In this document: one piece after another, positions 1 through 64,000 of the stretch
How positions within the stretch are numbered: position 1 is the stretch's first letter
Layout of the letters: each line of letters starts with the position of its first letter
Assembly: GCA_963702425.1 (NCBI GenBank)
Contig: CAVPCQ010000038.1
Coordinates: 4,992 to 68,991 of the forward strand
Source: an uncultured Acidobacteriota bacterium
GTDB taxonomy: Bacteria; Acidobacteriota; Polarisedimenticolia; J045
Length of the DNA stretch: 64,000 nucleotides
Reading direction: 5' to 3'
Made by a program: the position numbers and the translations under genes
Notes under the pieces: generated by a model
Seen by the model: only the letters and a program-made list of their open reading frames with translations
Database searches by the model: none
What the model was told of the DNA's origin: nothing

Positions 1-1
1 C

Positions 2-1045
2 GCCCGCCCCGCCGCCACGACCGGCCGCGCCGGCGACTTCTCGACCTCGCCCGACATCTCGCCGGACTTCGGCCGGCGGCTGGCGGTCCAGGCGGCGGAG
101 GTCTGGGAGCGGCTGGGCGGCGGGCCGTGGCAACTGGTCGAGCTGGGACCCGGCCGGGGACTGCTCGCCGGAGACCTGCTCGACGGCCTCGAGCGGCACG
201 CCCCGGCGGCGCGCGCCGCGCTGACGGAGCTGGTGCTGGTCGAGCCCAGCGAGACGCTGCGCGCGGCCCAGTCGGAGCGGCTGCGCGCGGCGCACCCCGG
301 GCTTTCCCTGCGCTGGGCCGCCTCGCCCGCCGAGCTGGCGCCCGGATCGATCACGGGGGTCGTGGTCGGCAACGAGGTCCTGGACGCCCTGCCCACGCAC
401 TGGCTCGCCCGGCGCGAGCACGGGCTGGTCGAGCGCTGCGTCGCGGTCGGCGCGGACGGCGCGCTGGCGCTGGCCGACGGGCCGCTCTCGGACCCCCGGC
501 TGGCCGGGCGCGTGGCGCGCTACGGCCTGCTCGCGCGCGTCGGGGACGACGCCGAGATCTGCCTCGCGCTCGAGGAACTCATCTCCGCGACCGCCCGCGC
601 CCTGGCGCGCGGCGCGGTCCTGTTCATCGACTACGGCCACCCCGCGGCCCGGCTGGCGGACGAGGACCACGCCGACGGCACCCTGCTCGCATACCACGGG
701 CACCAGGTCGTCTTCGATCTGCTCGCCCGCCCCGGTGAGCAGGACATCACCGCCCACGTCAACTGGGACCACTGCGTGGACGCCGCGATCGAGGCCGGGC
801 TGACCCCCTGCGGCCGGACCCGGCAGGAGCGGTTCCTGTTGGCGCTCGGGCTGCTCGAGGACCTCTTGCTCGATCCCGAGCCGGGGGCGATGGCGCCCGC
901 GGAGCAGGCCCGCCGCCTGGCCGCCCGCGCGCTGATCATGCCCGGGCTGGGGGGCGGCACCCGATTCGAGGTCGTCGGCTTCGTCCGGGGGCTTCCGGCC
1001 GACCTGCGCGGCTTCGGCGACCCCTTGGCCGGGATGCCGGTTTAG
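2..1045 (+). CDS. SAM-dependent methyltransferase, MidA/NDUFAF7 (DUF185) family; 5' end cut by the window edge
   Basis: The frame is open from the window edge to TAG 1043-1045. The translation (...GDFSTSPDISPDFGRRLA...WQLVELGPGRGLLAGDLLDGL...IDYGH...) shows the GDF.TSP..S and ELGPG.G signatures of this family. The track ORF 233..1045 is its internal part. Confidence 0.75.
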   Translation, partial: ARPAATTGRAGDFSTSPDISPDFGRRLAVQAAEVWERLGGGPWQLVELGPGRGLLAGDLLDGLERHAPAARAALTELVLVEPSETLRAAQSERLRAAHPGLSLRWAASPAELAPGSITGVVVGNEVLDALPTHWLARREHGLVERCVAVGADGALALADGPLSDPRLAGRVARYGLLARVGDDAEICLALEELISATARALARGAVLFIDYGHPAARLADEDHADGTLLAYHGHQVVFDLLARPGEQDITAHVNWDHCVDAAIEAGLTPCGRTRQERFLLALGLLEDLLLDPEPGAMAPAEQARRLAARALIMPGLGGGTRFEVVGFVRGLPADLRGFGDPLAGMPV

Positions 1046-1106
1046 CGGAAGAATGGCGCTCTTTTGGGCCGACCACGCCCGGCCCTCCGCCCGAGGACTC
1101 CCGACG

Positions 1107-2852
1107 ATGAGCACCGACGCCACGACCGCCTCCCCCGTCCACGGCCTGTTCCTCGGGGAACTCGCCGACGAGCTGGTCTACCCCTACCCGGAGCAGGAGG
1201 CCGACCAGCGCGAGACGACCGACCAGGCGGTCGAGGCCTTCCGCGATTGGGCGCGCGACAACGTCGATGCGCGGGCGATCGACGCCGCCCAGGAGATCCC
1301 CGAGGCGGTGCGCGACGGGATGGCCGAGCTGGGGATCATGGGGATGACGGTCCCCGAGGAGTACGGCGGCTACGGCTTCGGGATGACCGGCTACTGCCGG
1401 ATGGTCGAGGAGCTGACCCGCAACGACGCCTCGCTCTCGGTCTACGTCGGCGCGCACCTGTCGATCGGCGCGCGGCCGATCATCCTCTACGGCTCACCCG
1501 CGCAGCAAGCGAAGATCCTGCCCGGGGTCGCCAGCGGCGAGACGCTCTGCGCTTTCGCGCTGACCGAGCCGGGAGCGGGCTCCGACGCCGGCTCGATGCG
1601 CACGCGCGCGGAGTGGGACGCCGCGAAAGGCGTCTACCGGATCAACGGCAACAAGATCTGGATCACCAACGGCGGCTACGCGAAGCTGTTCACGGTCTTT
1701 GCGCGCGGCTCGGGCGGACCGGCGGGAGAAGGGGAGGGGTTCTCCGCCTTCATGGTGCGGCGCGGCACGCCCGGCTTCACCAACGGCCCGTCGGAGCACA
1801 AGCTCGGGATCCGCGGCACCTCGACCACGGAGCTGGCCTTCGTCGACGTCGAGGTCCCGCCGGAGGATCGCGTCGGACCGTGGGGCGAGGGGTTCAAGAT
1901 CGCGCTCCAGTCGCTCGAGACCGGACGGCTGTCGCTCGGCGCCGGCTGCACCGGCGGGGCCAAGGAGATGGTGCGCCTGGCGGTCGAGCACGCGCGCGAG
2001 CGGCGGCAGTTCCGCCACCCGATCATCGAGTTCGGGATGATCCGCGAGAAGCTGGGCCGGATGGCGGCGTCGGCCTTCGGCGCGGAGTCGGCGGTCTATC
2101 TCGCATCGGGGCTCTACGACGCGAAGCGGGCCGACGTCGGCGTCGAGGCCGGCTACTGCAAGGTGCTGGGCTCCGAGACGCTCTGGCAGGCGGTCAACGA
2201 CACGATCCAGGTCACGGGCGGGATCGGCTACATGACCGAGTACCCCTACGAACGGCACCTGCGCGACAGCCGGATCAACCTGATCTTCGAGGGGACGAAC
2301 GAGATCCTGCGGCTGTCGGCCACGCTGGAAGCGCTCAAGGAGCCGGGCCGCCGCGTGACCGAGGCGATCAAGGCGGAGAAGGCCGAGATCGGCGCGGCGG
2401 GCCTGGTGGCGGCGATGGCGGTCGAGGGGATGCCGTCGGGCCGCACCGCCGGGGGAGCGCGCAGCCTGCGCTGGGTCACGCCCGCGCTCGCGCGCGACGC
2501 CGAGCAGTTCGCCGCGGCGCTGGCGCTGTTCGGCGAGACCGTGCGCGCGACGCTGAGAAAGCACCGCCGCGCGATCCTCGGCGCGCAGTACACGATCCGG
2601 CGGCTCGCCGACGCCGCGATCCAGCTCTACGCGGCGGCGGCGGCCCTCTCCCGCGCCAGCACGCTGGCGCGCGACAAGGGCGAGGACGGCGCGCGGCGCG
2701 AGATCCTGCTCGCCCGACGCTTCGTCGACGAGGCGACCCGCCGCGTGCGCCACGAGCTGGACGTCGTGGACGGCACGCGCGACGCGCTGGACGACGAGAT
2801 CGCGGGGCTGTTGGCGATCGAGGGGCGCTACCCCTCGCCGCTCTTCACCTAG
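1107..2852 (+). CDS. acyl-CoA dehydrogenase, long form with C-terminal extension (VLCAD/ACAD9-like architecture)
   Basis: Track ORF 1053..2852; ATG 1107 (MSTDATT) is the more plausible start. Motifs seen: TEPGAGSDAGS, KIWITNGG, QVTGGIGYM..YPYERHLRDSRINLIFEGTNEI. About 180 aa follow the ACAD core. Confidence 0.85.
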   Translation: MSTDATTASPVHGLFLGELADELVYPYPEQEADQRETTDQAVEAFRDWARDNVDARAIDAAQEIPEAVRDGMAELGIMGMTVPEEYGGYGFGMTGYCRMVEELTRNDASLSVYVGAHLSIGARPIILYGSPAQQAKILPGVASGETLCAFALTEPGAGSDAGSMRTRAEWDAAKGVYRINGNKIWITNGGYAKLFTVFARGSGGPAGEGEGFSAFMVRRGTPGFTNGPSEHKLGIRGTSTTELAFVDVEVPPEDRVGPWGEGFKIALQSLETGRLSLGAGCTGGAKEMVRLAVEHARERRQFRHPIIEFGMIREKLGRMAASAFGAESAVYLASGLYDAKRADVGVEAGYCKVLGSETLWQAVNDTIQVTGGIGYMTEYPYERHLRDSRINLIFEGTNEILRLSATLEALKEPGRRVTEAIKAEKAEIGAAGLVAAMAVEGMPSGRTAGGARSLRWVTPALARDAEQFAAALALFGETVRATLRKHRRAILGAQYTIRRLADAAIQLYAAAAALSRASTLARDKGEDGARREILLARRFVDEATRRVRHELDVVDGTRDALDDEIAGLLAIEGRYPSPLFT

Positions 2853-2860
2853 GAGGCCGG

Positions 2861-3646
2861 ATGGCGCTTCTCGACGGAAAGTACGGGCTGCTCCTCGGGA
2901 TCGCGAACGAGCGCTCCTACGCCTGGCACATCGCGCAGGCGCTCGAGGAAGCCGGCGCGGAGCTGGCGTTCAACGCCCTGCCCGGCGAGAAGAACGAGGC
3001 CCGCACGCGCTTCGCCGTCGACGCGCTGAACATCCCCGACCCCTGGATCCGTCCCTGCGACGTGGCCCGGGACGAAGACATCGACCGGCTCTTCGAGGCC
3101 TACGCAAAGGATTTTCCGCGGCTCGACTTCGTCGTCCACTCGGTCGCCTTCGCCGACCGCGAGTACCTGCAGCCCGGCAAGTTCATCGAGACCCCGCGGG
3201 CCTCGTTCCTGATGGCGCTGGACATCTCGGTCTACTCGCTGATCGCCGTCGCGCGGCGCGCGCGGCCGCTCCTGGCCGCGGCCGGCGGCGGCTCGATCAC
3301 GACGATGAGCCACTACGGCGGCGACAAGGTCTTCCCGGGCTACAACGCGATGGGCGCCTGCAAGGCGGCGCTCGAGGCCAGCGTCCGCTACCTGGCCGAG
3401 GAGCTGGGCGCGGAGAAGATCCGCGTCAACGCGATCTCCGGCGGGGCGTTCAAGACCCTCGCGGCGTCGGGGATCGGCGGGCTCAAGTCGATGCTCGCCG
3501 AGTCCGAGCGCCGTTCCCCGCTGCGGCGCGGTGTCGAGGGGGTCGACGTCGGCGGGACGGCGGTCTACCTGGCCTCGGAGCTCTCCTCCGGAGTCACCGG
3601 CGAGACGATCTTCGTCGACTGCGGGATGAACATCCTCGGCGCCTGA
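2861..3646 (+). CDS. fabI: enoyl-[acyl-carrier-protein] reductase (NADH), FabI type
   Basis: 261 aa, with AGGAGG 5 nt upstream of ATG 2861. Motifs seen: GIANERSYAW, the SDR catalytic Y-x6-K (YNAMGACKAALE), and RVNAISGG..KTLAASGI. It is hidden inside shadow ORF 1064..3646. Confidence 0.85.
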   Translation: MALLDGKYGLLLGIANERSYAWHIAQALEEAGAELAFNALPGEKNEARTRFAVDALNIPDPWIRPCDVARDEDIDRLFEAYAKDFPRLDFVVHSVAFADREYLQPGKFIETPRASFLMALDISVYSLIAVARRARPLLAAAGGGSITTMSHYGGDKVFPGYNAMGACKAALEASVRYLAEELGAEKIRVNAISGGAFKTLAASGIGGLKSMLAESERRSPLRRGVEGVDVGGTAVYLASELSSGVTGETIFVDCGMNILGA

Positions 3647-3677
3647 ACCTCGGGCGCAGTCGGGGGACGGCGGCAGG

Positions 3678-6600
3678 ATGGTCCCGACCCAAGCGGTCCT
3701 GGCGTGGCTCCACCGCACCTTCGCGCTGCGCCGCGGGGAGGGCCGCCGCGCCCTGCTGCTGACCGTCTACCTGGGCGTCGTGATCGCCTCGTACCTGATC
3801 CTGAAAGCGGTTCGCGACGCGCTCTTCATCGCCGCCTTCAGCGCGATGAAGCTGCCCTACGTCATCTTCGGCATCGCGCTCCTGGTGGGCGTGTTCGTCG
3901 ACGTCTACATCAGGATCTCGCGCCGCGTCCCGGCGGCGCGGCTGATCACCTGGACGCTGGCCCTGTTCATCTCGAATCTCCTGGCGTTCTGGGTCCTGGC
4001 GCGGATGGGCTTCACCTGGCTCTTTCCGCTGCTCTATATCTGGGTCGGCTTCTTCGGGGTCGCGGCGCCGGTCCAGGTCTGGACGCTGGCCAACGAGGTC
4101 TTCACGACGCGCGAGGCGAAGCGCGTCTTCGGCATCGTCGGCGGCGGCGGGATCACGGGGGCGATCATCGGCGGCGCGATCGCCAGCGTGCTGGCGATCG
4201 AGATCGGGACCGAGCAGCTGCTGCTGGTGGTCGCGCTGCTGCTGGTGGCCTGCATCGTCCTGGTGCACTGGATCGCGCGCTACCGGTTGCCGGTGCTGCG
4301 CGAGCGGCGGGATGAGGTCCTCCCGTGGAACCTGGCGATCAGCGCGCGGCGGGTGCGGAGTTCCCCGCACCTGCGGGTGCTGGCGGCGCTGGTCTTCGTC
4401 GGCGCGCTGGCCACGACGATCGTCGATTTTCAGTTCAAGGCGGCGGCCGGCGGTGCGGGATTCACCCGCGACGAGCTGACGGCGTTCTTCGCGGCGACCC
4501 TGTCGGCGATGTCGCTGGTCGGCCTCGTCGTCCAGCTCGGGATCGTCCGGCCCGTGCTCCGGTCGCTCGGGTTGGGGGCGGCGATCCTGGTCCTGCCGTT
4601 CTCGCTGCTGCTCGGCGAGTCGACGCTGATCGTGCTGGGCAGCCTGTGGGCCGCGGTCTTCATGAAGGCCAGCGACGGCGCGTTCAAGCACTCGATCGAC
4701 CGCTCGAGCAAGGAGCTGGCCTACCTGCCGGTCCCGGTCGAGATCAAGTTCCAGGTCAAGTCGGCGATCGACATGGTGCTCGATCGGCTGGGGGACGCGA
4801 CGGGCGGCCTGGTCCTGCTCGTGCTCGCGACCTGGCTCGGCTTCTCGATCGTCACGATCGGCTGGGTCAACCTTGCTCTGCTCGGGGCCTGGCTGTTGCT
4901 GGCGCGCCGGCTGCGGCAGTCGTACGTCGACGAGCTGGCGACCTCGATCGGGGCCAAGAGCGCGCGCGCCAGCTACGAGTTGGACGCCTCGCTGATCGAC
5001 GCCGACGCGCGCGCCGGGCTGCGGCGCGCGCTGACCGCCGCCGACCCGCAGACGATCGGGATCGCGCTCGAGCTGGCGTCGCTCTCCCCCGGCAGCGACC
5101 TCGAGCCGGAACTGGCCCAGCTCGCGCAGCACGAGAGCCCGGAGGTCCGCGCGCGCGTGCTGGGTGTGTTCCTCGCACCGGGCGGGTCCGGGCTGCCGCC
5201 CGAGCTGCTCGACCGGCTCGAGGAGGCCGACCACGACCTGCTCGCCAAGGGGCTCGACCTGGTGCTGGCGACGACGCCCGAAGAGCGCCGCGAGCGAGCC
5301 ACGGCGCTGCTCGGCAAGCGTCGGCCCGACACGCAGGGCGTGATGCTGGCGCTGCTGGTGCGGCGGCTCGGCCCCGACTTCGCGCCGGTCGCGGCGCACG
5401 TGCTGGACGGGATGATCGCGGCCGACGCGCCGGCCTCGCTGCGTCGCGCCGCGGCCTCGGCGCTGGGGATGCTCCCCGCCGACTCGGCCCTGGCCGGCAA
5501 GCTCGACGCGCTGCTCGACGACCCCGAAACGGAGGTGCGGGCCCAGGCGGCAGAGAGCGCGGGGCGCCTCGGTCGCAGCGACCTGGTCCCGCGCCTGGTC
5601 GAGCTGCTCGGCTCCCACCGCACGCGACCGCCGGCGCACCGGGCGCTGGTGGCGCTCGGGGGGGAAGCGATCCCGGCTCTCGGGGCAGCCCTCGCCCGGC
5701 AGCGGGGCACCCCCGCTTCGGGCTCGTCGCCGGAGTCGGCGGCCCTGCGGCACGTCCCGGCGGTGCTGCGCGCGATCGGCTCCTCGGGCGCGATCGCGCT
5801 GCTGGTCGACAGCCTCGGCCACCCCGACGAGTTCGTGCGCGAGGCCTCGATCCACGCCGTCGAGCGGTTGCGCGAGCGCGACCCGGAGAACCTGCTGGCG
5901 GGCCCGGAGCTGGTCGATCCCGAGATTGCCGCCGACGGCGAGCGCCACGCCTGGATCCTCGGCCACTACGCGGCAGCCGCGGCCGAGACCGGCCCGGTGG
6001 CCGAGTTCCTCGCCGCGCGGCTGCGCGAGCACCTGGCGCGGGTGCGGCGCCGCGTCCTGTCGCTGCTCCGGATGCGGCTCGGGCCGCGCTCGGCCCAGGC
6101 CGTGGCCCGCGGCCTCGAGTCGGGACGCCCCGACCTGCGCGACAACGCGCTCGAGCTGCTCGACTCGGCCCTGCCGCGCTCGCTGCGCGCCTCGGTCGTG
6201 CCGATGCTGGAGGAGGAGCCGGCGGCGGTGCTCGAGATGCGTGCCGGGGAGCCGATCGGTTACCCTTCCCCGCGCCGCGCGCAGCTGCTGCGCGAGCTGG
6301 CGCTCGGGGCCGACCCGTGGCTCGCGGCCGCGGCGCTGCGGGTGGCCGCGGAGAGCGGGCTGGGCTGGGTCGAGGAGGTCGCGTCGCGCCGCCGCGACCA
6401 CGCGGCCACGGTCCTGGGCGAGGAAGCGCGGCGCGCGATGCGGAGGCGGGGTGGAGCCGAGGGGGAGGGACCGGGCGTGACGATGTCGCTCCTCGATCGC
6501 GCCGTGGCGCTGCGCGCGGTCGACGCCTTCCGCGGCGTCACCACCGATCAGCTCGCGCTGATCGCCGCGATCGCGGCCGAGCAGGTCCTTCCCGAGGGGA

Positions 6601-6893
6601 GCCTGCTGTTCGAGGAGGGGGCGCTCCCCGACAGCCTGTTCGTGGTCCTCGACGGCACCGTGTCGCTCATGCGCCAGGGCGCCCCGATGGGCACCGTCGC
6701 CGCCGGAGAAGCACTCGGCACATGGTCGCTGCTCGACGACGAGCCGCGCTCCGCGCGCGCCGTCGCGGCCACGCCGGTCCGGGTGCTGACGATCGAGCGC
6801 GAAGACTTCTACGACGTGCTCGCCGAGCACAGCGAGATCAGCCGCAGCCTGATGCGCGACCTCGTCGGACGGCTGCGCGAGCTGGCGCACTGA
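3678..6893 (+). CDS. multidomain membrane protein: TLC/Npt-type (ATP:ADP antiporter-like MFS) transporter domain + HEAT-like repeats + C-terminal cyclic-nucleotide-binding domain
   Basis: 1071 aa. The N-terminal ~430 aa are polytopic, with the LRRGEG..LL..YL..I.SYLILKAVRDALF opening typical of Npt1/Npt2-family carriers. The middle is Ala/Leu/Arg-rich helical repeats (..ESPEVRARV.., ..DPETEVRAQAAESAGRLG.., ..HPDEFVREASIHAVERL..). The C-terminus (~6510-6890) carries GSLLFEEGALPDSLFVVLDGTV...AAGEALGTWSLLD..PRSA.A.A, a cNMP-binding fold. Confidence 0.7.
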   Translation: MVPTQAVLAWLHRTFALRRGEGRRALLLTVYLGVVIASYLILKAVRDALFIAAFSAMKLPYVIFGIALLVGVFVDVYIRISRRVPAARLITWTLALFISNLLAFWVLARMGFTWLFPLLYIWVGFFGVAAPVQVWTLANEVFTTREAKRVFGIVGGGGITGAIIGGAIASVLAIEIGTEQLLLVVALLLVACIVLVHWIARYRLPVLRERRDEVLPWNLAISARRVRSSPHLRVLAALVFVGALATTIVDFQFKAAAGGAGFTRDELTAFFAATLSAMSLVGLVVQLGIVRPVLRSLGLGAAILVLPFSLLLGESTLIVLGSLWAAVFMKASDGAFKHSIDRSSKELAYLPVPVEIKFQVKSAIDMVLDRLGDATGGLVLLVLATWLGFSIVTIGWVNLALLGAWLLLARRLRQSYVDELATSIGAKSARASYELDASLIDADARAGLRRALTAADPQTIGIALELASLSPGSDLEPELAQLAQHESPEVRARVLGVFLAPGGSGLPPELLDRLEEADHDLLAKGLDLVLATTPEERRERATALLGKRRPDTQGVMLALLVRRLGPDFAPVAAHVLDGMIAADAPASLRRAAASALGMLPADSALAGKLDALLDDPETEVRAQAAESAGRLGRSDLVPRLVELLGSHRTRPPAHRALVALGGEAIPALGAALARQRGTPASGSSPESAALRHVPAVLRAIGSSGAIALLVDSLGHPDEFVREASIHAVERLRERDPENLLAGPELVDPEIAADGERHAWILGHYAAAAAETGPVAEFLAARLREHLARVRRRVLSLLRMRLGPRSAQAVARGLESGRPDLRDNALELLDSALPRSLRASVVPMLEEEPAAVLEMRAGEPIGYPSPRRAQLLRELALGADPWLAAAALRVAAESGLGWVEEVASRRRDHAATVLGEEARRAMRRRGGAEGEGPGVTMSLLDRAVALRAVDAFRGVTTDQLALIAAIAAEQVLPEGSLLFEEGALPDSLFVVLDGTVSLMRQGAPMGTVAAGEALGTWSLLDDEPRSARAVAATPVRVLTIEREDFYDVLAEHSEISRSLMRDLVGRLRELAH

Positions 6894-6915
6894 GCCGGCA
6901 GGGCAAGGGGAGACG

Positions 6916-7380
6916 ATGACGGAACCGGGGAACGAGAAGGCGCAGCTGCTGGTCGTCGACGACGACGTCCTGGTCACGCGCACGCTGTCCTTCCTCTTCG
7001 CGGGCCAGGACGACTTCGCGGTCCAGATGTTCAATGATCCGCGCGCGGCGCTGCAGCACCTCGAGAGCCACTCCGTCGACGTCGTCGTCGCCGACTACCT
7101 GATGCCGGGGATGGACGGGCTGCAATTCCTGTCCGAGGTGCGCCGGACGCACCCTGCGGCGAGCCGGATCATCCTCACCGGCTACGCCGACAAGGACGCG
7201 GCGATCCGCGCGATCAACGAGGTCGGCCTCTACCACTTCCTCGAGAAGCCGTGGCGCAACGAAGAGCTGCTGCTGATCCTGCGCCACGCGGCCGAGCGGG
7301 CGCGGCTCGTGTCCGAGCTGGAGCGCCGTACCGGCGACATTGCCGCCTTCCGCGAGAAGCTGTTCCGGGCCCTCCTGTGA
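6916..7380 (+). CDS. response regulator, stand-alone receiver domain
   Basis: 154 aa with AAGGGGAG upstream. Receiver signatures seen: LLVVDDD, VVVADYLMPGMDG, IILTGY, EKPW. Confidence 0.85.
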   Translation: MTEPGNEKAQLLVVDDDVLVTRTLSFLFAGQDDFAVQMFNDPRAALQHLESHSVDVVVADYLMPGMDGLQFLSEVRRTHPAASRIILTGYADKDAAIRAINEVGLYHFLEKPWRNEELLLILRHAAERARLVSELERRTGDIAAFREKLFRALL

Positions 7381-8561
7381 CCGAGCCGCTCGCGGCTTGC
7401 CAGGAGCTGTTCGAGGGGCACGTCGACCCCGGTGCCCTGCTCGATGCCGGCCTCGCCGTCCTCGTGCAGAACGCCGCCGCGCGCGGGGTGTTCGGCGAAG
7501 GCGTGGGCCGGCCCTGCTACGCGCTGCACTTCGGCCGCGAGGCGCCGTGTCCCGGCTGCCGCGCCGCGGAAGTGACCCACGACGGCGCGGCGCTGCGCTG
7601 GATGATGGAGGTTGCCGGGGAGTTTCCAGGGGCGGCGCGATCCGGGGTGTGGGAGGTGACACTCATCCCGGTGAAGGATGCCGCCGGGCGCGTCACCCGG
7701 TTCGTCGAGCTGCTGCGCGACGCGACGCTGAGCCTCGGGCTGGAGCAGCATCTGATCGAACTGGCGCGGGGCCTCGACCTCGAGATTGCCCGTCGCACCA
7801 CCGAAGCCGGGGAGTTGACCCAGCGCGCGCGCGCACTGCAGGCCGAGATCGAGCGCCTCACCGAGGAGGAGGCGGATCTGCTCCGGACCGAGCGGATGGC
7901 GGCGCTGGGGCGGGTCGTTGCCGGCGTGGCGCACGAGATCCACACCCCCCTCGGCGCGATCCTCTCGACGCTGGAGATGGTCCGGGCGCGACTGGCCGAC
8001 GGGCGGGCCGACGAGCTGAGCGAACTGGTCGAACTGATGCAGGACGCCGGCGAACGGATCCGTAAGGTGGTCCGCACGCTGCGCGTCTTCTCGCGCCTCG
8101 ACGCCGCGCAGATCGAGACGGTGGACATCCACGAGGGGCTGGAGTCGTCGCTGCACCTGCTGGCGCACGAGATGCAGCCCCGGGTGGCGGCCCTGTGCGA
8201 GTACGGCGAGACCCCGCGGGTCCGCTGCCGGCCGGACCAGATCAACCAGATCTTCCTGAATATCCTGCGGAACGCCGTGCAGGCGATCGAAGGACAGGGC
8301 ACCATCACGGTGCGTACGTTCGCGCACGAGGGTGCGGCCGTGGTCGAGATCGAGGACACCGGGCCCGGGATCGCCGCCGAGAACCTGGAGCGGGTCTTCG
8401 AGGCCGGGTTCACGACCAAACCCCGCGGCGAGGGGACGGGCTGGGGCCTGTCGATCTGCCGGCGGATCGTGCACGAGCACGGCGGTGAGATCGCCGTGCG
8501 CAGCACGGTCGGGCGCGGCACGACGTTCCGCATCACGCTGCCGATCGAGGGACCGCCATGA
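7377..8561 (+). CDS. sensor histidine kinase (PAS-like N-terminus with four Cys, HisKA, HATPase_c)
   Basis: GTG 7377 overlaps the receiver gene's stop (GTGA). Motifs seen: H-box RMAALGRVVAGVAHEIHTPLGAI, N-box FLNILRNAVQA, G1 EDTGPGI, G2 GTGWGLSI. The N-terminal segment contains RPCYALHFGREAPCPGCRAAEV. The track ORF (7251) starts inside the upstream gene. Confidence 0.8.
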   Translation: MTEPLAACQELFEGHVDPGALLDAGLAVLVQNAAARGVFGEGVGRPCYALHFGREAPCPGCRAAEVTHDGAALRWMMEVAGEFPGAARSGVWEVTLIPVKDAAGRVTRFVELLRDATLSLGLEQHLIELARGLDLEIARRTTEAGELTQRARALQAEIERLTEEEADLLRTERMAALGRVVAGVAHEIHTPLGAILSTLEMVRARLADGRADELSELVELMQDAGERIRKVVRTLRVFSRLDAAQIETVDIHEGLESSLHLLAHEMQPRVAALCEYGETPRVRCRPDQINQIFLNILRNAVQAIEGQGTITVRTFAHEGAAVVEIEDTGPGIAAENLERVFEAGFTTKPRGEGTGWGLSICRRIVHEHGGEIAVRSTVGRGTTFRITLPIEGPP

Positions 8562-10555
8562 GTTGCCCGCCCCGACGCCTCCCGTCCCTGCTCTCCTTCG
8601 TGCTCACCGCCGCGGCGGTGGGTATCGCGACGGTCCCGGCTTCGCGCGCCGGCGCGCCCGGAGACCCTCCGACGTGGCGCTACGCCGGGGTCGAGCGCGT
8701 CGTCGCGATCGGCGACGTCCACGGCAGCTACGAGCCGCTGGTCGAGGTGCTGCGCGCCGCGGGGCTGATCGACGAGGCGCTGGCCTGGAGCGGCGGCAAG
8801 GCGCACCTCGTGATGCTCGGCGACCTCGTCGACCGCGGTCCGAAGGAGCGCGAGGTGCTGGACCTCGTCATGCGGCTCGAACGCGAGGCGCCGGAAGCCG
8901 GCGGCCAGGTGCACGTGCTGCTCGGCAACCACGAGGTGATGAACCTGGTCGGCGACCTGCGCTACGTCTCGAAGGCCGGCTACGCCGAGTACGCCGAGGC
9001 GACCCCGCCCAGGGAGCGCGAACAGGCGCTGGCCCGCTTCATGCGGTCCGGCGGCGGCGCGGAGACCGGCCCCGAGGGGGTGCTGCCGCGGTTCAACGAG
9101 CTCTACCCGCCCGGGTACTTCGAGCGACAGAAGGCCTTCTCGGCGAGCGGCGCCTACGGCCGCTGGCTGCTCTCGAAGTCCTTCATCCTCGTGATCGACG
9201 ACGTCGCGTACGTGCACGGCGGCCTGCCGCCGAGCGTGGCCTCGGAGGGCGCGGAGGCACTCAACCGGTCGCTGATGCAGGAGATCCAGGCCTACATCAA
9301 GGCGCGCGAGACGCTGATCGAGGCCGGTCTGCTCGACCCGGAGACGAGCTTCGTCGAGTCGTTCCAGCGGGTCGGGCAGAAGGTGGAAGAGGCCGAGGCC
9401 AAGGGGCAGGCGCTGCCGGAGGCGTCTGCGAAGGCGGCCGAGACCCTGCTGGCGAGCGCGGGCGCCTACGCCTTCAGCAATGAGAACCCGTTCTGGTACC
9501 GCGGCACGTCGCTCAACCCCGAGCCGCAGGAACTGCCGGCCTTCGAGGCGGCGCTGGCGAAGCTGGGCGCGAAGTCGGTGGTCGTCGGACACACCACCAC
9601 CCCCGGCGGGCGGATCACCTCGCGCTTCGGCGGGCGCCTGCTGCGCGCGGACACGGGGATGCTGAGCGAGGTCTACCGCGGCCGCGGCGCGGCGGTCGTG
9701 GCGGAGGGCGGGACGCGGCGGACGCTCTACCCCGGCGACCCGGCGGACACCAAGCCCGTTCCCGAGACGAAGGAGGAGCCGGGTCCGATCGTCGCCCAGG
9801 GGATGCCTGACGCAGCGCTCGAGACCTTCCTGAAGACCGCCGACGTGGTCAAGATCGAGGACATCGGCTCCGGCATCACCCGGCCCAAGCGGCTGTCGCT
9901 GCAGAAGGACGGCGTTTCACGGCGCGCGGCGTTCAAGTACGTCGACGAGACGTTCGACTCGACGGTGCGCATCGCCGGCCGCCTGGAGATGCAGTTCAAC
10001 GACCGTTACATCTACGACGTCGCGGCCTACCGGCTCGACCGGCTGCTCGAGATGGACATGGTGCCGGTCGCGGTCGAGCGGACGGTCGACGGTACCGCGG
10101 GGGCGGTGCAGGACTGGATCGAGAACGCGATCGACGAGGGGCGGCGTGTGACCGAGAAGCTCGAGCCCTATGACGCCGAGTCCTTCAAGCGCCAGACCCA
10201 GGTGATGCGCGTCTTCGACGCGCTGATCTACAACGCGGACCGCAACCAGGGGAACATCCTCTACACCCCCGGGGACTGGAAGCTGCACCTGATCGACCAC
10301 ACGCGCGCGTTCCGGCTCGGCACGGGGCGCCCGCCGGGCCTCGTCGACGTGCCACTCGTGATCGAGCCCGAGCTGCGCGTGCGGCTCGCGGCACTGAACG
10401 AGGAGCAGTTGAAGTCGGCCCTCGGTGGCCTGCTGAGCAACGCGCAGATCGGCGCGATCCTGAAGCGCCGCGACAAGCTGCTGGCGGAGACGGTGCCGAA
10501 GGCGGCGCCCAAGGCACCGGCCAGCGCCGCGCCGGCCGTGAAGCGCGCCTCGTAG
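8558..10555 (+). CDS. secreted fusion protein: calcineurin-like (Shewanella-like/PPP-type) metallophosphoesterase + C-terminal PI3/PI4-kinase-like (protein-kinase-fold) domain
   Basis: ATG 8558 overlaps the kinase gene's stop (ATGA). Signal peptide: LLSFVLTAAAVGIATVPASRA. Phosphoesterase motifs: AIGDVHGSY, MLGDLVDRGP, LLGNHEVMN, VHGG, VVVGHT. The C-terminal ~225 aa (about 9800-10477) carry FDALIYNADRNQGNILY (10217-10261) and LIDHTRAF (10289-10312). These resemble the catalytic and activation segments of type II PI4K-like kinases. Confidence 0.7.
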   Translation: MSCPPRRLPSLLSFVLTAAAVGIATVPASRAGAPGDPPTWRYAGVERVVAIGDVHGSYEPLVEVLRAAGLIDEALAWSGGKAHLVMLGDLVDRGPKEREVLDLVMRLEREAPEAGGQVHVLLGNHEVMNLVGDLRYVSKAGYAEYAEATPPREREQALARFMRSGGGAETGPEGVLPRFNELYPPGYFERQKAFSASGAYGRWLLSKSFILVIDDVAYVHGGLPPSVASEGAEALNRSLMQEIQAYIKARETLIEAGLLDPETSFVESFQRVGQKVEEAEAKGQALPEASAKAAETLLASAGAYAFSNENPFWYRGTSLNPEPQELPAFEAALAKLGAKSVVVGHTTTPGGRITSRFGGRLLRADTGMLSEVYRGRGAAVVAEGGTRRTLYPGDPADTKPVPETKEEPGPIVAQGMPDAALETFLKTADVVKIEDIGSGITRPKRLSLQKDGVSRRAAFKYVDETFDSTVRIAGRLEMQFNDRYIYDVAAYRLDRLLEMDMVPVAVERTVDGTAGAVQDWIENAIDEGRRVTEKLEPYDAESFKRQTQVMRVFDALIYNADRNQGNILYTPGDWKLHLIDHTRAFRLGTGRPPGLVDVPLVIEPELRVRLAALNEEQLKSALGGLLSNAQIGAILKRRDKLLAETVPKAAPKAPASAAPAVKRAS

Positions 10556-10606
10556 CCGGCGTCCCGAGCCGGCCCGCGCGGCCGCCGCGGGTCCAGGAGG
10601 CTGTCC

Positions 10607-11647
10607 GTGAGCGACCGCGCACGCCCGTGGCGACGGTTGGCGCTGAACACGCTCCTCGTGGTCGCGTCGGTGGCCATCGCGCTCGGGCTTGTCGACCTCC
10701 TGCTGATCGTCACGCACACCCCTGTCCACGGACCGATCTGGGAGGCTCAGGGGCTCTTCCGCCTCGATCGGGAGCTGATCTACTCGCTGGTCCCCGGTAA
10801 GAAACGGGTCTGGCGCACCGACGAGTTCGCGGAGCAGGCCTCCATCAACCGGGAGGGGCTGCGGGGCGCCGAGCTTCGGGAACGACGGGGGATCGACTCG
10901 CGCATCATCGTGACCGGCGACTCCGTCGTCTTCGGCCACGGCGTCGGCGACGGAGAGGCCTTTCCGAAGCAGCTCGAGGCGATCTTCGCGTCCGAGGGCC
11001 GCAACGTCGAGGTGCTCAACGCGGGCGTGAAAGGCTACGGCACCGACCAGTCGTTCAAGTCCTTCGATCGTCGCCTGCAGGCCCTGAAACCGGATGTCCT
11101 GGTGTTCGCCGTCAACACCAACGACGTGGCCGACAACATCCGGCAACCGCTCTATACCGTGCAGGACGGCCGGCTTCGCGAGCTCGACGCAACGCGCAAC
11201 CCGTTCTACCGGGTCGTCTGGCTCGATTCGCACCTCCCGGGGGCCGTCCGCCGCACCGACCTGTACGGGCGGCTCGTCACCCGGCTGCTCCGCGCCGACT
11301 GGGATCGCGCGCTTCCCGACAGCGACCCCGATCGGCTCAAGGCGTGGTCCCGGGAGAAGGTCGTGCTGGAGATTGAGTCGCTTCACGACCGGTCCCGGTC
11401 GGCCGGCTTCCGGCTCGTCGTGCTGGGGCTCCCCAGCACGGCGCCCAACGCGTTCCGATGGCTGCGGTCGAGCCTGCCCGAGGGCGTCGATTTCCTCGAC
11501 GCGAACGAGGTCGAAGCCTGGGCGAGCGAACCGTCCCGGTGGTTCCTGAACGACCGGACTCACCTCACCGTGGCCGGCAACGAGCGGCTCGCCCAGCGGC
11601 TCTACGCCCACCTGCTCGACACGGAGAGCCCCGCCACCGCACCATAG
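10607..11647 (+). CDS. SGNH/GDSL-family hydrolase with N-terminal membrane anchor
   Basis: 346 aa, with AGGAGG 6 nt upstream of GTG 10607. TM helix: LALNTLLVVASVAIALGLVDLLLIV. Block I is IIVTGDSVVFGHG. Later blocks (AGVKGYGT; FLNDRTHLTVAGNERLA) fit the SGNH layout. Confidence 0.6.
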   Translation: MSDRARPWRRLALNTLLVVASVAIALGLVDLLLIVTHTPVHGPIWEAQGLFRLDRELIYSLVPGKKRVWRTDEFAEQASINREGLRGAELRERRGIDSRIIVTGDSVVFGHGVGDGEAFPKQLEAIFASEGRNVEVLNAGVKGYGTDQSFKSFDRRLQALKPDVLVFAVNTNDVADNIRQPLYTVQDGRLRELDATRNPFYRVVWLDSHLPGAVRRTDLYGRLVTRLLRADWDRALPDSDPDRLKAWSREKVVLEIESLHDRSRSAGFRLVVLGLPSTAPNAFRWLRSSLPEGVDFLDANEVEAWASEPSRWFLNDRTHLTVAGNERLAQRLYAHLLDTESPATAP

Positions 11648-11702
11648 GACAGCCGTCGCGTCGAATGCGTGGTGGCGAGGCCGGGCCAACTCCGGGGTGG
11701 AC

Positions 11703-13543
11703 ATGACGGTGCACGACTCGCCAGCCTTCATCCTCGGGATCTCGGCCTTCTACCACGATTCCGCCGCCTGTCTCGTGCAGGATGGCCGGATCGTCGCTGC
11801 GGCCCAGGAAGAACGCTTCACGCGCCGGAAGCACGACGCGGGATTCCCGCGGCACGCGATCGACTACTGCCTGCGCGAGGCGCGCATCGGCCCGGACCGG
11901 CTGACCGCGGTCGCCTTCTACGACAAGCCGTGGATCAAGTTCGAGCGGCTGCTCGAAACCTACCTCGCGTTCGCGCCCGGCCGGTCGTGTCCTCCTTCCT
12001 GAAGAGCATGCCGCTCTGGCTGAAGCAGAAGCTCTGGATCGGCGACCTGATCGCGCGCGAGCTGGGCTACGACGGCGATCTGCTCTTCCCGGAGCACCAC
12101 CAGTCGCACGCCGCGTCCGCCTTCTTCCCGTCTCCCTTCGAGCGAGCCGCGTTCCTGACGATGGACGGGGTGGGGGAGTGGGCCACCGCTTCCTGGGGCG
12201 TCGGGCACGGCAACCGGGTCGAGATCTCGCACGAGCTGCGCTTCCCGCACAGCCTCGGCCTGCTCTACAGCGCCTTCACCTACTACACCGGCTTCAAGGT
12301 CAACTCGGGGGAGTACAAGGTGATGGGGCTAGCGCCCTACGGCGAGCCCCGGTACGCCGGGCTGATCTACGACCACCTCCTCGACCTGCGCGAGGACGGC
12401 TCGTTCCGCCTCAACATGGAGTACTTCAACTACTGCCAGGGCCTGACGATGACCTCGGAGCGGTTCCACCGGCTCTTCGGCGGCCCGCCGCGGGCGGCGG
12501 AGTCCGAGGTCACGCAGCGCGAGATGGACCTCGCCCGCTCGCTGCAGGACGTCACCGAGGAGGTCATGCTGCGGATGGCGCGCCACGTGCGGAAGGCGAC
12601 CGGGGAGCGGAACCTGTGCCTCGCCGGCGGCGTCGCGCTCAACTGCGTCGGGAACGGGAGAATCCTGCGAGAGCGAGTGTTCGACCGGCTGTGGATCCAG
12701 CCCGCCGCCGGTGATGCCGGAGGCGCCCTCGGCGCCGCGCTCTTCGCCTGGCACCAGGTCCGCGGCGAGCCCCGCCGCGCGGACCCGGGTCGCGACAGCC
12801 AGTCGGGCTCGTACCTCGGACCCGCGTTTCCCGGCGATGCGATCCGGCAGTGGCTCGACGGTGCGGGCATTCCGTACCGCACGCACTCCCCGTCCGAGAT
12901 CCCGGGCCTCGCGGCCGAACTGATTGCGCAGGAGAAGGTCGTGGGGTGGTTCTCCGGGCGGATGGAGTTCGGGCCCCGGGCGCTGGGGGCCCGGAGCATC
13001 CTCGGGGACGCCCGCAGCCCGAAGATGCAGTCGGTCCTGAACCTCAAGATCAAGTTCCGGGAGTCGTTCCGCCCCTTCGCGCCATCCTGCCTGGTCGAGG
13101 ACGTGTCGGAGTACTTCGAGCTGGAGGTCGAGTCGCCGTACATGCTCCTCGTCGCGCCGGTCGTCGAGACGCGACGGCTCGCGATGAGCGCGGAGCAGTC
13201 GGCGCTGTTCGGGATCGAGAAGCTCAACGTCCCGCGCAGCGACATCCCCGCGGTGACGCACGTCGACTACTCGGCGCGCGTGCAGACGGTCGACGCCCGC
13301 GATCACGCGCAGTACCACGAGCTGATCCGTGAGTTCAAGCGGCGGACCGGGTACGGGGTCATCATCAACACGTCGTTCAACGTCCGCGGCGAGCCGATCG
13401 TCTGCACGCCGCAGGATGCCTACCTGTGCTTCATGCGGACGCAGATGGACGCGCTGGTGCTGGAGGACTGCGTGCTGCTCAAGGAAGAGCAGCCGCCGCT
13501 GAAGGACGACGTCGACTGGAGATCGCAGTATGGCCTCGACTGA
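11703..13543 (+). pseudogene. carbamoyltransferase (NodU/CmcH family), reading frame interrupted by a -1 shift near 11976-11992
   Basis: The first ~100 aa (frame of 11697..12002) read MTVHDSPAFILGISAFYHDSAACLV...FERLLETYLAFAP. The remaining ~515 aa (frame of 11669..13543) read ..SFLKSMPLWLKQKLW..HHQSHAASAFF..GEYKVMGLAPYG... Together they are the two halves of one enzyme. The first frame hits TGA at 12000. The switch lies in gcgcccggccgg (C/G runs). This may be an assembly indel. Confidence 0.8.
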
Positions 13544-13958
13544 GGGGATCGGCCTGCCGGCGAGGCCCGCGACGCGCAGCGGCCGCGAGCTGCGGACGTT
13601 CGGGCTGGTGATGGCGGGAGCGTTCGGCGCGCTGGGTGGCCTGGCGGCGTGGCGCGGCCGGTCCGCCGGGCCGGTCCTGCTCGGCGTGGCGGCCGCCTTC
13701 CTGCTGCTCGGGCTGGCCTTGCCGCGGCTCCTCCGGCCCGTCGAGAAGGCCTGGATGGCGGTCGCGCGGGTGATGGGCGTCGTGATGACGCACGTCATCC
13801 TGACGCTCTTCTACTACCTCGTGATCACACCGTTCGGAATCGCGATGCGGATCGCCGGCCGCGACCCCCTGGGGCTGAAGGCGGCCCCGGCGCGCGAGTC
13901 CTTCTGGGAAGCGGTCGATCCGCAGGGATCGGCCTCCCGCCCGGACAAGCCCTATTGA
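13530..13958 (+). CDS. SxtJ-family small membrane protein
   Basis: 142 aa, overlapping the carbamoyltransferase stop by 14 nt. It has two or three hydrophobic helices and the ..LL.P.EK.WM..A..MG...T.VIL...YYLVITP.G...R..G.DPL pattern I associate with SxtJ proteins found next to carbamoyltransferases. Confidence 0.6.
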   Translation: MASTEGIGLPARPATRSGRELRTFGLVMAGAFGALGGLAAWRGRSAGPVLLGVAAAFLLLGLALPRLLRPVEKAWMAVARVMGVVMTHVILTLFYYLVITPFGIAMRIAGRDPLGLKAAPARESFWEAVDPQGSASRPDKPY

Positions 13959-13989
13959 GCCGGAGCCAGCGGCGGGAGAGAATCCGGAC

Positions 13990-14148
13990 ATGCCGGCTGT
14001 GAAGAACCTGTGGATGATCTGGGACTTTCTCCGGGTCCGGAAGAAGTTCTGGCTGCTCCCGATCGTGGCGCTGCTCCTGCTCTTCGGGCTGCTGATCGTC
14101 CTGACCGAGGGCTCGGCGCTCGCGCCGTTCATCTACACGCTGTTCTGA
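13990..14148 (+). CDS. DUF5989-family small membrane protein (52 aa); not in the supplied ORF track
   Basis: My own translation is MPAVKNLWMIWDFLRVRKKFWLLPIVALLLLFGLLIVLTEGSALAPFIYTLF*. This is the W.FLR.RKKFWLLPI....LL.G.LIVL..GSA.APFIYTLF pattern characteristic of DUF5989, which normally follows SxtJ. It is too short for the track's length cut-off. Confidence 0.6.
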   Translation: MPAVKNLWMIWDFLRVRKKFWLLPIVALLLLFGLLIVLTEGSALAPFIYTLF

Positions 14149-14201
14149 CCGGGCGGCCGCCGGGAGAGGTCCCCCGGGCGGTTTCCAAGGAGGCGAATCA
14201 C

Positions 14202-14852
14202 ATGAGAAGGACGACGATCGTCCTGTCGCTGGGTGTTCTGCTGTTTGCCGCCTGCGGTCCGCGCGAGGACGCGAAGGCCACCGCCCCCGCGTCCCGCGAG
14301 CCGGCGCCACCGGCCGCCCCGGCGCTGGCAACTCCGCCCCCGGCCGCGCCCGCCGGCTTCGACAAGACGCTCGAGCTGCAAGGGATCACCTTCCACGTCA
14401 CCTGCCCGAACGGCTCGTCGCTCAACCAGGTGACGATCACGCCGGCCGGCCTCGAGATCGACAACTCGGCGATGGTGCGCGAGGCGGACGGCACGGTCGT
14501 CGGGGCGGAGATCGCCGACCTCAACGTCGACGGGTCGCCGGAGCTCTACGTCTACGTCCAGTCCGCCGGCAGCGGCTCGTACGGCTCGCTCGTGGCGTTC
14601 TCGGCCAACAACAAGAAATCCCTGAGCGACATCGTCCTGCCGCCGGTCGCCGCCGACCCGAAGGCCTCGAAGGGCTACATGGGCCACGACGAGTTCGCGG
14701 TCGTCGAATCGACGCTGGTGCAGCGCTTCCCGATCTACCGCGAGGGGGACGCGAACGCGCAGCCGAGCGGCAGGACGCGGCAGATCCAGTACAAGCTGAA
14801 GGCCGGCGAAGCGGGGTGGGTCCTCGAGGCGGACAAGATCGTCGAGTACTGA
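14202..14852 (+). CDS. lipoprotein of unknown function
   Basis: AAGGAGG lies upstream of ATG 14202. Lipobox: LSLGVLLFAAC. A Pro/Ala linker is followed by a beta-rich domain (..ADLNVDGSPELYVYVQSAGSGSYGSLVAF..GYMGHDEFAVVE..). The track ORF 14010 starts too far upstream, overlapping the DUF5989 gene. Confidence 0.6.
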   Translation: MRRTTIVLSLGVLLFAACGPREDAKATAPASREPAPPAAPALATPPPAAPAGFDKTLELQGITFHVTCPNGSSLNQVTITPAGLEIDNSAMVREADGTVVGAEIADLNVDGSPELYVYVQSAGSGSYGSLVAFSANNKKSLSDIVLPPVAADPKASKGYMGHDEFAVVESTLVQRFPIYREGDANAQPSGRTRQIQYKLKAGEAGWVLEADKIVEY

Positions 14853-14853
14853 G

Positions 14854-14897
14854 GCGGCGGCATCCGTACCGACCCGGCCCGGTCGGACGGCCGCCGC
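14854..14897. terminator. nested GC-rich hairpin between convergent genes (candidate bidirectional terminator)
   Basis: The outer stem is GCGGCGGC (14854-14861) / GCCGCCGC (14890-14897). The inner stem is CCGACC (14869-14874) / GGTCGG (14881-14886). It lies between TGA 14850-14852 and the minus-strand stop at 14899-14901. There is no U-tract. Confidence 0.35.
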
Positions 14898-14898
14898 T

Positions 14899-15393
14899 CT
14901 ACGTCGAGTCTCGAAGAACGTCGCGGATCGCGCGAAGTTCGGCTTCCACCGTCCTGTCCTTCGGTCTCGACAGAGCACCTTTCACCTCGATGAGCTGGTC
15001 GAGGGCGAGGACCTTGAACAGCCGGTGCTCGACGAGTTCCATCTCGACCGTCTCCAGGTCTGCGTACTCCCCGACGGGCCGAACCTCACGGATGATGTCG
15101 ACCCGCCCGAGATCCGTCGCCAACATCAAGAGCCGGTAGGTAGCGAGGCGCTCGGGGGGATCGGCAAGCTCGCCCAGATCGGGGCGCAGAACGTGCCTGG
15201 GATGAAGCGGACGGAGCGCATCGAGGAGGCGGGCGAGATTCTCGGCGGTCATCGGCGCGGCCAGGTCGAGATCACGGGTCAGCGTGCTGGCGCCGTGCGC
15301 GATGGCAGCGACCCCCCCGATCACGGCGAACTCGAAGCCGGCGTCCTGAAGGCGAGCCAGGAGCCGCTGGAGCCCGGGGTCGAGATCAGCCAT
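14899..15393 (-). CDS. nucleotidyltransferase-fold protein (MNT/DUF6036-like), candidate toxin-antitoxin component
   Basis: 164 aa. FEFAVIGGVAAIAHGASTLTRDLDLAA matches the G[GS]-x9-13-D.D pattern of minimal nucleotidyltransferases. It overlaps the upstream small gene by 8 nt (ATGGCTGA). Confidence 0.55.
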   Translation of the reverse strand: MADLDPGLQRLLARLQDAGFEFAVIGGVAAIAHGASTLTRDLDLAAPMTAENLARLLDALRPLHPRHVLRPDLGELADPPERLATYRLLMLATDLGRVDIIREVRPVGEYADLETVEMELVEHRLFKVLALDQLIEVKGALSRPKDRTVEAELRAIRDVLRDST

Positions 15394-15688
15394 GGCGATC
15401 CGCGCCGTCGGGGTCCAGCGCCTGGGACTTCTCCCTCAGGCGCCGGGCCTCCATCGCGCGCCGGACCGGTTCGGACACGGTGCGCCGCTGGACGTCGTCG
15501 AGGAGCCGGTTCTGCTCGTCCAGGAGGCGGAGCCTCTCCTTCGGTGACAGCGCGAGGTTCTCCAGCAGCAGCGCGACATCGACGCCGGCCGTGACGGCAG
15601 CGTCCCAATCCGGGCCGAAGCTGCGGATCATGCGTCCTGCATCCGCAGTCGTGCGAATGGTGTCGAGTTCAGGTCTCTCGGCCGGCAT
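15386..15688 (-). CDS. small protein (100 aa) translationally coupled to the nucleotidyltransferase; unknown function
   Basis: ATG 15688 (MPAERPELDTIRTT...LLENLALSPKERLRLLDEQNRLL...). It is the only non-shadow part of track ORF 15386..18253, and its stop overlaps the downstream start. Confidence 0.45.
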   Translation of the reverse strand: MPAERPELDTIRTTADAGRMIRSFGPDWDAAVTAGVDVALLLENLALSPKERLRLLDEQNRLLDDVQRRTVSEPVRRAMEARRLREKSQALDPDGADRHG

Positions 15689-15714
15689 GAGGCGCAGGAT
15701 AGCAGCCGGTCCGG

Positions 15715-18151
15715 TCAGAACGCACCCACCGCCACCTTGTAGAACGCCAGCACCGGCCCCGAGCCGTCCGCGCCGACGACCCAGGCGACGCCGGGGTTGC
15801 GGCTGTAGCCGTACGCGATCGTCGCGCTCGACGGCAGCGCACGCGAGAAGAGCAGCGTGATCGTGGCCCCGCTCGCGGTCTGAGAGCTTGGCTGCACCGG
15901 GACCGCGCCGTCGTAAGCGCGGAACAGGCCGGGGATGCCGCCGGTCACGTTCTTGTCCCAGCGCACCTCGATCTGCGTGCGCGCCCCGTCGCTGAACTTC
16001 GCTGCGACCAACTTCGGCACCTGGACCGCCGGCTGCCCGTACGAACCGGCGCGCACCACCCGCGCCAGCCGCACGCCCGCGGTCTTGTAGCCGTCCACGC
16101 TGAGGTGGATCGAGTCCGAGCGCGGCTGGTCGATCAGCGGGATCACGCCGGCGAGGGGATCGAGCCCCTGCCGGCGCTGCGCCTCCTGGATCGGCAGCCA
16201 GGTCTCGAAGTCCTCGGTCAGATAGGTCGCCAGCTGGCAGTTGCCGAAGAAGAGGCTGGGGCTGCCGAGATCGGTGCGCAGGTTCGCGACCAGCGCGCGG
16301 AGGTCGGCGAGGTAGAGGTCGGTCCCGCGGCCGGCGTCCGACTCGCCCTGGTACCAGAGCGCGCCGCGGATCGGGTGAGCGTAGCCCTGCGCCCGGACGC
16401 GCGAGACCGCCGATCCGTAGAGCGTGCCGCGGTTGAACGGGTCGGCCGCGTTGCGCTGCCACTGGCTGTAGAGATTGGTCCCGCCGAGCGGGGCCGGAAT
16501 GATCGCTACCGGCACGCCGACCGTTCTCTCGATCTCCTTGCCGAAGCGGAGCATCAGCGTGTGGAGCGGGGCCTCCTCGCTGACGCGATCGACCTGGTCC
16601 GTGCCGTCGTCCATCGGCTCGCGGGCGCGCTTCCAGGCATAGTCGTTGCCGAACAGGTGCACGCGATCGATCGGCGGCTCGGCCGGTTCGAGCGAGCCGG
16701 AGTAGCCCGACATGTTCGACTGGCCGATCGCCAGGAAGACGTCGCCGACCGCGATCTCCGTCACCGTGTCGCTGCCCAGCACCGTCCCGGCCGCGACGTC
16801 GACGAGTCGCGCCTCGAGGTCGTAGTTGCCGCCCGCCGGGACGGCCTCGAGCGCGAAGGACGCGGTGGCGCCCGCGGGAGCGGCCGAGAGCGGGAAGGCG
16901 TGGTCGGCCCAGTCGAAGCCGGGCAGGGGGGCGCCGTTCGTGCTCACGACGACCCGCACCTCCAGCCGCGCCGCACCGTCCGCGCGGTAAGCGACCGGCA
17001 CCGGCAGCGGGGCGCGCCCGTCCGGTCCGCGCTGGAACAGCTTCCACTCGACGAGGCCGTCGTGCGCCCGGAAGATCGCCAGCGCCGCGGCCGGCAGCGC
17101 CTTCTCCGCGGTGACGCGCAGCAGCGGGCGCCGCCCGTCGACGAGGTCCGAGAGGCCGAGGCCGCGCCCGAACAGGCGGTGATCGTCGGCGATCGTGAAG
17201 ACGCCGACGTCGAGGTCCCAGCCCGTGCCGTTCCAGCGATCGAGGCGAAGCGTCGACTGCGTCCCGAAGTCCTTCGCCAACCGCAGGCGCATCCGGCCCG
17301 GCGCGCCCAGCGAGGCCTGCCCGAGCGCCGTGAACTCGCGGCCGCGCCGCACCCACGCGAACGCGGTGCCCGTCGCGTCGACGCGGAACAGCACCCCGCC
17401 GCCGGCGTTCTCGGCGTAGCTCCCCTCGTTCCAGAGGTTGATCTCGAACTGGGCGGCCAGCGAGGTCGTGTCGAGGTAGGCGACCTGCGCCCGTTGCGGG
17501 CCGTCCTGGGGCAGGCGGTCGAAGACGTCGACGCAGCCCTGGCCCGAGCCGTCGTACGACACGGCGAGGTCGCCCGCGACGTCGCGCACCGCGAAGGTCG
17601 CGTTGACCGCGCCGCGACTGCGTCATGTCGGCCGGGCGCTGGCCCGGAAGGTCACCGTCGAAGGTGTAGGTCTTCGGGTCGCAGGCGTCGCCCAGCCCGT
17701 CGGCGTTCTGGTCGGCCTGCGACGGGTTGGTCGCGCCGGGGCAGTTGTCCCGGTCGTCGCGCACGAGGTCGCCGTCGTCGTCGGCGCAGCGCACGGCGGG
17801 AGCGCGCGGGGTGCCGTCGGAGGCGTCGCCCAGGGACCCCTCGCCGTCGGAGTTCCAGGCTGCGACGAGATAGGAGAAAAGCACTCCGGGGGTGTCGGGG
17901 TCGGCGGCCGACAGGTCGGAGGTCCGGAAGACGAGGCACGAGAGGTCGGCCCCGTCCGCACGTGCGCCGCGGTAGAGGTCGTACCGCTCCGCCCCGGCGA
18001 CCGGGTCCCAGCGCAGCGTGGCGCGGTCGGGATCGACGCGCAGCGTCGGGCCGACCTCCGGGGGGCGCTGGGCCCGCGCGGCGGGCGAACCGAGCGTGCC
18101 TGCGAGCAGGAGCGCAGCGCAAGCCGTACGAGCCAGGCGGACCGCGACCAT
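15715..18151 (-). pseudogene. secreted sialate O-acetylesterase-like (SASA/DUF303, SGNH) enzyme with N-terminal FN3-like module and TSP3-like Asp-rich repeat; +1 frame disruption near 17600-17622
   Basis: ATG 18151 has GGAGG 5 nt upstream. Signal peptide: MVAVRLARTACAALLLAG..ARAQ. Asp-rich repeat: DDDGDLVRDDRDNCPGATNPSQADQNADGLGDACD. The frame then changes (...PADMTQSR | GAVNATFAVRDVAGD...) into track ORF 15715..17589, which carries AIGQSNMSG and LWYQGESD. The second frame has TGA at 17623-17625, so the shift must lie downstream of that. Confidence 0.75.
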
Positions 18152-18253
18152 CGAACCTCCCCGAAGACCCATGGATATACGGCGAACCGGGGCGGGAAGA
18201 CGGCCTTGGTGGCGAAAGCCGGTCGTCCGTGGTCCGCCCCCAAGCGGGCCCAT

Positions 18254-20125
18254 CTAGCGAGGATCGGCGTCCAGCGACGCGATCGCCCGCGCGACCTCGC
18301 GGCGCGCCTCGTCGTAGCGCGCCAGCGGCCACGACTTGGGGCCGTCGATCCACTTCCCGGTGCCGCCGTCGACGCGGCCGATCTCCTTGACGCGGTCGGC
18401 GATCTCGCCGCGCAGCCGATCGAGCGTCAGCTGCGCCGCCTGCCGCACCGCCGGCTTCCCGCGCCCCTCCGCCAGCGCCCGCTCCAGCGCCTCGAGGTAC
18501 TTCAGGTCGTCGATCCCCTCGCGCGACGCTTCCCAGTCGCGCAGGAAGCAGCGCGACTCGCCGCACGGTGCGGAGGCCGGTTCCCAGGCCCAGAACATCA
18601 CGTTGTCGAGGCCCAGCTTCCAGGCCAGGAAGCCGGCCTGGTAGCGCACCCCTTCCGGACGGTTGCCGTAGATGTTGATGTAGGTTCCGTAGCGGTCGCC
18701 GGCCGCGCGGGTGCGCTCGCGCGTCTCGGGCCCGAGGTAGCGATTGTGGTACGAGCGCGTCTTCAGGTACGGCTCGAGCCGCAGCGCCGGCTCGTCGCCG
18801 ACCGGCTGGAACCAGAGCGCGCTTTCGTCCGGCTCGGAAACGGTCGGCTCGTTGCAGGTGATGAACGAGTCGGCGCCGGCCTCCGCGGCAGCGCGCACCA
18901 TCGCCATCGCCAGCCGGAACGAGCCGCGCGTCTGGTGCGGCTCGTCGACGAGGTAGTAGAAGAAGGGCTGCCAGCCGCGTCGCGCGGCCTCGGCGTCGAG
19001 CGTCTTCATCCCGGCCACCCAGCCCTCGAACACGAAGCGGCCGAAGCTCGTGTCGGGCGGACCGTACGGGTCCTTCGAGGGACGGTAGGGGCCCTTCCAG
19101 CGCTCGACCCCTTCGATCGGCTCGCCCCCCTCGTACAGGAACATGAAGCCGGCGTTGTAGTCGAGGCCGCCGGCTGCCTTCTCCGGCACCGGAACCCCGG
19201 ACATCTTGAGGCCGGCGACGGTCGAGCGGACCATGTACTGGTAGAGCATGATCCCGACCGGGTGCGAGAGGCCCAGCCCGGCCTGCCGCGCCGTCTCCAC
19301 GGCGGTGATCGTCGGCGCGAAACCATCGTCGAAGACGAAGCTCGTGCCCGCGAGGCGCGGGATCGACTGCTTCGGCCAGCCCGGGTTGACGCAGATCGTG
19401 TTCATCCCGTGGGCGCGGCAGTCGGTGAAGGTGGCGGCGGAGAGCGGCCAGTTGTCGCCGTAGACCCACAGCGCCGGCCGCGCCTCGCCGAGCCGGAAGG
19501 GATAGACCTCGACCTCCAGCGGCAGCGCCGCCAGTTCGGCGCCGTCCGCGACCAGCGCGAGCGAGCCGCGGTAGCTGCCCGCCGCCGCGTCGTCGGGGGC
19601 GTGCAGCGTGATCCAGTAGGCGCGAGTCGTGGCCGCCGCGAGATCGGCGCCGGCCGCCTCCTGCGGGTCGAGGAAGCCCGGGTGCCGCGGGTGCTCCTTG
19701 AGCTTCGGCCAGCGCTCGCGCGGCTCGATCATCCGCACCACGCGGACGTCCAGCGCCGCCGCCGGGATCGTGGCGCCGCCGGGGCCCGCGAGCGCGGACG
19801 GCACGAGCCGCAGGCCGCGCAGACCGTCGCGCACGCGGACCCCCACGCTGGCCGGCTCGTACTCCCCGGGAGTCAGGGCGAGGCGAACCGTTCCCCCCAG
19901 CTCGGCCAGCGCCGGGAGGTCCTCCTCGTAGATCGGCGCCATCCAGTCGCGGGAGAAGAGCGCCACGCGCGGGAGGTCCGCGTCGGTCGGGCCGGGCGCG
20001 CCGCAACCCGCCGTCAGCAGGCCGGCGAGGCCGGCGAGGCCCGCGAGGACGGCGACCCCGGCGACGCGTCGGAGACGGATCGGCCGGTCGGAAACGGTGG
20101 CGCAACGCGGCGAACGGGGGTCCAT
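18254..20125 (-). CDS. lipoprotein, possible glycoside-hydrolase-like (TIM-barrel) protein; function uncertain
   Basis: 623 aa from ATG 20125. Lipobox: LAGLAGLLTAGC. It has a large conserved-looking body (..CRAHGMNTICVNPGW.., ..FFYYLVDEPH.., ..FITCNEP.., ..VMFWAWE..). It lies directly upstream of the esterase gene on the same strand. Confidence 0.55.
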   Translation of the reverse strand: MDPRSPRCATVSDRPIRLRRVAGVAVLAGLAGLAGLLTAGCGAPGPTDADLPRVALFSRDWMAPIYEEDLPALAELGGTVRLALTPGEYEPASVGVRVRDGLRGLRLVPSALAGPGGATIPAAALDVRVVRMIEPRERWPKLKEHPRHPGFLDPQEAAGADLAAATTRAYWITLHAPDDAAAGSYRGSLALVADGAELAALPLEVEVYPFRLGEARPALWVYGDNWPLSAATFTDCRAHGMNTICVNPGWPKQSIPRLAGTSFVFDDGFAPTITAVETARQAGLGLSHPVGIMLYQYMVRSTVAGLKMSGVPVPEKAAGGLDYNAGFMFLYEGGEPIEGVERWKGPYRPSKDPYGPPDTSFGRFVFEGWVAGMKTLDAEAARRGWQPFFYYLVDEPHQTRGSFRLAMAMVRAAAEAGADSFITCNEPTVSEPDESALWFQPVGDEPALRLEPYLKTRSYHNRYLGPETRERTRAAGDRYGTYINIYGNRPEGVRYQAGFLAWKLGLDNVMFWAWEPASAPCGESRCFLRDWEASREGIDDLKYLEALERALAEGRGKPAVRQAAQLTLDRLRGEIADRVKEIGRVDGGTGKWIDGPKSWPLARYDEARREVARAIASLDADPR

Positions 20126-20198
20126 GGAAATCCCAGAGTGTACCGTCACCGGCGCCGGGGGGAAGGACTGCGTACATTCAGGCACCCGTGGGCCGACC

Positions 20199-21623
20199 AT
20201 GAACGAATTCCCCGAGCGCCACCCATTCGCCGTGCCGGAGATCGACTGGACGGCCGCCCGCGCCCTCGTGCGCGAGCGGATCCGGCGGCAGTGGCCCGCC
20301 GTCGGCGATGCGGAACTCGGCGAGCGGACCGACGATGCGCTGGTCCGGCTGGCACGCCGGCTGCGGGCCGACCTGCCCCCGCCGAGCGAGGAGGCGATGG
20401 CCGGTGCGGTGGCCCGCTCGCTGCTCGAGCAGCTGCGCGGCCGGCGCCGCTGGCTGGCTCTCCACGCCCTCGTCTCTGGCGCGCCCGGCCGTGCGCGCGA
20501 ATTGCCCGAGCCGCTCGGAGATCCGCTCGAGCGCTTCCGCTTCCTGGCGCTGGCGGCGGTCGCCCAGCCGGACGCCGATCCGGGGGCGCACGATCGCGTG
20601 CGCCTGGCGATCGAGGGTCATCCGATGCCTCCCGTCGCGCTGCCGGAGGAGACATCGCTCGAGGGACCGCGCCTCGCGCGCCGGTTCGCGCGCACGCTGG
20701 CGCACGATCCCGCGTTCGCACCGCTCGCCTCCTGGAGCGCCCGCGCCGTGGCGTCCGGCGTACCGACCGACGAGATCGCCGCGCAGGCCTGGTTCGGCGC
20801 CCGCATCCTCCCGTTCCTGACCGGCCTGCTGCGCCCGGCCGAGGACGCGCTCTTCCGCGAGTTCGGCGACCGCGACGCGCACTGCCGCTACGCCTTCGCG
20901 CCGTTCGCGGAGGGGGCGGGCGAGCCCGCGGACGTCGAGGGGCACGTCCCGCCGCCGGTCCTCGCACGCTGGACCGGGGCACCGCTGGATCTCGGCCCGG
21001 CCGAGTCGCACGCCGTGCGCGAGCACCTCGCTGGCTGTGGCGAGTGCCGCGACGACCTGGCGGCGCTCGGATGCGATGCCGGTGCCCTGGAGCCAAGCCG
21101 CACGTCCGCGCGGCGCCCGCCCTGGCCGCGGCACCGGCGTGACCGGGCGCTGACCGGGTGGGCGGTGACGGCGACCGTGGCCGCGGTCGTCCTGGGCGTG
21201 CTGCTGCTGCGGTCGGCGTCCCGGACGAGTCCCGTCGCCGGTGCGGGTGGGCCGGGACCGGCCGGCGGCGCTGTCGCCGCGGTGGAGCCGGTGGGTGCGC
21301 CGCACGTCGTACTGTCCGGTACGAGGCGTCCGCCCGCGTCGCTCTTGCCGCCGATCGCTCTCGCCGGCGGTGAGCCGCTCTTCGTGCGCCTTCCCGACGT
21401 TCCGGCGGCGGTGCAGTCGATCGTCGTCGAGCTCGACGACGCGACGGGCCGGCCGCTGGTCCGCGAGCGCCTGCCGGTGGCCCGCGTCAACGCCGCCTTC
21501 CAGCTCGCGATCCGGCCCGCCACGCCCTGGAGGAGCGGAAACTATCGGCTGCGCGTGCTGGCCGCCGACGGCGAGACTCCGCTGTTCGACCGGCCGCTCG
21601 CGATCCGCACCGCGGGCGAGTGA
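20199..21623 (+). CDS. single-pass membrane protein with zf-HC2 anti-sigma-like motif
   Basis: 474 aa from ATG 20199. HAVREHLAGCGECRDDLAAL resembles the H-x3-C-x2-C anti-sigma zinc motif. It is followed by a TM helix (WAVTATVAAVVLGVLLL) and an extracytoplasmic tail. Confidence 0.5.
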   Translation: MNEFPERHPFAVPEIDWTAARALVRERIRRQWPAVGDAELGERTDDALVRLARRLRADLPPPSEEAMAGAVARSLLEQLRGRRRWLALHALVSGAPGRARELPEPLGDPLERFRFLALAAVAQPDADPGAHDRVRLAIEGHPMPPVALPEETSLEGPRLARRFARTLAHDPAFAPLASWSARAVASGVPTDEIAAQAWFGARILPFLTGLLRPAEDALFREFGDRDAHCRYAFAPFAEGAGEPADVEGHVPPPVLARWTGAPLDLGPAESHAVREHLAGCGECRDDLAALGCDAGALEPSRTSARRPPWPRHRRDRALTGWAVTATVAAVVLGVLLLRSASRTSPVAGAGGPGPAGGAVAAVEPVGAPHVVLSGTRRPPASLLPPIALAGGEPLFVRLPDVPAAVQSIVVELDDATGRPLVRERLPVARVNAAFQLAIRPATPWRSGNYRLRVLAADGETPLFDRPLAIRTAGE

Positions 21624-21645
21624 CCCCGACGCGGCGCTCTCCGCG

Positions 21646-22071
21646 TCAAGGCTGCCACCACTCGATCTGCTCGACCGCCGCGTTGAAGACGTAGACCCGC
21701 ACGTTGTTGCACTCGGGGTCGGAGGGGATGACGAAGAAACCGCGTTTGGCCGGGCTGTAGCCGACGGTGAAGCCTCGTAGGATTTCGCCATCCTTGAAAT
21801 GCACGATCACCTTGCGGCCCTGGCCGCGCGCGTCGGCCAGCTCGTCCTGCAGCTGGCGCGTCGCGTCGCCGCTGAAGGTGCGCACGAAGAAGACCGCCTT
21901 GAGGTCGACGAGCGCGACCTTGACCGCCGGCCGGCTCTCGTCGCCGTCTTCGTGAATGTGGATCTCCGGGCGGTCGGGGTAGAAGTCGTGCGTTGTACCC
22001 TTGAGCAGCCGCCCGTCCATGAAGCGCAGCACCACCATCCCGAGTTTGGCCGGGGTGAGCGTCGGGTTCAT
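21646..22071 (-). CDS. conserved hypothetical protein (141 aa)
   Basis: A clean ORF with non-shadow composition (MNPTLTPAKLGMVVLRFMDGRLLKGTTHDFYPDRPEIHIHEDG...). I do not recognise a family. Confidence 0.5.
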   Translation of the reverse strand: MNPTLTPAKLGMVVLRFMDGRLLKGTTHDFYPDRPEIHIHEDGDESRPAVKVALVDLKAVFFVRTFSGDATRQLQDELADARGQGRKVIVHFKDGEILRGFTVGYSPAKRGFFVIPSDPECNNVRVYVFNAAVEQIEWWQP

Positions 22072-22094
22072 GACCGCCCTCCTCCCGGACTAAT

Positions 22095-22120
22095 GTAGGG
22101 GCCGGCCTCCGTGCCGGCCC
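22095..22120. repeat. REP-like hairpin element, single copy (variant CTCCGT loop)
   Basis: GTAGGGGCCGGCCTCCGTGCCGGCCC has the stem GGCCGGC/GCCGGCC. It belongs to the same family as the elements at 35685-35798 and 44607-44724. Confidence 0.7.
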
Positions 22121-22294
22121 GTCCGGAACCCGTCTGGCTCCGGGCGGCCCGAAAGGCCCGCCGCACCCGGGTTTCGGCCGCCCCCGAGCTTGACCCCGGC
22201 GACCCCCCCCCGGGCCGCCGCGCTCGCTGACCCGGCCGCCCCCCGGGGGGCGCGCACCGGGCGGGCGCTCCTGCCCCTGCGGGGTCGCGCCCGG

Positions 22295-23299
22295 TCACGG
22301 CGTCTCCACCGCCACCGGCGCCGCAGCCGCCGCCAGCTCGGCCACGACCTCTTCCACCCGCTCCTCGTAGCGTGGCGAGACGTGCAGCGGCACCACCGTG
22401 CCCGCGCCCGCCGCGCGCGCGATCCGTCCCGCGATCGCCGCCGTCAGGTGGGCGTTGCGTTGCGCGAGCGCGTGATCGGCCTCGAGGTAGTGAGCCTCGA
22501 TCACGAGTCGGTGGACGCCGCGGGCCAGCTCGACGATCGCCGCGACGTTCGCCTCGTCCGGGGCGGCGTCGCACGCATACGCCAGCGTGTCCCCCTCGGT
22601 GATGCGCACCAGCCGTGCGCGCAGCTCGCCGACCGGCAGCACGCGCCCGTCCGGCAGCGCGATCGGCTCGTCGTCGGTCGCGCCGCGACGCACCGCGGCC
22701 TTGAGCGCGCCGAGCCACGGCCCGGCCGCGAGGCCGAGCCGCTCGACCTCGACCGGATCGACGTTGAGCCCGCGCCGCTCCTCGACGCGATAGGCGATCG
22801 AGGGGATGCCTCCGTGGTCGAGCACCGCGGCGCGGACCTCCAGCAGCTCGTCGGCCAGCACCGGCCCCTCGCCCGGCGCCGGCCCACGGGCGATCGCATA
22901 CGGCTCGAACCCGGCCGAGGACGGGAAACGCCAGGTCTCGGTCCGATCGGCATGGACCTCGACCACCGTCAGGTCGAGCGGGAACGCCTCGACCAGATTC
23001 CAGGCGTATCCCCCGAGGTGGCTGCGCACGTGGGCGGCCAGTCCCGGTGGCCCGACGAGGCGCAGCGGACGCTCGGGCCGGCCCAGCCGGGCACGCAGCA
23101 GCCGGGCCAGCCCGAAGACGTGGTCGACGTGGGCGTGGGTCACCAGCACATCGGCCGCGTCGAGCAGGGTGCGCGGCGTCAACGACGCGGCATCTCCGGC
23201 GTCGAGGAGGAGCAGGCGCGGCAGCCACGGAACGCGCACGACGACCAGCGGATCGCCGACGAGGCCGTTGGGGAGCGCAATCCGGAAGCCGCGACGCAT
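22295..23299 (-). CDS. MBL-fold metallo-hydrolase (RNase Z/ElaC-like)
   Basis: 334 aa. VLVTHAHVDHVFG is an HxHxDH motif, and a later AVLDHGG..IAY and C-terminal LHVSPRY fit the RNase Z-like layout. Confidence 0.7.
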   Translation of the reverse strand: MRRGFRIALPNGLVGDPLVVVRVPWLPRLLLLDAGDAASLTPRTLLDAADVLVTHAHVDHVFGLARLLRARLGRPERPLRLVGPPGLAAHVRSHLGGYAWNLVEAFPLDLTVVEVHADRTETWRFPSSAGFEPYAIARGPAPGEGPVLADELLEVRAAVLDHGGIPSIAYRVEERRGLNVDPVEVERLGLAAGPWLGALKAAVRRGATDDEPIALPDGRVLPVGELRARLVRITEGDTLAYACDAAPDEANVAAIVELARGVHRLVIEAHYLEADHALAQRNAHLTAAIAGRIARAAGAGTVVPLHVSPRYEERVEEVVAELAAAAAPVAVETP

Positions 23300-23404
23300 C
23301 GCGCGCTAGGATAGCGAACACCGGGTTGTGGGGCAGGGCGGCCAAGACTACCCTTGCCCGTCACGCCCCGACCCGCGCCGCGCGCGCCCCCCAATGGATC
23401 GATC

Positions 23405-24643
23405 ATGCCTGCCGCCCGTACCCTGCGCACCGCCCTGACCTGGCTCGTGATCCTCGCGCTGCTCGGCACCGCGGCCTGGTACTTCCTGTTGCGCGAGAAG
23501 AAAGAGGACGCCCCCGTCTACCGGACCGAGGCGCTGACGAAGGGCGACGTCACCTCGTCCGTGACCGCGACCGGCACGCTGTCCGCCGTGACCACCGTTC
23601 AGGTCGGAAGCCAGGTCTCGGGGATCATCTCGAGGCTGTACGCCGACTTCAACAGCCGGGTGCAGAAGAACCAGCTGCTGGCGGAGCTCGATCCGACGCC
23701 GTTCCTCGCGCAGGTCGAGCAGCGCCGCGCCGACCTCGCGCGGGCCGAGGTCAACGCCCGCAACAGCAAGGTCACCTACGAGCGCCAGAAGCGGCTCTCC
23801 GAGGAAGGGCTCTCGGCCGCGACCGAGTACGACGCCGCGAAGGCGGCGTACCAGGTGGACGACGCGGTCGTCCGGCAGCTGGAGGCCGCGCTGAGCCAGT
23901 CCGAGACCAATCTGCGCTACACGAAGATCCTCTCGCCGATCGACGGCGTGGTCGTGGACCGGCAGTACGACGTGGGCCAGACGGTCGCCGCGTCGTTCCA
24001 GGCGCCGACGCTCTTCACGATCGCCCAGGACCTGACGGAGATGCAGGTCCAGGCCGACGTGGACCAGTCCGACATCGGGAAGGTCAGGATCGGTCTGCCC
24101 GTGCACTTCACGGTCGACGCCTACCCGGAGCAGGAGTTCCGCGGCGCGATCACGCAGATCCGCCTCAACGCCACCGTGCAGCAGAACGTCATCACCTACC
24201 CGGTGATGATCGAGGTCCCGAACCCGGGCGAGAAGCTGCGTCCGAAGATGACGGCCGACGTCACGATCGACATCGAGACCGTCAAGGACGCGCTGCGGAT
24301 CCCCAACGCGGCGCTGCGCTTCCGGCCGCCGGAGTCGGCGACTGCCGGCGGCGAGGCTGCGTCGAATGGAACGGCGAGCGGCGGCACCGCCGCGGCCGCA
24401 CCCGCCGCCGTCCCCGCGGCAGGGCCCGGCGGCCACGGCGGCGGCGGCCGGCGCGAGTCGACCGTCTACAGCCTCGGGCCGGACGGTGCGCTGAAGCCGT
24501 TCTCGGTCACGACCGGGATCACCGATGGCCGGTTCACCGTCGTCGCGGGGGGCGACCTGAAGGAGGGGGACCAGGTCGTCGTCGGATCCCCGACGACGAA
24601 GGTCGAAGGCACCGGCCGTCCGCCGGGCATGGGCCGGATGTAG
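23405..24643 (+). CDS. macA: efflux transporter periplasmic adaptor (MacA/HlyD family)
   Basis: ATG 23405, TM anchor LTWLVILALLGTAAWYF. Motifs seen: GTLSAVTTVQVGSQVSGII..L.ADFNS.V.K.QLLAELDP, a coiled-coil hairpin, then I.SPIDGVV and beta-barrel segments. It directly precedes the ABC genes. Confidence 0.8.
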   Translation: MPAARTLRTALTWLVILALLGTAAWYFLLREKKEDAPVYRTEALTKGDVTSSVTATGTLSAVTTVQVGSQVSGIISRLYADFNSRVQKNQLLAELDPTPFLAQVEQRRADLARAEVNARNSKVTYERQKRLSEEGLSAATEYDAAKAAYQVDDAVVRQLEAALSQSETNLRYTKILSPIDGVVVDRQYDVGQTVAASFQAPTLFTIAQDLTEMQVQADVDQSDIGKVRIGLPVHFTVDAYPEQEFRGAITQIRLNATVQQNVITYPVMIEVPNPGEKLRPKMTADVTIDIETVKDALRIPNAALRFRPPESATAGGEAASNGTASGGTAAAAPAAVPAAGPGGHGGGGRRESTVYSLGPDGALKPFSVTTGITDGRFTVVAGGDLKEGDQVVVGSPTTKVEGTGRPPGMGRM

Positions 24644-24681
24644 GCCGGCGCACGCCGCCGGCCCGGAGCGAGACTGCCGCC

Positions 24682-25401
24682 ATGCCGCTCGTCGACATGC
24701 AGAAGATCGTCAAGATCTACGCCTCGGGCGACCTCGAGGTGCGGGCGCTCGACGGGATCGACCTGGCGATCGCCGCCGGCGAGTTCGTGGCCGTCATCGG
24801 TCCGTCCGGATCCGGCAAGTCGACGCTGATGAACATCCTCGGCTGCCTCGACCGGCCGACCGAGGGGACCTACCGGCTCGATGGCGTCGACGTCTCGGAG
24901 ATGAGCGCCAACCAGCGGGCCGAGATCCGCAACTCGCGCCTGGGATTCGTCTACCAGAACTTCAACCTGCTCTCGCGCACGACCGCGCTCGAGAACGTCG
25001 AGCTGCCGCTGATCTACGGCCAGGCGCCGCTGTCGGCCCGCCAGCGGCGCGCGCGCGCGCGGGAGATCATCCGGCGCGTCGGGCTCGACGGCCGCGAGAA
25101 GCACACGCCGGCGCAGCTCTCGGGCGGCCAGCAGCAGCGGGTAGCGATCGCGCGGGCGCTGATCACCGACCCGCCGGTGATCCTCGCCGACGAGCCGACC
25201 GGCAACCTCGACACGCGCACCTCGCAGGAGGTGATGGAGATCTTCGAGCGGCTCAACGACGAGGGGAAGACCGTGGTCATCATCACGCACGAGCACGACA
25301 TCGCCGCGTACGCGCGGCGGGTCGTGGCCTTCCGCGACGGGAAGATCGTGCAGGACGCCCCGCTCGAGGAGCGCCGGCGCGCGCAGGCGGCGCAGCCGTG
25401 A
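24682..25401 (+). CDS. macB: ABC transporter ATP-binding protein (MacB/LolD type)
   Basis: Walker [10 protein letters not shown], signature [15 protein letters not shown], Walker [13 protein letters not shown]-loop ITHE. It is hidden in shadow ORF 23047..25401. Confidence 0.9.
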
Positions 25402-26627
25402 CCGGCCTGCAGCGGGTGCTGTCGATCGTGAGGATCGGTCTGCGCGCGATCCTGCGGCACAAGCTGCGCTCGTTCCTCACCGTGCTGGGGATCGTGATCG
25501 GCGTCGGCTGCGTGATCACGATGGTCGCGATCGCGACCGGCGCCTCGAAGGCGATCCAGTCGTCGATCAACTCGCTCGGCTCGAACTTCATCATGATCTT
25601 CCCCGGTGCCGTGACGCAGTCGGGGGCGCGGATCTTCACCGGCCAGTCGTCGCTGACGGAGGAGGACGCGGCCGCGATCAAGGCCGAATGCCCGTCGGTG
25701 GCCTACGTCTCCGCCGGGGCGCGCACCTCGGCGCAGGTCGTCGCTGGCGAGGAGAACTGGGGGACCCAGATCCAGGGCGCGGACGTCGACTGGCCCTTCA
25801 TCCGGGCCTGGAACATGGCCGAGGGGGCGTTTTTCACCGAAGGGGACGTCAAGTCCGCGGCCAAGGTTGCCGTGCTGGGCAAGACCGTCTCCGACGCGCT
25901 GTTTCCACAGGGCGGACCGGTCGGCCAGACGATCCGGATCAAGAACGTCCCCTTCCGGGTCGTCGGCGTGCTCGAGGGGAAGGGCGGCTCACAGATGGGG
26001 CAGGACCAGGACGACGTGATCATCGCGCCCTACACGACCCTGCTCAAGCGCCTGGAGAGCCACTCCCACCGGCTCGGCGTCATCCTCGTCGCCGCGGCCG
26101 ACCCGTCGCTGGTGCCCCAGGCGATGGGCGAGATCGAGGCCCTGCTGCGCCAGCGGCGCCGGCTGCAGCCCGGGCAGGACAACGACTTCATGATGCGCTC
26201 CCAGGAGGAGATCTCCTCGATCGCGAGCCAGAGCGTCAACACCTTCTCCACCCTGCTCGGCTCGGTGGCGGCGATCTCGCTGCTGGTCGGCGGGATCGGG
26301 ATCATGAACATCATGCTGGTCTCGGTGACCGAGCGGACGCGCGAGATCGGGATCCGGATGGCGGTCGGCGCCAAGGGGCGCGACGTGCTGTCGCAGTTCC
26401 TGATCGAGGCGGTCGTGCTGTCGCTCGTCGGCGGCGTGATCGGGATCGGCGCCGGAGTGCTGGTCAGCCGGATCATCGCCGACAGCGCCGGCTGGCCGGT
26501 CGAGGTCACGCCCGGATCGATCGCCATGGCCTTCGGCACGGCGGCGCTGATCGGGATCTTCTTCGGCTTCTACCCGGCGCGGAAGGCCAGCAAGCTCGAC
26601 CCGATCGACGCGCTGCGGTACGAGTGA
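25398..26627 (+). CDS. ABC transporter permease (MacB/FtsX family with periplasmic domain)
   Basis: GTG 25398 overlaps the ATPase gene's stop (GTGA). 409 aa. The N-terminal TM and large periplasmic domain are followed by the FtsX-type C-terminus ([28 protein letters not shown]...[19 protein letters not shown]). Confidence 0.9.
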
Positions 26628-26649
26628 GCCGGACCGGCCGCGGGGAGGG

Positions 26650-28218
26650 ATGATCGGGATGGGGGCAGAGCACGACGCGAAGGCGGGCGAGCGCGGCGGC
26701 TTCGTGCGCGAGCTCGGTCTCCTCGACTCGACGATGATCGTCGCCGGCTCGATGATCGGTTCGGGGATCTTCATCGTCTCGGCCGACATGGCGCGGCTGC
26801 TCGGCTCGGGAGGCTGGCTGCTGGCGGCGTGGGCCGTCACCGGGCTGCTCACCGTCGCCGGGGCGCTCTCGTACGGCGAGCTGGCCTCGATGATGCCACA
26901 GGCCGGCGGCCAGTACGTCTTCCTGCGCGAGGCCTATTCGCCGCTCTGGGGCTTCCTGTACGGCTGGACGCTGTTCCTGGTGATCCAGACCGGAACGATC
27001 GCCGCGGTCGGGGTCGCTTTCGCCCGCTTCCTGGGCGTCCTCTTTCCGTGGATCTCGCCGTCCTCCTGGATCGTCAGCCCGATCCACCTCTCCGACGGCT
27101 ACGCGCTGAGCCTCTCGACGCAGCAGCTCGTGGGGATCCTGTCGATCGTGCTGCTCACGGCGGTCAACACGCGCGGGATCCACCTCGGCAAGCTGCTCCA
27201 GAACACCGTGACGTCCGCCAAGACGCTGGCTCTCGTGGCGGTGATCGTGCTCGGCATCGTGCTTGGCCGGAACACTGCTGCAATCACCGCCAACTTCGCG
27301 GGCTTCTGGGACACCGCCGGCGCCGAGACGACGGTCACCTCGCGCTTCTCGTTCCTGCCGCCGCTCTCGGCCGGGAGCGGCGCGCTCGGGCTGCTCGTGG
27401 CGTTCTGCGTCGCGCAGGTCGGCTCGCTGTTCTCGTCCGACGCCTGGAACAACATCACCTTTGCCGCGGGCGAGGTGAAGGACCCGCGGCGCACCGTGCC
27501 GCGGGCGCTGGCCGCCGGAACCGGCCTGGTGATCGCGCTCTACCTGCTGGCCAACCTCGCCTACCTGCTGGTGCTGCCGCTCGCCGGGATCCAGCACGCC
27601 CCCGACGACCGAGTCGGCACGGCGGTGCTGGACGTGATCTTCGGCCCCGCCGGCGCGACGATCATGGCGATCGCGATCGCGGTTTCGACCTTCGGCTGCA
27701 ACAACGGGCTGATCCTGGCGGGGGCGCGGGTCTATTACGTGATGGCGCGTGACGGCCTCTTCTTTCGCGGCGTCGGCCGTCTCAATGCGCGGCGCGTGCC
27801 GGCGGCAGGGCTGGTCGCGCAGGGGATCTGGGCGTCGCTCCTGATCCTGCCGCGGACCCGCCTGGGCGCCGGCCCTGGCGGCGAGGAGCGCTATGGCAAC
27901 CTCTACGGCAACCTGCTCGACTACGTCGTCTTCGCGGTCCTGATCTTCTACGTGCTGACGATCGTCGCACTCTTCGTGCTGCGCCGGACCCGTCCCGACG
28001 CCGAGCGGCCGTACCGTGCGTGGGGCTATCCGGTGGTGCCGCTGCTCTACATCGTGACCGCGTGCGTGATCATGGCCGTACTGGTGGCCTACCGCAGCGA
28101 AACCACCTGGCCGGGTCTGGTCATCGTGCTCAGCGGCCTGCCGGCCTACTGGATCTGGAAGCGGCTGGGGGCGCCGGCAAGCGAGAGGGCGGCAGGGCAG
28201 GCGGGGGAGGAGACGTAG
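26650..28218 (+). CDS. amino acid permease (APC superfamily)
   Basis: 522 aa. Motifs seen: GSMIGSGIF, LSYGELASMMPQAGGQYVFLREAY, ~12 hydrophobic segments. The start could be ATG 26659, which has better spacing from GGGGAGGG. Confidence 0.85.
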   Translation: MIGMGAEHDAKAGERGGFVRELGLLDSTMIVAGSMIGSGIFIVSADMARLLGSGGWLLAAWAVTGLLTVAGALSYGELASMMPQAGGQYVFLREAYSPLWGFLYGWTLFLVIQTGTIAAVGVAFARFLGVLFPWISPSSWIVSPIHLSDGYALSLSTQQLVGILSIVLLTAVNTRGIHLGKLLQNTVTSAKTLALVAVIVLGIVLGRNTAAITANFAGFWDTAGAETTVTSRFSFLPPLSAGSGALGLLVAFCVAQVGSLFSSDAWNNITFAAGEVKDPRRTVPRALAAGTGLVIALYLLANLAYLLVLPLAGIQHAPDDRVGTAVLDVIFGPAGATIMAIAIAVSTFGCNNGLILAGARVYYVMARDGLFFRGVGRLNARRVPAAGLVAQGIWASLLILPRTRLGAGPGGEERYGNLYGNLLDYVVFAVLIFYVLTIVALFVLRRTRPDAERPYRAWGYPVVPLLYIVTACVIMAVLVAYRSETTWPGLVIVLSGLPAYWIWKRLGAPASERAAGQAGEET

Positions 28219-28257
28219 GGCCGGTGGAAAGGCGGGCGCGGGCAACCGCCGCCTCCG

Positions 28258-28818
28258 TCACCCGGCGAACAACGCAGCCAGCGGGACCTCGAGCCCCGGG
28301 AAGAGCCCGGGACGGAAGACGTCGCTCCGGTCCGCGATGGTGACCTGCTGGTAGCGGCCGCCGTCGAGCTGGAACTCCTCGAGCGATTCCGTGTCCGGGT
28401 CCACGATCCAGTACCAGGACACGCCGCGCCGCGCATAGACCCGCATCTTGCGCACCCGGTCGTGTCCCCGCGACCCCTCCGAGAGGACCTCGACGACCAG
28501 GTCCGGCGGCCCCACGCCCCGCTTCGCCGTGACCCGGTCGGCGTGCTCCGGCGCGACGTAGAGCAGGTCCGGCTGGAACACGTTCGTGTCCTCGAGGACG
28601 ACGTCGAAGGGAGCGAACAAAAGCAGCCCGCCGGGCCCCTGGCTGACGTGCCCGTGGAGCAGCACGAACAGCTCTCCGAGAATCCTCTGGTGCCGCAACG
28701 CGGGGGCGTTCATCTCGACGAGTTCCCCTTCGATCACCTGGTAGCGCCGCCCGTCGTCGGGGAGCGCGAGGTAATCGGCGAAGGTGAAGGGGACCTTCTC
28801 GCCGGCCGCGTGGCTCAT
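28258..28818 (-). CDS. Uma2-family (DUF820) PD-(D/E)xK endonuclease-like protein
   Basis: 186 aa from ATG 28818. Motifs seen: RYQVIEGELVEMNAP, QPDLLYV, PPDLVVEVLSEGSR..D...K...Y...GV..YWIVDP. The track ORF extends upstream to 29076 as shadow sequence. Confidence 0.75.
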   Translation of the reverse strand: MSHAAGEKVPFTFADYLALPDDGRRYQVIEGELVEMNAPALRHQRILGELFVLLHGHVSQGPGGLLLFAPFDVVLEDTNVFQPDLLYVAPEHADRVTAKRGVGPPDLVVEVLSEGSRGHDRVRKMRVYARRGVSWYWIVDPDTESLEEFQLDGGRYQQVTIADRSDVFRPGLFPGLEVPLAALFAG

Positions 28819-28945
28819 TCGCTGACCTCTCGAAAGAAATGGTACGGCCGGGCGCGAACGGCGCGCAAGCCGCCATCGCGGGCTCCGTCCCACGCGCGGG
28901 AGCGGACGCGCGCGGGACCGCGCGCCCGACGGTTTGCAGCCGCGC

Positions 28946-31900
28946 TCAGCGCGCCGGCAGCCCCTTTCTCGGCAGCGGCGGGACCGGCGGGAGCGGCCGC
29001 GGATCCTCGGCGATCTTCTTCCGCAGCAGCGCGATCGCCGCCTCGAGCTGCGCGTCCTTCCCATCCCACGTCGCACGGGGAAGGTTGTCGACGACGACGT
29101 CGGGCTCGACGCCGTGCCCCTCGATCAGCCAGGTCCCTTCCGGACCGAAGACGCCGTACTCCGCCGCCGTCGCGATCCCGCGGTCGACCAGGACGTTGCT
29201 CGACGAGAGCCAGATCTCGCCGCCCCAGGTCCGCGTGCCGAGGACCGGCCCGAGCTCGAGCCGCCGGAATCCCTCCGCGAACGCCTCGCCGTCGGAGGAG
29301 GTCCCCTCGTCCACCAGCACGACGACGTGGCCGCGGAAGGCGTACTGCATGTTCCAGGACGGCGCGCGCCCGGCGCGCTGGCTCCAGTAGAACCAGGCCC
29401 GGCGCAGCAGGCGCGACAGGATCCAACTGTCGATGTTGCCGCCCCGGTTGTGGCGCACGTCGATGATCAGTCCCTGGCGCGTGAACGAGGGGTAGTAGTC
29501 GCGGGCCCACGCCGAGTAGTCGTCGCCCCCCATCGCGCGCAGATGGACGTAGCCGATCGTGCTGCCGCTCGCCTCGTCTGTCCTGAGGCGGCGCGTGTAC
29601 TCCCACTCGTGGTAGCGGCGGTCCGCGTCATCGTCGGGCGTCAGCGGCTGGACGATCACCTCGCGCGGCGCGCCGCCGCCGGCGGGCTTGACCGAGAGCA
29701 GCACCTGGCGGCCCGCCTTGGCGCGCAGCAGCGCGCCCGGATCGGGCGACGAGAGGGTCGCGACGCCGTCGATCGCCAGGATCACGTCCCCCGGCTTCAC
29801 GTCGACCCCCGGCCGCGCGAGCGGCGAGGCCAGCTCCGGCCGGTCGGGATCGGACCGGTAGATCGACTCTACGACGAGCCCGCCCCGCTCCGGGTCTCGG
29901 GCGAGCCGCGCTCCGAGGAAAGCCGGGGCCGGCTCGACGTCTCCCTTCCGCGCGTCGCCCCCGTAGACGAAGGTGTGCAGCGCCTCGACCTCGCTGACCA
30001 TCTGCGCCAGCAGGTCGGACAGCTCGGCCCGGCTGTGGACGCGGTCGACGAGCGGCAGGTAGCGCGCCTTCATCCCGCTCCAGTCGATCCCGTGCATCGC
30101 CTGGTCATAGAAGTAGTCGCGCTCGAGGCGCCAGGCCTCGTTGAACATCTGCCGCCACTCCTCCCGCGGGTCGACCGGCAGCGTGAAGGCCGTGAGATCG
30201 ACCTTCTTCTTGTCGAGGTCGGTGACCGGCGCGGCCGCGGCGTCGAAGACGTAGAGCGCGTCGTCCTTGCGGACGAGGAGCTTCTTGCCGTCCGCGCTGG
30301 GCTCGGCCGAGAGCACGCCGGCGAGCACCGTCTTGACCTCCGGCTTCTCGTTCGTGATCTCGAGCGCCTGGAGGTCCGCCTTCGCGCGCTCGCCGGCGGT
30401 CGACGACAGCCAGTAGAGCGCCTTCTCGGTGACGAACAGGCCGCGGAAGTTGCCGGGCGGGACGGGGACCTCGAGCAGCCGCGCCGCGAGGCCGTCGGGA
30501 TCGACGGTGGTGGGGGGCGGGGTGTCTGGCTTGACCTCCGGCGAGCCGTCGCTGCGCTTTCCGCTGCTCTTTCCCTGCTCTCCCTTCTCTGTCTTGTCGC
30601 GCTTCTCGCCGTTCTCCCGGTTCGCGTCCTTCACCTCCTTCTTCTCTGCAGGGGGATGCAGCTCGTCCGCCGGCTCGAACGGCGACCGCAGGTCCGGCGC
30701 CAGCGCCAGCAGGTAGACGCGCGTCGTCTTGTCGAAGTAGGGCTCGGGCTGCATCAGTCCCCAGGGGCCCGGGACGAGCGAATTGAGGTTCCGCTCGGAG
30801 AGGAAGGCGAGCCACTTTCCATCCGCCGAGAACGCCGGGGACGAACTGTCGTAACGGTCGGTCGTCGCGAAGAGCGCCGCGCCCCCCTCGACCGGGTAGA
30901 GCTTCACGCGCCGGTTGAGGTTGTCGCCGGGGACCGCGGCCGCGAGCCAGCGACCGTCGGGCGACCAGGCGAGGTCCTCGATGTCGGCAATCGCGGACTC
31001 CTCCAGCTTCCGGGTCGCGCCCGTCGCCTGGTCGGTGATCCACAGCCGCTGGTTCTTGTCGGTGTGCGCGATCCGCTTGCCGTCGGGGGAGGGGAGCGCG
31101 ATCCAGCGCAGCACCTCGCCGCCCCTCGTCACCTGACGCGCGTCGCCGACGCCGTTGGCGGGAAGCGTCCAGAGCTCGACCTCGCCCGACTCGTCCGAGA
31201 GCGCGACCAGCGACTTGCCGTCGGGCAAGAAACGCGCGTCGCGGAAGCGCACGCCCGGCCGGCGCGAGGCCTCGACGAATCGCCCGGGGCCCACCGGTGC
31301 GACGAACACCTGCCCGCGCGCGGTGAGCACCACGCGCTTGCCGTCGGGCGACAGGTGCGCCGAGGTCGTCCAGGTGAGCGGATCCTTGACGGTCCGCTCG
31401 CGCGTCTGGTCGAGGTCGGAGCCGAGCGTGATCGCCAGCGGCGTCTCCGTTCCGGCGGCGATGTCGAAGAGGAACAGGTCGGCGCCGGAGCGGAAGGCGA
31501 TCCGTCCCGCGTCGAGCGACGCCTCGGCGATTTCCCAGCTGCGCTTGGTGTGCTGCCGCAGATCCTTCCCGTCGCCGGTCATCGACCAGAGGTTCATCGT
31601 GCCGTCGCGATCGGAGAGGAAGTAGACCCGCTCGTTCCAGACCATCGGGCCCTTGCTCGTGCCGGGGTAGTCGCCGGTCAGGAGCACCGCTTCCGCGGCG
31701 CCGCCGTCCCAGCGCCAGATCTGCTGCACGGTGCCGCCGCGGTAGCGCTTGGTGTGGCTCCCCTGGAACGGCAGCCGCGTGAAGTAGAGCGCCGTTCCGG
31801 CCTCGTTCCACGCGCCGTCGGCGGCCTGCGCCAGCGGGATCGGCTGCGACGATCCCGACGCCGGATCGAGCGTCTCGAGCTGGACGGACGGCAGGGTGGA

Positions 31901-32350
31901 GCGCGCGGTGGTGGCGTAGAGCACGCGGCCGTCCTTCGTCCAGCCGGCGACGGTCGGCGTGCCCCCTCCACTCGACGCCTGCCAGGTGTGCCGCATCGGC
32001 GGGCCGCCGGCGAGAGGCATCGTGTAGACCTCGGCCGGGCCGTCGTAGCGGGCGACGAAGGCCACGGTCGTCCCGTCGGGCGAGATCGCCGGGGATCCCT
32101 CTCCGGCGGCGTCGGTCGTCAGCCGGGCCGCGACCCCGCCGCGCGCGGAGACCCTCCATAGGTCCCCCTCCGAGACGAACACGATCGTCTCGCCGCGCAG
32201 CGAGGGCTGGCGGTAGTAACCGAGCGGGGCCGCGGGAGGTGCGGGGCGGGCCGCCGCAGCGGCGGTTTCAGCGGCCGGGGACGTCGTTCCGGTCGCAAGG
32301 CCCGGAAGCGCAAGAGACAGACCACACGCGAGCAGGGCAGAGCGCGTCAT
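28946..32350 (-). CDS. tricorn-protease-like S41 peptidase (TolB-like beta-propellers + PDZ + S41 domain)
   Basis: 1134 aa from ATG 32350 (GGAGG upstream) with a signal peptide. The N-terminus reads YYRQPSLRGETIVFVSEGDLWRV...SPAISPDGTTVAF, typical of tricorn homologues. A PDZ-like GDVILAIDG is present, and VVVLVDEGTSSDGEAF..GTRTWGG lies at the S41 core. Confidence 0.8.
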   Translation of the reverse strand: MTRSALLACGLSLALPGLATGTTSPAAETAAAAARPAPPAAPLGYYRQPSLRGETIVFVSEGDLWRVSARGGVAARLTTDAAGEGSPAISPDGTTVAFVARYDGPAEVYTMPLAGGPPMRHTWQASSGGGTPTVAGWTKDGRVLYATTARSTLPSVQLETLDPASGSSQPIPLAQAADGAWNEAGTALYFTRLPFQGSHTKRYRGGTVQQIWRWDGGAAEAVLLTGDYPGTSKGPMVWNERVYFLSDRDGTMNLWSMTGDGKDLRQHTKRSWEIAEASLDAGRIAFRSGADLFLFDIAAGTETPLAITLGSDLDQTRERTVKDPLTWTTSAHLSPDGKRVVLTARGQVFVAPVGPGRFVEASRRPGVRFRDARFLPDGKSLVALSDESGEVELWTLPANGVGDARQVTRGGEVLRWIALPSPDGKRIAHTDKNQRLWITDQATGATRKLEESAIADIEDLAWSPDGRWLAAAVPGDNLNRRVKLYPVEGGAALFATTDRYDSSSPAFSADGKWLAFLSERNLNSLVPGPWGLMQPEPYFDKTTRVYLLALAPDLRSPFEPADELHPPAEKKEVKDANRENGEKRDKTEKGEQGKSSGKRSDGSPEVKPDTPPPTTVDPDGLAARLLEVPVPPGNFRGLFVTEKALYWLSSTAGERAKADLQALEITNEKPEVKTVLAGVLSAEPSADGKKLLVRKDDALYVFDAAAAPVTDLDKKKVDLTAFTLPVDPREEWRQMFNEAWRLERDYFYDQAMHGIDWSGMKARYLPLVDRVHSRAELSDLLAQMVSEVEALHTFVYGGDARKGDVEPAPAFLGARLARDPERGGLVVESIYRSDPDRPELASPLARPGVDVKPGDVILAIDGVATLSSPDPGALLRAKAGRQVLLSVKPAGGGAPREVIVQPLTPDDDADRRYHEWEYTRRLRTDEASGSTIGYVHLRAMGGDDYSAWARDYYPSFTRQGLIIDVRHNRGGNIDSWILSRLLRRAWFYWSQRAGRAPSWNMQYAFRGHVVVLVDEGTSSDGEAFAEGFRRLELGPVLGTRTWGGEIWLSSSNVLVDRGIATAAEYGVFGPEGTWLIEGHGVEPDVVVDNLPRATWDGKDAQLEAAIALLRKKIAEDPRPLPPVPPLPRKGLPAR

Positions 32351-32447
32351 CGAACCTCCGGGTGCGTCGAGTGCCGCCGGGATGATAGCGGAGCGGGAGC
32401 GGCACGCGTCGCCCGCCGGAGGAGAGCGATCCGAGCCGGCGGCCGCA

Positions 32448-32531
32448 CGGCCGCTCCGCGCCGCCGCTCGTCCCGCGGCCGCTCCGCGCCGCCGTTCGTC
32501 CCGCGGCCGCTGCGCGCCGCCGTTCGTCCCG
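32448..32531. repeat. 28-bp tandem repeat, three copies
   Basis: CGGCCGCTCCGCGCCGCCG(C/T)TCGTCCCG occurs at 32448-32475, 32476-32503 and 32504-32531 (the third copy has TG for TC), followed by a partial copy. It lies in the non-coding gap between the divergent tricorn and TonB-C genes. Confidence 0.85.
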
Positions 32532-32557
32532 CGGCTGCCGATACAGGGGGCCCGTCC

Positions 32558-32787
32558 GAATGCACATCCGGCGACAGAGGACCCCCTCGAATGCACACAT
32601 CGTCCCCAGCGACGGCGTGATGACTCCCACCTTGAGCCCAAGTTCACCGCAAAGAGTCGCCGTGCGCCACCGCCGACCGGGTTCCGGTCGCGATCTTCCT
32701 GCCGGCGAGGGCCTGCTCAGCGCGGCGGTGTGCGTTCGAGGGGGTCCTCTGTCGCCGGATGTGCATTCGAGGGGGTCCTCTGTCGCC
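32558..32787. repeat. 40-nt inverted repeat (39/40 match) flanking a 131-nt spacer; the right arm is partly duplicated
   Basis: The left arm at 32558-32597 is GAATGCACATCCGGCGACAGAGGACCCCCTCGAATGCACA. Its reverse complement matches 32729-32768 (TGTGCGTTCGAGGGGGTCCTCTGTCGCCGGATGTGCATTC). The unit TGTGC(G/A)TTCGAGGGGGTCCTCTGTCGCC occurs twice on the right (32729-32756, 32760-32787). Confidence 0.85.
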
Positions 32788-32972
32788 ACGCCGACATTCG
32801 GCTGTGAACGCTGTCGCGGTCTCTCGGCCCGGCCGCGGATCGTCGGGTCGGCCGGGGCCCCGCTTCGACCTGTCGCCGCCACGTCGCATGCCGGCGCCGA
32901 CCACGGCGCCGGCCTCCGTGCCGCGTCGGTCCGGAACGTCGCGACCGGCAAGGGAGCGGGCCGCTCCCGGGC

Positions 32973-32978
32973 TAGAAT
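32973..32978 (+). promoter_or_regulatory. candidate -10 element TAGAAT (context GCTAGAATCC) upstream of the TonB-C gene
   Basis: It lies 39 nt upstream of GTG 33017. The same TAGAATCC octamer lies 47 nt upstream of the S9 peptidase gene (60057). No convincing -35 was seen. Confidence 0.25.
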
Positions 32979-33016
32979 CCGGACGGACCGGTTCCCGTCC
33001 CCGACGGAGTCCCATC

Positions 33017-33896
33017 GTGCGCCGCATGCTCCAGTTGCTGTCATCAGGGTGCCTCGCCGCACTCGCGGGCGGGTGCGCCGCCGCCGATTCGCCGGCAGCC
33101 GAGGAATGGGCGCGCTGGATGCTGCGCGGGCTGCCCGGGGTCTCGGTCGCGTGCACCCCGAAGCTGGAAAGCGACCCAGCCATGACCGTCCACTGCGTCG
33201 ACCTGGAGATGCCGTGGAACGAGTTTCGGCGGGAGTGGGAGTCCGCCCTCCGGTCGGCCGGCCGGTCGTTTCCCGACACGGGGTGGCTCGATGAGGGGAA
33301 GCTGAAGCGCCGGCGCTACATCGTCTTCGACGTGCCCGTCGACGTTTTTCGAGACTCCGCGGGCTCGGGCCTGGTGATCGCGGTCCCGCGCTTCTTCCTG
33401 GATTGCGACGAGGTGAACTGGGGCGATGTGATCGACCTCGACCAGGACACCTCGGGGGAGATCACGCGCCCGCAGCTCGAGCACCGGGTCGAGGCCGTCT
33501 ACCCGGAACGCGAGCGCCGGGCCAGGCGCCTAGTGTCACGTAACCGAAGTCACGCTAACGCCGGGGCGGTCTGGCAAGCCGATGGCTGCGTTGCTCCTCC
33601 TTGCTGTACGGTTCAGTACAGCGTCGTCGTCGCGCCTTGCCCTCGGCTCACCATCCTCGCCCTGGCATTAACCTGACTTCGGTTACGTGACACTAGGCAG
33701 GGTCTGGATGATGGGACTGATCCGCACGGATGGGCACGTCGCGCCGCTCTGCATCAAGTCGTCGGAGGGCGCCACGCCCGCGATGAACTCCGCCGCGCTG
33801 CGCGCGCTCGCGCAGTGGCGCTACGCGCCGGCGCTGCGGGACGGCCAGCCGATCGCGGTGCGATTCGTGGTGGCCATCAGTTTCTCCGTCCGCTAG
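33017..33896 (+). pseudogene. lipoprotein with TonB C-terminal domain, split by a MITE insertion
   Basis: GTG 33017 (GGAG upstream); lipobox LLSSGC / ALAGGC. The upstream part ends ...EITRPQLEHRVEAVYPERERRARR, then reads into the MITE and stops at 33676. Track ORF 33687..33896 (..GRVWMMGLIRTDGHVAPLCIKSSEG..AALRALAQWRYAPALRDGQPIAVRFVVAISF) is the rest of a TonB_C fold. Removing 163 bp rejoins the two frames. Confidence 0.8.
33530..33696. mobile_element. MITE copy 1 (159-bp core flanked by CTAG on both sides)
   Basis: Perfect 23-nt terminal inverted repeats: CTAG-TGTCACGTAACCGAAGTCA ... TGACTTCGGTTACGTGACA-CTAG. There is a central hairpin, GCTGTACggttcaGTACAGC. The element is too short to encode a transposase. 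A second copy at 55685-55851 differs at two positions (33553 and 33555, C vs T). Confidence 0.85.
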
Positions 33897-33916
33897 ACGC
33901 GGCGGCGCACCGGCAC

Positions 33917-35623
33917 CTACGGTGCACGCGAACCGACGCGCAGCATCGCCGCCGCTCCGATGCGCCGCTCGTCCCCCCGTCGCCCCTCGACGCGCCAGTA
34001 GAGCGAGCCGCCGTCGCGCGCCAGCGCCGTCGCGCGGCGCCACTGGTCGGCGCCCGGGGTCCACGACGTCGCACGGGTCCAGCGGCCGGAGGTCACGATC
34101 CGCCCGGCGGCCTGCGGGTCGGCGCTGAAGACGACGCGGCATTCGTCCATTCCGGCCGCGTCCCAGGAGAACGTCGGGAGCCGGTCGGGCACGGCCGCCG
34201 CCGCGCCGCCGCCCGCCGCCAAGCCCGCCGCCGTGTCCACCACCGCGCCATCGCCCGGCGCCAGCGGCCGCGGCGCGGTGTCGTCCGGGTACCACCGGGG
34301 GAACGCGTCCCCCCGCGGCCAGGCCTCGGCGCGCGCCGCGGCGCGCCGCAGCACGGACTCGACCTCCCACAGGAACGCCTCGGTCTGCACCGGCTTCGTA
34401 TTGAAGACCGCCGCGAACGCGCGGCCGTCGGTGATCCGCATCAGCAGCGCCGTCGAGCCGAAGAGCGAGCCGCCGTGCCAGACGGCGGCGCGCGGCCCGT
34501 CGGGACGCACGTACCAGCCCAGGCCGTACCAGGCATCGCGCAGGATCCAGGTCGATAGCTGCGGGCGGAGCAGCATCAGGCGCTGGGTACCGGGCGAAAG
34601 GAGATCCGGCCGCTCCGGCAGCCCGTCCACCGCCGTCATGAAGCGCACGAGGTCGATCGCGGAAGCGGTCCAGCCGCCCGCGCTGTCCATCGCCTCGATG
34701 TAAAACCCGCCATCCGGCCAGGCGACCAGGTCCTCCTCGTCCGGGAAGACCGAGCGGACGAGCGCGCGAACTCCGGAGTCGTAGTAGCGCACCTCGCCGG
34801 CTGGCCGGTCCGCGGGCCGGGAGCGCCCGATCCGCATCCGCGTGATCCCGAGCGGGGCGAGGATTGCGCTCCGCACGTACTCCTCGTAGCCCATCCCGGA
34901 AGCGTGCTCGATGACCCGGCCGAGCAGCGCGTAGCCGAAGTTGGAGTAGGAAAAGCGGCCGCCCGGCGAGAAGTCGAGCGGCCGACCCTTCACGAAGCGG
35001 ATCACCGTGCGCGCGTCGGCGGGGGCGGGGGCGTCGACGGCCTGCGCGGTGAGGCGCGGCGCGAACATCGGGTCGAGCGAGAGCAGGCGATCCCAGCCGG
35101 CGGAGTGGTTGAGCAGGTCGCGCACCGTGATCCGCTCCAGCCGCGGGTCGGGGCTGGCGCCGGCGGGAGGAGCGAGGTCGGGGAACATCGGGAAGACGCG
35201 CTCGTCGAGGCGCAGCCTCCCGTCCTCGACCAGTTCGAGGATCGCGGTCGCGGTCACCGTCTTGGAGACGCTGCCGATCCGGAAGACCGCATCCGGGGCG
35301 ACGGGCAGGCCGCGCGCGACGTCGGCGTAGCCGAAGCCGCGAGCGTAGACGAGGCGGTCGTCGCGGATCACGGCCAGCGCGCCGCCGGGGATCTCCCAGC
35401 GCTCCATCAGCGCCAGCATCTCGCGGTCGAAAGCGGCCAGGCCGGGCACGGCCGTGCCGGTGATCGGGAAGGGGTGCGTCTCGCGGGCGACGGGGGTCCG
35501 GCCGGGGGCGGGGGCCGGGGCGGCGGCAGGCAGGGCCGCGGGAGGCGGGGCAGCGCACGGTCCCGGCGTGGCCACGAGGCCCGTCGAGAGGAAGGCGACG
35601 ATCGCGAGGCGCCGGCCGGGCAT
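33917..35623 (-). CDS. serine hydrolase, class C beta-lactamase/DD-peptidase family, with C-terminal extra domain
   Basis: 568 aa from ATG 35623 (GGAGG upstream) with a signal peptide. S-x-x-K motif: FRIGSVSKTVTA. Y-x-N motif: FSYSNFGYALLG. The C-terminal ~150 aa lie beyond the catalytic domain. Confidence 0.8.
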   Translation of the reverse strand: MPGRRLAIVAFLSTGLVATPGPCAAPPPAALPAAAPAPAPGRTPVARETHPFPITGTAVPGLAAFDREMLALMERWEIPGGALAVIRDDRLVYARGFGYADVARGLPVAPDAVFRIGSVSKTVTATAILELVEDGRLRLDERVFPMFPDLAPPAGASPDPRLERITVRDLLNHSAGWDRLLSLDPMFAPRLTAQAVDAPAPADARTVIRFVKGRPLDFSPGGRFSYSNFGYALLGRVIEHASGMGYEEYVRSAILAPLGITRMRIGRSRPADRPAGEVRYYDSGVRALVRSVFPDEEDLVAWPDGGFYIEAMDSAGGWTASAIDLVRFMTAVDGLPERPDLLSPGTQRLMLLRPQLSTWILRDAWYGLGWYVRPDGPRAAVWHGGSLFGSTALLMRITDGRAFAAVFNTKPVQTEAFLWEVESVLRRAAARAEAWPRGDAFPRWYPDDTAPRPLAPGDGAVVDTAAGLAAGGGAAAAVPDRLPTFSWDAAGMDECRVVFSADPQAAGRIVTSGRWTRATSWTPGADQWRRATALARDGGSLYWRVEGRRGDERRIGAAAMLRVGSRAP

Positions 35624-35684
35624 CCGCGAGACCTCCGGGAGCGGGATTATGCCCGCCCCGGGGCCCCCCGGCTGCGCCGCCCGA

Positions 35685-35798
35685 AGGGGCCGGCCTTCGT
35701 GCCGGACCGACCGACGACGGGCAACCAGCGGGCCGGCACAGAGGCCGGCCCGACCGACGACAGGCAACCTGCGGGCCGGCACAGAGGCCGGCCCCTAC
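35685..35798. repeat. REP-like hairpin array (three hairpins; the two right-hand units have a 43-bp period)
   Basis: GGCCGGCcttcgtGCCGGAC sits at 35688-35707 in the opposite orientation. GGCCGGCACAGAGGCCGGCC then occurs at 35731-35750 and 35774-35793, each preceded by CGACCGACGAC(G/A)GGCAACC(A/T)GC. The array ends ...GGCCGGCCCCTAC at 35798, 8 nt before the stop of the M14 gene. Confidence 0.8.
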
Positions 35799-35805
35799 GG
35801 CGTCA

Positions 35806-38800
35806 TCAGGGAGTCGGCTCCTCGCCCGAGGTGCCGGCGGCGTTCTTCGCCGCGACCAGGTAGAACGACGAACCGCTCGCGGCCCCGCCGGTCGTGTCGC
35901 GCCACGCGGCCGACGTCGGTTCGCCGACCGCCCCGTACCCGCCGGTCGGCGTCCCCGAGCGGTAGACCGGGTAGGTGCGGGCCGCGTCGTGCAGTGCGTC
36001 GACCGGCGGTGCGGTCCACGACAGCCGGACGTCTCCCGCCCGCCGCTCCGCACGCAACGTTCCGCCGACCGGGTTGGGCGGCTTCGTCTCCGAGGGCGTG
36101 AACGGGACGCAGCCGTCGAACTGCCGCACCACGCGGACGTCGTCGATCAGCAGCTCGGTGAGCGGGTCGGCGCTGATCTGCGAGGTCTCCTCGGCCTCGA
36201 AGCGCACTCGCATGCTGGCGGTCGGTGTGAGGAGCGAGGTGAGGTCGATCGTCACATCGGTCCAGGCGGCCGCATTCGTGGACAGGTCCTCGATCGTGGC
36301 ATAGGTCGTGCCCCCGTCGGTGCTGACCTTCGCACGCGCGTTGGAGGCTTGCAGGAAACCGACTCCGCTGCGGTGGTAGAAGCGCGAGAAGTACAGCATC
36401 AAACGACCGCCCCCGAGGCCGCTGAAGACCGGGGAGCTGATGTGGACCCGGCCCCGGTCGACGTCGCCGGTGTGGGGGTCGAATCCAGGGCCGACGAAGG
36501 CGTTGCCGGTGACCCAGCAGATCGTGCCGGGCGCCGGCGTGCGGTCGTCCTCGGGCTGGACCGGACCGACGGACGGGTCGGTGAAGCCGTTCGGGTCCAG
36601 CCGCTCGAACCGGCCGCTGATCGTGGTGCCGCCGACGCTCCACCCCTTGTCGGTCTGGAAGTTGTCCGAGAGCAGCGTCTGCTCGGTCGGATCGCCGATC
36701 ACGATCGTGAAGTTGCTGCTCGTCGTGCCGCCATCCTGCCAGCGGGTCGTCAGCCGCAGCGTGACGTCCGGCCCGCACGGGCCGGTGAGCTCCACGGAGA
36801 AGTGCGGTGCCAGCGAGAACGCGCTCGTCCCGGCCGGGATGTCGGGGTAGTCGGCCACGGCGTCGTGGACCACCACGCCGGAGCTGATCGCCGAGAGCAC
36901 CGCGCTCACCGCCGTCGCGCCCGCGCCGCCGCTGTTGACGGCCTCGATCCGCAGGACCGCCGTCTCGCCCGGGTCGAGCAGGCCGTCGCCGTTGCCGTAG
37001 GCCGGGTTCGAGTCGTCGATGACGTGGCTCTTGTACTTGACGCGCGGCGTCGAGTTGCGAAGCTGCTCGCCGCAGATCGCGAGGTCGTCGAGGTAGAAGC
37101 CGGCCCCGGTCGTGCCGCTGTCTGAGGACAGCGAGAACCGGACGTAGACCTCCGACTCACCGTCGGCGAGGCCGGAGATGTCGTAGCGCACCGGGACCCA
37201 GGCCGTGTCGCGCCCGAATCCTTCCCACACGACCTGCCAGCCGTTCGAACCGGCGGTCTCGATCTCGACCCGCGCGATGTCGAAGCCCGTCTCGCTCCTG
37301 AGCCAGCGCGCGAAGCGCAGCTCTGAGTTCCGCAGCGTCGAGAGGTCGTAGGGACCGGCGGTCAGGAAGTAGGCCGCGCTGTCGGAGTAGTTGCCGTCGA
37401 GGTTGGTGCCGTAGACGTTGCTGCCGGTGTAGGCCGCGGTCGGGCCCGGTCCGGACGGGCTCGGCACCCCGAACTCCCAGCCGTTCGTGAAGGCGCCGTT
37501 ATCGATCTGCCAGGCCGGGTCGGCGTCCAGGGTCTCTTCGACCGAGGGACAGGCGACATTCCCGGTGGTGACGCGCAGCGTCCAGCTCCGCGCGGCGCCG
37601 CACGGTTCCGGGCTGCCGCCGAAATCGACGCTGATCGTCGCCTCGTAGCCGTCCGGCGTGCCGGCGGCGAAGGCGATCCGCACCGGGTCGCCGGCGGCGG
37701 CCTCGCGGGTCTCGCCGGCGGCGAGGCTGCCGAAGCTCGGTCGTGCCGTCGAGGATCGTCAGGTACGGGTCGGAGGACGTCACCGTGGCCGTCAGGCCGG
37801 CGAGGGCGTCACCGGTCGCGTAGGCCGAGAGGTAACAGGTCGACCGTCTCGCCCGGGTCGATCCGGCCGTCGCCGTCGCCGCCGCTCTCGACCACCCGCA
37901 CGCCGCGCACGGCCGCGTCGGCCGAGCCGGCCGGGACCAGGAAGACCTCGCGAGCGAACGGCGCGAAGCCGACGTCGGTCGGCCAGGCCTGGGAGGCGTA
38001 GCCGCTCCGCGACGCCTGCAGCGTGTAGCTGCCGGCGAGCACGGGCCAGTCGTAGCGCGCGAAGTCGGGCGTCGTCGTGCGCGGCAGCTCGCCGTTGGTG
38101 AAGACCTGCTCGGCGAGGCCGATGGTCGTCCCGGGCAGCGCAGCGCCGGTGCAGGCGTCCTTCACGTGACCGGTCAGCCGCGGGCCGTCGAGCAGCTCGA
38201 GCGTGTAGCGCCAGCCCGCGCGGGCCCGCAGGACGGTCGTCTCGCGCCACGTCGCGTAGTCGGGCTGGAACCCCTGGCTGTCGGCGTTCAGCTCGTACGT
38301 CACGCCGACCGCCCCCAGCTCGCCGTACATCCAGCCGTCGGTGTCGCCGTCGACCGAGTAGAGCAGCTCCCACGGCGTGCCGAACTGGAACCAGGTCCCG
38401 GCGACGTCGCCCTGCATCCGGGACGCGGCCACGTTGGCCAGCTCGCGGAACATCCGGAAGTCGGGCTGAGCCACGGAGGAGCTCTCGCAGCCGTAGGGAT
38501 GGAGCGTGTACCCGCCGTAGGTGTGGTACGAGATGTAGTAGACGGGGCGCTGCTGCCGGGCGAGGTTGATCAGCCCGATGTTCGTCGGCTCCGAGCCGGG
38601 GCTCGGGCCGCGGTAGGTGTCGGAGCTGGGGCTGCCCGACGAGCCGCCGCAGGCGTTCCAGGTCAGCGGGTAGTTGCGGTTGAGGTCGACGCCGAAGCTG
38701 CCGTCGCCGTTGTTGCGGCGGTTCTTGCGCCAGTTCGACTCGTTGGTGAACACGTAGCTGGCGCCGTCCGGGTTGTGCGACGGCAGGACCCAGATCTCGC

Positions 38801-39443
38801 TCTCGTTGACCCAGCGGGTGATCGTCGGGTCGGTGCCGTACTGCGTGAGCAACTGGTCGATCGTGTCGATCGCAACCTCCGGCGTCATCACCTCGCGCGC
38901 GTGGTGCTGCGCGACGTAGAGCACCGCCGGCTCGTCTTCCTCGACGGCCACGTTGTCCGAGATCTTCATCGCCCAGGCGGTTCGACCCTCGTGGTCGGTG
39001 GCATAGGCGACCCGCTTGGCGAGCGCGGGGTAGGCCGACTCGAACTGCGCGAGACGGGCCTCGAGCTCCGACGGCGACAGGTAGTCCGACAGCGCCTCCG
39101 GCGCGAGCGGGCCGTCCGCCGGCTGCGGGTCGAAGCCGAGCGTCCGCAGCAGCGCGATCTCCGCCTCGCCCCCCATCACGTCGAGCGTCCCGCGCTTGGC
39201 GTTGACGTAGGTCACGTCGAGGCCGCGCAGCTTCAGCTCGTCCAGCAACTGGCGGGGGTCCTGATCGAAGCGGATACGCAGCCGGACCGTCGGGCTGGCC
39301 GGAGTCACGGGGGCCGCGGCTCCGTCCTCTCCCGCCAGTGCGGGCGAGACGGCGAGGCTCGCGGCGGCGACGGCGGCGACGAGAGCGATGAGCAGGCAGG
39401 CGGCGGACGACAAGAGAACGACGAGCCGGGCACGGGTGCGCAT
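35806..39443 (-). pseudogene. secreted M14 zinc carboxypeptidase fused to large beta-sandwich (MAM/LamG-like) region and C-terminal FN3-like module; two +1 frame disruptions (about 37830-37840 and 37735-37758)
   Basis: Frame 1 (37809..39443) carries a signal peptide and the motifs QHHAREVMTPE (HxxE), SHNPDG, DLNRNY, ISYHTYGG. It ends ..GRIDPGETVDL, then runs into TGA. Frame 2 (part of 37499..37783) reads YLSAYATGDALAGLTATVTSSDPYLTILDGTTE. Frame 3 (35806..37683) reads FGSLAAGETREAAAGDPVRIAFAAGTPDGYEATISVDF.... All three pieces read as one continuous protein. Confidence 0.75.
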
Positions 39444-39512
39444 GAGGGGACTCCGCGGGGGGTAGCGCGACCTATTTACCGCGATTTAGTCCCCGAGGGA
39501 ACCGGAAGCGTG

Positions 39513-39884
39513 TCAGGCGGTCCGGACCTCGATCTGCGGCGGCCGCTCGAGGTGCTTCTTGACCGCGCAGAGCTGGGCCGAGCGGATCACCGCCTCGCGG
39601 TACTGCTCCGGGAACCCGGGTGGCAGCTCGATCGTGAGCTCGATCTTCCCGATCAGCTTCGAGGCCGGGTCCTGGATCATCCGCTGGCGGATGACCAGCC
39701 CCTCGGTCGGGAGTCCGCGTTGGCGCAGGAAGCTCGAGACGTAGATCCCGGCGCAGGTGCCGATCGAGGCCAGGAAGAGCTGGAAGGGGGAGGGGGCCGA
39801 GCCGTCCTGGTCGGTGACCAGACGGATCCCGTCCATCACCGCGTCGACGCGGTCGCCGCCGGGGAATTCGATCGTCATGTCCAT
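39513..39884 (-). CDS. OsmC/Ohr-family peroxiredoxin-like protein
   Basis: 123 aa. The two conserved Cys contexts are present: LASIGTCAGIYV and SAQLCAVKKHL. Confidence 0.8.
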   Translation of the reverse strand: MDMTIEFPGGDRVDAVMDGIRLVTDQDGSAPSPFQLFLASIGTCAGIYVSSFLRQRGLPTEGLVIRQRMIQDPASKLIGKIELTIELPPGFPEQYREAVIRSAQLCAVKKHLERPPQIEVRTA

Positions 39885-39913
39885 GCCGGAGAGATGCGGG
39901 ACGGCGGGGCGGG

Positions 39914-41053
39914 TTACAGCTGCTCGCCGAGGCGCTGGGTGCAGTCGGGATAGTCGCAGCAGGTGTGACAGACGCGCTTGTAGGCGTTGAAGGAGAGCAG
40001 CTCGACGGTCGGCGTGAGGTGCTCGGGCTTCTCCGGTTCCTCGCGCAGCAGATCGGTGGAGAGGTACTTCTTGTTGTCGTCCGGGAAGACGGTCACCACG
40101 ACCGCGTCGGGGCCGAGCTGCTCCTGCACCTCGAGCGCGGCGACGAAGTTGGCGCCGGACGAGATCCCGACGGCCAGGCCCAGCTCTCGCGCCAGCTTCT
40201 GGGCCATCAGGATCGCGTCACCGTCGCAGACGTCGACGACCGGATCGAGCGCGTCGAGCCGGACGATCTCCGGGATGAACTCGTCGGAGATCCCCTGGAT
40301 CCGGTGCTGGCCGACCTTGCGGCCGGTCCGCAGCGTGGGCGAGCTGGCCGGCTCCATCGGGTGGATCCTGATCGCGGGGCGCTGCTGCTTCAGGTAGGTG
40401 CCGACGCCCATGATCGTCCCGCCGGTACCGACGCCGGCGACGAAGGCGTCGGGGGTGACGCCGTTGGCGCGAAGCTGCCACCAGATCTCGGGCGCCGTGG
40501 CGGTCGCGTGGGCCTCGCAGTTGTGCTCGTTGGCGAACTGCCGCGGGAGGAAGCATCCCCCGTCCGAGGCCAGCTCCTCGGCCATCCGGATGCTGCCGAG
40601 AAAGCCCCCTTCTTCACGCGTCACCGGGCGGATCGCGGCGCCGAGGCTGCGGATCAGCTCGACCCGCTCGCGGCTCATCCAGTCGGGCATGAAGATCGTC
40701 ACCGGGTGGCCGAGCGCGCGCCCGATCGCGGCGAAGGAGATGCCGGTGTTGCCGGAGGTGGCCTCGACGATCCGCTCGCCGGGCGCGAGGCAGCCGTCGG
40801 CGTAGGCCCGCCGCAGGATGTGAAGCGCCATCCGGTCTTTGATGCTGCCGGTCATGTTGAGCTGCTCGGCCTTGGCGAAGATCCGCCGCGTCCGGCCGCG
40901 GAAGCGGAGTGCGATCTCGAGAAGCGGGGTGTTCCCGACCAGGTGGCCGATCGCCTGCAGGCGCCGCGTGGGCGGGTCGGCAGCGGGGAGGCCGGCCGGA
41001 GGTGGCGGCGGGAACGGGGAGAGGGTCCGTCGGGGTGGCGGTTGCGGGTTCAC
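39914..41053 (-). CDS. cysteine synthase / PLP-dependent beta-replacement enzyme (CysK/CysM/CBS family) with Cys-rich C-terminal tail; start uncertain
   Basis: Motifs seen: GNTPLL, PLP-lysine context [41 protein letters not shown]. The extra tail reads ..[28 protein letters not shown] 41053 is my choice of start; the track uses TTG 41191. Confidence 0.75.
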
Positions 41054-41200
41054 GGTGCGGGGAGGATAGCGCACCGGGCCGCCGATGCAGCGGAAGCGGG
41101 TATCGACGGGGCCTACCGAGTCGCGGCCGCCGGCCCGGTCGTCGCCGCGCCGCGCTTCTCCTGGTGGCAGGTCACGTCGCGGCAGGGCCAAGGCCCCCCG

Positions 41201-43090
41201 CTAGCGCCTCCGCCACCCGCCGCCCCCCGGCAGGACCGCGTCCCGTCCCGGCCGGCGCGGCTCCCAGGGCGCGATCCACGGCGAGAGCGGCAGCCGGTCC
41301 TCCGCCGCCTCCAGCTCCTCCGCCAGCCCGGCCGAGCCGGCCACGACCGGCGCCCACTCCTCGCCGCGGCGCTTGCCGGCGATCTCGTCCAGCTCGCGGT
41401 GGGCGAGGTCGCGGATCTCCGGCCGCAGCCCCTGGGCGGCGATCTCCTCGGTGAAGGCCCGGCGCCCCTCGACGAGGTCGGCCACGAAGGCGGCGATCTG
41501 CTCGCTCGAGTAGAAGTTCTCGGCGCGGTAGGGCGACAGGTCGGTCCCCTCCGAGCGGACGACCTCCTCGGTGTTGAGCCGACCCTTGAGGTACTCGTTG
41601 GTCCCGCGCAGGTCGCCGCGCTGCAGCGCAGCCATCAGGTCGATCGGTACGCGCGTCACCTTGCGGACCAGCTTCTTCGCGCCGGTCACCTTGTCGGTCT
41701 CGATGATCTCGCCGACGCCACCGGTGTTGTACTGGAAGAAGTGGACCTTGCCCGGGTGACGGTTCACCAGCTCCATCACGATCTCGTGGAACGCGTTGAC
41801 CTTGCGCCCCTGCTGGCCGACGATGAAGTCGTCCATGCCGACGATCCGGACGCTCTCCCCGGCCTTTTCCGGCACCGTCGCGAAGGAGTGCGTCGACTCG
41901 CCCCACAGGTAGGCCAGCACCCCCTGCTGCGGCGTCAGCCGCTGCGCGAAGGGCATGATCGTGGCGCGGCGCGTGATGAACGAGAAGACGATCCCGTCGA
42001 GCTGGTCGAGCGGCGCAACATTGATCGAGTCGTGGCAGATCGAGACGAACTTGCGGCCGCGCTGGACCACCAGCCGGCGCCGGTCCAGGACGCCGCGGCT
42101 GTTCTCGCCCAGCCGCTCGTCGAGGAAGCTCGCACGGCCCTTGTAATCGACCATCGTGTTCTCGAGCAGCGTGCTCTTATGGGCCAGCGCGTGGTACATC
42201 GCCTCCTGCAGCTTGATGTCGACATCGGTCTTGACGTAGAAGCCCTGCTCGGTGCCGTAGGACGAGCCGTCGCGCCGCAGCCAGACGATGTCGTCCTGCG
42301 CGACCCAGGTCCCCTCGCCCTGGTCGGGGTCGAGCCCGAGCTGGTGGCAGGACCAGGTCGACTTGCCGGTGGCCGTCAGGCCGAACATGAAAACGCCGAA
42401 GGTCTTGAGCTTGCCGGCCTTCGCGTCGCGCGCGCGGACGACCTTCGTCCCGGCGTGCAGGCCCAGCATCCCGCGCTCGTCGGCGCGGTACATTCCCTGG
42501 CGCAGGAACCCCTTCTTGCACTCGCCGGTGTAGTCCGAGCCCATCGCGATGTTGATGTCGTGCTCGGGGAGCGAAAGGATCTGCATCCGGACCGGGTGCT
42601 CTTCCGGGAGGTCGATCATGATGAACTCCGGCCCGGGCCGGCCCGGCCGGACGTCGTTCATCGTGCAGCCCCACATGTAGGCCAGGCGCGCGTTCTTGGG
42701 GTCGGCGACCGAGACGTAGAGGTTGCAGATCGGGTTGAACTCGGGGTTGTCCCCCATCTGCCGCCGGACGTGGACGAACGGCAGCGTCCGGATCAGCTGC
42801 AGCACCTTGTGCAGTTGGTCGGGCGAGCGCTCGGCCAGCTGGAGCTGGAGCTTGCTGGCCCGCGGCAGCCAGACCCCGGAGCTGCCGAGGAAGAGCGTCC
42901 GTGCCGCCATCCGCGAGGAGATCGCCGAGTACCAGACGTGCGAGCCGTCGGCGGTCCGCCGGGCGAAGGGGAGGGCCATCCGCCGCAGCTGGCGCATCGA
43001 GACGTGCCGGATGTTCGGGCCGTCGAGGCTGCTCCTCAGGTTGTCGGCGAATCGCCTGTAGACATCGGGATCGTACGGGCCGCTTGCCAT
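41201..43090 (-). CDS. phosphoenolpyruvate carboxykinase (ATP)-like protein, divergent, with ~90-aa C-terminal extension
   Basis: 629 aa. GSDYTGECKKGFL matches the YxGExKKG motif. The kinase-1a P-loop reads FGLTATGKST (canonical GLSGTGKTT). Also seen: ..AQDDIVW..GFYVKT.., LLENTMVD. The C-terminal tail is Arg/Glu/Pro-rich. Confidence 0.7.
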   Translation of the reverse strand: MASGPYDPDVYRRFADNLRSSLDGPNIRHVSMRQLRRMALPFARRTADGSHVWYSAISSRMAARTLFLGSSGVWLPRASKLQLQLAERSPDQLHKVLQLIRTLPFVHVRRQMGDNPEFNPICNLYVSVADPKNARLAYMWGCTMNDVRPGRPGPEFIMIDLPEEHPVRMQILSLPEHDINIAMGSDYTGECKKGFLRQGMYRADERGMLGLHAGTKVVRARDAKAGKLKTFGVFMFGLTATGKSTWSCHQLGLDPDQGEGTWVAQDDIVWLRRDGSSYGTEQGFYVKTDVDIKLQEAMYHALAHKSTLLENTMVDYKGRASFLDERLGENSRGVLDRRRLVVQRGRKFVSICHDSINVAPLDQLDGIVFSFITRRATIMPFAQRLTPQQGVLAYLWGESTHSFATVPEKAGESVRIVGMDDFIVGQQGRKVNAFHEIVMELVNRHPGKVHFFQYNTGGVGEIIETDKVTGAKKLVRKVTRVPIDLMAALQRGDLRGTNEYLKGRLNTEEVVRSEGTDLSPYRAENFYSSEQIAAFVADLVEGRRAFTEEIAAQGLRPEIRDLAHRELDEIAGKRRGEEWAPVVAGSAGLAEELEAAEDRLPLSPWIAPWEPRRPGRDAVLPGGGGWRRR

Positions 43091-43170
43091 GCAAGGACCT
43101 CTCGGGACAGCGGGCGGGAATCGGATGTTAGTCGGTCGGGAGCGCCGAGGGCAAGCGAAGCCGGGCCCGG

Positions 43171-43199
43171 TTGTAGTCCCCCGCCGATTGTCCTATGGT
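43171..43199 (+). promoter_or_regulatory. candidate sigma-70-type promoter for the flotillin gene
   Basis: TTGTAG (43171-43176), a 17-nt spacer, then TATGGT (43194-43199). It lies 36 nt upstream of ATG 43235, whose RBS is GGAGGAG. Confidence 0.3.
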
Positions 43200-43234
43200 G
43201 GTTCCCCCTACCCAGCACGGACTCGGAGGAGTCC

Positions 43235-44593
43235 ATGCCCCTCACCTGGATCCTGGTCGGCGCGGCCGGCGTCGTCATCGCCACGGCCGCCGCGGCCGCT
43301 TTCTATCGCTACAGGAACTACCGGAAGGCGGGCCCGAACCAGGTGCTCGTCATCTCCGGGCGTCCGTCGACCCTGACGGACGCCGAGGGACGGACCCGAA
43401 CGGTCGGCTACCGGCTCCAGATCGGCGGCGGCACCTTCGTGCGGCCGCTGGCGGAGACGGTGGACGTCCTGCCGCTCGAGGTCTTCTCGATCTCGGTGAA
43501 GGCGCCGGACGTCATCACCTCGCAGGGGGTGCTGATCTCGGCCGACGCCCAGGCGCAGGTCAAGGTCTCCTCCGAGGAGGGGGACCTGCACCGCGCGGTC
43601 GAGAACTTCCTGTCCCGCGGCGCGTCCGGCATCACCTACGTCGCGCAGGAGGTCCTGGAAGGGCACCTGCGCTCGGTGCTGGGCGGGATGACGGTCGAGG
43701 AGATCTACACCGGGCGCGAGGAGGTCGCGGAGCGCCTGCGCCGGCAGGCCGATCCGGACTTCCGGCGGCTGGGGCTGGAGCTGGTCTCGTTCTCGCTCAA
43801 GGACGTGGCCGACGCGCAGGGCTACATCGCCGCGATCGGCGCGCGCCGCCTCGCGGAGATCAAGCGCGACGCGGCGATCGTCCAGGCCGAGACCGAGCGC
43901 GACGCGGCGATCAACGCCGCCGAGGCCCGCAAGGAAGGGGACGTGGCGCGGCTGCGCGCCGAGGCCGAGCTGGCCGAGGCGACGCGCGACTTCGAGATGC
44001 GGCGGGCCGACTACCAGGCCGACGTCAACACGAAGCGGGCGCACGCGGACCTGGCCTACGACCTCGAGCGCGCGAAGGGCGAGCTGGTCCTGCGGCAGGA
44101 GGAGTACCGCGTCCGGCTGACCGAGAAGGAGCTGGCGGCCAAGGTCGAGCAGGCCGAGGTCGTGCGCCGCGAGCAGGAGCTGGAGGCGAACGTCAAGCGG
44201 CCGGCCGAGGCGATGCAGTTCCAGGCCCGGCTGGAGGCGGAGACCGAGGCCTACCGGAAGGAGCTGGAGGCCAAGGGGCGCGCCGCCGGCGTGCGGCTGG
44301 AGGGGGCCTCGCAGGCCGAGGCGATCGCGGCGAAGGGGAAGGCGGAAGCCGACGCGATGCGTCAGAAGGCCGAGTCGTGGAAGCAGTACAACGACGCCGC
44401 GCTGGCCGAGATGATCGTGAAGGTGCTGCCCGAGCTGGCGAAGAACATCGCCGAGCCGCTCTCCAAGGTGGAGAAGATCATCATGGTCGGCGACGACGCC
44501 GGCGTGCCGAAGATCACCGGGCAGGTGGCCCAGGTCGTCGCGCAGCTGCCGACCGTCGTCGAGGCGCTCACCGGCCTCAAGCTCGCGACCTGA
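43235..44593 (+). CDS. flotillin-family SPFH/Band-7 protein
   Basis: 452 aa. An N-terminal TM helix is followed by the SPFH domain (..VLVISGR..FVRPLAETVDVLPLEVF..V.A.D..T.QGV.I...A.AQVKV..). A long Ala/Glu/Arg coiled coil follows, then the C-terminal ..PELAKNIAEPLSKVEKIIMV. Confidence 0.85.
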   Translation: MPLTWILVGAAGVVIATAAAAAFYRYRNYRKAGPNQVLVISGRPSTLTDAEGRTRTVGYRLQIGGGTFVRPLAETVDVLPLEVFSISVKAPDVITSQGVLISADAQAQVKVSSEEGDLHRAVENFLSRGASGITYVAQEVLEGHLRSVLGGMTVEEIYTGREEVAERLRRQADPDFRRLGLELVSFSLKDVADAQGYIAAIGARRLAEIKRDAAIVQAETERDAAINAAEARKEGDVARLRAEAELAEATRDFEMRRADYQADVNTKRAHADLAYDLERAKGELVLRQEEYRVRLTEKELAAKVEQAEVVRREQELEANVKRPAEAMQFQARLEAETEAYRKELEAKGRAAGVRLEGASQAEAIAAKGKAEADAMRQKAESWKQYNDAALAEMIVKVLPELAKNIAEPLSKVEKIIMVGDDAGVPKITGQVAQVVAQLPTVVEALTGLKLAT

Positions 44594-44606
44594 TCAAAAA
44601 GAAGAC

Positions 44607-44724
44607 GTAGGGGCCGGCCTCTGTGCCGGCCCGAGGAATGCCGGCCTCTGTGCCGGCCCGAGGAATGCCGGCCTCTGTGCCGGCCCGAAACCTCGTGCGG
44701 GCCGGCACAGAGGCCGGCCCCTAC
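44607..44724. repeat. REP-like hairpin array: 27-bp unit x3 plus one inverted copy (candidate terminator/REP cluster)
   Basis: GCCGGCCTCTGTGCCGGCCCGAGGAAT occurs at 44613-44639 and 44640-44666, with a truncated third copy from 44667. GTAGGGGCCGGCCTCTGTGCCGGCCC (44607-44632) is the exact reverse complement of 44699-44724. The array starts 14 nt after the flotillin stop. Confidence 0.85.
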
Positions 44725-44765
44725 CGGCGGCCGAGCGATACGGGGGCCGCCCGCGTGGATGACCG

Positions 44766-47093
44766 ATGCTGACGGAACGCGTCAACCGGATTGCCCTGTC
44801 GCCGACGCTCAAGCTCTCCCAGCGCGCGGCGAAGATGAAGGCCCAGGGGGTCGACGTCGTCGACTTCACGATCGGCGAGCCCGACTTCCCGTCGCCCGAG
44901 GCGGCGAAGCAGGCGGCCAAGGCCGCGCTCGACGCCAACTTCACCAAGTACGTCCACCCCGACGGGATCCTCGAGCTGCGCCAGGCGATCGGCGAGAAGC
45001 TGCGCCGCGACAACGGGCTGTCCTACGAGACCGACGAGATCATCGTCAGCCCCGGGGCCAAGAACTCGATCTACAACGTCGTCCTGTCGCTGTTCGGGCC
45101 GGGGGACGACGTGCTGATTCCGGCCCCGTTCTGGGTCTCCTACCCGGACCAGGTCGTGCTCTCCGGCGCCAACCCGGTCCTGCTCCGCACCCGCGAGCAG
45201 GAGGGCTTCAAGCTGATGCCCTCCGACCTCGCCGCGGCGGTGACCCCCAACACCAAGGGGATCATCCTCAACTACCCGAGCAACCCGACCGGGGCGGTCT
45301 ACTCCCGGGCCGAGCTGGCCGCGCTGGCGGAGATCTGCGTCAAGGAAGGGATCTGGATCATCAGCGACGAGATCTACGAGAAGCTGATCTACGGCGGCCA
45401 GCGCTTCGTCTCGATCGCCTCGATCGACGAGCGCGTCAAGAAGATCACGATCGTCATCAACGGCTTCTCCAAGGCCTTCTCGATGACCGGCTGGCGGCTG
45501 GGCTACGCCGCCGGGCCGAAGGAAGTGATCGCCGCCTGCTCGAAGATCCAGTCGCACACCACCTCGGGCGCGACCTCCTTCGCCCAGAAGGGGGCGCTCG
45601 AGGCGCTGCGCAGCTCGCAGATGGACGTCGAGCGGATGCGCCAGGAGTTCGAGCGGCGCAAGAACGCGGTGCTCTACCGGCTGCGCGCGATCCCCGGGGT
45701 CTCGGTCGCCTCGCCCGACGGCGCGTTCTACGCCTTCCCGAACGTCTCCCGCTACCTCGACAAGGAGTTCGGCGGCGCCCCGGTGCGCAACACCTACGGG
45801 CTGGCCTACTACCTGCTCAAGGAGGCCCGCGTCGCGGTCGTCCCGGGCGAGGCGTTCGGCAGCCCGGAGCACATCCGGATCTCGTTCGCGACCTCGATGG
45901 ACCGGATCGAGGAGGGGATGAAGCGGCTCGCCGCGGGCCTGGCGCGGCTCGAGTCGCCGCGCCGCCTGCGCCCGCGCCAGCTCAACAACGTGCTGACGAA
46001 GGTCTCGCGCTACGCCGAGGTGCGCGCGGTGCCGTCGATCGACGAGCGCAACACGCTGCTGGCCGAGGCCGAGCGGCACCTGCCGGCGGACTCCTACTTC
46101 GAGTGGAACGCGGCGATCGGCGGCGTGGTGGTCCAGCTGCGCACCAACTCGCCGCACCTGGCCGACTTCTTCCAGGAGAACTTCTACCCCGCGCCGCTCG
46201 AGGGGGACATCGCGCCCCACGCGGTGATCTACGCGGTCAAGGACATGCCGGGCCGCGAGCCGTCGGCGCTCCTGAGCCTGCCGACCGCGACCGCCTTCGC
46301 CTTCAACACCGCCTTCTACGGCCAGGTCCGGACGCTGGCGCTGGTCCTGGCCGCGGACGCCGCGACGCGCATCAGCGGCGCGCTGTTCGTCCACGCCGCG
46401 GCGATCGACCGCGGCGGCCGCGGCGCGCTGCTGTGGGGGATGCCGGGATCGGGCCGTACCGGGCTGCTGGCCGAGCTGCTGCGCGAGGACGGCGTCAAGC
46501 TGGTCGGCAACGACGCGCTGCTGGTCCGGATGTCGGGCGCCGACGCGCTGGTCGACCTGGTCGAGCGCAAGCTCTACCTCAAGGCCAAGTGGGGCCAGCA
46601 CTTCCCCGAGATCGAGAAGCTGCTGGACCGGGCCAAGCTGGAGAACCTGGTCACGACCCACGACCAGTGCACGGTCGAGTACTGCCCGATCGCGCAGGAG
46701 TGCACGCTCGACCGCGGCGCGGCGGCGTGCCTGGCGGCGTCGGGGAGCGGCCGGATCCTGCTCGACCCGGCCTGGCTCGGCGGCGGACGGCAGCACGTGC
46801 GCCGCACCGTCGGGCGGCTCGCGGTGCTGCTGGCCAAGGACCCCGCGCTGCCGTCGGTGCAGGAGCTGTCGCCGCGCGACGCGGCGCGCTACCTGTCGGG
46901 CGGCCAGCTTCCCGGCGCGCGCGGCCCGGCCATCCCGTACCTGAACCCGCACCTGGTCGGTGTCGACGCCGCGCGCAACGACGCGCTGCGCGCGCAGTAC
47001 GAGCGGCTCTTCGCCTGCACGCGGGCGGTCGTCGTCAACAGCGGGGTGGGCTCGCGCGAGGCGATCGCGCGGCGGGTGCTCGAGCTGCTCTGA
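44766..47093 (+). CDS. fusion protein: class I aspartate/aromatic aminotransferase (N-terminal ~395 aa) + HprK/PEPCK-fold kinase-like domain (C-terminal ~375 aa)
   Basis: 775 aa. Aminotransferase motifs: DFTIGEPDF, YPSNPTGAVY, INGFSKAFSMTGWRLGY (PLP Lys), IRISFA. The C-terminal part reads ..FVHAAAIDRGGRGALLWGMPGSGRTGLLAELLREDGVKLVGNDALLV.. (P-loop-like at 46437-46463, with Arg where GxxGxGK has Lys). This resembles the HPr kinase core. Confidence 0.8.
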   Translation: MLTERVNRIALSPTLKLSQRAAKMKAQGVDVVDFTIGEPDFPSPEAAKQAAKAALDANFTKYVHPDGILELRQAIGEKLRRDNGLSYETDEIIVSPGAKNSIYNVVLSLFGPGDDVLIPAPFWVSYPDQVVLSGANPVLLRTREQEGFKLMPSDLAAAVTPNTKGIILNYPSNPTGAVYSRAELAALAEICVKEGIWIISDEIYEKLIYGGQRFVSIASIDERVKKITIVINGFSKAFSMTGWRLGYAAGPKEVIAACSKIQSHTTSGATSFAQKGALEALRSSQMDVERMRQEFERRKNAVLYRLRAIPGVSVASPDGAFYAFPNVSRYLDKEFGGAPVRNTYGLAYYLLKEARVAVVPGEAFGSPEHIRISFATSMDRIEEGMKRLAAGLARLESPRRLRPRQLNNVLTKVSRYAEVRAVPSIDERNTLLAEAERHLPADSYFEWNAAIGGVVVQLRTNSPHLADFFQENFYPAPLEGDIAPHAVIYAVKDMPGREPSALLSLPTATAFAFNTAFYGQVRTLALVLAADAATRISGALFVHAAAIDRGGRGALLWGMPGSGRTGLLAELLREDGVKLVGNDALLVRMSGADALVDLVERKLYLKAKWGQHFPEIEKLLDRAKLENLVTTHDQCTVEYCPIAQECTLDRGAAACLAASGSGRILLDPAWLGGGRQHVRRTVGRLAVLLAKDPALPSVQELSPRDAARYLSGGQLPGARGPAIPYLNPHLVGVDAARNDALRAQYERLFACTRAVVVNSGVGSREAIARRVLELL

Positions 47094-47124
47094 CGGGTTG
47101 ACGGTTGCTGTCCCCGCTACGCCG

Positions 47125-48039
47125 TCAGTCGACAGGGATCCTGCGGCTGGAAGCCGGCCGCGGGTCCCGGAAGGTCCTCGGCTCCGCGCCGTTGCTGGTC
47201 GCCTTCGCCAGCCGGCGGCGCAGGCGTACGATCGCTTCCTCTTCGATCTGCCGGGCCCGCTCGCGCGAGAGCCCGAGCATCTCGCCCAGCTCCTGGAACG
47301 TCATCGCCGGGCGGCCGTCGAGGCCGAAGCGGTTCAGGATGATGACCCGCTGGCGCTCGGAGAGCAGCGCGACCTCGCGTCGCACCAGCGTCCGCACGCG
47401 CAGCCGGTCGACCTCGAGCTCGGGCGACGCGGAACGCGGGCAGGCCAGCCGGTCGAGCACCGTCAGGCCGCCTTCGCTCGTGGCGTCCTGGTCGAGCGAG
47501 AGCACGCGCGGCTCCCCGCCGCTGCGGTCCACCACGGTCGCCTCGGTCAGCCCGGCCCGCAGCGCCAGCTCCTCGACCGTCGGAGCGCGTCCCAGCTCCG
47601 AGCGCATCGTCTCCTCGATCAGCCGCAGGTCGCGTCGCCGCTCGCGCGCGTAGCGCGTCAGGCGCACGGAGCGCCCCTCGCGGCAGAGGTAATCGAGGAT
47701 CCGCTTTCTGATCCACCACGCGGCGTAGGTCAGGAACTTGACCTCGTGCGACGGGTCGTAACGATGCGCCGCCTCGACGAGGCCCATGTTCCCCTCGGCG
47801 AGCAGGTCCTCGAACGGGATCTCGCGGGACTGGAACTCGCACGCGACCTGGACCACGAAGAACAGGTGCGGTTCGACGAGCTCGCGCACCCGGGCGCGGT
47901 CGATCGGGCCCTCGTGCGGGGTGAGCATCGGCAGCGAGGCAGGGCGCTCCTCGCGTTGCACGCGCCGCGCATCCTCGAGGTAGTGCGACACGAGTCGTCG
48001 CGAAGACCGCCGCCCTGCCGACGGAGTGCCGAAGCTCAA
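47125..48039 (-). CDS. RNA polymerase sigma factor, sigma-70 family (regions 1.2, 2, 3 and 4 present); start uncertain
   Basis: Region 2: DLLAEGNMGLVEAAHRYDPSHEVKFLTYAAWWIRKRI. Region 4: MTFQELGEMLGLSRERARQIEEEAIVRLRR. TTG 48039 has GGGAGGGGG 3 nt upstream. The alternatives are TTG 48102 (track) and GTG 47991. Confidence 0.75.
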   Translation of the reverse strand: MSFGTPSAGRRSSRRLVSHYLEDARRVQREERPASLPMLTPHEGPIDRARVRELVEPHLFFVVQVACEFQSREIPFEDLLAEGNMGLVEAAHRYDPSHEVKFLTYAAWWIRKRILDYLCREGRSVRLTRYARERRRDLRLIEETMRSELGRAPTVEELALRAGLTEATVVDRSGGEPRVLSLDQDATSEGGLTVLDRLACPRSASPELEVDRLRVRTLVRREVALLSERQRVIILNRFGLDGRPAMTFQELGEMLGLSRERARQIEEEAIVRLRRRLAKATSNGAEPRTFRDPRPASSRRIPVD

Positions 48040-48132
48040 GAGCCCCCTCCCGTTCCGCTTCGAAGGAGAACCGACCCCTCGAAGGGCTTCCCGTCCTGCC
48101 AACCCCGCGGCAGTCTACTCGCGCCGGGGGTG

Positions 48133-49023
48133 TCAGGGAAGGGGAGAACGGGTGACGCCGGTGTGAGAATCGTCGTCGATGCGGCGTGCGGCGACGGCGA
48201 CCGAACAACCGCTCGCTGCCCCGATCGGAAGAAAAGTCAGTCGCGTCGGCCGAGGCAGTAAGCCGTGCCCGTGGGCCTCTTGCCAGAGGGATCTCCAGCC
48301 CTCGAGCTGGCGCCGACCGAGGCGGTAGACCGCGCCGTTCAGGGCTGTCTGGGCGCATTCGAGCGCGATGCCGCGGGCCGGACCCAGCGCGGCGATCGAG
48401 GCCAGGTCGCGGCGGGCTCGCGTGCGCGCCCCGTGCATTAACGCGTATGTTCGCCGGTCGATCGCGCCGGGCCGCGCGGCCCAGGCCCACCAGACCATCG
48501 GCATCCCGGTCAGCTCGGTCCAGGCCGCCCCGAGGTTCAGCGCGCGGGGATCGCGCCGGCCGCCGGGGGCCTCCCAGCGCAGCGCGTCGTCGCCGGCGAC
48601 GAGCACCGCGCCGTGCGCGACCAGCGCCGCCTCCAGCGGACCCGTCCAGGGTTCGATCTCCACGGCGCGGCCGCCGGCGGCGAAGAGCGTCGCCGCAACC
48701 AGCTCCGCCGCGTGGCCCGGCGCCGTCGAGACGATTCTCCGGACCTCCTCGAGCGGCACGCGCAGGTGCAGGATCGCGTCCGAGGGTCCTTCGCTCGCGA
48801 CCGCCAGGCCCGGCACGACCCGGACCTCGTCCGCGCGCCGCGCGATCTCGGAAGCCGGGAGCAGCGCCAGGTCGAGCGTCCCCTCGTCGAGGCGGCGCGC
48901 CAGCTCGAGCGGCGGCGCGATGGACAGCTCGAACGGCCCGGCGGCGGCGGGCGCGTCGAGCCCGCAGATCAGCGGCGCGGCGACGAGGTCGCCCGGCGCT
49001 CCCGCACGCCAGCGCACCGGCAT
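48133..49023 (-). CDS. mqnA: chorismate dehydratase MqnA-like (futalosine-pathway menaquinone biosynthesis), PBP-like fold
   Basis: 296 aa. The pattern ..P..LARRLDEGTLDLALLPASE.., ..LVAGDDALR.., LNLGAAWTELTGMPMVWWAWAAR matches the MqnA layout (..DLG..W...TGLP.V.A.W..R). The assignment is by recollection of family motifs only. Confidence 0.55.
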   Translation of the reverse strand: MPVRWRAGAPGDLVAAPLICGLDAPAAAGPFELSIAPPLELARRLDEGTLDLALLPASEIARRADEVRVVPGLAVASEGPSDAILHLRVPLEEVRRIVSTAPGHAAELVAATLFAAGGRAVEIEPWTGPLEAALVAHGAVLVAGDDALRWEAPGGRRDPRALNLGAAWTELTGMPMVWWAWAARPGAIDRRTYALMHGARTRARRDLASIAALGPARGIALECAQTALNGAVYRLGRRQLEGWRSLWQEAHGHGLLPRPTRLTFLPIGAASGCSVAVAARRIDDDSHTGVTRSPLP

Positions 49024-49036
49024 CGTGCGCCCGGCC

Positions 49037-49918
49037 TCAGGCGGGGTGGAGCGTGAACCGGGTGATCTCCGGCCGTACGCCGAAGCGCACGCGCCGGTTG
49101 TAGCCGAGGCCGCGGTTCGTGTAGACGAGGTGGCCGCCGGTGTTCACCAGGCCGCTCATGAAGCGCCTGTCCTCGCACGGAACGTAGGGCGCGCCGACGA
49201 GCGGCAGGCTGATCTGCCCGCCGTGGGTGTGCCCGAACAGCGCCAGCTCGAAGCGCTGGTGCTGGATCGCCGCGAAGGCGTCGGGGTTGTGGCCCAGCAC
49301 GATCCGCGCGCGGCCGGCGTCGGCGTTCCCCGGCAGGCTGCGGAACGCGGCCTCCGGATCGAACGGCTTCTTCCAGAATTCGTCGAGGCCCAGCAGCTCG
49401 ATCTCGCCCGCCCCGCCGCGCGGCGCGACGACCCGCCCGCGATCGACCAGCAGCTCGATCCCGACGCGCGCGAGCTGCTCGCCCAGCATCTGGTCGCCGT
49501 GCGGCAGTCCCGCTGCGATCTGGCGGTACCAGTGGTCGTAGTCGTGGTTCCCCATCGACGCGAAGACGGGCGCGACCTGGGCCAGCGGCGCCAACTCGTC
49601 GGCGACCAGGCGGAAGCAGTCGGTGTCGCCGGAGATGAAGTCGCCGGTGAGGACGACCAGTTCGGGTTGGAGCGCCAGCACGCGCTCGACCGCTTCGCGG
49701 ACAAAGGGTCCGCTGACGATGTCGGAGCGGTGGATGTCGGAGAGCTGCACGACCGACAGGCCGGAGAGCCCGGCCGGCAGGCCCGGGATCGCGAGCGCGT
49801 GCTGCCAGACCTGGATCCAGGTCGGCTCGACCGCCACGGCGTAGACCGCCGTGCTGCTGGTCACCAGGCCCGCCGGGACCGCGGCCGCGGCCATCTTCAG
49901 GAAATCTCTGCGGTGCAT
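49037..49918 (-). CDS. Tat-exported metallophosphoesterase (YkuE/calcineurin-like family)
   Basis: Twin-arginine signal: MHRRDFLKMAAAAV. Motifs seen: QLSDIHRSD, VLTGDFISGD, MGNHDYD, LFGHTHGGQ. Confidence 0.8.
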   Translation of the reverse strand: MHRRDFLKMAAAAVPAGLVTSSTAVYAVAVEPTWIQVWQHALAIPGLPAGLSGLSVVQLSDIHRSDIVSGPFVREAVERVLALQPELVVLTGDFISGDTDCFRLVADELAPLAQVAPVFASMGNHDYDHWYRQIAAGLPHGDQMLGEQLARVGIELLVDRGRVVAPRGGAGEIELLGLDEFWKKPFDPEAAFRSLPGNADAGRARIVLGHNPDAFAAIQHQRFELALFGHTHGGQISLPLVGAPYVPCEDRRFMSGLVNTGGHLVYTNRGLGYNRRVRFGVRPEITRFTLHPA

Positions 49919-50065
49919 CGGGCTCCGGCTCGACTGGGAAGTGTAGGGGACGGCTTCGAGCCGGCTCGCAGCGCGGGAGCTCGTCCGAACGGTGAGTCTA
50001 GGCCTTCGCCAGGGATGCGGCGAGCTTGCCCCGGGTGACGGTTGCCTGTACTTCCTGCATCACGA

Positions 50066-52814
50066 ATGACGCAGCGCGCGTTATCTGTAGCCCTTACCGG
50101 TTTGTTCCTGTTCGCGGGACTCCGCGGAGGGACGGCGTGTGCCGCTGTCCGAGCGTCCGGGCCCTCGGGGGCTCCGGCAGCCGGGCCCTCGGCGGCGGAG
50201 GAATCGGTCCGGGCCTGCGCGCGGCTCGAAGGGCTGATCACTCCGGCGACCGCGGCCGGGCGCCTCGCGGCGGTGCCGGCTGCCGAGCGCCGGGCGCGGC
50301 TGATCGCGGTCCTCTCCGCCGACGCAGTCGCGCACGCGGCGCGGGCCACCGCGCAGTTGCGCGCCGCCGGCGGGCGCGACGTCCGGCTGCTCTGGGGCGC
50401 CGGCGTGATCTGCGCGAGCGCGCCGCGCGCCGTGTGGGACGAGGTCTCCCGGCTGGACGAGGTGGCCGCCGTCTTCGACGACCCGCCCCGGGACGAAGCC
50501 GAACTGCTCGACTTCCCGCCTGGCCCGAACGAGGCCGTCCCGCCCGAGGCGCCGCTCGTCGCGCTGCGCGTCCCCGAGGCCTGGCAGCGCGGCTACACCG
50601 GGAGCGGGACGGTCGTCGCGCTGATGGACACCGGCGTCGACCGGACCCACCCCGACCTGGTCGGGCAGATCTGGGTCAACGCCGGCGAGGTCGCCGGCAA
50701 CGGCCTCGACGACGACGGCAACGGCTACGTCGACGATGTGAACGGCTACGACTTCGCCGACCGCGATCCCGACCCGTCCGACTCCGCCGGCCACGGCACG
50801 AACGCCGCCGGCCTGATCGTCGGCAACGGGAGCGCCGGCAAGCAGACCGGCGCCGCACCGGGTGCGAAGCTGATGGTGCTGCGCCGCGGCACGACGCAGG
50901 CGACGCTGTGGGAGGCGAGCCAGTACGCGATCGAGAACGGCGCCCACGTCCTGTCGCAGTCGGTGTCGTGGAAGTGGTCGTTCCTGCCGCGGCCCGACTA
51001 CTCCGCCTGGCGGCGCCAGGCCGAGACGGAGCTGGTAGCGGGCCTGGTGCACGTCAACAGCTCGGGCAACACGGGCGAGCAGCTCGGGACGGAGCCGATC
51101 CCCTACAACGTCGCTGCGCCGGCCAACTGTCCGCCCCCCTGGCTGGGTCCCGAGCAGACGCTCGTCGGTGGAGTGTCGTCCGTGCTGGGGATCGGCAACG
51201 TCGACGCGCGCACGCACGCGATCGTGCCGTCGAGCCCCTACGGTCCCGCGGAGTGGACCGACATCGTGGCCCGGCGCGACGCGACCTACCCCTGGCCGAT
51301 GCCGCCCGCGCACCAGGACTACCCGGCGTGGAGCGGCGCGATCGGTCTGCTGAAGCCCGACTTCGTCGCCCCCGGCGACAACTCGACCAGCACCGCGATG
51401 GGCGGCGGCTACGCGACCTTCGGGGGGACCTCGGCCGCGACGCCGCGCGTCGCCGGGATCCTGGCGCTGCTGCGCGAGGCGGTGCCGCGCGCCACGCCGG
51501 CCGAGCTGGCGCGCGCGCTCTTCACGAGCGCGGCGGACCTCGGTCCTGCCGGCCGCGACGCGCGCTACGGCGCCGGGATGCCGCAGGCCGACGCCGCGAT
51601 CGACGCCGCCGGGCCGCCGCTGTTCGTCGCAGCGGTGACGGTGCACGACGACGGCGCGCCGCGCGGCGACGGCGACGGCGGCGGGGACGCGGGGGAGATC
51701 GTGCGGCTCAACGTGACCGTCGAGAACGCGTCGGCCGGCGCGCTCGCCGGGATCGACCTCGTGCTGCGCGGCGGGACCGACGCGCTCGTGCGCGACGGCT
51801 ACGCGCGGCTGGCCTCGCTCGCCGCGCAGGCGACGGCGGTCGTCGACTTCACCGTGGAGTTCCCGGCGGGGAGCTGCGCGCGCGTTGCGGAGCTGGCGCT
51901 CGAGCTGCGGGAAGGGGGCCGCGCGCGGGTCGAGCCGCTGTTCGTGACGGTCGGGACCGAGACGCGGCAGGCGCTCTTCGCCGACGACGCCGAGCAGGAT
52001 CGCGGCTGGAGCGTTTCCGGCGGCGCGACCTCGGGGCAGTGGGTGCGGCAGGCGCCGGTCGGGACGACGAAGAGCGGCGCGCCGATGAACCCCGCCGCCG
52101 ATGCCAGCCCCGCTCCCGGCACGCTGGCCTGGGTCACCGGCAACGGCCCGACGGCGCCCGACGCCGCCGACGTCGACGGTGGCGCGACGACGCTGACCGC
52201 GCCACCCCGCGACGGCCGCGACTTCGCGCGCGTCGAGCTGCGCTACGCGCGGTGGTTCGCCTCGAACGACGCGGCGAGCGAGGACCGGCTGCTGGTCGAG
52301 GCGACCGGCGACGGGACGGCGTGGCGCGCGATCGAGGAGATCACCGCGCCCGCGGCGGCCTGGCGCGCACGCAGCATCGTGCTGTCCGACCTGCTGGCGC
52401 CCGGCGCGCGCACCGCGCTGCGCGTGACGGTCGAGGACGCGGGGGCGGACGACACGGTCGAAGGCGGGCTCGACGAGGTCCTGCTCGAGGGGATCGCGAT
52501 CGCCTGCACGGAGTTCGTGCCGCCGGTCGGGCCGACGCCGGACGAGGTCGGTGCGACGCTGCGCCTCGCGCCCGCGGCGGGCGGGCATCTGCTGCTGACG
52601 TGGGACCCGCCGTCGGCGACGGGGGGCGTCGATCCGCCGCGCGGGTATCGCGTGCGGCGGTCGGCCGTGGCGAGCGGCGGGTTCGCGGAGATCGGGCGGC
52701 CGCTGGCGGCGCGGTTCACGGAGGTCGACGGGGTGGCGGGGCGGCGGGCTGGTCGGGGGGCTCGTGCCGGGGTCGGCGGCGTTCTACCTGGTGGAGTCGG
52801 TGCGGTCGCGCTGA
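50066..52814 (+). pseudogene. secreted S8 subtilisin-family peptidase with long C-terminal region and terminal FN3-like module; +1 frame disruption within 52716-52757
   Basis: ATG 50066 with a signal peptide. Catalytic triad contexts: VALMDTGVD (Asp), SAGHGTNAAG (His), FGGTSAATPRVAG (Ser). The track frame (to 52966) degenerates after ..ARFTEVDG. The third frame reads ..GGLVPGSAAFYLVESVRSR* with TGA at 52812-52814. This is the same kind of ending as the M14 protein (..SSFYLVAAKN..). The shift lies in G-runs, including G6 at 52755-52760. Confidence 0.75.
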
Positions 52815-53012
52815 ATCGGTCGGCCCGAGAGTCTCTAACGCGGCAACTGCAATCGGTAACGACTCGCCTTCAGCCCGCCGCTGCGGGACCGGCGACGCTG
52901 GACCGCAAGCCCTCGCCAGGCCGCCGGGAATGGTCGTACTCTTGCGGTGTATCCCTCCCAAGATGACGTCCCCGGCGCAACGGAACACCGAGCCGCCGGT
53001 CGGGGGTGAAGC

Positions 53013-55688
53013 GTGGAGTCGAGCCGGCCATCTGCGATCGGCCTGAGCGTCGTCGTCGCCGTGCTGCTCACGACGGCCCCCGGCGTGCGCGGCGCGCGCG
53101 AGTTGACGCTCGACGAACGGGTCGATGCCCGGTGGGCGATCGAACAGGTCTTCTGGAACCACCGCATCTGGCCGGCGGAGAATCCCGGACCGAAGCCCTC
53201 CCTCGAGCAGGTTGTTTCCAGGCTCGCGCTCCGAGCGCGGGTGGAGCGCGAGCTCGAAGCCTTCGCCGCCGCCGAACGGTCGATCGGCCGCGCGATCACG
53301 GCCGACGAACTCCAAGACGAGGTCGCGCGCATGACCCGCGACAGCCGGGATCCGGAGATGCTGCGCGAGCTCTTCCGCGCCCTGAATGACGACCCCGAGC
53401 TGATCGCGGAGTGCCTGGCGCGCCCGCTCGTCGCGGATCGGCTGCGGCAAGGCGCGGCCCCCGCCGGATCGAAACTCCTGCCGCCGCTGGAGACGAAGCG
53501 GCGCCCGTGGTCGTTCTGCGACTACGACACCTGGCGCCAGATGACACCGTCCCCGCTCGCGCCGCGCAGTCACCACAGTGCGGTTTGGACCGGGAGCGAG
53601 ATGATCGTCTGGGGCGGTGCAGAGCCCGGGGCCACGCAGACGGGGGCGATCTACACCCCCGCGATGGGTTACTGGTTCTTCACGTCGATCACTCGCTTTA
53701 CGCCCGAGCCGCGCCTCGAGCACACCGCGGTCTGGACCGGGAGGGAGATGATCGTCTGGGGCGGCCGCGACCCCGCGATGGGCGAGGGCCAGTGGCTCCA
53801 GACCGGCGGCCGGTTCGATCCCGCCACCGGTGCGTGGACTCCGGTCTCCGTCCCGGCCGAAGCGCCTTCGGCACGCGCGCGCCACACCGCCGTCTGGACG
53901 GGGAGCGAGATGGTGATCTGGGGCGGCGAGGACCGAGCGGGCTCGCTCGACAGCGGCGGCCGCTACGACCCGGCGACGGAGCGCTGGCGCGGGGTGGGGC
54001 AGGCCGGATCGTTCATGCCCGGGCCGCGCAGCGGACACACGGCGACCTGGACCGGGGGCGAGCTGCTCATTTGGGGCGGCGAGTACAAGGACGCGTCCGG
54101 CGGCCGTCGCGCCCTGGGAGACGGCGCACGCTGGTCAGCGCTCGCGGACGCCTGGACTCCCGTCACGGCGGCCGGCGCGCCGAGTCCCAGGCGCGGACAC
54201 ACCGCGATCTGGACCGGAAGCGAGTTGATCGTCTGGGGCGGCCTCGATGATTCTGGAAACCCACCGACCGACGCGGGTGCGCGCTACGACCCGGCCACCG
54301 ACGGCTGGCGCGCCGTCAGCGCCGTCGACGCGCCATCCACCCGGGAGCTCCACAGCGCCGTGTGGACGGACCAGGAGATGGTCGTCTGGGGTGGCCTCGA
54401 TACGACCGGAGCGCCGCCGCTCGACGGCGGGGGCCGTTACGACCCGAAGAACGACCGCTGGGGCGCAACCACGGCGGATCGTGCGCCGGGCGGCCGGGCG
54501 CATCACACGGTCGTGTGGAACATCGGGGAGATGATCGTCTGGGGCGGGAGCGGGGGCGTCGCAGGCAGTCTGCTGGGCGATGGCGGCCGATACTGCGCGC
54601 AATGCCCGTACTGGTTCCCGGATGCCGACGGCGACGGGTTCGGTCTCTACGGAACCGGCGTGATCGCGTGCGAGCAGCCGGCTGCATATGTGGACAACTT
54701 CGACGACTGTGACGATACCGACGCGAGCATTCACCCGGGTGCAGAAGAGACCTGCAACCTGAAGGACGACAACTGCAGGGAGGGCGCGGACGAGGGCGTC
54801 ATGACACGGTTCTACCGGGACCGGGACGGCGACGGGTTCGGGCGAGCGGATGACGGCTGGTCCGCCTGCACCGCTCCCGAAGGCTACGTCGCGGACGCGA
54901 CCGACTGCGACGACTCGCGCGCGGCCGTCCATCCCGGAGCCGAGGAGCGGTTCCTGCTGGACAACTGCGATGACGGTCTCGACAACGACTGCGACGGCCT
55001 GTCCGACGACAGGGAGCCGGACTGCGCCAGCAGCATCACCAAGCCGGACTTCCCGTGGGCGCCGCCGCTGATCTACGCCGGACGTCCCGCCGAGCTGCGC
55101 ACCGGCGGTGCGCGATGCGATCTTGGCGATCCGGTCGAGTACCAGTTCCGATGGGGAGACGGCGCACTCTCCGAGTGGACCACCACCGGCCGAGCGAGCC
55201 ACACCTGGGTGGAGCCAGGCGAGTACGCCGTGCCGGCCCGGGCACGCTGCGGCGGTCACCCGGAGATCCTGTCGCCTTGGTCGACACCCGTCAGGATCCG
55301 CGTCAGCGCGCAACCCACGAGCGGGCCCGATCTCGTCGCCAGCCCGCGTTCCGTTCGGCAGGACTGCAAGCGGCGGAGCGGGGTCGAGGTCTGTACGCTC
55401 AAGGCCCGGATCGCGGTGCGCAACACCGGCGATGATCCCACTTGGTCGAGCCGGCTCGATTGGCTCGTCTCAGATGCGTTGGTCTGGGAGGAAGGCGACA
55501 AGCCCCTCTCCTCGGTCTTCGTGCCGGAGCTGAGGCCAGGCCGGACAAAGACCGTCAAGATCCTGTACACAATCCCCGGCGGGACGAGCGGGCGCGGAAA
55601 GTACCTCCTGGGACGATTGGACCCGGCCAACCGCATCCGGGAGCGGGACGAGCTGAACAACGACTTCGCGGTCGCGATTGGGCCCTAG
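53013..55688 (+). CDS. secreted Kelch-repeat protein with Cys-rich putative metal-binding repeats and PKD/CARDB-like C-terminal domains
   Basis: 891 aa from GTG 53013 with a signal peptide. At least seven repeats of H(T/S)AVWTG.E(M/L)(I/V)(V/I)WGG are present. Two to three D.DGDG(F)G.......C....(Y)V....DCDD.....HPGAEE motifs follow, then beta-sandwich domains. The stop TAG 55686-55688 lies in the MITE-flanking CTAG. Confidence 0.75.
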   Translation: MESSRPSAIGLSVVVAVLLTTAPGVRGARELTLDERVDARWAIEQVFWNHRIWPAENPGPKPSLEQVVSRLALRARVERELEAFAAAERSIGRAITADELQDEVARMTRDSRDPEMLRELFRALNDDPELIAECLARPLVADRLRQGAAPAGSKLLPPLETKRRPWSFCDYDTWRQMTPSPLAPRSHHSAVWTGSEMIVWGGAEPGATQTGAIYTPAMGYWFFTSITRFTPEPRLEHTAVWTGREMIVWGGRDPAMGEGQWLQTGGRFDPATGAWTPVSVPAEAPSARARHTAVWTGSEMVIWGGEDRAGSLDSGGRYDPATERWRGVGQAGSFMPGPRSGHTATWTGGELLIWGGEYKDASGGRRALGDGARWSALADAWTPVTAAGAPSPRRGHTAIWTGSELIVWGGLDDSGNPPTDAGARYDPATDGWRAVSAVDAPSTRELHSAVWTDQEMVVWGGLDTTGAPPLDGGGRYDPKNDRWGATTADRAPGGRAHHTVVWNIGEMIVWGGSGGVAGSLLGDGGRYCAQCPYWFPDADGDGFGLYGTGVIACEQPAAYVDNFDDCDDTDASIHPGAEETCNLKDDNCREGADEGVMTRFYRDRDGDGFGRADDGWSACTAPEGYVADATDCDDSRAAVHPGAEERFLLDNCDDGLDNDCDGLSDDREPDCASSITKPDFPWAPPLIYAGRPAELRTGGARCDLGDPVEYQFRWGDGALSEWTTTGRASHTWVEPGEYAVPARARCGGHPEILSPWSTPVRIRVSAQPTSGPDLVASPRSVRQDCKRRSGVEVCTLKARIAVRNTGDDPTWSSRLDWLVSDALVWEEGDKPLSSVFVPELRPGRTKTVKILYTIPGGTSGRGKYLLGRLDPANRIRERDELNNDFAVAIGP

Positions 55689-55847
55689 TGTCACGTAACC
55701 GAAGTCATGTTAACGCCGGGGCGGTCTGGCAAGCCGATGGCTGCGTTGCTCCTCCTTGCTGTACGGTTCAGTACAGCGTCGTCGTCGCGCCTTGCCCTCG
55801 GCTCACCATCCTCGCCCTGGCATTAACCTGACTTCGGTTACGTGACA

Positions 55848-55851
<4 letters not shown>
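55685..55851. mobile_element. MITE copy 2 (same orientation as copy 1)
   Basis: It is identical to 33530-33696 except at 55708 and 55710 (T instead of C). It is flanked by CTAG at 55685-55688 and 55848-55851, which hold the stop codons of the two convergent neighbouring genes. Confidence 0.85.
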
Positions 55852-57572
<1,721 letters not shown>

Positions 57573-57573
57573 T

Positions 57574-57596
57574 CGCGCATCTTACGGAGATGCGCG
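57574..57596 (-). promoter_or_regulatory. perfect 9-bp hairpin abutting the permease start codon
   Basis: CGCGCATCT-tacgg-AGATGCGCG ends 1 nt from ATG 57572. There is no Shine-Dalgarno sequence in between. The TAA stop (57582-57584) of the upstream ORF lies at the stem-loop junction. Confidence 0.3.
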
Positions 57597-58061
57597 TGGT
57601 AGGGGGGGTGGGGATGGGGGGGTGTGGGGGCACAGAGGCGGCCTACAGGCGGCACCGACAGGTCGAAACGTCGGCTGCGTCGTCGGGCCGGCACGGAGGC
57701 GGGTTTCTACAGGAAGGTGAGGGGGGACGGAGTTGCGCGTCAGGTTGCGCGAGCCGGCCACGGCCAGCGTCCCGTCGCGCGGCCGGTACTCGAGCAGCTC
57801 GAGCACCTCGTCCCCGCGCGGCGCCAGGGGATGCGCCTTCGGGTGGCGCACGATGCCGAACAGCACCCGCCGAACGCTCCCGTCGGCATCCAGCTCATGC
57901 TCGAGGATCGTCGCGCGACCGCGGTGGTGGGGCTTCAGGCGCCCGGCCGCGAGCAGCTCGGGCCGCGCCGCGAAGAGCTCGTCCAGCGCGGCGCGGGCCG
58001 CGGCCAGCGCGCGGCGGCGGGCGTTCCAGCGGGCGAGCGCGGCGGGGAGCCGGGTCAGCAC
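57582..58061 (-). CDS. hypothetical protein (weak call)
   Basis: 159-aa ORF from GTG 58061 with no obvious RBS. The first ~110 aa look protein-like (..ILEHELDADGSVRRVLFGIVRHPKAHPL..EVLELLEYRPRDGTL..). The C-terminal part runs through REP-like and C-rich sequence. The stop is 9 nt from the permease start. Confidence 0.3.
   Translation of the reverse strand: MLTRLPAALARWNARRRALAAARAALDELFAARPELLAAGRLKPHHRGRATILEHELDADGSVRRVLFGIVRHPKAHPLAPRGDEVLELLEYRPRDGTLAVAGSRNLTRNSVPPHLPVETRLRAGPTTQPTFRPVGAACRPPLCPHTPPSPPPLPRASP
57602..57630 (+). repeat. G-quadruplex-type motif (G7-T-G4-AT-G7-TGT-G5)
   Basis: GGGGGGGTGGGGATGGGGGGGTGTGGGGG on the + strand. That strand is the template strand for the flanking minus-strand genes. 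Confidence 0.6.
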
Positions 58062-58067
58062 CCCGCG

Positions 58068-58143
58068 AGGATAAGAAGGTCGAGGGAGGAGGAAGTGGGG
58101 GTGGGGGGGAAGGTGAGGGGAGAGAGGAAGGTAGGGGGGGGGG
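58068..58143 (+). repeat. ~75-nt polypurine / G-rich tract ending in G10
   Basis: GAGGATAAGAAGGTCGAGGGAGGAGGAAGTGGGGGTGGGGGGGAAGGTGAGGGGAGAGAGGAAGGTAGGGGGGGGGG, with only a few pyrimidines. G10 lies at 58134-58143. The tract fills the gap between two minus-strand genes. The minus-strand RNA would be a CCUCC-rich polypyrimidine tract. Confidence 0.6.
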
Positions 58144-58149
58144 CGAAGG

Positions 58150-58941
58150 TCAGACGCCGGCGGGGATCAGGCGGGCCTTCTGGAACGTTTCAAGCACCTG
58201 CCAGATCCGGGGGTGCGCGATCGCCACCGCCTCGAGGTAGTCGCGCGACAGCTCGAGCAGCTCGGTCGGCGCCGCGGTCGTGGCGGTCACGTTCCGGGGC
58301 ACGCGCGCCAGGGCCGAAACCTCGCCGAAGCAGCCGCCGTCGGTGATCGTCTCGATCTCGACCGGCGAGCCGTCCACGCCGTCCACCGTCAGCGTGACCT
58401 GCCCCTCGACGACCACGAAGATCGAGTCGCCGGGGTCGCCCTGCCGGAAGACGATGCCGCCGAGCGGAAGCTGGTGCAGCTCGGTGACGCCCAGGATCTG
58501 CGTCAGCTCGTCGCGGTCGAACTCCGAGAACAGCGGCGCGTAGCGGCGCAGCCGGGTGCGGATCGTCATCGACCGGGCCACCTCCGGCTCGGGCCGTGCG
58601 GGGTCGCGCGCCTCGTCGGCCGCGACCTCACCCAGGCGGGCGGTGACCTCGGCGTTCTTCGGGTCGATCCGGCGCGCCGCGGCGTAGACGGCGATCGCCT
58701 GGAGCATCTGGTCCTGCTTCTCCAGCTCCGCCGCCGCCGCCAGGTAGGAGTGCACTGCCTCCGCGCGGCGCCCCGCCGCCAGGTGGCACTCGGCGATCTT
58801 GCGCTGCCAGTGGGCGGCGTTCTTCGGCTCGCGTCGGAGTCGCTCCTCGTACATCGCGAGCGCGGCCTCGTGATCGCCGGCAGCCATGGCGTGGGAGGGA
58901 TCGACGTATCGCGGTTTCCTTCCGCCGAACAGAGGGAACAT
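58150..58941 (-). CDS. TPR-like N-terminus + cyclic-nucleotide-binding domain protein
   Basis: 263 aa. The N-terminal helical repeats read ..AALAMYEERLRREPKNAAHWQRKIAECHLAAGRRAEAV... The C-terminal part, ..GGIVFRQGDPGDSIFVVVEGQVTL...GGCFGEVSAL..PR.A...A, is a cNMP-binding fold. Confidence 0.75.
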   Translation of the reverse strand: MFPLFGGRKPRYVDPSHAMAAGDHEAALAMYEERLRREPKNAAHWQRKIAECHLAAGRRAEAVHSYLAAAAELEKQDQMLQAIAVYAAARRIDPKNAEVTARLGEVAADEARDPARPEPEVARSMTIRTRLRRYAPLFSEFDRDELTQILGVTELHQLPLGGIVFRQGDPGDSIFVVVEGQVTLTVDGVDGSPVEIETITDGGCFGEVSALARVPRNVTATTAAPTELLELSRDYLEAVAIAHPRIWQVLETFQKARLIPAGV

Positions 58942-58944
58942 GGC

Positions 58945-59916
58945 TCAGCTCCTCGCGACCAGCAGGCGGATGAACTTCTCGAGGATCTCCTGGTCGTAGC
59001 GCTTGCACTCGTCGCGGCGCAGCAGGGTGAGCGCCTCCGCTCCGCGCTTGGCACGCTGGTACGAACGGTCCGAGGTCATCGCGTCGTAGGAGTCGCAGAT
59101 CGCGGCGATTCGCGCCGCCTCGGGGATCGCCTTGCCGATCAGCCCACGCGGGTAGCCGCTGCCGTCCAGCCGCTCGTGGTGGCAATGGCAGACGTCGACG
59201 GCGAGCGGGTCTTTCCAGCCGGTCTCGCGCAGGATGTTCCGGCCGTGCGTCGGGTGGGTCATCATCTGCTCCCACTCGTCGCGGTTGAGCTTGCCGGGCT
59301 TGTTGATGAGGTGCGTGGGCAGCTTGACCTTGCCGCAGTCGTGCATCAGAGCGCCCCGCCCGATGCTGGCGAGTACGTCCGGCGCGTCGACCCCGCAGGC
59401 GCGCGCCAGCGACACCGCGAAGATCGAGACGTGCAGGGAGTGGGTGTAGGTGTAGTAGTCGTGCTCCATCAGGCGCACGGCAGTGGCCACCGTTTCCGGC
59501 CCGCGCATCAGCTCGCAGACGGCATCCGCGACGTTGTTCACGCGCTTGGCGGCGCCGGGCTTGCGGGGATCCTCGAGGATCTCGCGCAGGATCGGACGGC
59601 TCGCCTCGAGCAGCACCTCGACCCGCTGTTCGACCGGGATGCTCGGGTCGGTGATCCGCTCGTGCAGCCGCTCTTCGATGTAGGCCGTCCAGGCGGCAGA
59701 GTCGGAGAAGGGGACGTAGAGCGTCTCGACGCCGGAGGCGCGCAGCCGCGCGCGGTGGTCCATCGTGAAGTCGAGGTGCCGCGCGCGGTAGAGCACGGGT
59801 TCGGCCTCGCCGTGCCGGAGCCAGAGCTCGCAGGGCACGATCGAGCCCGGCGTGAGCATCGCCAGCGCGATCTTGAAGTAGGTCTGCTCGGCGACCGCTG
59901 CGGCGCCTGCCTGCAC
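58945..59916 (-). CDS. HD-GYP domain protein (putative c-di-GMP phosphodiesterase)
   Basis: 323 aa from GTG 59916 (GGAGG 5 nt upstream). Motifs seen: YTHSLHVSIF, LMHDCGKVKLP, HCHHERLDGSGYPRGL. Its stop is 3 nt before the start of the TPR-cNMP gene. It is hidden in shadow ORF 58945..61410. Confidence 0.8.
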   Translation of the reverse strand: MQAGAAAVAEQTYFKIALAMLTPGSIVPCELWLRHGEAEPVLYRARHLDFTMDHRARLRASGVETLYVPFSDSAAWTAYIEERLHERITDPSIPVEQRVEVLLEASRPILREILEDPRKPGAAKRVNNVADAVCELMRGPETVATAVRLMEHDYYTYTHSLHVSIFAVSLARACGVDAPDVLASIGRGALMHDCGKVKLPTHLINKPGKLNRDEWEQMMTHPTHGRNILRETGWKDPLAVDVCHCHHERLDGSGYPRGLIGKAIPEAARIAAICDSYDAMTSDRSYQRAKRGAEALTLLRRDECKRYDQEILEKFIRLLVARS

Positions 59917-60056
59917 CCCGGACCTCCGCGGCGCGCGCCGACCCCGTTCGCGGGGGTGCGCGCGGCCCACCACGGGAAAGGTGGGTCCCACGGCGGGCGA
60001 AGGGTAGGGGCCGGCCCCCGGGGGAGGGGGAGGGAGGACGGGGCCCCGTCGGGGGG

Positions 60057-60062
60057 TAGAAT
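60057..60062 (+). promoter_or_regulatory. candidate -10 element TAGAAT (context GGTAGAATCC) upstream of the S9 peptidase gene
   Basis: It lies 47 nt upstream of ATG 60109, in the divergent gap shared with the HD-GYP gene. The octamer TAGAATCC is shared with 32973-32980. Confidence 0.25.
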
Positions 60063-60108
60063 CCGCCGCTTCCCGCCAGGCCGGCCCGGACCGGCCGATC
60101 GAGCCCCC

Positions 60109-62705
60109 ATGACCGACACACCCAAGCGCCCCGTCACCGCGCAGGACCTCCTCGGCCTGCGGATCCCCGGCTCCCTCGCCGTCGACCCGGAGGGGCGCCG
60201 GATCGCCCTGACCGTGGCCGAGTCGGACTTCGACAAGAGCGAGATCCGGACCCAGCTCCACCTCGCGCCCGACCCGGCCGCGTCCCCGGACGAGCCCCGG
60301 GCCACCCGCGCTCTGACCTACGGGCTGGACGACGTGACCCAGCCTGCCTGGTCGCCCGACGGCCGGACGCTGGCGTTCGTCACCTTCCGCCCGCAGCCGC
60401 ACGAGGAGGAAGAGGACGACCGGCGCGAGGACGGCACCGACAAGAAGCAGGTCTTCATCCTTCCCGCCGACGGTGGCGAGGCGCGCCGCCTGACCGAAGC
60501 CGCGGAGGGGGTCGAGCAATACCGCTGGATGCCCGACGGCTCGGGGGTGATCTTCCTCGGCCACGCGCCGCGCCCGGCCGCCGAGCGCGGCTGGCGCCGC
60601 CGTCGGCGCGACCACCACGACGACCCGATCGTCGTCCACGCCGACGTGCCGGAGCACGAGATCTGGATCCAGCCGCTCGACGGCGCGCCGCACCGCGTGC
60701 TGGGCGGCGTCAAGGGGCTCGACGATTTCGACGTCTCGCCCGACGGCAAGTGGCTTGCGTACTCCGCCAACTTCACCGGTCTTCCGGACGATGCGGAGCG
60801 GATGGTGGTCGTGCTGCGTGCCATCGAGAGCGGCGAGGAGCGGCGCGCCAGCGGTGGCCGCGGCGGCGCGGAGAGCACCCCGACCTTCACGCTCGACGGG
60901 AAGTACCTGCTCTTCCACGGCTGGGCCGAGCCGACGCTGCTCTACAGCCGGCAGGAGCTGTTCGCGCTCGACCTCGCGCAGCCCGCCGCGCCGATCCGCC
61001 CGCTGCTGGCGACGCTGGACCGCGACCTGGAGGAGTACGCGCCGCTGCCCGACGGCCGCGCCGTCGTCGCGCTGGCGTGGGGGATGGAGACCCGCCTCGC
61101 GGTCGTCGATCCCGCCTCGGGCGGGACGCAGCTCGTGCCGCTCGAGGGGCGGATGATCACGGAGGTCGACGCGGCATCGAAGAGCGGCCGCGTCGCGGCG
61201 ATCGTCGAGGAGTCCGCGCGGCCGCCCGAGGCGGCTTGGATCGACTTGACGACCGGCGCGCTCGAGCCGCTGACCGACCTCAACCCGCAGGCCGAGGACT
61301 GGCTCCGCGCGCGGCGCGTGCGCGTGGCGTGGGAGACCGACGGGTTCGCGCACGAGGGGCTGCTCGTGCTGCCGCCGGAGCCTCCAGCGACGCCTGGGAC
61401 GGCGCCGCACGCGCCCAAGGCACCCCGAACGGTTCGACGGCGGCGCCGCCCCCCCCGGTCCTGGTCTGGATCCACGGCGGCCCGCACTGGCGCGCGATCG
61501 ACACCTACCGCGTCTACGAGGCCGAGGCTTTCGCGGCCGACGGCTGGGCGGTCTTCATGCCGCAGTACCGCGGCTCCTCGGGATACGGGCAGGACTACTC
61601 GCTCGCCCTGCGCGGCGACCTCGCCGGGGGCGACGTGCGGGACATCCTGGCCGGGCTGGATCGCGTCGCGGCGGAGGGGCTGGTCGACCCCGCGCGCGCC
61701 GCGGTCGGCGGCGCGAGCTACGGCGGCTACCTCACCAACTGGATGATCGCGACGACGGATCGCTTCAGGGCCGGCGTGTCGGTCGCCGGAATCTTCGACC
61801 TGGCGCAGGACTACTCGACGTCGGAGTACGCCAACTGGGAGGTCCACTACCTCGGCGGCCGACCGTGGGAGCAGCCCGAACTCTACCGCGCGCGCTCGCC
61901 CCTGGCCCACGCCGCGGGGATCGTCGCGCCGATCCTGATCGTGCACGGCAGCGACGACGACACGACGCTGGTCACCAACGGCCGGGCGCTCTTCCGCGCG
62001 ATGCAGTCCCTGGGAAAGACGGTCGAGATGGTCGTCTACCCGCGCGAGGGACACGGGATCTTCGAGCCGACGCACCGGCTCGACGCGCACCAGCGCGCGG
62101 CCGGCTGGCTGGATCAGCACGTGCTCGGGCGCGCGCCGCTGCACGTCGCGGGGCGGCGGGTCGCGCTGGAGGGGATCGAGCTGCTGCCGCTGGCGCACGC
62201 GACGCGCAAGGACTACGCGGGGGTGCGGCCGCCGCCCGGCCGCGCGTTCCTGGAGGTGGCGCTGCTGCTGAAGGACACGCGCACCGGCGGCGACGCGCTG
62301 CGGCTGGGCGCAGCGGGGCCCGGGGCGGACGTCGTGTTGGTCGACGAGGCGGGGACGCTCTTCCGGCCGATCGGCGTGCCGCTCGAGGTCCACGGGCAGC
62401 CGGTGCTGCTGCGCGGGCGCGGCGTGGTCGAGTCCTGGCCCAGCGAGGACGGCCGGCCGTCGGCGCTGCCGCTGGCGGCGGTCTTCGAGATCCCCGCCGG
62501 GCCGGGGCTGTTCCGGCTCCAGGTCGCGGGGATGCCGCCGGTGCTGCTCGACGTCGCGCCGCCCGAGGATGATGACGACGACGAGGACGGCGAGGGTGGG
62601 CCGGGCGATGCCGGCGCCGATGCCGGCGCCGATGCCGATGCCGACGCCGGTCCGATGCCGACGGAGAGGACACCCCGTGAACGCCGACTACGCGCGGCTC
62701 CGTGA
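60109..62705 (+). pseudogene. S9 prolyl oligopeptidase / acylaminoacyl-peptidase family protein (beta-propeller + alpha/beta hydrolase + extra C-terminal domain); -1 frame disruption between 61378 and 61456
   Basis: The N-terminal frame (part of 58213..61746) reads MTDTPKRPVTAQDLL..WSPDGRTLAF..VSPDGKWLAY.. through ..FAHEGLLVLPPE. The C-terminal frame (60750..62705) reads ..PPPPVLVWIHGGPHW.., VGGASYGGYL (GxSxGG), LIVHGSDDD, YPREGHGI. A C8 homopolymer lies at 61449-61456, in the switch zone. Confidence 0.8.
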
Positions 62706-64000
62706 GCGGCTGGCCGAGGTCCAGGACCTCTCCTCCGCGCAGGCGCTCCTGGAGTGGGACCAGCGCACGATGATGCCGGCGCGCGGCAGTTCGGCGCGGG
62801 CCGAGGCGCTGGCGACGGTCGTCAAGCTGGGCTTCGAGCGCTTCGCGTCGGACGAGGTCGGCGCGCTGCTCGACGCGCTCGGGCCGTGGGCGGCGGCGCT
62901 CCCGTACGAGAGCGACGAGGCGTCGCTGGTCCGCGTGACGCGCCGCGAGTACGACAAGGCGCGCCGCGTGCCGGCGGCGCTCAAGGCGGAGATCGCGCGG
63001 ACCGCGGCGATCGCCGGGGACGCATGGATCGAGGCCCGCAAGGCCTCCGACTTCGCCGCCTTCCGGCCGCACCTGGAGCGGATCATCGCGCTCAAGCGCG
63101 AGTACGCGGCCTGCCTCGCCGCGCCGGGGACCGTTCCCTACGATGCACTGCTCGACGACGACGAGCCGGGCTTCACCTCGGCCGCGGCGGCGCGGATGTT
63201 CGACGCGCTGGGGGCGGGATTGACGCCGCTGCTCGACACCGTCCGGTCGCGCACGGGCGCCGTCGACGAGCGCCTGCTCGCCGGTCACTTCCCGGCCGAC
63301 CGGCAGCGCGCGTTCTGCCTCACAGTGCTGCGCCGGATCGGCTTCGACGACGAAGGGTTCCGGCTCGACGTCTCGGCCCACCCGTTCGAGACGAGAATGT
63401 CCGCGGGCGACGTCCGCATGACGACGCGCTACGACGAGAGCCGGCTGAGCGACGCGTTCTTCGGCTGCGTCCACGAGCTGGGCCACGCGCTCTACGAGAG
63501 CGGGATCAACCCAGCGCTGGCGCGTACGCCGCTCGATCACGGGACCTCGATGGGGGTCCACGAATCGCAGAGTCGGCTCTGGGAGAACGTCGTCGCGCGC
63601 GGGCTGCCGTTCTGGCGGTACGCCTACCCGGGGCTGCAGCGGGCCTTCCCGGAGCCCTTCGAGCGCGTCCCGCTCGAGGCGTTCTGGCGCGCGATCAACA
63701 GGGTCGAGCCGTCGCTGATCCGGGTCGAGGCCGACGAGGTGACCTACAACCTGCACGTGCTGCTGCGCTTCGAGCTGGAGCGCGCGCTGATCGCGGGCGA
63801 CCTGGCAGTGGCCGACCTCCGGCCGCGTGGAACGAGGCGATGCGGAGGAACCTCGGCATTGCGGTCCCCGACGACCGGCGCGGCGTGCTGCAGGACATCC
63901 ACTGGTCGCAGGGGGACTTCGGCTACTTCCCGACCTACACGCTGGGGAACGTGATCGCGGCGCAGCTCTGGGAATCCGCGACGGCCGAGCTGCCGGGGCT
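62677..64000 (+). pseudogene. M32 carboxypeptidase (Taq-type), 3' end beyond the window; -1 frame disruption at ~63817-63822
   Basis: GTG 62677 (GGAGAGGA upstream). Motifs seen: LLEWDQRTMMP, HPF, CVHELGHALYE (HExxH), GVHESQSRLWEN. The frame breaks after ..GDLAVADL. The next frame reads (P)AAWNEAMRRNLGIAVPDDRRGVLQDIHWSQGDFGYFPTYTLGNVIAAQLWE.. to the window end. Adding one C to the CC at 63819-63820 would restore the frame. Confidence 0.8.

What the first reader, a model, noticed from the sequence alone, without database searches (positions are those of the whole stretch)
6916..10555. Receiver, Cys-rich PAS histidine kinase and phosphatase/kinase-like exoprotein are translationally coupled (GTGA and ATGA overlaps)
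The three genes share overlapping stop and start codons: 7377-7380 (GTGA) and 8558-8561 (ATGA). This implies co-expression as one unit. The receiver has no output domain. The kinase has no TM segment, and its sensory region has four cysteines in 22 residues (C-x12-C-x2-C after an initial C), suggesting a metal or redox cofactor. The third gene product is exported. A cytoplasmic two-component pair hard-wired to an exported bifunctional phospho-enzyme is not a standard arrangement. The transporter-HEAT-cNMP gene directly upstream (22 nt away) may belong to the same unit.
Basis: partly seen in the sequence, partly recalled or inferred. Interest (0 to 1): 0.5.

Follow-up and report, generated by a model that had tools for sequence, protein, structure and literature searches.

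The report
Transporter-linked exported kinase-phosphatase operon
The three overlapping genes are real and belong to a conserved four-gene cassette in which an ATP/ADP-translocase-like transporter and a small cytoplasmic two-component sensor sit beside an exported enzyme that fuses a PP-type phosphatase to a Fam20/PI4K-like kinase; this suggests, without proving, that some bacteria run ATP-dependent phosphorylation outside the cytoplasm.

Summary
The GTGA (7377-7380) and ATGA (8558-8561) overlaps, the output-less receiver, the TM-less PAS kinase and the exported phosphatase/kinase-like protein are all present. The cysteine description is wrong: it is C47-x10-C58-x2-C61, with a non-conserved C8 39 residues upstream.

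The triad recurs in at least 12 other contigs, down to 38-47% identity. It is nearly always preceded by the NTT(TLC)-HEAT-cNMP transporter.

The deeper conserved unit is different: transporter plus exported Shelph-type PPP phosphatase plus exported Fam20/PI4KII-like kinase.
- 42 of 80 genomic loci of the exoprotein have an NTT gene, 41 of them adjacent.
- 65 of 80 metagenomic loci of the transporter carry the phosphatase and/or kinase genes, fused or separate, nearly all with signal-peptide-like N-termini.
- The receiver-kinase pair is a lineage-specific insert found only where a cNMP domain is present.

Best hypothesis (inferred): the transporter exchanges ATP for ADP across the inner membrane to feed a periplasmic kinase/phosphatase cycle. 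cNMP and a Cys3-PAS (probably metal or Fe-S) two-component input control it from the cytoplasm.

I found no description of this module in the literature I could search. Interest is high; the mechanism is unproven.

The parts
3678..6893 (+). NTT(TLC)-HEAT-cNMP-binding transporter, 1071 aa. About 12 TM segments lie in aa 27-409. The cytoplasmic HEAT repeats and a C-terminal cyclic-nucleotide-binding domain follow.
   Evidence: Pfam: TLC 68 bits (cut-off 21), HEAT_2, cNMP_binding 59 bits. Hydropathy. The architecture matches the NTT-HEAT-cNBD fusions of Major et al. 2017. It is adjacent to exoprotein homologues in 41 of 80 loci.
6894..6915 (+). 22-nt spacer between the transporter and receiver genes, containing a GGGGAG Shine-Dalgarno-like motif.
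   Evidence: Read directly from the sequence. The same short spacing is seen in L001-L003, L081 and L082.
6916..7380 (+). Stand-alone receiver (REC) protein, 154 aa, with phospho-acceptor D60 (within 7081-7107) and a ~30-aa helical tail. It has no output domain.
   Evidence: Pfam Response_reg, 7.6e-25, aa 12-122. Motifs located. The closest NCBIfam REC is the RpfG/NosR type.
7377..7380 (+). GTGA stop/start overlap between the receiver and the HK.
   Evidence: The same 4-nt overlap occurs in L001-L003, L081 and L082.
7377..8561 (+). Soluble histidine kinase, 394 aa. The Cys3-PAS sensor occupies aa 1-135 (nt 7377-7781) and is followed by a coiled coil. HisKA carries H186 (within 7929-7952). HATPase_c carries the N, G1 and G2 boxes.
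   Evidence: Pfam. No TM segment. Orthologue alignment A2.
7515..7559 (+). Cys3 signature G-x2-C47-Y-x9-C58-x2-C61 in the PAS cofactor-pocket region.
   Evidence: Invariant in 6 orthologues. C47, C58 and C61 are present in 100%, 96% and 98% of 309 related PAS domains. C47 aligns with the LOV photoactive-Cys position.
8558..8561 (+). ATGA stop/start overlap between the HK and the exoprotein, with a GAGGG SD-like motif 6 nt upstream.
   Evidence: The 4-nt overlap is conserved in 12 of 14 loci (the window plus 13 related loci).
8558..10555 (+). Exported bifunctional protein, 665 aa. The signal-peptide-like N-terminus spans aa 1-31 (cleavage-like ASRA/G). The Shelph-type PPP phosphatase spans about aa 44-400 (GDVHG 8711-8725, GDLVDRG 8819-8839, GNHE 8924-8935). 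The Fam20/PI4KII-like kinase spans about aa 415-650 (FK460 9926-9937, E/AAYRLDRLL 10016-10048, N-x-DR-x3-N 10232-10255, IDH 10289-10300).

Best explanation
SHOWN. Window 3678-10555 is one conserved, tightly packed four-gene cassette of an uncultured Acidobacteriota bacterium.
- It comprises an NTT(TLC)-HEAT-cNMP transporter, a stand-alone receiver, a soluble Cys3-PAS histidine kinase, and an exported Shelph-phosphatase/Fam20-PI4KII-like-kinase fusion.
- Its ancient core is the transporter plus the exported phosphatase and kinase. These are neighbours across Acidobacteriota, Gammaproteobacteria and Desulfatiglandales, whether fused or split.
- The receiver-kinase pair was inserted between transporter and exoenzyme in one cNMP-domain-bearing sub-lineage.

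INFERRED mechanism.
- The NTT domain, a relative of ATP/ADP antiporters, exchanges cytoplasmic ATP for periplasmic ADP. This supplies an otherwise ATP-free compartment.
- The kinase domain has an intact ATP-Lys, alphaC-Glu, catalytic Asp/Asn and metal Asp. It phosphorylates an envelope substrate (protein, glycan or lipid).
- The fused PPP phosphatase reverses that phosphorylation.
- Flux is set from the cytoplasm by cNMP binding to the transporter's C-terminal domain.
- In this lineage there is a second input. A redox or metal signal is read by the Cys3 site in the PAS pocket. It drives H186 to D60 phosphotransfer, and the output-less receiver acts by protein-protein contact, most plausibly on the HEAT/cNMP tail.
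- The overlapping stop/start codons keep sensor and exoenzyme stoichiometrically co-expressed.
For: Cassette and synteny. The triad or tetrad is found in L001-L003, L081 and L082, L084, L085, L087 and L089, and L091, L093 and L094. In L083 the transporter abuts the exoprotein directly, with no RR/HK.

Core linkage.
- The NTT gene is present in 42 of 80 exoprotein loci and directly adjacent in 41 (median gap 23 nt in the clustered set). It occurs in three different orientations.
- After de-replication at 70% identity, 21 of 49 clusters keep the NTT neighbour.
- The neighbours pass Pfam's TLC cut-off.
- Reciprocally, 65 of 80 NTT-HEAT loci carry Shelph and/or kinase-like genes, and 48 carry both. 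That is 16 of 23 clusters at 70% identity.

Export. Hydrophobic N-termini are found in 94 of 99 fusions, 57 of 58 stand-alone kinases and 49 of 49 stand-alone phosphatases. The mature protein has no Cys.

Phosphatase identity. The match to the Shewanella CAPTPase is 6e-52.

Module variants.
- L088 has the kinase domain alone after the HK.
- L085 and L087 have an extra divergent stand-alone kinase gene.

Recurring cNMP theme. The cNBD is fused here, is a separate gene in L088, L093 and L094, and is replaced by a Crp-type regulator next to the exoprotein in Steroidobacteraceae.

RR/HK presence. The pair is present only where a cNBD is present.

The absence of ATP from the periplasm is the standard view; papers using such phrases were retrieved but not read.
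Against: - No transport, kinase, phosphatase or localisation assay exists for any member. The substrate and direction of transport are inferred from family membership only. The NCBIfam NTP/NDP-exchanger model scores 39 bits against a cut-off of 387.
- ATP could leak through outer-membrane porins.
- 38 of 80 exoprotein loci show no NTT within 6 kb.
- L086 has transporter, RR and HK but no exoprotein. L089 has RR, HK and exoprotein but no visible transporter.
- The kinase-like domain fails Pfam's own cut-offs for PI3_PI4_kinase and HipA_2, and it could be a lipid or sugar kinase or another nucleotidyl-transferase.
- The receiver's target is unknown.
- No promoter or terminator could be defined in this 72% GC DNA.
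- Many of the metagenomic loci are close relatives of each other.
Confidence: 0.4

Rival explanations
1. Nucleotide or phosphate scavenging module. The exported PPP/ApaH-like phosphoesterase processes extracellular nucleotides or dinucleoside polyphosphates. The NTT imports the products. The kinase-like domain binds or converts nucleotides rather than phosphorylating envelope targets. cNMP and the two-component pair tune uptake to the energy or phosphate state.
For: All characterised NTTs import nucleotides (the background given). The phosphatase domain also scores against ApaH and PrpE bis-nucleosyl-tetraphosphatases, though weakly. The same gene linkage is equally compatible with import.
Against: The phosphatase domain is far closer to the Shelph protein-tyrosine phosphatase (6e-52) than to ApaH (1e-6). 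An intact Fam20/PI4KII-type catalytic core is conserved in hundreds of exported proteins, which is hard to explain without an extracytoplasmic phosphate donor. Some loci carry two or three kinase domains.
Confidence: 0.2
2. The transporter carries a different solute, for example NAD+, SAM, a nucleotide-sugar, or the substrate or product of the exoenzymes. The kinase and phosphatase then act on a lipid or glycan envelope component using a donor delivered in another way. The module is an envelope-modification pathway rather than an ATP-supply system.
For: The NTT family is known to include carriers of solutes other than ATP: the reference list seen cites NAD transport by Chlamydia Npt1 and a SAM carrier in Amoebophilus. 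The closest folds include a lipid kinase (PI4KIIa) and a sugar kinase (Fam20B xylosylkinase). Some neighbouring NTTs carry an Ig-like He_PIG domain.
Against: Any kinase of this fold still needs a nucleotide triphosphate at its site of action. No other candidate donor-delivery gene is conserved in the neighbourhood.
Confidence: 0.25
3. Ordinary two-component operon whose neighbours are functionally unrelated. The overlaps simply reflect compact operon packing, and the synteny reflects recent common descent.
For: Four-nucleotide overlaps are common (general knowledge). The RR/HK pair is absent from 77 of 80 genomic loci of the exoprotein family. The closest loci, L001-L003, are near relatives.
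Against: The order transporter, RR, HK, exoprotein persists to 38-47% identity in at least four sub-lineages, while the flanking genes change. The RR/HK pair is always placed between transporter and exoenzyme, and only where a cNBD is present. The transporter-exoenzyme linkage spans phyla and orientations.
Confidence: 0.05

Closest known systems
NTT-HEAT and NTT-HEAT-cNBD fusion transporters (Major, Embley & Williams 2017, PMC5381601)
   Same: The upstream gene has exactly this architecture: TLC/NTT domain, HEAT repeats and a cyclic-nucleotide-binding domain. The cNBD is fused in some loci and a separate downstream gene in others.
   Different: That paper reports no function and mentions no linkage to kinases, phosphatases or two-component genes in the passages I read. 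Here the transporter is systematically adjacent to exported Shelph and Fam20-like genes.
Eukaryotic secretory-pathway kinases (Fam20C, Fam20B, Fam20A), which depend on ATP imported into the ER/Golgi lumen
   Different: This is bacterial and is fused to a PPP phosphatase. It does not reach any Pfam Fam20 match at E<=0.01. The transporter is NTT-type and not SLC35-type. The substrate is unknown.
Shelph (Shewanella-like PPP) phosphatases, e.g. the cold-active protein-tyrosine phosphatase 1V73/2Z72
   Same: The N-domain matches at E 6e-52 and carries GDxHG, GDxxDRG, GNHE and downstream His motifs.
   Different: Here the domain is fused to, or encoded beside, a kinase domain and an NTT transporter. 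No physiological role of bacterial Shelphs is known to me (own knowledge).
Type II phosphatidylinositol 4-kinase (PI4KIIa/b)
   Different: The Pfam PI3_PI4_kinase score is 17.4 bits against a cut-off of 27.1. The protein is exported. I know of no evidence for phosphoinositides in these bacteria (own knowledge).
Fe-S PAS sensors with three cysteine ligands: OrpR (D. vulgaris) and NreB (B. licheniformis)
   Same: Three conserved Cys lie in a cytoplasmic PAS sensor domain that controls a phospho-relay or EBP. The Cys residues sit in the Ealpha-Falpha pocket region.
   Different: The motifs differ: C-x8-C-x3-C in OrpR and C-x2-C-x11-C in NreB, against C-x10-C-x2-C here. There is no detectable sequence relationship. 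The cofactor here is untested and could equally be Zn.
Bacterial atypical kinases CtkA, HipA and CotH
   Different: They are clearly more distant than Fam20 and PI4KII. HipA is a cytoplasmic toxin kinase, CotH acts in spore-coat assembly and CtkA is a secreted H. pylori kinase (own knowledge). In the literature I searched, none is linked to an NTT.

Membership tests
Two-component system (HisKA-type histidine kinase + receiver) | HK with a phospho-acceptor H-box (HisKA) and N/G1/G2 ATP-binding boxes (HATPase_c) | tested here: met
   HisKA 9.7e-13 and HATPase_c 4.1e-29. AHEIHTPL (H186), NILRNAV, DTGPGI and GTGWGL located.
Two-component system (HisKA-type histidine kinase + receiver) | Receiver with an acidic pocket, phospho-acceptor Asp, and conserved Thr/Ser and Lys | tested here: met
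   Response_reg 7.6e-25. D15/D16, D60, T88 and K111 present.
Two-component system (HisKA-type histidine kinase + receiver) | Phosphotransfer between the adjacent HK and receiver | not testable with these tools
   Only adjacency and co-inheritance are seen, in about 16 loci.
NTT / TLC nucleotide transporters (Pfam PF03219; TC 2.A.12) | Sequence membership above the curated threshold, and about 12 TM helices | tested here: met
   TLC 68 bits against a cut-off of 21. About 12 hydrophobic segments in aa 27-409.
NTT / TLC nucleotide transporters (Pfam PF03219; TC 2.A.12) | Membership of the characterised NTP/NDP exchanger group (TIGR00769) | tested here: not met
   39 bits against a cut-off of 387. 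It is a distant sub-family, so ATP/ADP exchange is inferred and not established.
NTT-HEAT-cNBD fusion clade (Major et al. 2017) | NTT domain followed by HEAT repeats and a cyclic-nucleotide-binding domain | tested here: met
   TLC, HEAT_2/HEAT and cNMP_binding lie in that order in one 1071-aa protein. The architecture is described.
PPP-family phosphatase, Shelph subgroup | GDxHG, GDxxDRG and GNHE motifs, and a close profile match to a solved Shelph | tested here: met
   The motifs are invariant in A1. 2z72/1v73 match at E 6e-52 over three stretches.
PPP-family phosphatase, Shelph subgroup | Phosphoprotein (Tyr/Ser/Thr) phosphatase activity | not testable with these tools
Fam20 / four-jointed secretory-pathway kinases | Fam20-type kinase fold with ATP-Lys, alphaC-Glu, catalytic Asp and metal-binding Asp | tested here: met
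Fam20 / four-jointed secretory-pathway kinases | Sequence-family membership (a Pfam Fam20 model) at the curated threshold | tested here: not met
   No Fam20 family is listed at E<=0.01 in the Pfam scan. The relation is seen only by profile against PDB (1e-10) and by fold. I therefore describe it as 'works like / related to' and not as a member.
PI3/PI4-kinase family (PF00454) and HipA_2 (PF20613) | Score above Pfam's gathering threshold | tested here: not met
   PI3_PI4_kinase 17.4 bits against 27.1. HipA_2 17.9 bits against 27. TIGR03843 39 bits against 172.
Sec/Tat-exported protein | N-terminal signal peptide: positive n-region, hydrophobic h-region, AxA-like site | tested here: inconclusive
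   RR at aa 6-7, h-region aa 8-26 and ASRA/G at 28-32, conserved in 94 of 99 homologues. No dedicated signal-peptide predictor or experiment was available. A signal-anchor is not excluded; either way the domains would face the periplasm.
Fe-S (or metal) binding PAS sensors (NreB / OrpR type) | Conserved Cys ligands in the PAS pocket | tested here: met
   C47, C58 and C61 are invariant in orthologues and present in 96-100% of 309 related domains. The position corresponds to the LOV cofactor pocket.
Fe-S (or metal) binding PAS sensors (NreB / OrpR type) | Same Cys spacing or sequence relationship as NreB/OrpR, and a bound cluster | tested here: not met
   The spacing differs. No sequence match to any solved PAS of that kind was found. 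The cofactor itself is not testable here.
c-type haem PAS (CXXCH) | CXXCH motif | tested here: not met
   The motif is C-P-G-C-R, with no His after the second Cys. The family consensus is C-x-x-C-P.

The most novel reading that the evidence does not exclude
Free-living Gram-negative bacteria of several phyla possess a dedicated extracytoplasmic phosphorylation system. An NTT-type antiporter exports ATP into the periplasm. There a Fam20/PI4KII-like kinase and a Shelph phosphatase write and erase phosphate on envelope proteins, glycans or lipids. In some Acidobacteriota this is gated by cNMP and by a Cys3-PAS (Fe-S or metal) two-component input. This would be a bacterial counterpart, and possibly an evolutionary relative, of the eukaryotic secretory-pathway kinase system. 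It would also give NTT-HEAT fusions and bacterial Shelphs their first function.
Probability: 0.3. Interest if true: 0.9.

Novelty: new variant of a known kind. Interest (0 to 1): 0.72.

Why it matters
The periplasm is generally treated as lacking ATP, so envelope processes there are assumed to run without kinases. Here an ATP/ADP-translocase relative is linked, across phyla, to exported proteins that keep a complete Fam20/PI4KII-type kinase active site, and to an exported PPP phosphatase. That is the gene signature one would expect of ATP-fuelled reversible phosphorylation outside the cytoplasm.

If confirmed, it would do three things.
- It would assign a function to three orphan families: NTT-HEAT(-cNBD) transporters of free-living bacteria (uncharacterised as of the 2017 survey, PMC5381601), bacterial Shelph phosphatases, and this kinase-like domain.
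- It would provide a prokaryotic parallel to secretory-pathway kinases.
- It would show how cytoplasmic signals (cNMP, redox or metal via a Cys3-PAS kinase and a stand-alone receiver) can control chemistry in the envelope.

The core pair is present in cultured Halieaceae (L016, L026, L031, L035), so the idea is directly testable.

Tried and rejected
- The idea that RR/HK is a general partner of the exoprotein is rejected. tblastn and HMM scans find the pair in only 3 of 80 genomic loci.
- The first all-vs-all ORF clustering was polluted by shadow ORFs on the opposite strand of the exoprotein gene. I repeated it after masking that gene.
- The promoter/terminator scan of 2700-11800 found nothing. 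The GC-rich hairpin after the exoprotein stop is no better than shuffles (z = -0.73). Operon ends therefore could not be defined.
- A PDB sequence search with the PAS region gave no meaningful hit. A profile of the Cys3-PAS family hit only generic PAS and LOV domains, so no solved member reveals the cofactor.
- A c-type haem (CXXCH) reading of C58-x2-C61 is rejected, because no His follows.
- An alternative HK start at GTG 7251 is rejected. Its 42-aa extension is Arg/Ala/Pro-rich, lies inside the receiver gene, and is absent from all orthologues.
- The L001 HK could not be aligned full-length because of a frameshift near 5070.
- Literature searches found no description of the module. I searched Fam20 + bacteria/periplasm, Shewanella-like phosphatase + kinase, NTT + HEAT + cNBD, kinase-like families, and periplasmic kinase/ATP (passages read).
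- I did not use the second structure-prediction job on the PAS domain, because coordinates are not returned and Cys-Cys distances could not have been measured.

Full report
1. WHAT IS IN THE SEQUENCE

The window has 72% G+C. A third-position GC filter picks out a run of plus-strand genes.
- 233-1045: Methyltransf_28.
- 1053-2852: acyl-CoA dehydrogenase.
- 2861-3646: a FabI-like short-chain dehydrogenase hidden inside a longer spurious ORF, 89% identical to its counterpart in L081.
- 3678-6893, 6916-7380, 7377-8561 and 8558-10555: the four genes discussed below.
- 10607-11647 (GDSL hydrolase), 11669-13543 (carbamoyltransferase) and 13530-13958 (SxtJ-like).

The receiver's TGA is at 7378-7380 and the kinase's GTG at 7377. 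The kinase's TGA is at 8559-8561 and the third gene's ATG at 8558.

The domain assignments are as follows.
- The receiver is REC only, with D60, T88 and K111 present.
- The kinase has no hydrophobic segment. It contains a weak PAS_4 match, HisKA (H186) and HATPase_c.
- The third protein has one N-terminal hydrophobic segment (aa 8-26, then ASRA/G), a Metallophos domain, and a C-terminal region with sub-threshold PI3_PI4_kinase, HipA_2 and SCO1664 similarity.
- The upstream gene is a TLC/NTT transporter of about 12 TM helices with HEAT repeats and a cNMP-binding domain. It ends 22 nt before the receiver.

The N-terminal sensor region's cysteines are C8, C47, C58 and C61 (three more lie in the catalytic core). 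The motif is therefore C-x10-C-x2-C in 15 residues, with a distant fourth Cys. It is not 'four in 22, C-x12-C-x2-C'.

2. IS THE TRIAD SYNTENIC ELSEWHERE?

The 665-aa protein has more than 2400 full-length homologues. I scanned one genome per species with an alignment of 21 of them (A1) and kept 80 loci.

tblastn and HMM searches of the flanks gave a clear split.
- A receiver and this kind of kinase occur in only three loci, L001-L003. These are Acidobacteriota MAGs whose exoprotein is 80-90% identical.
- A TLC-type transporter lies in 42 of the 80 loci and is directly adjacent in 41.
- The transporter is adjacent in three orientations. In the clustered set of 34 loci there are 15 same-strand downstream copies, 25 convergent copies and 1 upstream copy, with a median gap of 23 nt. 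The three upstream copies in L001-L003 come in addition.
- The carriers are Halieaceae, Steroidobacteraceae, Lysobacterales, Desulfatiglandales and Acidobacteriota.
- These neighbours pass Pfam's TLC threshold.
- After single-linkage de-replication at 70% identity, 21 of 49 clusters keep the transporter neighbour.

Look-ups of individual homologues filled the gap between 90% and 45% identity.
- At 63-65% exoprotein identity (L081, L082), the block transporter / receiver (154 aa) / kinase (394-395 aa) / exoprotein is intact with overlapping junctions. The downstream genes differ, for example ArsR/ArsP in L081.
- At 49% identity (L083), the transporter-HEAT-cNMP gene abuts the exoprotein gene directly and there is no receiver or kinase.

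I then searched with the kinase itself and found a second tier of full-length relatives at 41-47% identity. Their contexts are as follows.
- L084: a cut gene that is the cNMP end of a transporter fusion, then receiver, kinase and an 898-aa exoprotein.
- L085 and L087: transporter, receiver, kinase and a ~900-aa exoprotein with a duplicated kinase-like domain.
- L089: receiver, kinase and exoprotein, with no transporter in view.
- L086: transporter, receiver and kinase, with no exoprotein.
- L088: transporter-HEAT, a separate cNMP gene, receiver, kinase and a 279-aa protein. That protein is a signal peptide plus the kinase-like domain alone, 47% identical to aa 409-645 of the window protein.
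- L085 and L087 also carry an additional 274-aa exported kinase-like gene, divergent from the transporter gene.

The kinase-to-exoprotein junction is a 4-nt overlap in 12 of 14 loci (the window plus 13 related loci).

3. RECIPROCAL TEST

An alignment of nine transporter-HEAT(-cNMP) proteins (A4) retrieved 80 metagenomic loci. An ORF/HMM scan of these gave the following.
- The five closest loci (39-42% identity, all with a cNMP domain) have receiver and Cys-PAS kinase immediately downstream. The exoprotein follows wherever the contig continues.
- The remaining loci are NTT-HEAT without a cNMP domain, mostly from soil. They have no receiver or kinase. Their typical order is kinase-like gene, Shelph-type phosphatase gene, NTT-HEAT gene, kinase-like gene.
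- In total, 65 of 80 loci carry the phosphatase and/or kinase-like genes, and 48 carry both. At 70% identity that is 16 of 23 clusters.
- 57 of 58 stand-alone kinase-like ORFs and 49 of 49 stand-alone phosphatase ORFs have a hydrophobic N-terminal segment ahead of the domain.

The old conserved unit is thus transporter plus exported phosphatase plus exported kinase, with domains fused or split in different lineages. The receiver-kinase pair is an accessory that appears only together with the cNMP domain. In Steroidobacteraceae a Crp-type regulator (cNMP_binding + HTH_Crp_2) sits divergently upstream of the exoprotein instead. This again ties the module to cyclic nucleotides.

4. WHAT THE PARTS ARE

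N-domain of the exoprotein. A profile of A1 matches the Shewanella cold-active PPP-type protein-tyrosine phosphatase (2z72/1v73) at E 6e-52. ApaH, Rhilph and PP2A are far weaker. GDVHG, GDLVDRG, GNHE and the later His residues are invariant. It is a Shelph.

C-domain of the exoprotein.
- AlphaFold2 with 76 sequences gave pLDDT 93 and pTM 0.87.
- A domain-only profile (A6) hits FAM20A at 1e-10 and FAM20C at 7e-7. The alignments pair the ATP-binding FK, the E-x-AA[YF]-x-LDR-[IL]L helix, the N-x-DR catalytic loop and the [IL]-D-[HN] metal-binding motif.
- All of these are invariant or nearly so in the family.
- It does not reach Pfam's thresholds for PI3_PI4_kinase or HipA_2, and it shows no Pfam Fam20 hit. 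I therefore treat it as a relative that works like those kinases, not as a member.

Transporter. It belongs to the NTT-HEAT-cNBD fusions catalogued by Major, Embley and Williams (2017). They found these fusions broadly in bacteria and stated that the function is unknown.

PAS domain.
- An exhaustive search with aa 1-135 found 1177 representative proteins. Many have several tandem copies, up to 7 in P0241.
- In 309 aligned domains, C47, C58 and C61 are present in 100%, 96% and 98%, within a G-x2-C-Y-x9-C-x2-C-P consensus. C8 is not conserved.
- No solved structure belongs to this sub-family.
- In profile alignments, C47 falls on the position of the LOV photoactive cysteine, that is, in the PAS cofactor pocket.
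- Three-cysteine Fe-S PAS sensors are known: OrpR with C52/C61/C65 and [4Fe-4S], and B. licheniformis NreB with C-x2-C-x11-C and [2Fe-2S].
- Their spacing differs and no sequence relationship is detectable. A metal or Fe-S site is therefore a reasonable guess and not a finding. CXXCH haem binding is excluded because no His follows.

5. HOW IT MOST LIKELY WORKS

Shown:
- a conserved, tightly packed cassette;
- a cross-phylum linkage between the NTT and the exported kinase and phosphatase;
- intact catalytic motifs;
- export-type N-termini;
- an ordinary-looking, probably functional HK/REC pair without a DNA-binding output.

Inferred:
- A kinase outside the cytoplasm needs a nucleotide triphosphate, and the periplasm is generally regarded as lacking ATP. 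The conserved partner is a relative of ATP/ADP antiporters. In a cell with high internal ATP, such an antiporter would export ATP and retrieve ADP.
- I therefore propose that the transporter fuels a periplasmic phosphorylation/dephosphorylation cycle carried out by the exoprotein.
- I propose that the cNMP domain controls the transporter from the cytoplasm.
- In this lineage, I propose that the Cys3-PAS kinase acts through the stand-alone receiver, perhaps by docking on the HEAT/cNMP tail, as a second cytoplasmic control.
- The conserved 4-nt overlaps would couple translation of sensor and exoenzyme.

I put about 0.9 on the cassette being a selected functional unit and about 0.4 on this mechanism.

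Main rivals:
- Import-directed nucleotide scavenging (0.2).
- A transporter for some other solute within an envelope-modification pathway (0.25).
- Fortuitous operon packing (0.05), which the synteny data largely exclude.

Weak points:
- There is no biochemical evidence for any member.
- The NCBIfam exchanger model is far below its threshold.
- 38 of 80 exoprotein loci lack an adjacent NTT.
- L086 and L089 each lack one component.
- Many metagenomic loci are close relatives of each other.
- Operon boundaries could not be defined.

6. COMPARISON WITH WHAT IS KNOWN, AND NOVELTY

Each domain family is known. The two-component pair is an ordinary member of its class, although REC-only and embedded in an unusual operon.

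The combination is not in the literature I could search. That combination is an NTT-HEAT(-cNBD) transporter, an exported Shelph phosphatase, an exported Fam20/PI4KII-like kinase and, in one lineage, a Cys3-PAS kinase with a stand-alone receiver. The closest functional analogue is the eukaryotic secretory-pathway kinase system, which depends on ATP transported into the lumen (my own knowledge).

I therefore rate it a new variant of a known kind. If periplasmic ATP supply is demonstrated, it would be new for bacteria.

7. VERDICT

Interest 0.72.

Noticed in passing
window 2861-3646 (+): A FabI-like short-chain dehydrogenase gene (261 aa, 89% identical to the one in L081) is masked in the mechanical ORF list by a spurious 860-aa ORF (1064-3646). 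An unsupported minus-strand ORF (2849-3718) with no Pfam hit overlaps it.
   Followed up: yes
L001 4819-6004: The kinase orthologue in the closest genome (a long-read MAG) has a frameshift near 5070, and its N-terminus lacks C8. This is probably an assembly indel, but a pseudogene is not excluded.
   Followed up: partly
L084 2054-4750; L087 9001-11706; L091 11778-14510; P0014, P0016, P0018, P0020: A sub-family of ~900-aa exoproteins carries a second, tandem kinase-like domain after the first.
   Followed up: partly
L085 1-825 (-); L087 3260-4084 (-); L090 6072-6890 (-); L091 6060-6899 (-): An extra stand-alone exported kinase-like gene (~274 aa) lies divergently upstream of the transporter gene, giving up to three kinase-like domains per locus.
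   Followed up: partly
L007, L009, L011, L013, L015, L022, L023, L025, L028, L060 (about 5150-5900 and 7730-9150 in 6-kb-flank loci): In Steroidobacteraceae-type loci a Crp/Fnr-type regulator (cNMP_binding + HTH_Crp_2, 229 aa) sits divergently upstream of the exoprotein gene. The NTT gene is convergent, and the 3' ends of the two genes overlap by about 53-56 nt.
   Followed up: partly
L027 7895-9529 (-); L016 9238-11910 (-): Some gammaproteobacterial NTT neighbours carry a C-terminal He_PIG Ig-like domain instead of HEAT repeats. This may imply a different topology for the C-terminus.
   Followed up: no
P0241 (1709 aa) and many of P0243-P0389: The Cys3-PAS domain (G-x2-C-Y-x9-C-x2-C-P) occurs in up to seven tandem copies in large multi-PAS signalling proteins. 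It is a populous PAS sub-family with no solved structure and no cofactor assignment that I could find.
   Followed up: partly
L092 10114-13108: About 3 kb of additional sequence separates the transporter gene from the receiver/kinase genes in this locus. Its content was not examined.
   Followed up: no
L084 4817-5845; L087 11729-12784: A 342-351-aa protein with a hydrophobic N-terminus and weak OMP_b-brl or faint TSP_3 hits follows the long exoprotein in two loci. It is a possible outer-membrane partner or substrate.
   Followed up: no
window 10607-13958 (+): GDSL hydrolase, carbamoyltransferase and an SxtJ-like small membrane protein follow the cassette. This trio is shared only with the closest genome (L001) and is not part of the conserved unit.
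   Followed up: partly
window 21646-22068 (-), 28258-29073 (-), 28946-32644 (-): Unrelated genes elsewhere in the window include a DUF6982 protein, an Uma2-family endonuclease whose ORF overlaps the start of a 1232-aa tricorn-like protease, and a MacB-type efflux set (23354-26624).
   Followed up: no

Follow-up and report, generated by a model that had tools for sequence, protein, structure and literature searches.

The window analysed here, a stretch of DNA of 64,000 nucleotides, encodes a predicted exported fusion of a Shelph-type phosphatase with a Fam20/PI4KII-like kinase-fold domain, and the gene for this fusion shows a conserved linkage to a gene for a TLC-family transporter, which was missed by the initial annotation and is new here. 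Judged by their residues, both domains of the fusion are catalytically intact, and the kinase domain, which is minimal and protein-kinase-like, falls by sequence and fold comparison into a large, unannotated family of bacteria that is sister to the Fam20 secretory-pathway kinases and type II PI4-kinases of eukaryotes. The reading that we favour, at a probability of roughly 55%, is that the fusion acts as a periplasmic phosphorylation/dephosphorylation module coupled to the TLC transporter, possibly for nucleotide supply.

The fusion gene lies at 8558..10555 on the + strand and encodes, from an ATG start, 665 amino acids plus a stop, exactly as initially given from the list of open reading frames (ORFs) and their translations. 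Long spurious ORFs are common in the window because of its GC content of ~72%, and two minus-strand ORFs (7517..9592 and 9917..11731) overlap the gene, with zero Pfam matches where tested. The + strand ORF is a real gene, since public data contain an identical protein (P0265), both halves have significant sequence or structure matches, and at least 2,442 proteins match the fusion at E<=1e-30, all of them annotated as hypothetical or metallophosphoesterase. The joining of a phosphatase and a kinase-fold domain on one protein, initially described as unusual, is thus confirmed as an architecture and is unusual only in being unannotated. The fusion is abundant in Acidobacteriota, Halieaceae, Steroidobacteraceae and Desulfatiglans, and the organisms that carry it are free-living heterotrophs of marine, soil and sediment habitats. 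Clustering at 50% identity divides the kinase family as a whole into 9,081 clusters at E<=1e-3 and 1,267 at the stricter E<=1e-30. On the + strand, the phosphatase domain (8675..9733, aa ~40-392) is followed by an inter-domain linker (9734..9808, aa 393-417; pLDDT 66-74 at residues ~401-420), the compact kinase-fold domain (9809..10492, aa ~418-645, ~230 aa) and an Ala/Pro/Lys-rich C-terminal tail (10493..10552, aa 646-665), which is disordered (pLDDT 49-62, without secondary structure). The full-length AF2 model has a pLDDT of 89.7 and a pTM of 0.73, and the inter-domain geometry is not readable from it.

The N-terminal half is a complete PPP phosphatase of the Shelph type, in agreement with the initial annotation, and among solved structures it stands closest to the cold-active phosphatase of Shewanella, which was deposited as a protein-tyrosine phosphatase. 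The expected motifs are all found in the translation (GDVHG at aa 52-56, GDLVDRG at 88-94, GNHE at 123-126, VHGG at 219-222 and GHT at 344-346), and Pfam Metallophos matches at 6.9e-13 (49.9 bits against a threshold of 21.5). A phmmer search of the PDB returns 2z72/1v73 at 5.8e-32, spanning all catalytic motifs, and the top Foldseek matches are 2zbm/1v73/2z72 (4.5e-20), whereas other PPPs are much weaker (RLPH2 at 9.5e-5; BSU1, ApaH, PP1 and PP2A at 1e-3 or above). Membership of the PPP group is marked by GDxHG, GDxxDRG and GNH[ED] with the metal-ligand Asp, His and Asn residues, and that of the Shelph type by the nearness of the Shewanella enzyme together with the C-terminal GHT (H345) and D365-T366-G367, which fit what we take to be the Shelph definition, GHT plus (I/L/V)D(S/T)G. 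D53, H55, D89, D92, R93, N124, H125, H220, H345 and D365-T366-G367 are at least 90% conserved in the 114 fusions compared, which share ~40% identity. The best NCBIfam matches of this domain are ApaH-type bis(5'-nucleosyl)-tetraphosphatases, below cutoff.

For the C-terminal half a PI3/PI4-kinase-like domain had been proposed, and of this the kinase fold holds and the nearest kin do not, as by sequence Fam20 is closer. Profile and structure searches, the check put forward at the outset, both return a kinase-like domain: a profile of the family matches solved Fam20 structures at 4.1e-11 to 1.1e-5 (Fam20A at 4.1e-11, Fam20C at 4.5e-7) and PI4KII with an E of only 0.008, and Foldseek matches the domain, modelled by AF2 at a pLDDT of 92.6, to PI4KII at an E of ~1e-7. 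None of the Pfam and NCBIfam models reaches its threshold on this domain. Pfam Fam20C (PF06702) scores 11.8 against 26.8 bits and has E<=0.01 in only 23/105 family members, and PI3_PI4_kinase (PF00454) scores 17.4-19.4 against 27.1 bits, with weak matches in 60/105 members (best member E 2.3e-7). The window protein likewise stays below the cutoff of the SCO1664 family (NCBIfam TIGR03843; 39.1 against 172.4 bits) and the gathering threshold of HipA_2 (Pfam PF20613).

The active site can be followed segment by segment through an alignment with Fam20A and Fam20C. AAFKY (aa 457-461), initially likened to the VAIK lysine, carries K460 (codon 9935..9937), which aligns with the β3 lysine of Fam20 'FKP'. 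The segment VAAYRLDRLLEMDMVP is present at aa 488-503, and the reading of 'VAAYRLDRLL...' as the hinge has to be revised: it is helix αC (model helix 485-496), aligned to Fam20 'NAEIAAFHLDRIL'. The catalytic loop FDALIYNADRNQGNILY (10214..10264, aa 553-569), recognised from the start by its D-R-N-x-x-N pattern and with its Asp and Asn positions kept in homologues, contains D554, N559, D561, R562 and N566 and aligns to Fam20 'FDFLIGNMDRHHYE'. D561 falls on the Fam20 'DRHH' Asp, presumably the catalytic Asp458 of Fam20C, 20 residues before the DFG Asp. LIDHTRAF (10289..10312, aa 578-585; D580, H581, R583, F585) is the DFG-equivalent, as first suggested, and D580 aligns to the DFG Asp of Fam20, D430 in Fam20A and D478 in Fam20C (PMC5413348). 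Thus the ATP-binding Lys, the DRHH catalytic Asp and the DFG-equivalent Asp of Fam20 all have counterparts, the Fam20-specific N-terminal segment, insertions, disulfide pattern and DRHHYE loop do not appear in the window domain, and from the PI3/PI4-kinases the domain has the D-R-x-x-x-N loop, the DFG-equivalent metal-binding Asp and a PI4KII-like fold. Position 460 is Lys in 111/114 fusions and Lys or Arg in 88/105 of a mostly stand-alone set, and position 487 is acidic (E/D) in 113/114 fusions. D554, N559 and R562 are invariant and D561, N566, D580 and H581 are at least 90% conserved in the 114 fusions, D580 being also invariant in alignment A1.

When the ORFs of 80 fusion loci were clustered without bias, a single neighbour, the TLC-like gene, proved to be conserved from lineage to lineage, and by HMM it is present in 62/80 of these loci, nearly always adjacent. 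Kinase and TLC genes are arranged in at least six ways, spread over Acidobacteriota, Gammaproteobacteria and Desulfobacterota. At one locus (L071) kinase, phosphatase and TLC-HEAT are three separate adjacent genes, and at two (L068, L073) a kinase that stands alone precedes two TLC-HEAT genes; no TLC neighbour was found at the truly stand-alone homologues P0069, P0103 and P0004. The reciprocal link is partial, as a kinase lies near 23/80 TLC-like metagenome loci and 11/32 of those with enough flank (~1/3), and other members of the transporter subfamily adjoin a Hanks kinase, an RR-PP2C or PPK2. A second, probably exported family of ~576 aa, which has kinase-like motifs and is paired with an Omp85-type barrel, adjoins the same transporter subfamily, and one stand-alone homologue adjoins a TonB-dependent receptor and peptidases.

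In the window, the transporter gene (3678..6893, + strand) encodes 1071 aa with HEAT repeats and a cNMP-binding domain (Pfam TLC, HEAT_2 and cNMP_binding), and the fusion gene belongs to a tight co-directional string that also holds genes for a response regulator and for a histidine kinase. The response regulator (6916..7380, +) lies between transporter and histidine kinase, consists of a receiver domain only (Pfam Response_reg, 7.6e-25) and is not conserved beyond the nearest relatives within the Acidobacteriota (L001-L003, L006). The histidine kinase (7251..8561, +; Pfam HisKA and HATPase_c) has an uncertain start, probably at ~7338, with tblastn coverage beginning at aa 30 in L002/L003, and its TGA stop overlaps the ATG of the fusion in ATGA (8558-8561), through which the two genes are, by their layout, translationally coupled. 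Because of this coupled two-component string and the cNMP-binding domain of the transporter, the activity of the window module is probably regulated.

The window transporter passes Pfam PF03219 TLC with 68 bits against 21 (its relatives and the linked transporters score 38-80 bits) and matches the solved chloroplast NTT1 (PDB 9j3j) at 3.9e-14 over ~300 residues. It falls far below the cutoff of the NTP/NDP-exchanger model (NCBIfam TIGR00769; ~39 against 387.2 bits), so that family membership gives no support for ATP/ADP exchange. The critical charged residues of AtNTT1, which we take to be K155, E245, E385 and K527, were mapped onto the TLC-likes, the mapping being validated by a single offset. 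In the window transporter K527 is replaced by Asp and E245 by Gly, K155 has no counterpart, and only the acid equivalent to E385 is kept, as Asp; of 68 TLC-likes, 57 have Asp at the position of K527, 62 have Gly or Ser at that of E245 and 66 keep the acid equivalent to E385.

In the proposed model, the kinase domain would phosphorylate an envelope or extracellular substrate (protein, glycan or lipid) and the phosphatase domain would dephosphorylate such a substrate, the two together giving a reversible or sequential modification cycle, and the TLC transporter would carry either the nucleotide, as co-substrate or as product, or the modified molecule through the inner membrane. A eukaryotic analogue is the cycle of the Fam20B xylose kinase and 2-phosphoxylose phosphatase. 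The periplasm is commonly regarded as free of ATP and as a place where no ATP-dependent kinase would be expected; movement of a nucleotide by the transporter would address how a kinase works in such a compartment. This supply step is the weak part of the model, because critical NTT residues are missing from the window transporter and only ~1/3 of such transporters adjoin a kinase.

The ATP-free periplasm and the missing NTT-type residues lend some weight to a kinase-like domain that is silent in vivo, serving as a pseudokinase or as a substrate- or ligand-binding module by which the exported phosphatase is targeted or regulated; the protein would then function simply as a phosphatase with a recognition domain. 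Some stand-alone members have lost the K460/E487 pair (K460 to Gln or Ser, E487 to Asn), and in tandem variants of ~900 aa the first kinase-like copy is degenerate, with D561 changed to Ser or falling in a gap; some members of the family thus use the fold in a non-catalytic way, and Fam20A, a pseudokinase of this fold group that binds nucleotide, provides a precedent (PMC5413348). For the fusion we nevertheless consider a silent domain unlikely, since the phosphotransfer residues are all kept in 114 fusions at ~40% identity and one copy in the tandem variants always keeps D561, N566 and D580. Somewhat less probable still is nutrient or nucleotide scavenging, in which the exported domains would process extracellular nucleotides or organophosphates and the TLC-like protein import the product, a nucleotide or related compound, with no envelope modification cycle. 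The ApaH-type matches of the phosphatase, the heterotrophic life of the hosts, the TonB-dependent receptor and peptidases beside one stand-alone homologue and PPK2 near some TLC-likes would suit scavenging, as would the characterised members of the TLC family, which are all known as importers of nucleotides or NAD. It assigns no function, however, to a Fam20/PI4KII-like kinase whose catalytic residues are conserved, would still require an extracytoplasmic phosphoryl donor, and sits poorly with a nearest solved phosphatase that was deposited as a protein-tyrosine phosphatase and with a transporter in which NTT-type substrate residues are not conserved.

The fusion is probably a soluble protein that this diderm Acidobacteriota bacterium exports to its periplasm. 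Its N-terminus, a predicted Sec-type signal peptide (8558..8650, +, aa 1-31), has a basic n-region (RR), a hydrophobic core of ~19 residues and an A-S-R-A | G site, with cleavage guessed after ASRA on heuristic grounds, and the full-length model shows a helix at 9-24 with low pLDDT. By a hydropathy heuristic and visual inspection of the n/h/c layout, on which the export call rests, 86/89 full-length fusion homologues share a basic n-region, a core of 12-20 hydrophobic residues and an AxA-type site directly before the first phosphatase motif, and none of the 89 has a lipobox; by the heuristic, 77/91 stand-alone homologues have a similar hydrophobic stretch. One clade keeps one Cys per domain (59 fusions with both, 0 with a single one and 55 with neither, at pairwise identities down to 39%), which we count in favour of export. 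A cytoplasmic enzyme with cytoplasmic substrates and ordinary ATP, the hydrophobic segment being an uncleaved anchor or irrelevant, could be argued from the coupling to a histidine kinase and from the heuristic nature of the signal peptide call, but is very improbable given the N-terminal layouts, the Cys pair spanning both domains and the positive-inside rule, which puts the domains outside even with an uncleaved anchor.

Even conservatively, a second domain can now be assigned to thousands of proteins that go under the names 'metallophosphoesterase', 'CpdA' or 'hypothetical', within a very large unannotated bacterial family that is probably exported, has intact catalytic residues and Fam20 as its nearest sequence relatives, is often joined to an opposing phosphatase in one protein, and is linked in the genome to a relative of ATP/ADP translocases. 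Should the family prove active, the supply of a periplasmic phosphoryl donor becomes testable in cultured Halieaceae carrying the module, as do a reversibly phosphorylated envelope target and the origin of eukaryotic secretory kinases. A bolder and doubtful extension is a dedicated extracytoplasmic phosphorylation system in diderms of several phyla, in which a divergent TLC transporter, exchanging nucleotides across the inner membrane, would fuel a periplasmic Fam20/PI4KII-like kinase that is often fused to its opposing Shelph phosphatase. Such a system would be the prokaryotic counterpart of the secretory-pathway kinases of eukaryotes, where Fam20 enzymes rely on ATP imported into the ER and Golgi, and might share an evolutionary origin with them, and the ~576-aa family beside the same transporter subfamily would make the principle general.

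Compared with known systems, the fusion-linked transporters differ from the NTT/Tlc carriers of plastids, Chlamydia and Rickettsia (TC 2.A.12) in occurring in free-living hosts, and the acidobacterial forms carry HEAT repeats, the window copy also a cNMP-binding domain. The phosphatase domain keeps the GDxHG, GDxxDRG, GNHE, GHT and DTG motifs of Shelph/SLP (PDB 1v73, 2z72), whereas a helical insertion of ~57 residues (aa ~228-284, from the alignment gap and the model) and the fusion to a kinase domain set it apart from the Shewanella enzyme. Helicobacter pylori CtkA (PDB 3akj), described as a proinflammatory kinase, the cytoplasmic toxin HipA and CotH are clearly more distant from the window kinase domain than Fam20 and PI4KII, and they show neither fusion to a PPP phosphatase nor linkage to a TLC transporter. 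The type II PI4-kinases (PI4KIIα/β) share the D-R-x-x-x-N catalytic loop but are palmitoylated membrane enzymes on the cytosolic face, whereas the window protein is likely exported and soluble. Phosphorylation of proteins and glycans outside the cytoplasm is well established in animals, where Fam20C is the Golgi casein kinase and Fam20B a xylose kinase. The Fam20 proteins (PF06702), the best sequence-level relatives of the window domain among solved structures, share with it the blocks A.FK (β3), E.AA..LDR.L....VP (αC), FD.LI.N.DR (catalytic loop) and.D..R.F (DFG-equivalent), as well as signal sequences (predicted in the bacterial family) and probable action outside the cytosol. A kinome survey treats FAM20 as eukaryote/Metazoa-specific (PMC9758233), whereas the window domain is bacterial, is fused to a phosphatase and has DR...N, as in PI3/4-kinases, where Fam20 has DRHHYE. 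The pairing of Fam20A with Fam20C, finally, resembles the degenerate-plus-intact copies of the bacterial tandem variants.

The fusion of a phosphatase with a kinase-like domain is real, and the interpretation given to it in the initial annotation is supported with corrections. The gene lies at 8558..10555 (+), where the ORF list and the translation recover the ATG start and 665 amino acids described there, with all the quoted motifs present in the relative positions stated. The GC content of the window is ~72%, so that long ORFs arise by chance in all frames; two such frames on the opposite strand overlap the target, at 7517-9592 (-, 691 aa) and 9917-11731 (-, 604 aa), the latter without family matches in Pfam. 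The (+) frame is a real gene, since public data include a protein identical to its product (P0265) and at least 2,442 homologues score at E≤1e-30, the best 120 of which are all full-length. Its nearest loci belong to Acidobacteriota MAGs, at 86-90% identity. Clusters of antisense ORFs in related loci merely shadow the real gene, which is typical for a genome of 72% GC. Rfam gave no match anywhere in the window, nor did a promoter and terminator scan of 800..14000, which carries little information at 72% GC. Judged from sequence and structural models, the product is most aptly viewed as a bifunctional and probably exported enzyme, in which a Shelph (Shewanella-like PPP) phosphatase is joined to a minimal kinase. 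Its most likely mode of action would be a periplasmic phosphorylation and dephosphorylation cycle on an envelope or extracellular substrate, coupled with a divergent TLC-family transporter (a distant relative of ATP/ADP translocases) and, in the organism of the window, placed under two-component and cyclic-nucleotide control.

Export of the protein is predicted, with good support, from the hydropathy and visible layout of its N-terminus: within residues 1-31, a basic n-region precedes a hydrophobic core of ~19 residues, which is followed by an ASRA↓G site, and residues 9-24 form a helix of low confidence in the full-length model. The same layout, without a lipobox, is found in 86 of 89 full-length homologues, and 77 of 91 stand-alone homologues pass a hydropathy test. 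The phosphatase domain (aa ~40-392) is assigned to the Shelph-type PPP phosphatases by phmmer, Foldseek and conserved residues: it matches the Shewanella cold-active phosphatase at 5.8e-32 in phmmer, compared with about 1e-4 or weaker for the remaining PPPs, its best Foldseek E-value is 4.5e-20, and all metal-binding and catalytic residues are conserved across the 114 homologues. In contrast to the Shewanella enzyme, it contains an extra helical insertion of about 57 residues. The NCBIfam ‘Pnkp’ model and ApaH/PrpE were rejected as identities for this domain, as their matches are far under the cutoff and reflect generic metallophosphoesterase similarity.

The kinase-like domain (aa ~418-645) follows a linker modelled with lower confidence. 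No Pfam or NCBIfam model matches it at threshold (HipA_2, PI3_PI4_kinase, Fam20C and TIGR03843 appear below it), and with all threshold tests failed it falls outside every curated family. An AlphaFold model built with 105 homologues as input is of high confidence, with a pLDDT of 92.6 and a pTM of 0.87. In profile-sequence comparison with solved structures, the best matches are Fam20A (4.1e-11), the Fam20B-type xylosylkinase (7.6e-8) and Fam20C (4.5e-7), followed by PI4KIIα at 0.0077; by this comparison, the nearest solved relatives are the Fam20 proteins. One kinome survey treats FAM20 as specific to eukaryotes or Metazoa (PMC9758233).

Active-site residues were mapped with an HMM alignment anchored on Fam20A, in which a chain offset of 88 recovers Lys233 and Met235 as numbered in PMC5413348. 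In this alignment, D580 of the target corresponds to the DFG Asp (Fam20A D430, equal to Fam20C D478), K460 to the β3 lysine of the ‘FKP’ motif, and D561, 20 residues ahead of the DFG Asp, to the Asp of the ‘DRHH’ motif. The latter we take to be the catalytic Asp458 of Fam20C. The segment initially annotated as the hinge is instead helix αC, which bears the acidic residue 487 (E/D), and D482, invariant among the 105 kinase-domain homologues, adjoins the position of an essential Glu (ceFam20 E213). Across 114 fusions, D554, N559 and R562 are invariant, D561, N566, D580, H581 and F585 are at least 90% conserved, K460 is present in 111 and residue 487 is acidic in 113. The kinase-like reading of the C-terminal domain thus stands, as both profile and structure searches return kinase-like matches and the catalytic Asp and Asn positions are conserved. 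The more diverse and mostly stand-alone set of 105 sequences has K or R at position 460 in 88 and E or D at position 487 in 88; given the missing residues, a minority of these may be non-catalytic. Sequence and model together indicate that the domain does have the fold and catalytic apparatus of the Fam20/PI4KII group, and it is best described as the minimal kinase of a new bacterial family, probably sister to Fam20 and PI4KII.

A new lead comes from the gene context, namely the linkage to the TLC-like transporter. The target lies in a tight, co-directional string of genes encoding an acyl-CoA dehydrogenase, an enoyl reductase, the transporter, a response regulator (RR), a histidine kinase (HK), the target, a GDSL lipase and a carbamoyltransferase. 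The transporter (3678..6893, +; 1,071 aa) consists of a TLC domain (~1-450), HEAT repeats (~580-680) and a cNMP-binding domain (~945-1068), a combination that suggests a transporter gated or regulated by cNMP; its relatives in Gammaproteobacteria comprise the transporter alone (~440 aa). The HK stop and the target start overlap in an ATGA at 8558-8561 (+), implying translational coupling, and conservation of the RR-HK pair does not extend beyond the nearest relatives in the Acidobacteriota (L001-L003 and L006). Downstream and co-directional, the GDSL-family lipase, which has a GTG start with an RBS-like GGAGG 8 nt ahead of it, and the NodU/CmcH-type carbamoyltransferase (together 10607-13543, +) are kept only in the closest relative, L001, and are therefore probably outside the module.

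A scan of species-representative genomes with a 13-sequence alignment yielded 79 related loci, giving 80 with the window; in 72 of the 79, the match to the phosphatase is contiguous with that to the kinase-like domain. Cultured strains among the carriers are Parahaliea mediterranea DSM 21924, Seongchinamella sediminis and Pseudohalioglobus lutimaris (loci L016, L018 and L062). All-against-all ORF clustering identified the TLC-like transporter in 67/80 loci as the only neighbour family conserved across lineages, with the runner-up clusters, present in at most 29/80, reflecting synteny within single lineages. An HMM search placed the transporter in 62/80, nearly always directly adjacent, and most of the loci in which it was missed are stand-alone forms, lie on short contigs or belong to a single Halioglobus sub-clade. 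Its position varies with lineage: it may lie upstream with the RR-HK pair between (the clade of the window), directly upstream, or in divergent orientation. In Halieaceae and Desulfatiglans it is the next gene downstream on the same strand, after a gap of roughly 13-140 bp, and in Steroidobacteraceae it is convergent. L071 has three separate genes, a phosphatase and then a TLC-HEAT gene convergent with a stand-alone kinase, and the stand-alone kinase of L068 and L073 precedes a pair of TLC-HEAT genes. A linkage kept despite such rearrangement over three phyla is a classical signature of functional coupling, and we consider it likely (probability about 0.7) that the target is functionally coupled with the transporter. 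An MFS gene beside the stand-alone homologue P0004 belongs to a different subfamily and was rejected as TLC-like. A role in defence was likewise rejected, as PADLOC gave no match for the target and matched the transporter solely via its cNMP-binding domain.

In one model of how the two proteins might cooperate, the transporter would fuel the exported kinase by trading ATP from the cytoplasm for ADP from the periplasm. The transporters score above the Pfam TLC threshold and that of the window aligns with chloroplast NTT1, a solved structure (9j3j), at 3.9e-14, but they reach only ~40 bits against the 387-bit cutoff of the NTP/NDP-exchanger model. The critical charged residues of AtNTT1, which we take to be K155, E245, E385 and K527, could be mapped with confidence, since a single offset places all four on K/E/E/K, and only the acid equivalent to E385 is retained: the K527 equivalent is Asp in 57 of 68 sequences, including that of the window, and Lys in 11, and the E245 equivalent is Gly or Ser in 62/68. 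In Halieaceae and related Gammaproteobacteria, the fusion is followed by two adjoining, back-to-back TLC-like paralogues (L015, L016, L024, L034, L044, L045, L048, L051, L066, L067, L074, L076 and L079; at ~10.7-13.9 kb of most loci and at ~3.7-7.1 kb of L067 and L074). In six loci the proximal copy retains Lys, as in the NTTs, at the equivalent of K527 and is acidic at that of E245, where most TLC-like members have Asp and Gly, respectively; the transporter at L016 10812..12191 is of the Lys type. The distal copy is the longer of the two (~540-590 aa), with a He_PIG Ig-like domain at its C-terminus in L015. Also against fuelling, the kinase is found near only 23 of 80 TLC-like metagenome loci (11 of 32 where the flank suffices), and some truly stand-alone kinases have no TLC neighbour. 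In its favour, members of the transporter subfamily without this kinase as a neighbour often adjoin other phosphoryl-transfer enzymes: in 5 loci a Hanks-type Ser/Thr kinase with a membrane anchor, in 5 a response-regulator-PP2C (SpoIIE) phosphatase and in 3 polyphosphate kinase 2 (PPK2) (L095, L100, L110, L119, L120, L128, L131, L146, L152, L158, L160 and L165). Taken together, canonical ATP/ADP exchange is a possibility that we regard as rather doubtful.

A further exported family without annotation, of ~576 aa, is represented by L152:4393-6120 (+) and by 12 related loci from metagenomes, among them L144:2634-4370 and L107:4030-5820; its gene always neighbours those of an Omp85-type barrel (~429 aa) and a TLC-like transporter. 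Searches of Pfam and of PDB sequences gave no match, and the family conserves the motifs ‘K..G..PGF’, ‘W.NHDD.R..N..D’ and ‘H...DFG...G’ (the last two joined as ‘W.NHDD.R..N..D...H...DFG’) and a ‘KRRD’ helix. In hhalign its D/N/D fall exactly on D561/N566/D580, in an alignment that is not significant (E 0.012, probability 3.5%). From these motifs, it may represent a second exported kinase-like family.

The full-length model of the target (pLDDT 89.7, pTM 0.73) suggests that the domain arrangement is reasonably defined. Among the 114 fusions, a pair of Cys residues, at the equivalents of 320 (phosphatase domain) and 541 (kinase domain), is present in 59 and wholly absent in 55, including the protein of the window; neither Cys is ever found singly. 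Independent co-variation of the pair was dropped as an explanation: the Cys-bearing fusions form one coherent clade, which argues for joint retention, down to 39% identity, and not repeated co-gain. The joint retention suggests that the pair may form an inter-domain disulfide, which would imply that the compartment is oxidising and that the interface between the domains is fixed.

With sequences clustered at 50% identity, an exhaustive profile search returned 9,081 clusters at E≤1e-3, of which 1,267 reach E≤1e-30. Among the best 150, about 45 are fusions (590-800 aa) and the others stand-alone (~270-330 aa). The seemingly stand-alone P0058 (L084 6807-8714) is really a fusion broken by a frameshift or assembly error, with a 150-aa Metallophos fragment, a gap, the kinase-like ORF and then, as its immediate downstream neighbour, a convergent TLC gene. 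Truncations of a similar kind account for several database entries that look ‘stand-alone’ but start within ‘DTGML’. Homologues are labelled ‘hypothetical’, ‘metallophosphoesterase’, ‘calcineurin-like phosphoesterase’ or ‘CpdA’ in their sources, and the kinase domain is recognised in none. The literature searched, with incomplete coverage, yielded no prior description of a Shelph-kinase fusion, of bacterial Fam20-like kinases or of a periplasmic kinase with a nucleotide transporter. Further architectures include P0121 (671 aa), a tandem of two kinase-like domains that lacks the phosphatase and has His in place of K460, and the ~900-aa variants P0122, P0277, P0280 and P0282, in which a phosphatase is combined with two kinase-like domains. 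In these variants, the first copy has Ser or a gap in place of D561 and Asp in place of N566, and the second retains D561, N566 and D580, a pseudokinase-kinase tandem that recalls the pairing of Fam20A with Fam20C.

Follow-up and report, generated by a model that had tools for sequence, protein, structure and literature searches.

Positions 10607-14148 of the 64-kb stretch of DNA that we analysed, called here the window, carry four plus-strand genes that encode an SGNH hydrolase, an O-carbamoyltransferase (CT) split between two reading frames, an SxtJ-family protein and a DUF5989 protein. Their features are as follows:

10607..11647, + strand: SGNH/GDSL hydrolase, 346 aa (Pfam Lipase_GDSL_2)
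11703..12002, + strand: O-carbamoyltransferase 5' fragment (Carbam_trans_N), premature TGA at 12000-12002
11973..11992, + strand: frameshift site, reads GCGCCCGGCCGGTCGTGTCC, with two surplus nt relative to orthologues
11987..13543, + strand: O-carbamoyltransferase 3' fragment (Carbam_trans_N remainder and Carbam_trans_C)
13530..13958, + strand: SxtJ-family membrane protein, 142 aa (PF19588)
13990..14148, + strand: DUF5989 protein, 52 aa (PF19451)

The original prediction described tightly packed genes, and the spacing is as claimed: the CT stop (13543) and the SxtJ start (13530) give an overlap of 14 nt, and 31 nt separate the SxtJ stop from the DUF5989 start. The 52-aa gene that had been reported as missing from the ORF track lies at 13990-14148 with exactly the sequence quoted for it; it follows a GGGAGA Shine-Dalgarno sequence about 8 nt upstream, and a default 60-aa cut-off would indeed hide it. 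Coding-type GC3 was found only in plus-strand ORFs of the 8.4-14.2 kb region examined, and the long antisense ORFs there were rejected as genes, being GC-rich artefacts without coding-type GC3. Three close relatives (L001, L002 and L090) have an identical layout with the same 14-nt overlap and 31-nt gap and an intact CT of 610-612 aa.

Protein families and predicted topology

The assignment of CT to the NodU/CmcH/TobZ-type carbamoyltransferases holds despite the broken frame, although its function in this assembly is doubtful. The 5' frame (11697-12002) matches Carbam_trans_N over profile positions 2-86 (7.3e-20, 72 bits), and the frame at 11669-13543 matches positions 124-346 of the same profile (5.1e-73, 247 bits) as well as Carbam_trans_C (2.5e-72, 242 bits), both domains scoring above the Pfam gathering thresholds. 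The start codon is ATG 11703, with an alternative GTG at 11697, and orthologues begin MT(E/V)HDSPA. The catalytic and metal-binding motifs FYHDS, EHHQSHAAS and GPRALGARS are all present, at positions that are invariant in an alignment of 24 homologues. FYHDS sits in the 5' fragment, and the remainder of the Kae1-like domain, together with the YrdC-like domain at the C-terminus, is encoded by the 3' fragment. In the source assembly the 3' fragment is annotated as a 518-aa protein from GTG 11987, and P0004 is 100% identical to it over 518 aa. Solved relatives of CT are GdmN (7VX0), the NovN-type novobiocin carbamoyltransferase (9S2T) and TobZ (3VEN), which match over their full length (E 1e-87 to 1e-74) and have the Kae1-like and YrdC-like architecture in common with it. 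These are soluble antibiotic-tailoring enzymes, however, and their identity to CT is low compared with 60-93% within the module clade. We know of no SxtJ or DUF5989 partner for any of the three.

Profile searches bore out the names given to the two small proteins, with matches well above the curated Pfam cut-offs for SxtJ (PF19588, 2.2e-14, 54.4 bits against 24.4) and for DUF5989 (PF19451, 9.6e-23, 80.4 bits against 27). The AF2 model of SxtJ (pLDDT 84) has helices at residues 18-41, 46-63 and 65-108 and predicts a membrane protein with three transmembrane helices, and the DUF5989 protein is predicted to be a single transmembrane helix; the topology of both was read from helices and charges.

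The first gene encodes a protein with the fold and catalytic residues of the SGNH superfamily. It matches Lipase_GDSL_2 (1.4e-11, 45.7 bits against a cut-off of 32.9), the SGNH model finds only this gene in the whole window, and blocks I, II, III and V are present with the catalytic Ser, Gly, Asn and His; GDS(104-106), N138/G140, N172-D173 and H319 are invariant or nearly so among 26 homologues. The description of the protein as a membrane-anchored SGNH was right: an N-terminal helix at residues 7-35 follows four Arg, and Ser106, Asn172/Asp173 and His319 are conserved. The AF2 model (pLDDT 91.5) contains the same helix and confirms the SGNH fold, and we predict an N-terminal signal-anchor helix with an extracytoplasmic catalytic domain. 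The best fold match in the PDB is CgnD (8A2N), an SGNH-type hydrolase of the crocagin RiPP cluster (E 1.5e-9, TM 0.56/0.64, 18% identity), followed by TesA, Axe2 and PatB. CgnD differs in being a soluble, slow leader peptidase, and RiPP genes are absent from the window ORFs scanned. In profile searches the C-terminal half (residues 226-338) matches AlgJ (1.3e-10) and AlgX (5.9e-8). The fold, the membrane anchor and the predicted outward-facing topology resemble those of the periplasmic O-acetyltransferases AlgJ/AlgX and PatB, but the protein has a TesA-like N-terminal half and no MBOAT or AT3 partner, and a transferase role is putative. Genes for MBOAT or Acyl_transf_3 proteins, the acyl-translocating partners in systems such as AlgI/J/X, PatA/B and OatA, were found neither in scans of about 30 large window ORFs nor, at other loci, among the five neighbour clusters outside the module that recur most often or the 25 commonest immediate-neighbour families.

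The interrupted carbamoyltransferase frame

The frameshift reported near 11.98 kb is real in this sequence, as comparison with orthologues confirmed. Two extra nt in GCGCCCGGCCGGTCGTG, at about 11978-11984, lead to the stop at 12000-12002, and no uninterrupted frame spans both CT domains in this assembly. The shift was found in this assembly only: L001, L002 and the 95.4%-identical L085 are without the 2 nt at this site, and L001, L002 and L090 are intact throughout CT. With one G and one T taken out, the ORF is restored to 612 aa and reads LAFAPAGVSSFLK, the same as L085 at that point. Relative to L085, dN/dS is 0.126 for CT overall (0.05 before the frameshift, 0.15 after it), 0.15 for SxtJ and 0.32 for the SGNH gene, values that point to purifying selection. 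The CT value of about 0.13 indicates that the two extra bases either stem from an assembly error or reflect a mutation that happened very recently. Because the truncated product would be without the invariant N-terminal FYHDS, the cassette as sequenced, with its CT frame broken, should be inactive.

The cassette might instead be a decaying relic, its CT a true pseudogene and the whole no longer working in its host. Such a reading could draw on the premature stop and on the nearest relative, L085, in which CT is broken too and only a 235-aa C-terminal gene is called. The L085 lesion is a different one, however, a single extra C at L085:12260, and other fragmented genes (HisK, SASA) on the long L085 contig suggest sequencing noise. 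The window CT has no second lesion and dN/dS is low on either side of the shift, the SGNH, SxtJ and DUF5989 genes are intact, CT is intact in three other relatives, and the mutation, if real, would be very recent. We consider a relic somewhat unlikely.

Linkage across genomes and likeness to the saxitoxin genes

The original prediction presented the carbamoyltransferase, SxtJ and DUF5989 as a recurrent module in diverse bacteria, and a count of their co-occurrence upheld this. The sample consisted of 80 species-level loci from more than 15 phyla, among them Acidobacteriota, Bacteroidota, Ignavibacteria, Nitrospirota, Planctomycetota, Omnitrophota, Gemmatimonadota, Parcubacteria, Rhizobiaceae and others, and the module is present in Rickettsiaceae as well. 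SxtJ accompanies CT in 77 of the 80 loci and adjoins it in 75, and DUF5989 accompanies CT in 56. CT identity across phyla is 60-75%. A breadth scan matched at least 595 species-level genomes, and 2603 clusters at 50% identity match DUF5989 (E<=1e-3). SxtJ is usually translationally coupled to CT and sometimes fused to it; the two read as one ORF in L008 and L082, both from MAGs, where an indel error in the stretch shared by the two genes could account for the apparent fusion.

The SGNH gene had been noted simply as preceding the trio. It is present as described, but to take it for an incidental neighbour would be wrong. A member of the SGNH family lies within 6 kb of CT in 40/80 loci (28 adjacent, 24 on the same strand), and two proteins, P0143 and P0145, are SGNH-3TM-DUF5989 fusions; the 3' end of a CT gene lies directly upstream of P0143. 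These counts and fusions mark the SGNH as a recurrent fourth member of the module, comparable to sxtL, which follows sxtI-J-K (PMC2679770). It precedes CT, as here, in 6 (+2) of the 80 loci, and the order CT-J-K-SGNH occurs in 8 (+2). With the window SGNH as query, phmmer recovered partner SGNHs in loci with sxt-like order at 6e-14 to 1e-3. Since half of the loci lack the SGNH and 30% lack DUF5989, these members would be accessory, not essential, or encoded elsewhere. The cassette is one instance of a conserved module whose four parts are a cytoplasmic CT, SxtJ, DUF5989 and an N-anchored SGNH hydrolase or transferase.

In saxitoxin clusters the corresponding genes are sxtI (1839 bp), sxtJ (405 bp), sxtK (165 bp) and sxtL, a GDSL lipase gene of 1281 bp (PMC2679770, PMC2684587), and the run sxtI-sxtJ-sxtK-sxtL is found in Raphidiopsis/Cylindrospermopsis raciborskii T3, Dolichospermum circinale and Aphanizomenon (PMC2679770). 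The four families of the cassette match this run by family and gene length, the equivalents of SxtK and SxtL being those that we infer from gene order and size. The length of sxtI equals that of the repaired CT, sxtJ compares with 429 bp here and sxtK (an ORF of about 54 aa) with 159 bp, and the SxtI motif GPRALGRS corresponds to GPRALGARS. By its size and its position after sxtJ, DUF5989 is probably the counterpart of SxtK. The differences are that the SGNH gene lies before CT whereas sxtL follows sxtI-J-K, and that the host is an Acidobacteriota-like MAG and not a cyanobacterium. Pfam scans of about 30 large window ORFs found none of the saxitoxin core genes, such as sxtA (PKS-like), sxtG (amidinotransferase) and sxtB/S/U, nor any further sxt gene.

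Two other carriers, both cultured bacteria, show how the surroundings of the trio vary; in both the gene order differs from that found here. On plasmid PALBO1 of Paludisphaera borealis, RefSeq names a "carbamoyltransferase", an "SxtJ family membrane protein" and a "DUF5989 family protein" beside a hexapeptide sugar O-acetyltransferase, where the present cassette has the SGNH gene; upstream of that trio are exosortase/EpsI genes, a polysaccharide biosynthesis tyrosine autokinase and a WecB/TagA/CpsF glycosyltransferase. On pSymB of Sinorhizobium meliloti, a divergently transcribed SGNH gene is followed by SxtJ-like, DUF5989 and CT genes.

Acceptor and function of the module

By analogy with its enzyme family, CT would use carbamoyl phosphate and ATP to form carbamoyl-AMP and transfer the carbamoyl group onto a hydroxyl. 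SxtJ may tether CT to the membrane's inner face, and DUF5989 may join it in a small membrane complex. If the two hold CT at the membrane, the acceptor would therefore be membrane-associated or exported, and a lipid-linked or secreted glycan is its most plausible identity. On the outer side, the SGNH, predicted to face outward, might remove an acyl or carbamoyl group or shift its position. The acceptor need not be membrane-bound, because the one proposed in saxitoxin synthesis is a soluble small molecule. The full account, a conserved four-part module with a membrane-docked CT, a membrane-associated or exported acceptor and an outward SGNH, the CT frame being broken in this copy, is the one that we favour, with moderate confidence.

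The envelope glycan or lipid target suggested by the original prediction finds some, though weak, backing. Neighbouring genes are mostly unconserved (160 Pfam families among 140 immediate neighbours), and the commonest are glycosyltransferases GT2 and GT4 (13/140), with GT4 within 6 kb in 11 loci; this and the Paludisphaera EPS locus speak for such a target. Against it, Pfam scans of about 30 large window ORFs yielded no gene for a glycosyltransferase, a flippase or polysaccharide export. An envelope glycan or lipid is plausible as the target, on weak support.

Two other functional readings have to be weighed against the membrane-docked module. The first would have SxtJ and DUF5989 pass the carbamoyl group, or a carrier of it, from CT at the inner face to the outward SGNH, which would act as a transferase onto an extracytoplasmic polymer. 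The matches of its C-terminal half to the acetyltransferases AlgJ and AlgX, the PF16822 ALGX matches in partner SGNHs of other loci, PatB among the fold matches, the three TM helices and DUF5989 fused to the SGNH in P0143 and P0145, and the fusion or coupling of CT to SxtJ are all consistent with such a relay. SxtJ and DUF5989 together have only about four helices, however, far fewer than acyl-translocating proteins of the MBOAT or AT3 type, and half of the loci lack the SGNH, whose best fold match is a hydrolase. To our knowledge there is also no chemistry for carbamoyl transfer across a membrane through a Ser-enzyme intermediate, and we give this reading little credence. If true, the relay would be a previously undescribed machine that does with carbamoyl groups what bacterial O-acetylation systems do for polysaccharides and peptidoglycan (cf. 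AlgI/AlgJ/AlgX and PatA/PatB), and it would explain why SxtJ and SxtK accompany SxtI. Least probable of all is a secondary-metabolite tailoring unit of the saxitoxin or crocagin kind, in which CT would carbamoylate a soluble natural product and the SGNH would serve as decarbamoylase or protease. The name-giving examples do lie in saxitoxin clusters (PMC2679770), and CgnD, the solved structure nearest to the SGNH in fold, comes from the crocagin cluster, where the carbamoyltransferase CgnI is encoded as well (PMC10070186). No PKS-like SxtA, amidinotransferase, RiPP precursor or dioxygenase was found among about 30 large window ORFs, however. The spread of the module over more than 15 phyla, with Parcubacteria and Rickettsiaceae among its carriers, and the lack of conservation in its neighbours also stand against this reading, and the high CT identity across phyla argues for one common acceptor and not for diverse natural products.

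The cassette is one more copy of a widespread, functionally uncharacterised module whose trio is already named in RefSeq annotation. What SxtJ and SxtK do has been an open question ever since the description of the saxitoxin cluster, and a 2026 preprint goes no further than to say that SxtI, SxtJ and SxtK are "hypothesised to work in conjunction" (bioRxiv 10.64898/2026.06.11.731795). Our analysis shows that the module is very widespread, that its enzyme is unusually conserved and that the SGNH is a frequent fourth member, and natural fusions tie the cytoplasmic half of the module to the outward-facing half. Genetically tractable carriers exist, notably the pSymB replicon of S. meliloti. If the acceptor were identified, thousands of genes now labelled "hypothetical" would gain a function, and one step in the synthesis of the toxin would become clearer.

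The cassette and its proteins

The window has a G+C content of about 72%, and between 8.4 and 14.2 kb coding-type third-position G+C was found in plus-strand ORFs only; the long minus-strand ORFs at 9917-11731 and 12329-13798 were ruled out as GC-rich artefacts. Reading the ORFs reproduced the four genes of the original prediction at their coordinates, together with the 14-nt overlap of the carbamoyltransferase stop and the SxtJ start, the 31-nt gap between SxtJ and the small ORF, and the quoted sequence of the 52-aa product. Every domain call in the cassette exceeded the curated Pfam cut-offs, including those that had been predicted for SxtJ (PF19588) and DUF5989 (PF19451).

Genes of the cassette (window coordinates)
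10607-11647, plus strand: SGNH/GDSL hydrolase (SGNH); Pfam Lipase_GDSL_2, 1.4e-11
11697/11703-12002, plus strand: O-carbamoyltransferase, first frame; Carbam_trans_N positions 2-86
11669-13543, plus strand, read from about 11987: O-carbamoyltransferase, second frame; Carbam_trans_N positions 124-346 and Carbam_trans_C, 2.5e-72
13530-13958, plus strand: SxtJ; Pfam SxtJ, 2.2e-14
13990-14148, plus strand: DUF5989, 52 aa; Pfam DUF5989, 9.6e-23; GGGAGA ribosome-binding site

Neither SxtJ nor DUF5989 has a model in NCBIfam, whose matches to the SGNH protein were weak and sub-threshold (the Leptospira LA_2490 and LA_2486 GDSL families). A consensus scan of 8.4-15.5 kb found neither promoter nor terminator, and literature searches on DUF5989, PF19451, PF19588 and IPR045781 found no papers.

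Full-length homology links the carbamoyltransferase to three O-carbamoyltransferases of known structure, GdmN, a novobiocin carbamoyltransferase and TobZ, and its catalytic motif set is intact, with HHQSH and GPRALGARS both kept. The SGNH protein has a signal-anchor helix (residues 7-35), preceded by four arginines, and the conserved blocks GDS, N/G, ND and H. Its predicted model (pLDDT 91.5) was closest in structure to CgnD, followed by TesA, Axe2 and PatB, and a profile search matched the C-terminal half of the protein to AlgJ and AlgX. SxtJ is predicted to form three helices (18-41, 46-63 and 65-108) followed by a conserved tail, GRDPL...SYW...SRPDKPY; its model matched no PDB fold significantly (best E 0.9).

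The frameshift in the carbamoyltransferase gene

Alignment to intact orthologues established that the frameshift predicted near 11.98 kb is real in this sequence. Two surplus bases lie within GCGCCCGGCCGGTCGTG, and removal of one G and one T restores an 1839-nt ORF that reads LAFAPAGVSSFLK, at that point the same as the closest relative, L085, a 3.27-Mb contig (ERZ25039503 contig_62847) with 95.4% nucleotide identity in this gene. Intact orthologues are found in L001 (Acidobacteriota MAG GCA_025456445.1; 89% amino acid identity), L002 (a JGI metagenome; 88% amino acid identity) and L090 (93% identity); they encode enzymes of 610-612 aa in exactly the layout of the window, down to the 14-nt overlap and the 31-nt gap. 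A further locus with a 98% identical SGNH gene, L089, stops 87 nt into the carbamoyltransferase gene, short of the shift site. The only call for the enzyme in the source assembly is a 518-aa remnant, P0004, without the N-terminal FYHDS motif that is invariant across an alignment of 24 homologues.

The carbamoyltransferase gene of L085 (11041-12936) has an independent one-base insertion, an extra C at L085:12260, further downstream than the shift in the window, and several other genes on that contig are also fragmented, HisK and SASA among them. The L085 insertion resembles the indel noise of long reads more than decay shared with the window.

A broken frame could mark a true pseudogene relic, a programmed frameshift or an enzyme that works in two parts. 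Because the relatives are unshifted, dN/dS against L085 is low (0.126 for the gene overall, 0.05 upstream of the shift and 0.15 downstream) and a second lesion is absent from the gene, we conclude that the shift is private to this assembly and arose either through an error or through a very recent mutation. Programmed frameshifting is unlikely, since the orthologues are unshifted at the site and reading the sequence around the shift revealed no slippery heptamer of the form X XXY YYZ. A functional split enzyme was rejected because the Kae1-like domain itself is interrupted by the break and no ribosome-binding site precedes the downstream GTG at 11987.

Linkage, fusions and genomic surroundings

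With each species represented by one genome, at least 595 relatives of the carbamoyltransferase were found; of these, 80 loci at 60-75% identity, spanning more than 15 phyla, were kept. Profiles of the partners, started from the window proteins, were refined iteratively against the six-frame ORFs of those loci. The predicted linkage proved to be conserved: SxtJ is present in 77 of the 80 loci (adjacent to the carbamoyltransferase in 75) and DUF5989 in 56, being genuinely missing downstream of SxtJ in about 20. The SGNH family occurs within 6 kb in 40 loci and is immediately adjacent in 28, in 24 of them on the same strand.

Gene orders in the 80 loci (CT, carbamoyltransferase; J, SxtJ; K, DUF5989; S, SGNH)
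CT-J-K: 28 loci
CT-J: 17 loci
CT-J-K-S: 8 (+2) loci
S-CT-J-K, the order in the window: 6 (+2) loci

The SGNH profile is specific; its sole match in the full 64-kb window was the cassette gene, despite a SASA-type esterase at 15.7 kb, and phmmer from the window protein alone had already found partner SGNH proteins in 13 distant loci. DUF5989 alone matched 2603 clusters at 50% identity when searched against 1.8 billion proteins. At one Binatia MAG locus (L037:2607-7812), two DUF5989 genes and two SxtJ-like matches lie upstream of a single carbamoyltransferase in the order K-(J)-K-J-CT, which suggests local duplication of the small membrane genes.

The partners are also found fused. Two loci, L008 and L082, have the carbamoyltransferase and SxtJ in a single ORF with all three Pfam domains, although these may be indel errors, as both loci are MAG-derived and an overlap between the two genes is normal. 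Stronger cases are P0143 and P0145, proteins of about 527 aa from separate sources, in which an N-terminal anchor, an SGNH domain (with GDSL_2 and ALGX matches), three more hydrophobic helices and a C-terminal DUF5989 follow one another; in L083 the 3' end of a carbamoyltransferase gene lies directly upstream of P0143. An outward-facing SGNH domain and an inward-facing DUF5989 N-terminus would fit the number of helices in these proteins. No likeness between the three-helix linker and SxtJ was detectable (E 1.8).

The 140 immediate neighbours of the module comprise 160 families, so its context is mostly unconserved; the commonest are GT2 (10) and GT4 (3) glycosyltransferases. Families that recur within 6 kb are GT4 (11 loci), NAD-dependent epimerases (6), AsnB-type amidotransferases (5) and UDP-glucose dehydrogenase (4). 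The scan of about 30 large ORFs in the window turned up neither a glycosyltransferase nor an export gene. The syntenic neighbours of the cassette (a response regulator, a histidine kinase, a Metallophos/kinase-like protein, a PliI-like lipoprotein and a SASA esterase) are kept only in close relatives.

Genes flanking the cassette (window coordinates)
3630-6893, plus strand: 1088 aa; TLC ATP/ADP-transporter-like or MFS membrane domain, HEAT repeats and a C-terminal cyclic-nucleotide-binding domain; response regulator and histidine kinase next
8558-10555, plus strand: 665 aa, immediately upstream of SGNH; calcineurin-like phosphoesterase (ApaH-like) N-terminus and PI3/4-kinase/HipA-like, SCO1664-family C-terminus, an unusual architecture; syntenic in L001, L002 and L085
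14190-14852, plus strand: lipoprotein-like, 41 nt past DUF5989, with a strong AAGGAGG ribosome-binding site; matches PliI, the periplasmic inhibitor of I-type lysozyme (5.8e-9); syntenic in L001, L002 and L085 only
15715-17589, minus strand: 624 aa, SASA domain (sialate O-acetylesterase-type carbohydrate esterase), convergent with the cassette; syntenic in close relatives; a second esterase near the module, not matched by the partner-SGNH profile

The proximity of a lysozyme-inhibitor homologue to an AlgJ/PatB-like SGNH might point to a connection with the cell wall, but only close relatives share this pairing.

Related systems and possible function

The four protein families correspond to those of the sxtI-sxtJ-sxtK-sxtL segment of cyanobacterial saxitoxin clusters. 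The original cluster paper, by Kellmann in 2008, reportedly noted sxtJ/K homologues beside carbamoyltransferase genes. In these clusters sxtI (carbamoylation) is 1839 bp long, sxtJ 405 bp, sxtK 165 bp and sxtL, a GDSL lipase and proposed decarbamoylase, 1281 bp (PMC2679770, PMC2684587, PMC2885083). The repaired carbamoyltransferase gene of the window equals sxtI in length, and we infer that DUF5989 and the cassette SGNH are the counterparts of SxtK and SxtL. CgnD (PDB 8A2N), the best structural match to the SGNH protein (10607-11647), is the crocagin hydrolase, and the crocagin cluster also encodes a carbamoyltransferase, CgnI (PMC10070186). The authors of that study noted that CgnD turnover is slow and that carbamoylation might come before cleavage (PMC10070186). 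Besides this module and SxtL/SxtI, crocagin is a third context in which an SGNH enzyme accompanies a carbamoyltransferase of the NodU type.

On the Paludisphaera borealis plasmid PALBO1, RefSeq annotation already names the carbamoyltransferase/SxtJ/DUF5989 trio, which stands beside a sugar O-acetyltransferase and near exosortase/EpsI genes, a polysaccharide biosynthesis tyrosine autokinase and a WecB/TagA/CpsF glycosyltransferase. Sinorhizobium meliloti 1021 pSymB (482.2-486.4 kb) carries the complete four-part module, with a divergently transcribed SGNH (about 482.2-483.5 kb) followed by SxtJ-like (483.9-484.4 kb), DUF5989 (484.39-484.56 kb) and carbamoyltransferase (484.5-486.4 kb) genes; its SxtJ homologue, annotated 'hypothetical' and missed by Pfam, was recognized by hhalign (probability 98.6%).

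The saxitoxin and crocagin settings would suit a natural-product tailoring unit, and the glycosyltransferases near some copies of the module would suit an envelope acceptor. We favor a model in which SxtJ and DUF5989 would hold the carbamoyltransferase at the membrane, where it would carbamoylate an acceptor that is membrane-associated or exported, most plausibly a glycan, and the outward-facing SGNH enzyme would edit or transfer an acyl or carbamoyl group. By analogy with O-acetylation systems, the same parts might instead, though with lower probability, form a trans-envelope carbamoyl relay.

The original prediction was accurate in its finding, and its interpretation is largely supported. 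The cassette belongs to a known, already annotated and functionally uncharacterised module, and carries a private frameshift. The value of the cassette is that it points toward experiments on tractable carriers of the module.

Follow-up and report, generated by a model that had tools for sequence, protein, structure and literature searches.

Residual indels in MAGs assembled from Nanopore reads alone (metaFlye plus Medaka), as revealed by IDEEL-type tests for truncated proteins, resemble what we describe here in that changes of one or two bases split conserved genes. Such errors are worse at low coverage and fragment gene calls; they also appear in MFD-LR sister contigs of our window, by which we mean the whole 64,000-nucleotide stretch that was analysed. 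R10.4 bins below about 40x require short-read polishing, because indels fragment their gene calls (PMC9262707). The classic description of Nanopore indels stresses long homopolymers, whereas here one event lies in a run of six or more bases, on a platform that is itself presumed. Genuine frameshift pseudogenes of bacteria, as described from genomes in reductive evolution, likewise combine small-indel breaks of open reading frames with homology on both sides, but the genes in the window differ in showing no nonsense codons, IS elements, deletions, relaxed selection or independent sighting of the truncated alleles. Programmed frameshift and phase-variable loci share with the window a frame that changes within a gene, and the window does contain one C8 tract, but it has no conserved slippery site or tract. 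Recoding is used by prfB, dnaX and IS transposases, and to our knowledge none of the six gene families affected here is known for it.

We consider the frame breaks to be consensus indel artefacts of long-read assembly, with gene inactivation not behind them, at a probability of roughly 85%. At least eight net frame disruptions, made up of at least ten single-base events, occur over 59 kb of coding sequence and affect six genes (Table 1). All seven frame switches of the original prediction were recovered by a GC3/GC2 frame map, three-frame views and Pfam, each on one strand, and an eighth was added in the tail of the S9 gene. The accompanying claim, that both halves carry family motifs and read as one protein once shifted, also stands: in all six genes a single Pfam model or domain architecture runs on across the switch above the gathering score, and full-length homologues exist. 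Since the remaining 37 or so genes of the window each keep to one frame with full domain coverage in Pfam, the switches are not due to chance. Off-frame stops are rare in a genome of 72% GC, so that one gene is seen as long clean pieces in two or three frames. As had been predicted, other decay is lacking: the pieces of the six split genes, each translated in its proper frame, are all free of in-frame stops, no large deletion was seen, and no scan of the window gave a Pfam match to a transposase.

Table 1. Disrupted genes and sites of frame disruption in the window.
Feature	Position	Strand	Description
NodU/CmcH-type carbamoyltransferase (CT) gene	11703..13543	+	about 613 aa repaired; now split into a stub of 99 aa and the C-terminal remainder
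CT disruption	11979..11985	+	window 2 nt longer than L009 (alignment)
TSP_3 + SASA (sialate O-acetylesterase-like) gene	15715..18151	-	811 aa repaired; signal peptide; Pfam
SASA disruption	17613..17617 (refined 17616)	-	1 extra nt plus substitution
M14 carboxypeptidase gene	35806..39443	-	1211 aa repaired; signal peptide; Pfam
M14 first +1 shift	37833	-	one extra base, no homopolymer; CTG TTC CTG (L007) vs CTGTTACCTC (window)
M14 second +1 shift	37736..37740	-	one extra base plus substitution
S8 subtilase gene	50066..52813	+	signal peptide; Pfam, three-frame view; intact single ORF in L001
S8 disruption	52740..52746	+	two single C's lost 5 nt apart; window 2 nt shorter than L001
S9 prolyl-oligopeptidase-family gene	60109..62680	+	PD40 propeller and Peptidase_S9 (Pfam); no obvious signal peptide
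S9 linker -1 shift	61408..61456	+	window 1 nt short in or near C8 run (61449-61456)
S9 tail disruption (additional eighth site)	62646..62659	+	window +5 nt vs L001
M32 (Taq-type) carboxypeptidase gene	62677..64000	+	continues past window end
M32 -1 shift	63819	+	base missing: GAC CTG CCT/CCC (L001, L002) vs GACCT-CCG (window)

Further evidence comes from base-level alignment with related contigs, which are 97% (L008), 92% (L001 and L009) and 87% (L007) identical to the window, together with L002 and L010. At none of the disrupted sites do the relatives lose the frame, and they encode each gene as a single continuous ORF. L001 and L009 belong to an MFD-LR MAG, a Nanopore-only metaFlye/Medaka assembly. 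L007 and L008 share its ERZ series and bear flye-style names; the sister contigs named in this style derive from ENA analyses ERZ25039503 and ERZ25039459.

In the carbamoyltransferase gene, Carbam_trans_N positions 2-86 are matched in one frame, and positions 124-346 and Carbam_trans_C in the next; the stub is among the called proteins on record. The original prediction had described all shifts as single-base, which holds for the first M14 site, the S9 linker and M32, while the carbamoyltransferase has a net excess of two nucleotides and the S8 gene a net deficit of two. The former is most easily understood as a pair of 1-nt insertions, with the extra G at 11979/80 and the extra T at 11985; removing both gives APAGVSSFLK, the same as in L009, with only two synonymous differences left. 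In the SASA gene, the signal peptide and TSP_3 precede the switch and the SASA domain follows it (Pfam), and some 80 homologues, with lengths of roughly 800-812 aa, cover 95-100% of the repaired protein, one of them from isolate Mor1. Here the coding strand reads CAG TAC GGC in L009 and L010 and CAG TCGC GGC in the window. The predicted +1 shift is thus correct as to one extra base, at this site as at the second M14 site, but in both a substitution accompanies it.

The M14 gene is publicly called as proteins of 544 and 625 aa, both of which are on record as split products. M14 and CarboxypepD_reg domains are followed, beyond the switch, by a MAM-like C-terminal part, and the repaired query is matched from end to end by over 50 homologues with lengths of about 1180-1210 aa; P0304, from the L001 genome, aligns over residues 1-1211 at 91.7% with 2 gaps. 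On the coding strand the first site changes CTGTTCC to CTGTTACC, and the second GCC to GAGC (ACC GCC TTT in L007 vs ACC GAGC TTC in the window). Even the segment of 33 aa in the middle frame aligns to eight homologues and has a dN/dS of 0.13. In the S8 gene, the true C-terminus, SAAFYLVESVRSR, ends at a stop at 52813, and the deposited ORF continues to 52966, giving the mis-extended product of 966 aa that is on record. L001 and L008 read GGGCGCGGCCGGGC where the window has GGG-GCGGC-GGGC. L008, the sole same-species sequence, which covers this one site and is noisy itself, retains both C's and has its own loss of 1 nt a few bases further on.

The S9 gene has its PD40 propeller in one frame and Peptidase_S9 in the next (Pfam), is a single-frame ORF in L001 and L002, and is on record as a truncated product of 545 aa. 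A -1 shift had been placed in a zone containing the C8 run; the window is indeed 1 nt short there, within the narrower interval of Table 1, and in this length-variable linker L001 homology and codon usage place the shift differently. Such a run could slip, and it is the one feature that might favour a biological use of the shifts, through programmed ribosomal frameshifting, transcriptional slippage or phase-variable switching at repeat tracts. All six proteins are single-frame in relatives with no conserved frameshift signal, seven of the eight sites have neither a homopolymer of six or more nor a slippery heptamer, and L001, L002 and L006 have an interrupted version of the C8 tract (CCGCCGCC or CCGCCACC). 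Because conservation is lacking, we reject programmed frameshifting and phase variation, and regard any such use as exceedingly improbable.

At the end of the S9 gene, adding 1 nt gives a tail of DADGEDTP followed by a stop, whose TGA then overlaps the GTG start of the M32 gene; the same overlap occurs in L001 (GTGA) and L002 (ATGA). The M32 gene, intact in both of these relatives, matches Peptidase_M32 positions 2-375 in one frame and 375-433 in the other. A JGI metagenome scan with the repaired M32 query found relatives that were only about 50% identical and no close ones, and in nearly all of 80 JGI loci the match continues through the junction.

The anatomy of the events is itself informative. 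Several seemingly single shifts are compound, consisting of two 1-nt indels 5 nt apart (carbamoyltransferase and S8) or of an indel combined with a substitution (SASA and the second shift of M14), and to judge from the sequence this looks like consensus error and would be atypical for mutation. The indels had been described as lying often in short G/C runs, but they are mostly outside homopolymers: a run of six or more bases is found at one of at least ten events, the C8 of S9, and the window holds 38 such runs. The profile therefore differs from the textbook homopolymer pattern. Isolated, paired or complex events in a GC-rich context suggest low depth or strain mixture. In such a scheme, the source would be an uncultured Acidobacteriota population whose metagenome was assembled from long reads, and the contig most likely a lightly polished, Nanopore-only metaFlye product, a technology that we infer; where read depth was low or close strains were mixed, the consensus may have gained or dropped single bases, and the reads would presumably not support the indels.

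Alternatively, some or all of the indels may be genuine and very recent frameshifts that mark young pseudogenes and perhaps reflect loss of costly degradative enzymes, a reading that has in its favour that the indels stand in the deposited sequence and that the C8 tract of S9 is a natural hotspot for slippage. The selection data argue against it. Downstream of the shifts dN/dS is 0.10-0.25, indistinguishable from the 0.02-0.27 upstream (intact control genes, about 0-0.14; deliberately wrong frames as a negative control, 2.6-4.8), although low values are also compatible with very recent real mutations. The pieces beyond the shifts are under normal purifying selection, without relaxation. Eight disruptions unaccompanied by nonsense mutations, IS insertions or deletions also argue against genuine frameshifts, and paired 1-nt indels 5 nt apart are improbable as mutations. 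Moreover, every truncated product is recorded for a single contig, the window's own of 68,991 nt, which is listed under the same NCBI and ENA sources as the MFD MAG, and at the S8 site L008, of the same species, has a different sequence. We therefore think genuine frameshifts unlikely, although at individual sites, above all the C8 run, a recent one may be real.

The original prediction counted five of the six affected genes as secreted hydrolases, which is overstated: read from sequence, an obvious signal peptide is present in SASA, M14 and S8 only, with none in S9 and M32. Hydrolases are mildly enriched among the disrupted genes, as a genuine loss might lead one to expect, but the bias is marginal (p ~0.045 per gene). 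The disrupted genes are long (mean 2389 nt vs 1381 nt), and their placement, for which scaling with gene length had been raised as a check, is consistent with a length-weighted random model (p = 0.06), whereas an unweighted one is rejected (p = 0.0017).

Sister contigs carry breaks of the same type elsewhere along their sequence, in some cases within genes that are also broken in the window. L009 is broken in a histidine kinase gene (7632), the carbamoyltransferase (12868), PliI (14826) and SASA (16784 and 16835); L007 in tricorn/S41, amino-acid permease, MacB and PALP genes; and L008 three times within S8 (50517, 52031 and 52669). That carbamoyltransferase and SASA are broken elsewhere in a 92% relative could be read as parallel loss. 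Were the indels real, this soil population would very recently and in parallel have inactivated a set of hydrolases that degrade peptides and glycans (SASA, M14, S8, S9 and M32) and the carbamoyltransferase, much as 'cheater' or Black-Queen-type populations shed degradative enzymes that are costly to make; we hold this to be very improbable. The relatives' breaks also strike genes of a housekeeping type, namely those for the histidine kinase, PALP enzyme, amino-acid permease and MacB, and are confined to Nanopore-style contigs, with zero in the shared genes of L002 and L010, which bear short-read-style names. The 17 kb of L001 show no coding frameshift, and thus the error rate across such assemblies is uneven. 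With relatives in frame, events clustered or complex and sister Nanopore contigs similarly broken, consensus indel errors of the uncorrected long-read type remain the preferred explanation, as originally proposed. The six genes, namely those for the carbamoyltransferase, the SASA esterase and the M14, S8, S9 and M32 peptidases, are thus probably intact and functional in the organism itself, as far as sequence can tell.

Artefacts of this kind are ordinary, and their relevance lies in annotation, so that the main value of our analysis is in quality control. The split products already on record for the window's contig bear out the expectation that annotation would split or truncate these genes: public protein sets contain wrong calls for about 14% of the contig's genes (6/43), in the form of stubs, halves or mis-extended ORFs. 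For an uncultured Acidobacteriota lineage, this biases the inventories of peptidases and CAZymes, the number of pseudogenes counted and the clustering of proteins. In very GC-rich genomes, indel errors leave long open frames, and gene callers may accept proteins with a wrong terminus as complete. Because the same problem exists in sister contigs, comparisons of gene loss across these long-read MAGs need read-level checks.

Other candidates for disruption were set aside. The regions 13999-14852, 20199-21623 and 39513-40978, considered as hidden frameshifts, are separate or intact genes; the indel at 14826 belongs to L009 and is not a break in the window; and the region at 32.2-33.1 kb, considered as a broken gene, has no codon periodicity and contains repeats. 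An Rfam search found nothing, and a tRNA-Val called by ARAGORN (34443-34539) sits within a beta-lactamase-family gene and is probably spurious.

The window has a GC content of 72% and consequently carries long open reading frames in all six frames; we assigned coding frames by GC3/GC2 periodicity. Some 93% of the sequence is taken up by about 43 genes, and relatives place it in an uncultured lineage of Acidobacteriota. The contig to which it belongs is 68,991 nt in length, with NCBI and ENA as sources. At every site where the original prediction had proposed a shift, the frame map shows a same-strand switch, three-frame views show the protein continuing in the next frame, and Pfam domains run on across the break. 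In the NodU/CmcH-type carbamoyltransferase gene (CT), Carbam_trans_N 2-86 lies in one frame and 124-346, with Carbam_trans_C, in the next, and in the M32 carboxypeptidase gene Peptidase_M32 2-375 is followed by 375-433 one frame over. The switch separates a PD40 propeller from Peptidase_S9 in the S9 gene, a signal peptide and TSP_3 repeat from the SASA domain in the esterase-like gene (SASA), and M14 plus CarboxypepD_reg from a MAM-like C-terminal part in the M14 gene. After the S8 subtilase body comes a short C-terminus that closes with AAFYLVESVRSR and a stop at 52813; the ORF downstream is a separate Kelch/MopE/PKD/CARDB gene. The remaining genes scanned have a single reading frame and good domain coverage.

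Homology indicates that the pieces form single genes. Dozens of proteins of ~1180-1210 aa match 96-100% of the length of M14 with its frame restored (1211 aa); eight homologues match its 33-residue middle-frame stretch position by position, and the alignment to the ortholog in the nearest genome spans 1-1211 with 91.7% identity and two gaps. About 80 proteins of roughly 800-812 aa cover repaired SASA (811 aa) over its full length, one of them encoded by the cultured isolate Acidobacteria bacterium Mor1. Of the 80 metagenome loci that a JGI scan returned, nearly all span the repaired M32 junction.

Syntenic DNA, obtained by scanning genomes once and by looking up several contigs, resolves the individual lesions. 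L001 reads S8, S9 and M32 each in one frame, as L002 does S9 and M32, and among all indels listed between the window and L001, the uncompensated coding ones not a multiple of three are the three predicted sites and one in the S9 tail. CT is 2 nt longer than in L009; deleting one G and, 5 nt away, one T yields APAGVSSFLK, as in L009, leaving two synonymous differences. SASA has TCGC where L009 and L010 have TAC. In M14, CTGTTCC has become CTGTTACC and GCC has become GAGC. S8 lacks two lone Cs, 5 nt apart, that are present in L001 and the conspecific L008; L008 in turn has lost one base itself, a few nt further on. An M32 CTG codon lacks its G. In the S9 linker, a stretch of variable length that ends in a C8 run, the window lacks 1 nt; by homology the shift falls near that run, by codon usage at an earlier point.

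All seven predicted disruptions were thus confirmed, and the S9 tail adds an eighth. In L001 and L002 the stop codon of S9 and the start codon of M32 overlap, as GTGA and ATGA respectively. The window retains DADGEDTP, a stop and GTGA, but in a different frame from the S9 body, and S9 as written continues into M32 for 24 codons, in a frame whose GC3 is poor; one added base restores the conserved stop-start arrangement. This conserved 4-nt overlap suggests, from sequence, that the two peptidases may be translationally coupled.

The flye-style contigs L007, L008 and L009 carry their own 1-nt frame breaks at places intact in the window: in L007 in tricorn/S41, amino-acid permease, MacB/FtsX and PALP-enzyme genes, in L008 at three positions in S8 (with a noisy contig end), and in L009 at sites tabulated below. 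The window and L009 both have breaks in CT and SASA, at different positions. Genes are full-length in L002 and L010, whose names are of short-read style. MFD-LR MAGs are Nanopore-only, and R10.4 bins below ~40x require polishing with short reads, since their gene calls are fragmented by indels (PMC9262707). From the shared sources (NCBI, ENA), the conspecific ERZ25039459 contig and the same type of lesion, we infer the same type of assembly for the window. The reading favored in the original prediction, consensus indel errors, is supported by the in-frame relatives, the low downstream dN/dS and the similar breaks in flye-style contigs, with a probability of about 0.85.

Genuine recent frameshifts seem improbable overall, although one or another of the sites may be real. 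Nei-Gojobori dN/dS against relatives is 0.10-0.25 for downstream and 0.02-0.27 for upstream pieces, about 0-0.14 in intact control genes and 2.6-4.8 for two segments read in wrong frames. No piece read in its proper frame contains an in-frame stop. With selection normal and such stops absent, any inactivation would need to be very recent. The bias towards hydrolase genes, for which inactivation had been kept in play, is statistically marginal (per-gene p about 0.045, in a category picked post hoc). The lack of conservation contradicts both programmed frameshifting and phase variation.

Affected genes average 2389 nt versus 1381 nt for all genes. An unweighted draw is unlikely (p = 0.0017) and per-base random placement is compatible (p = 0.06), in line with scaling with gene length. 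The proposed association with short G/C runs did not hold for most sites: the C8 run lies at a shift, but it is the only one of 38 homopolymers of at least 6 bases to do so, and homopolymers therefore do not account for the whole indel profile. Low depth or a mixture of strains is suggested by the events that are paired or complex.

The frame breaks are most probably not a real biological feature; their value is as an annotation warning. As anticipated, public records contain the split or mis-extended products, and each occurs on the window's contig only. At 72% GC, off-frame stops are so scarce that wrong frames run on over long distances, and gene callers can therefore output full-length-looking proteins with wrong termini.

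Coordinates of genes, shifts, syntenic spans and other features
Feature	Position	Strand	Remarks
CT gene	11703-13543	+	public product a 99-aa stub
CT downstream frame	11669-13543	+	open ~100 codons 5' of shift
CT, SxtJ-like (PF19588) and DUF5989 (PF19451) genes	11703-14148		three-gene cluster kept in L009
SASA gene	15715-18151	-	public product 624 aa
SASA upstream frame	15386-18253	-	open 743 codons beyond shift
28-nt GC-rich unit	32435-32541		four tandem copies
Inverted repeat, 56 nt	32543-32787		89% complementary, arms 129 nt apart
Segment without counterpart in L007	32.26-33.9 kb		nitroreductase/Fer4 genes in L007
Beta-lactamase-family gene	33917-35647
ARAGORN tRNA-Val(GAC), 97 nt	34443-34539	-	within beta-lactamase-family gene
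M14 gene	35806-39443	-	public products 544 + 625 aa
S8 gene	50066-52813	+	public product 966 aa
Kelch-repeat/MopE/PKD/CARDB gene (3 kb)	53013-55688		GC3 lower, 0.86
S9 gene	60109-62680	+	public product 545 aa
S9 linker shift	61408-61456
S9 tail disruption	62646-62659
Overlap of S9 stop and M32 start (GTGA)	62673-62685
M32 gene	62677-64000	+
L009 1-nt breaks (window equivalents)	7632; 12868; 14826; 16784 and 16835		histidine kinase; CT; PliI C-terminus; SASA
L009 extra segment (~1.3 kb)	L009 5078-6013		311-aa gene
L001/L009	47-64 kb and 6-27 kb		MAG MFD02979.bin.1.81, 3.27-Mb contig; ~92% identity
L008	40-56 kb		ERZ25039459 contig_83021; 97% identity, same species
L007	25-41 kb		ERZ25039459 contig_72656; ~87% identity
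L002			Prado002 scaffold; ~87% identity
L010			JGI contig; ~83% identity

Several segments vary among the loci. The Kelch/MopE gene, between S8 and an amino-acid permease, is absent from L001 (92%) and L008 (97%), where the flanks at 52805 and 55866 are directly joined, and L002 has a different insert of ~5.5 kb there; by sequence comparison, the position looks like a strain-variable insertion hotspot. The tandem units and, after them, the inverted repeat lie in a noncoding stretch that lacks codon periodicity and has no Rfam match. The tRNA-Val(GAC) call is probably a false positive. The extra segment of L009, between MBL-fold and DUF6982 genes, is absent from the window and L010.
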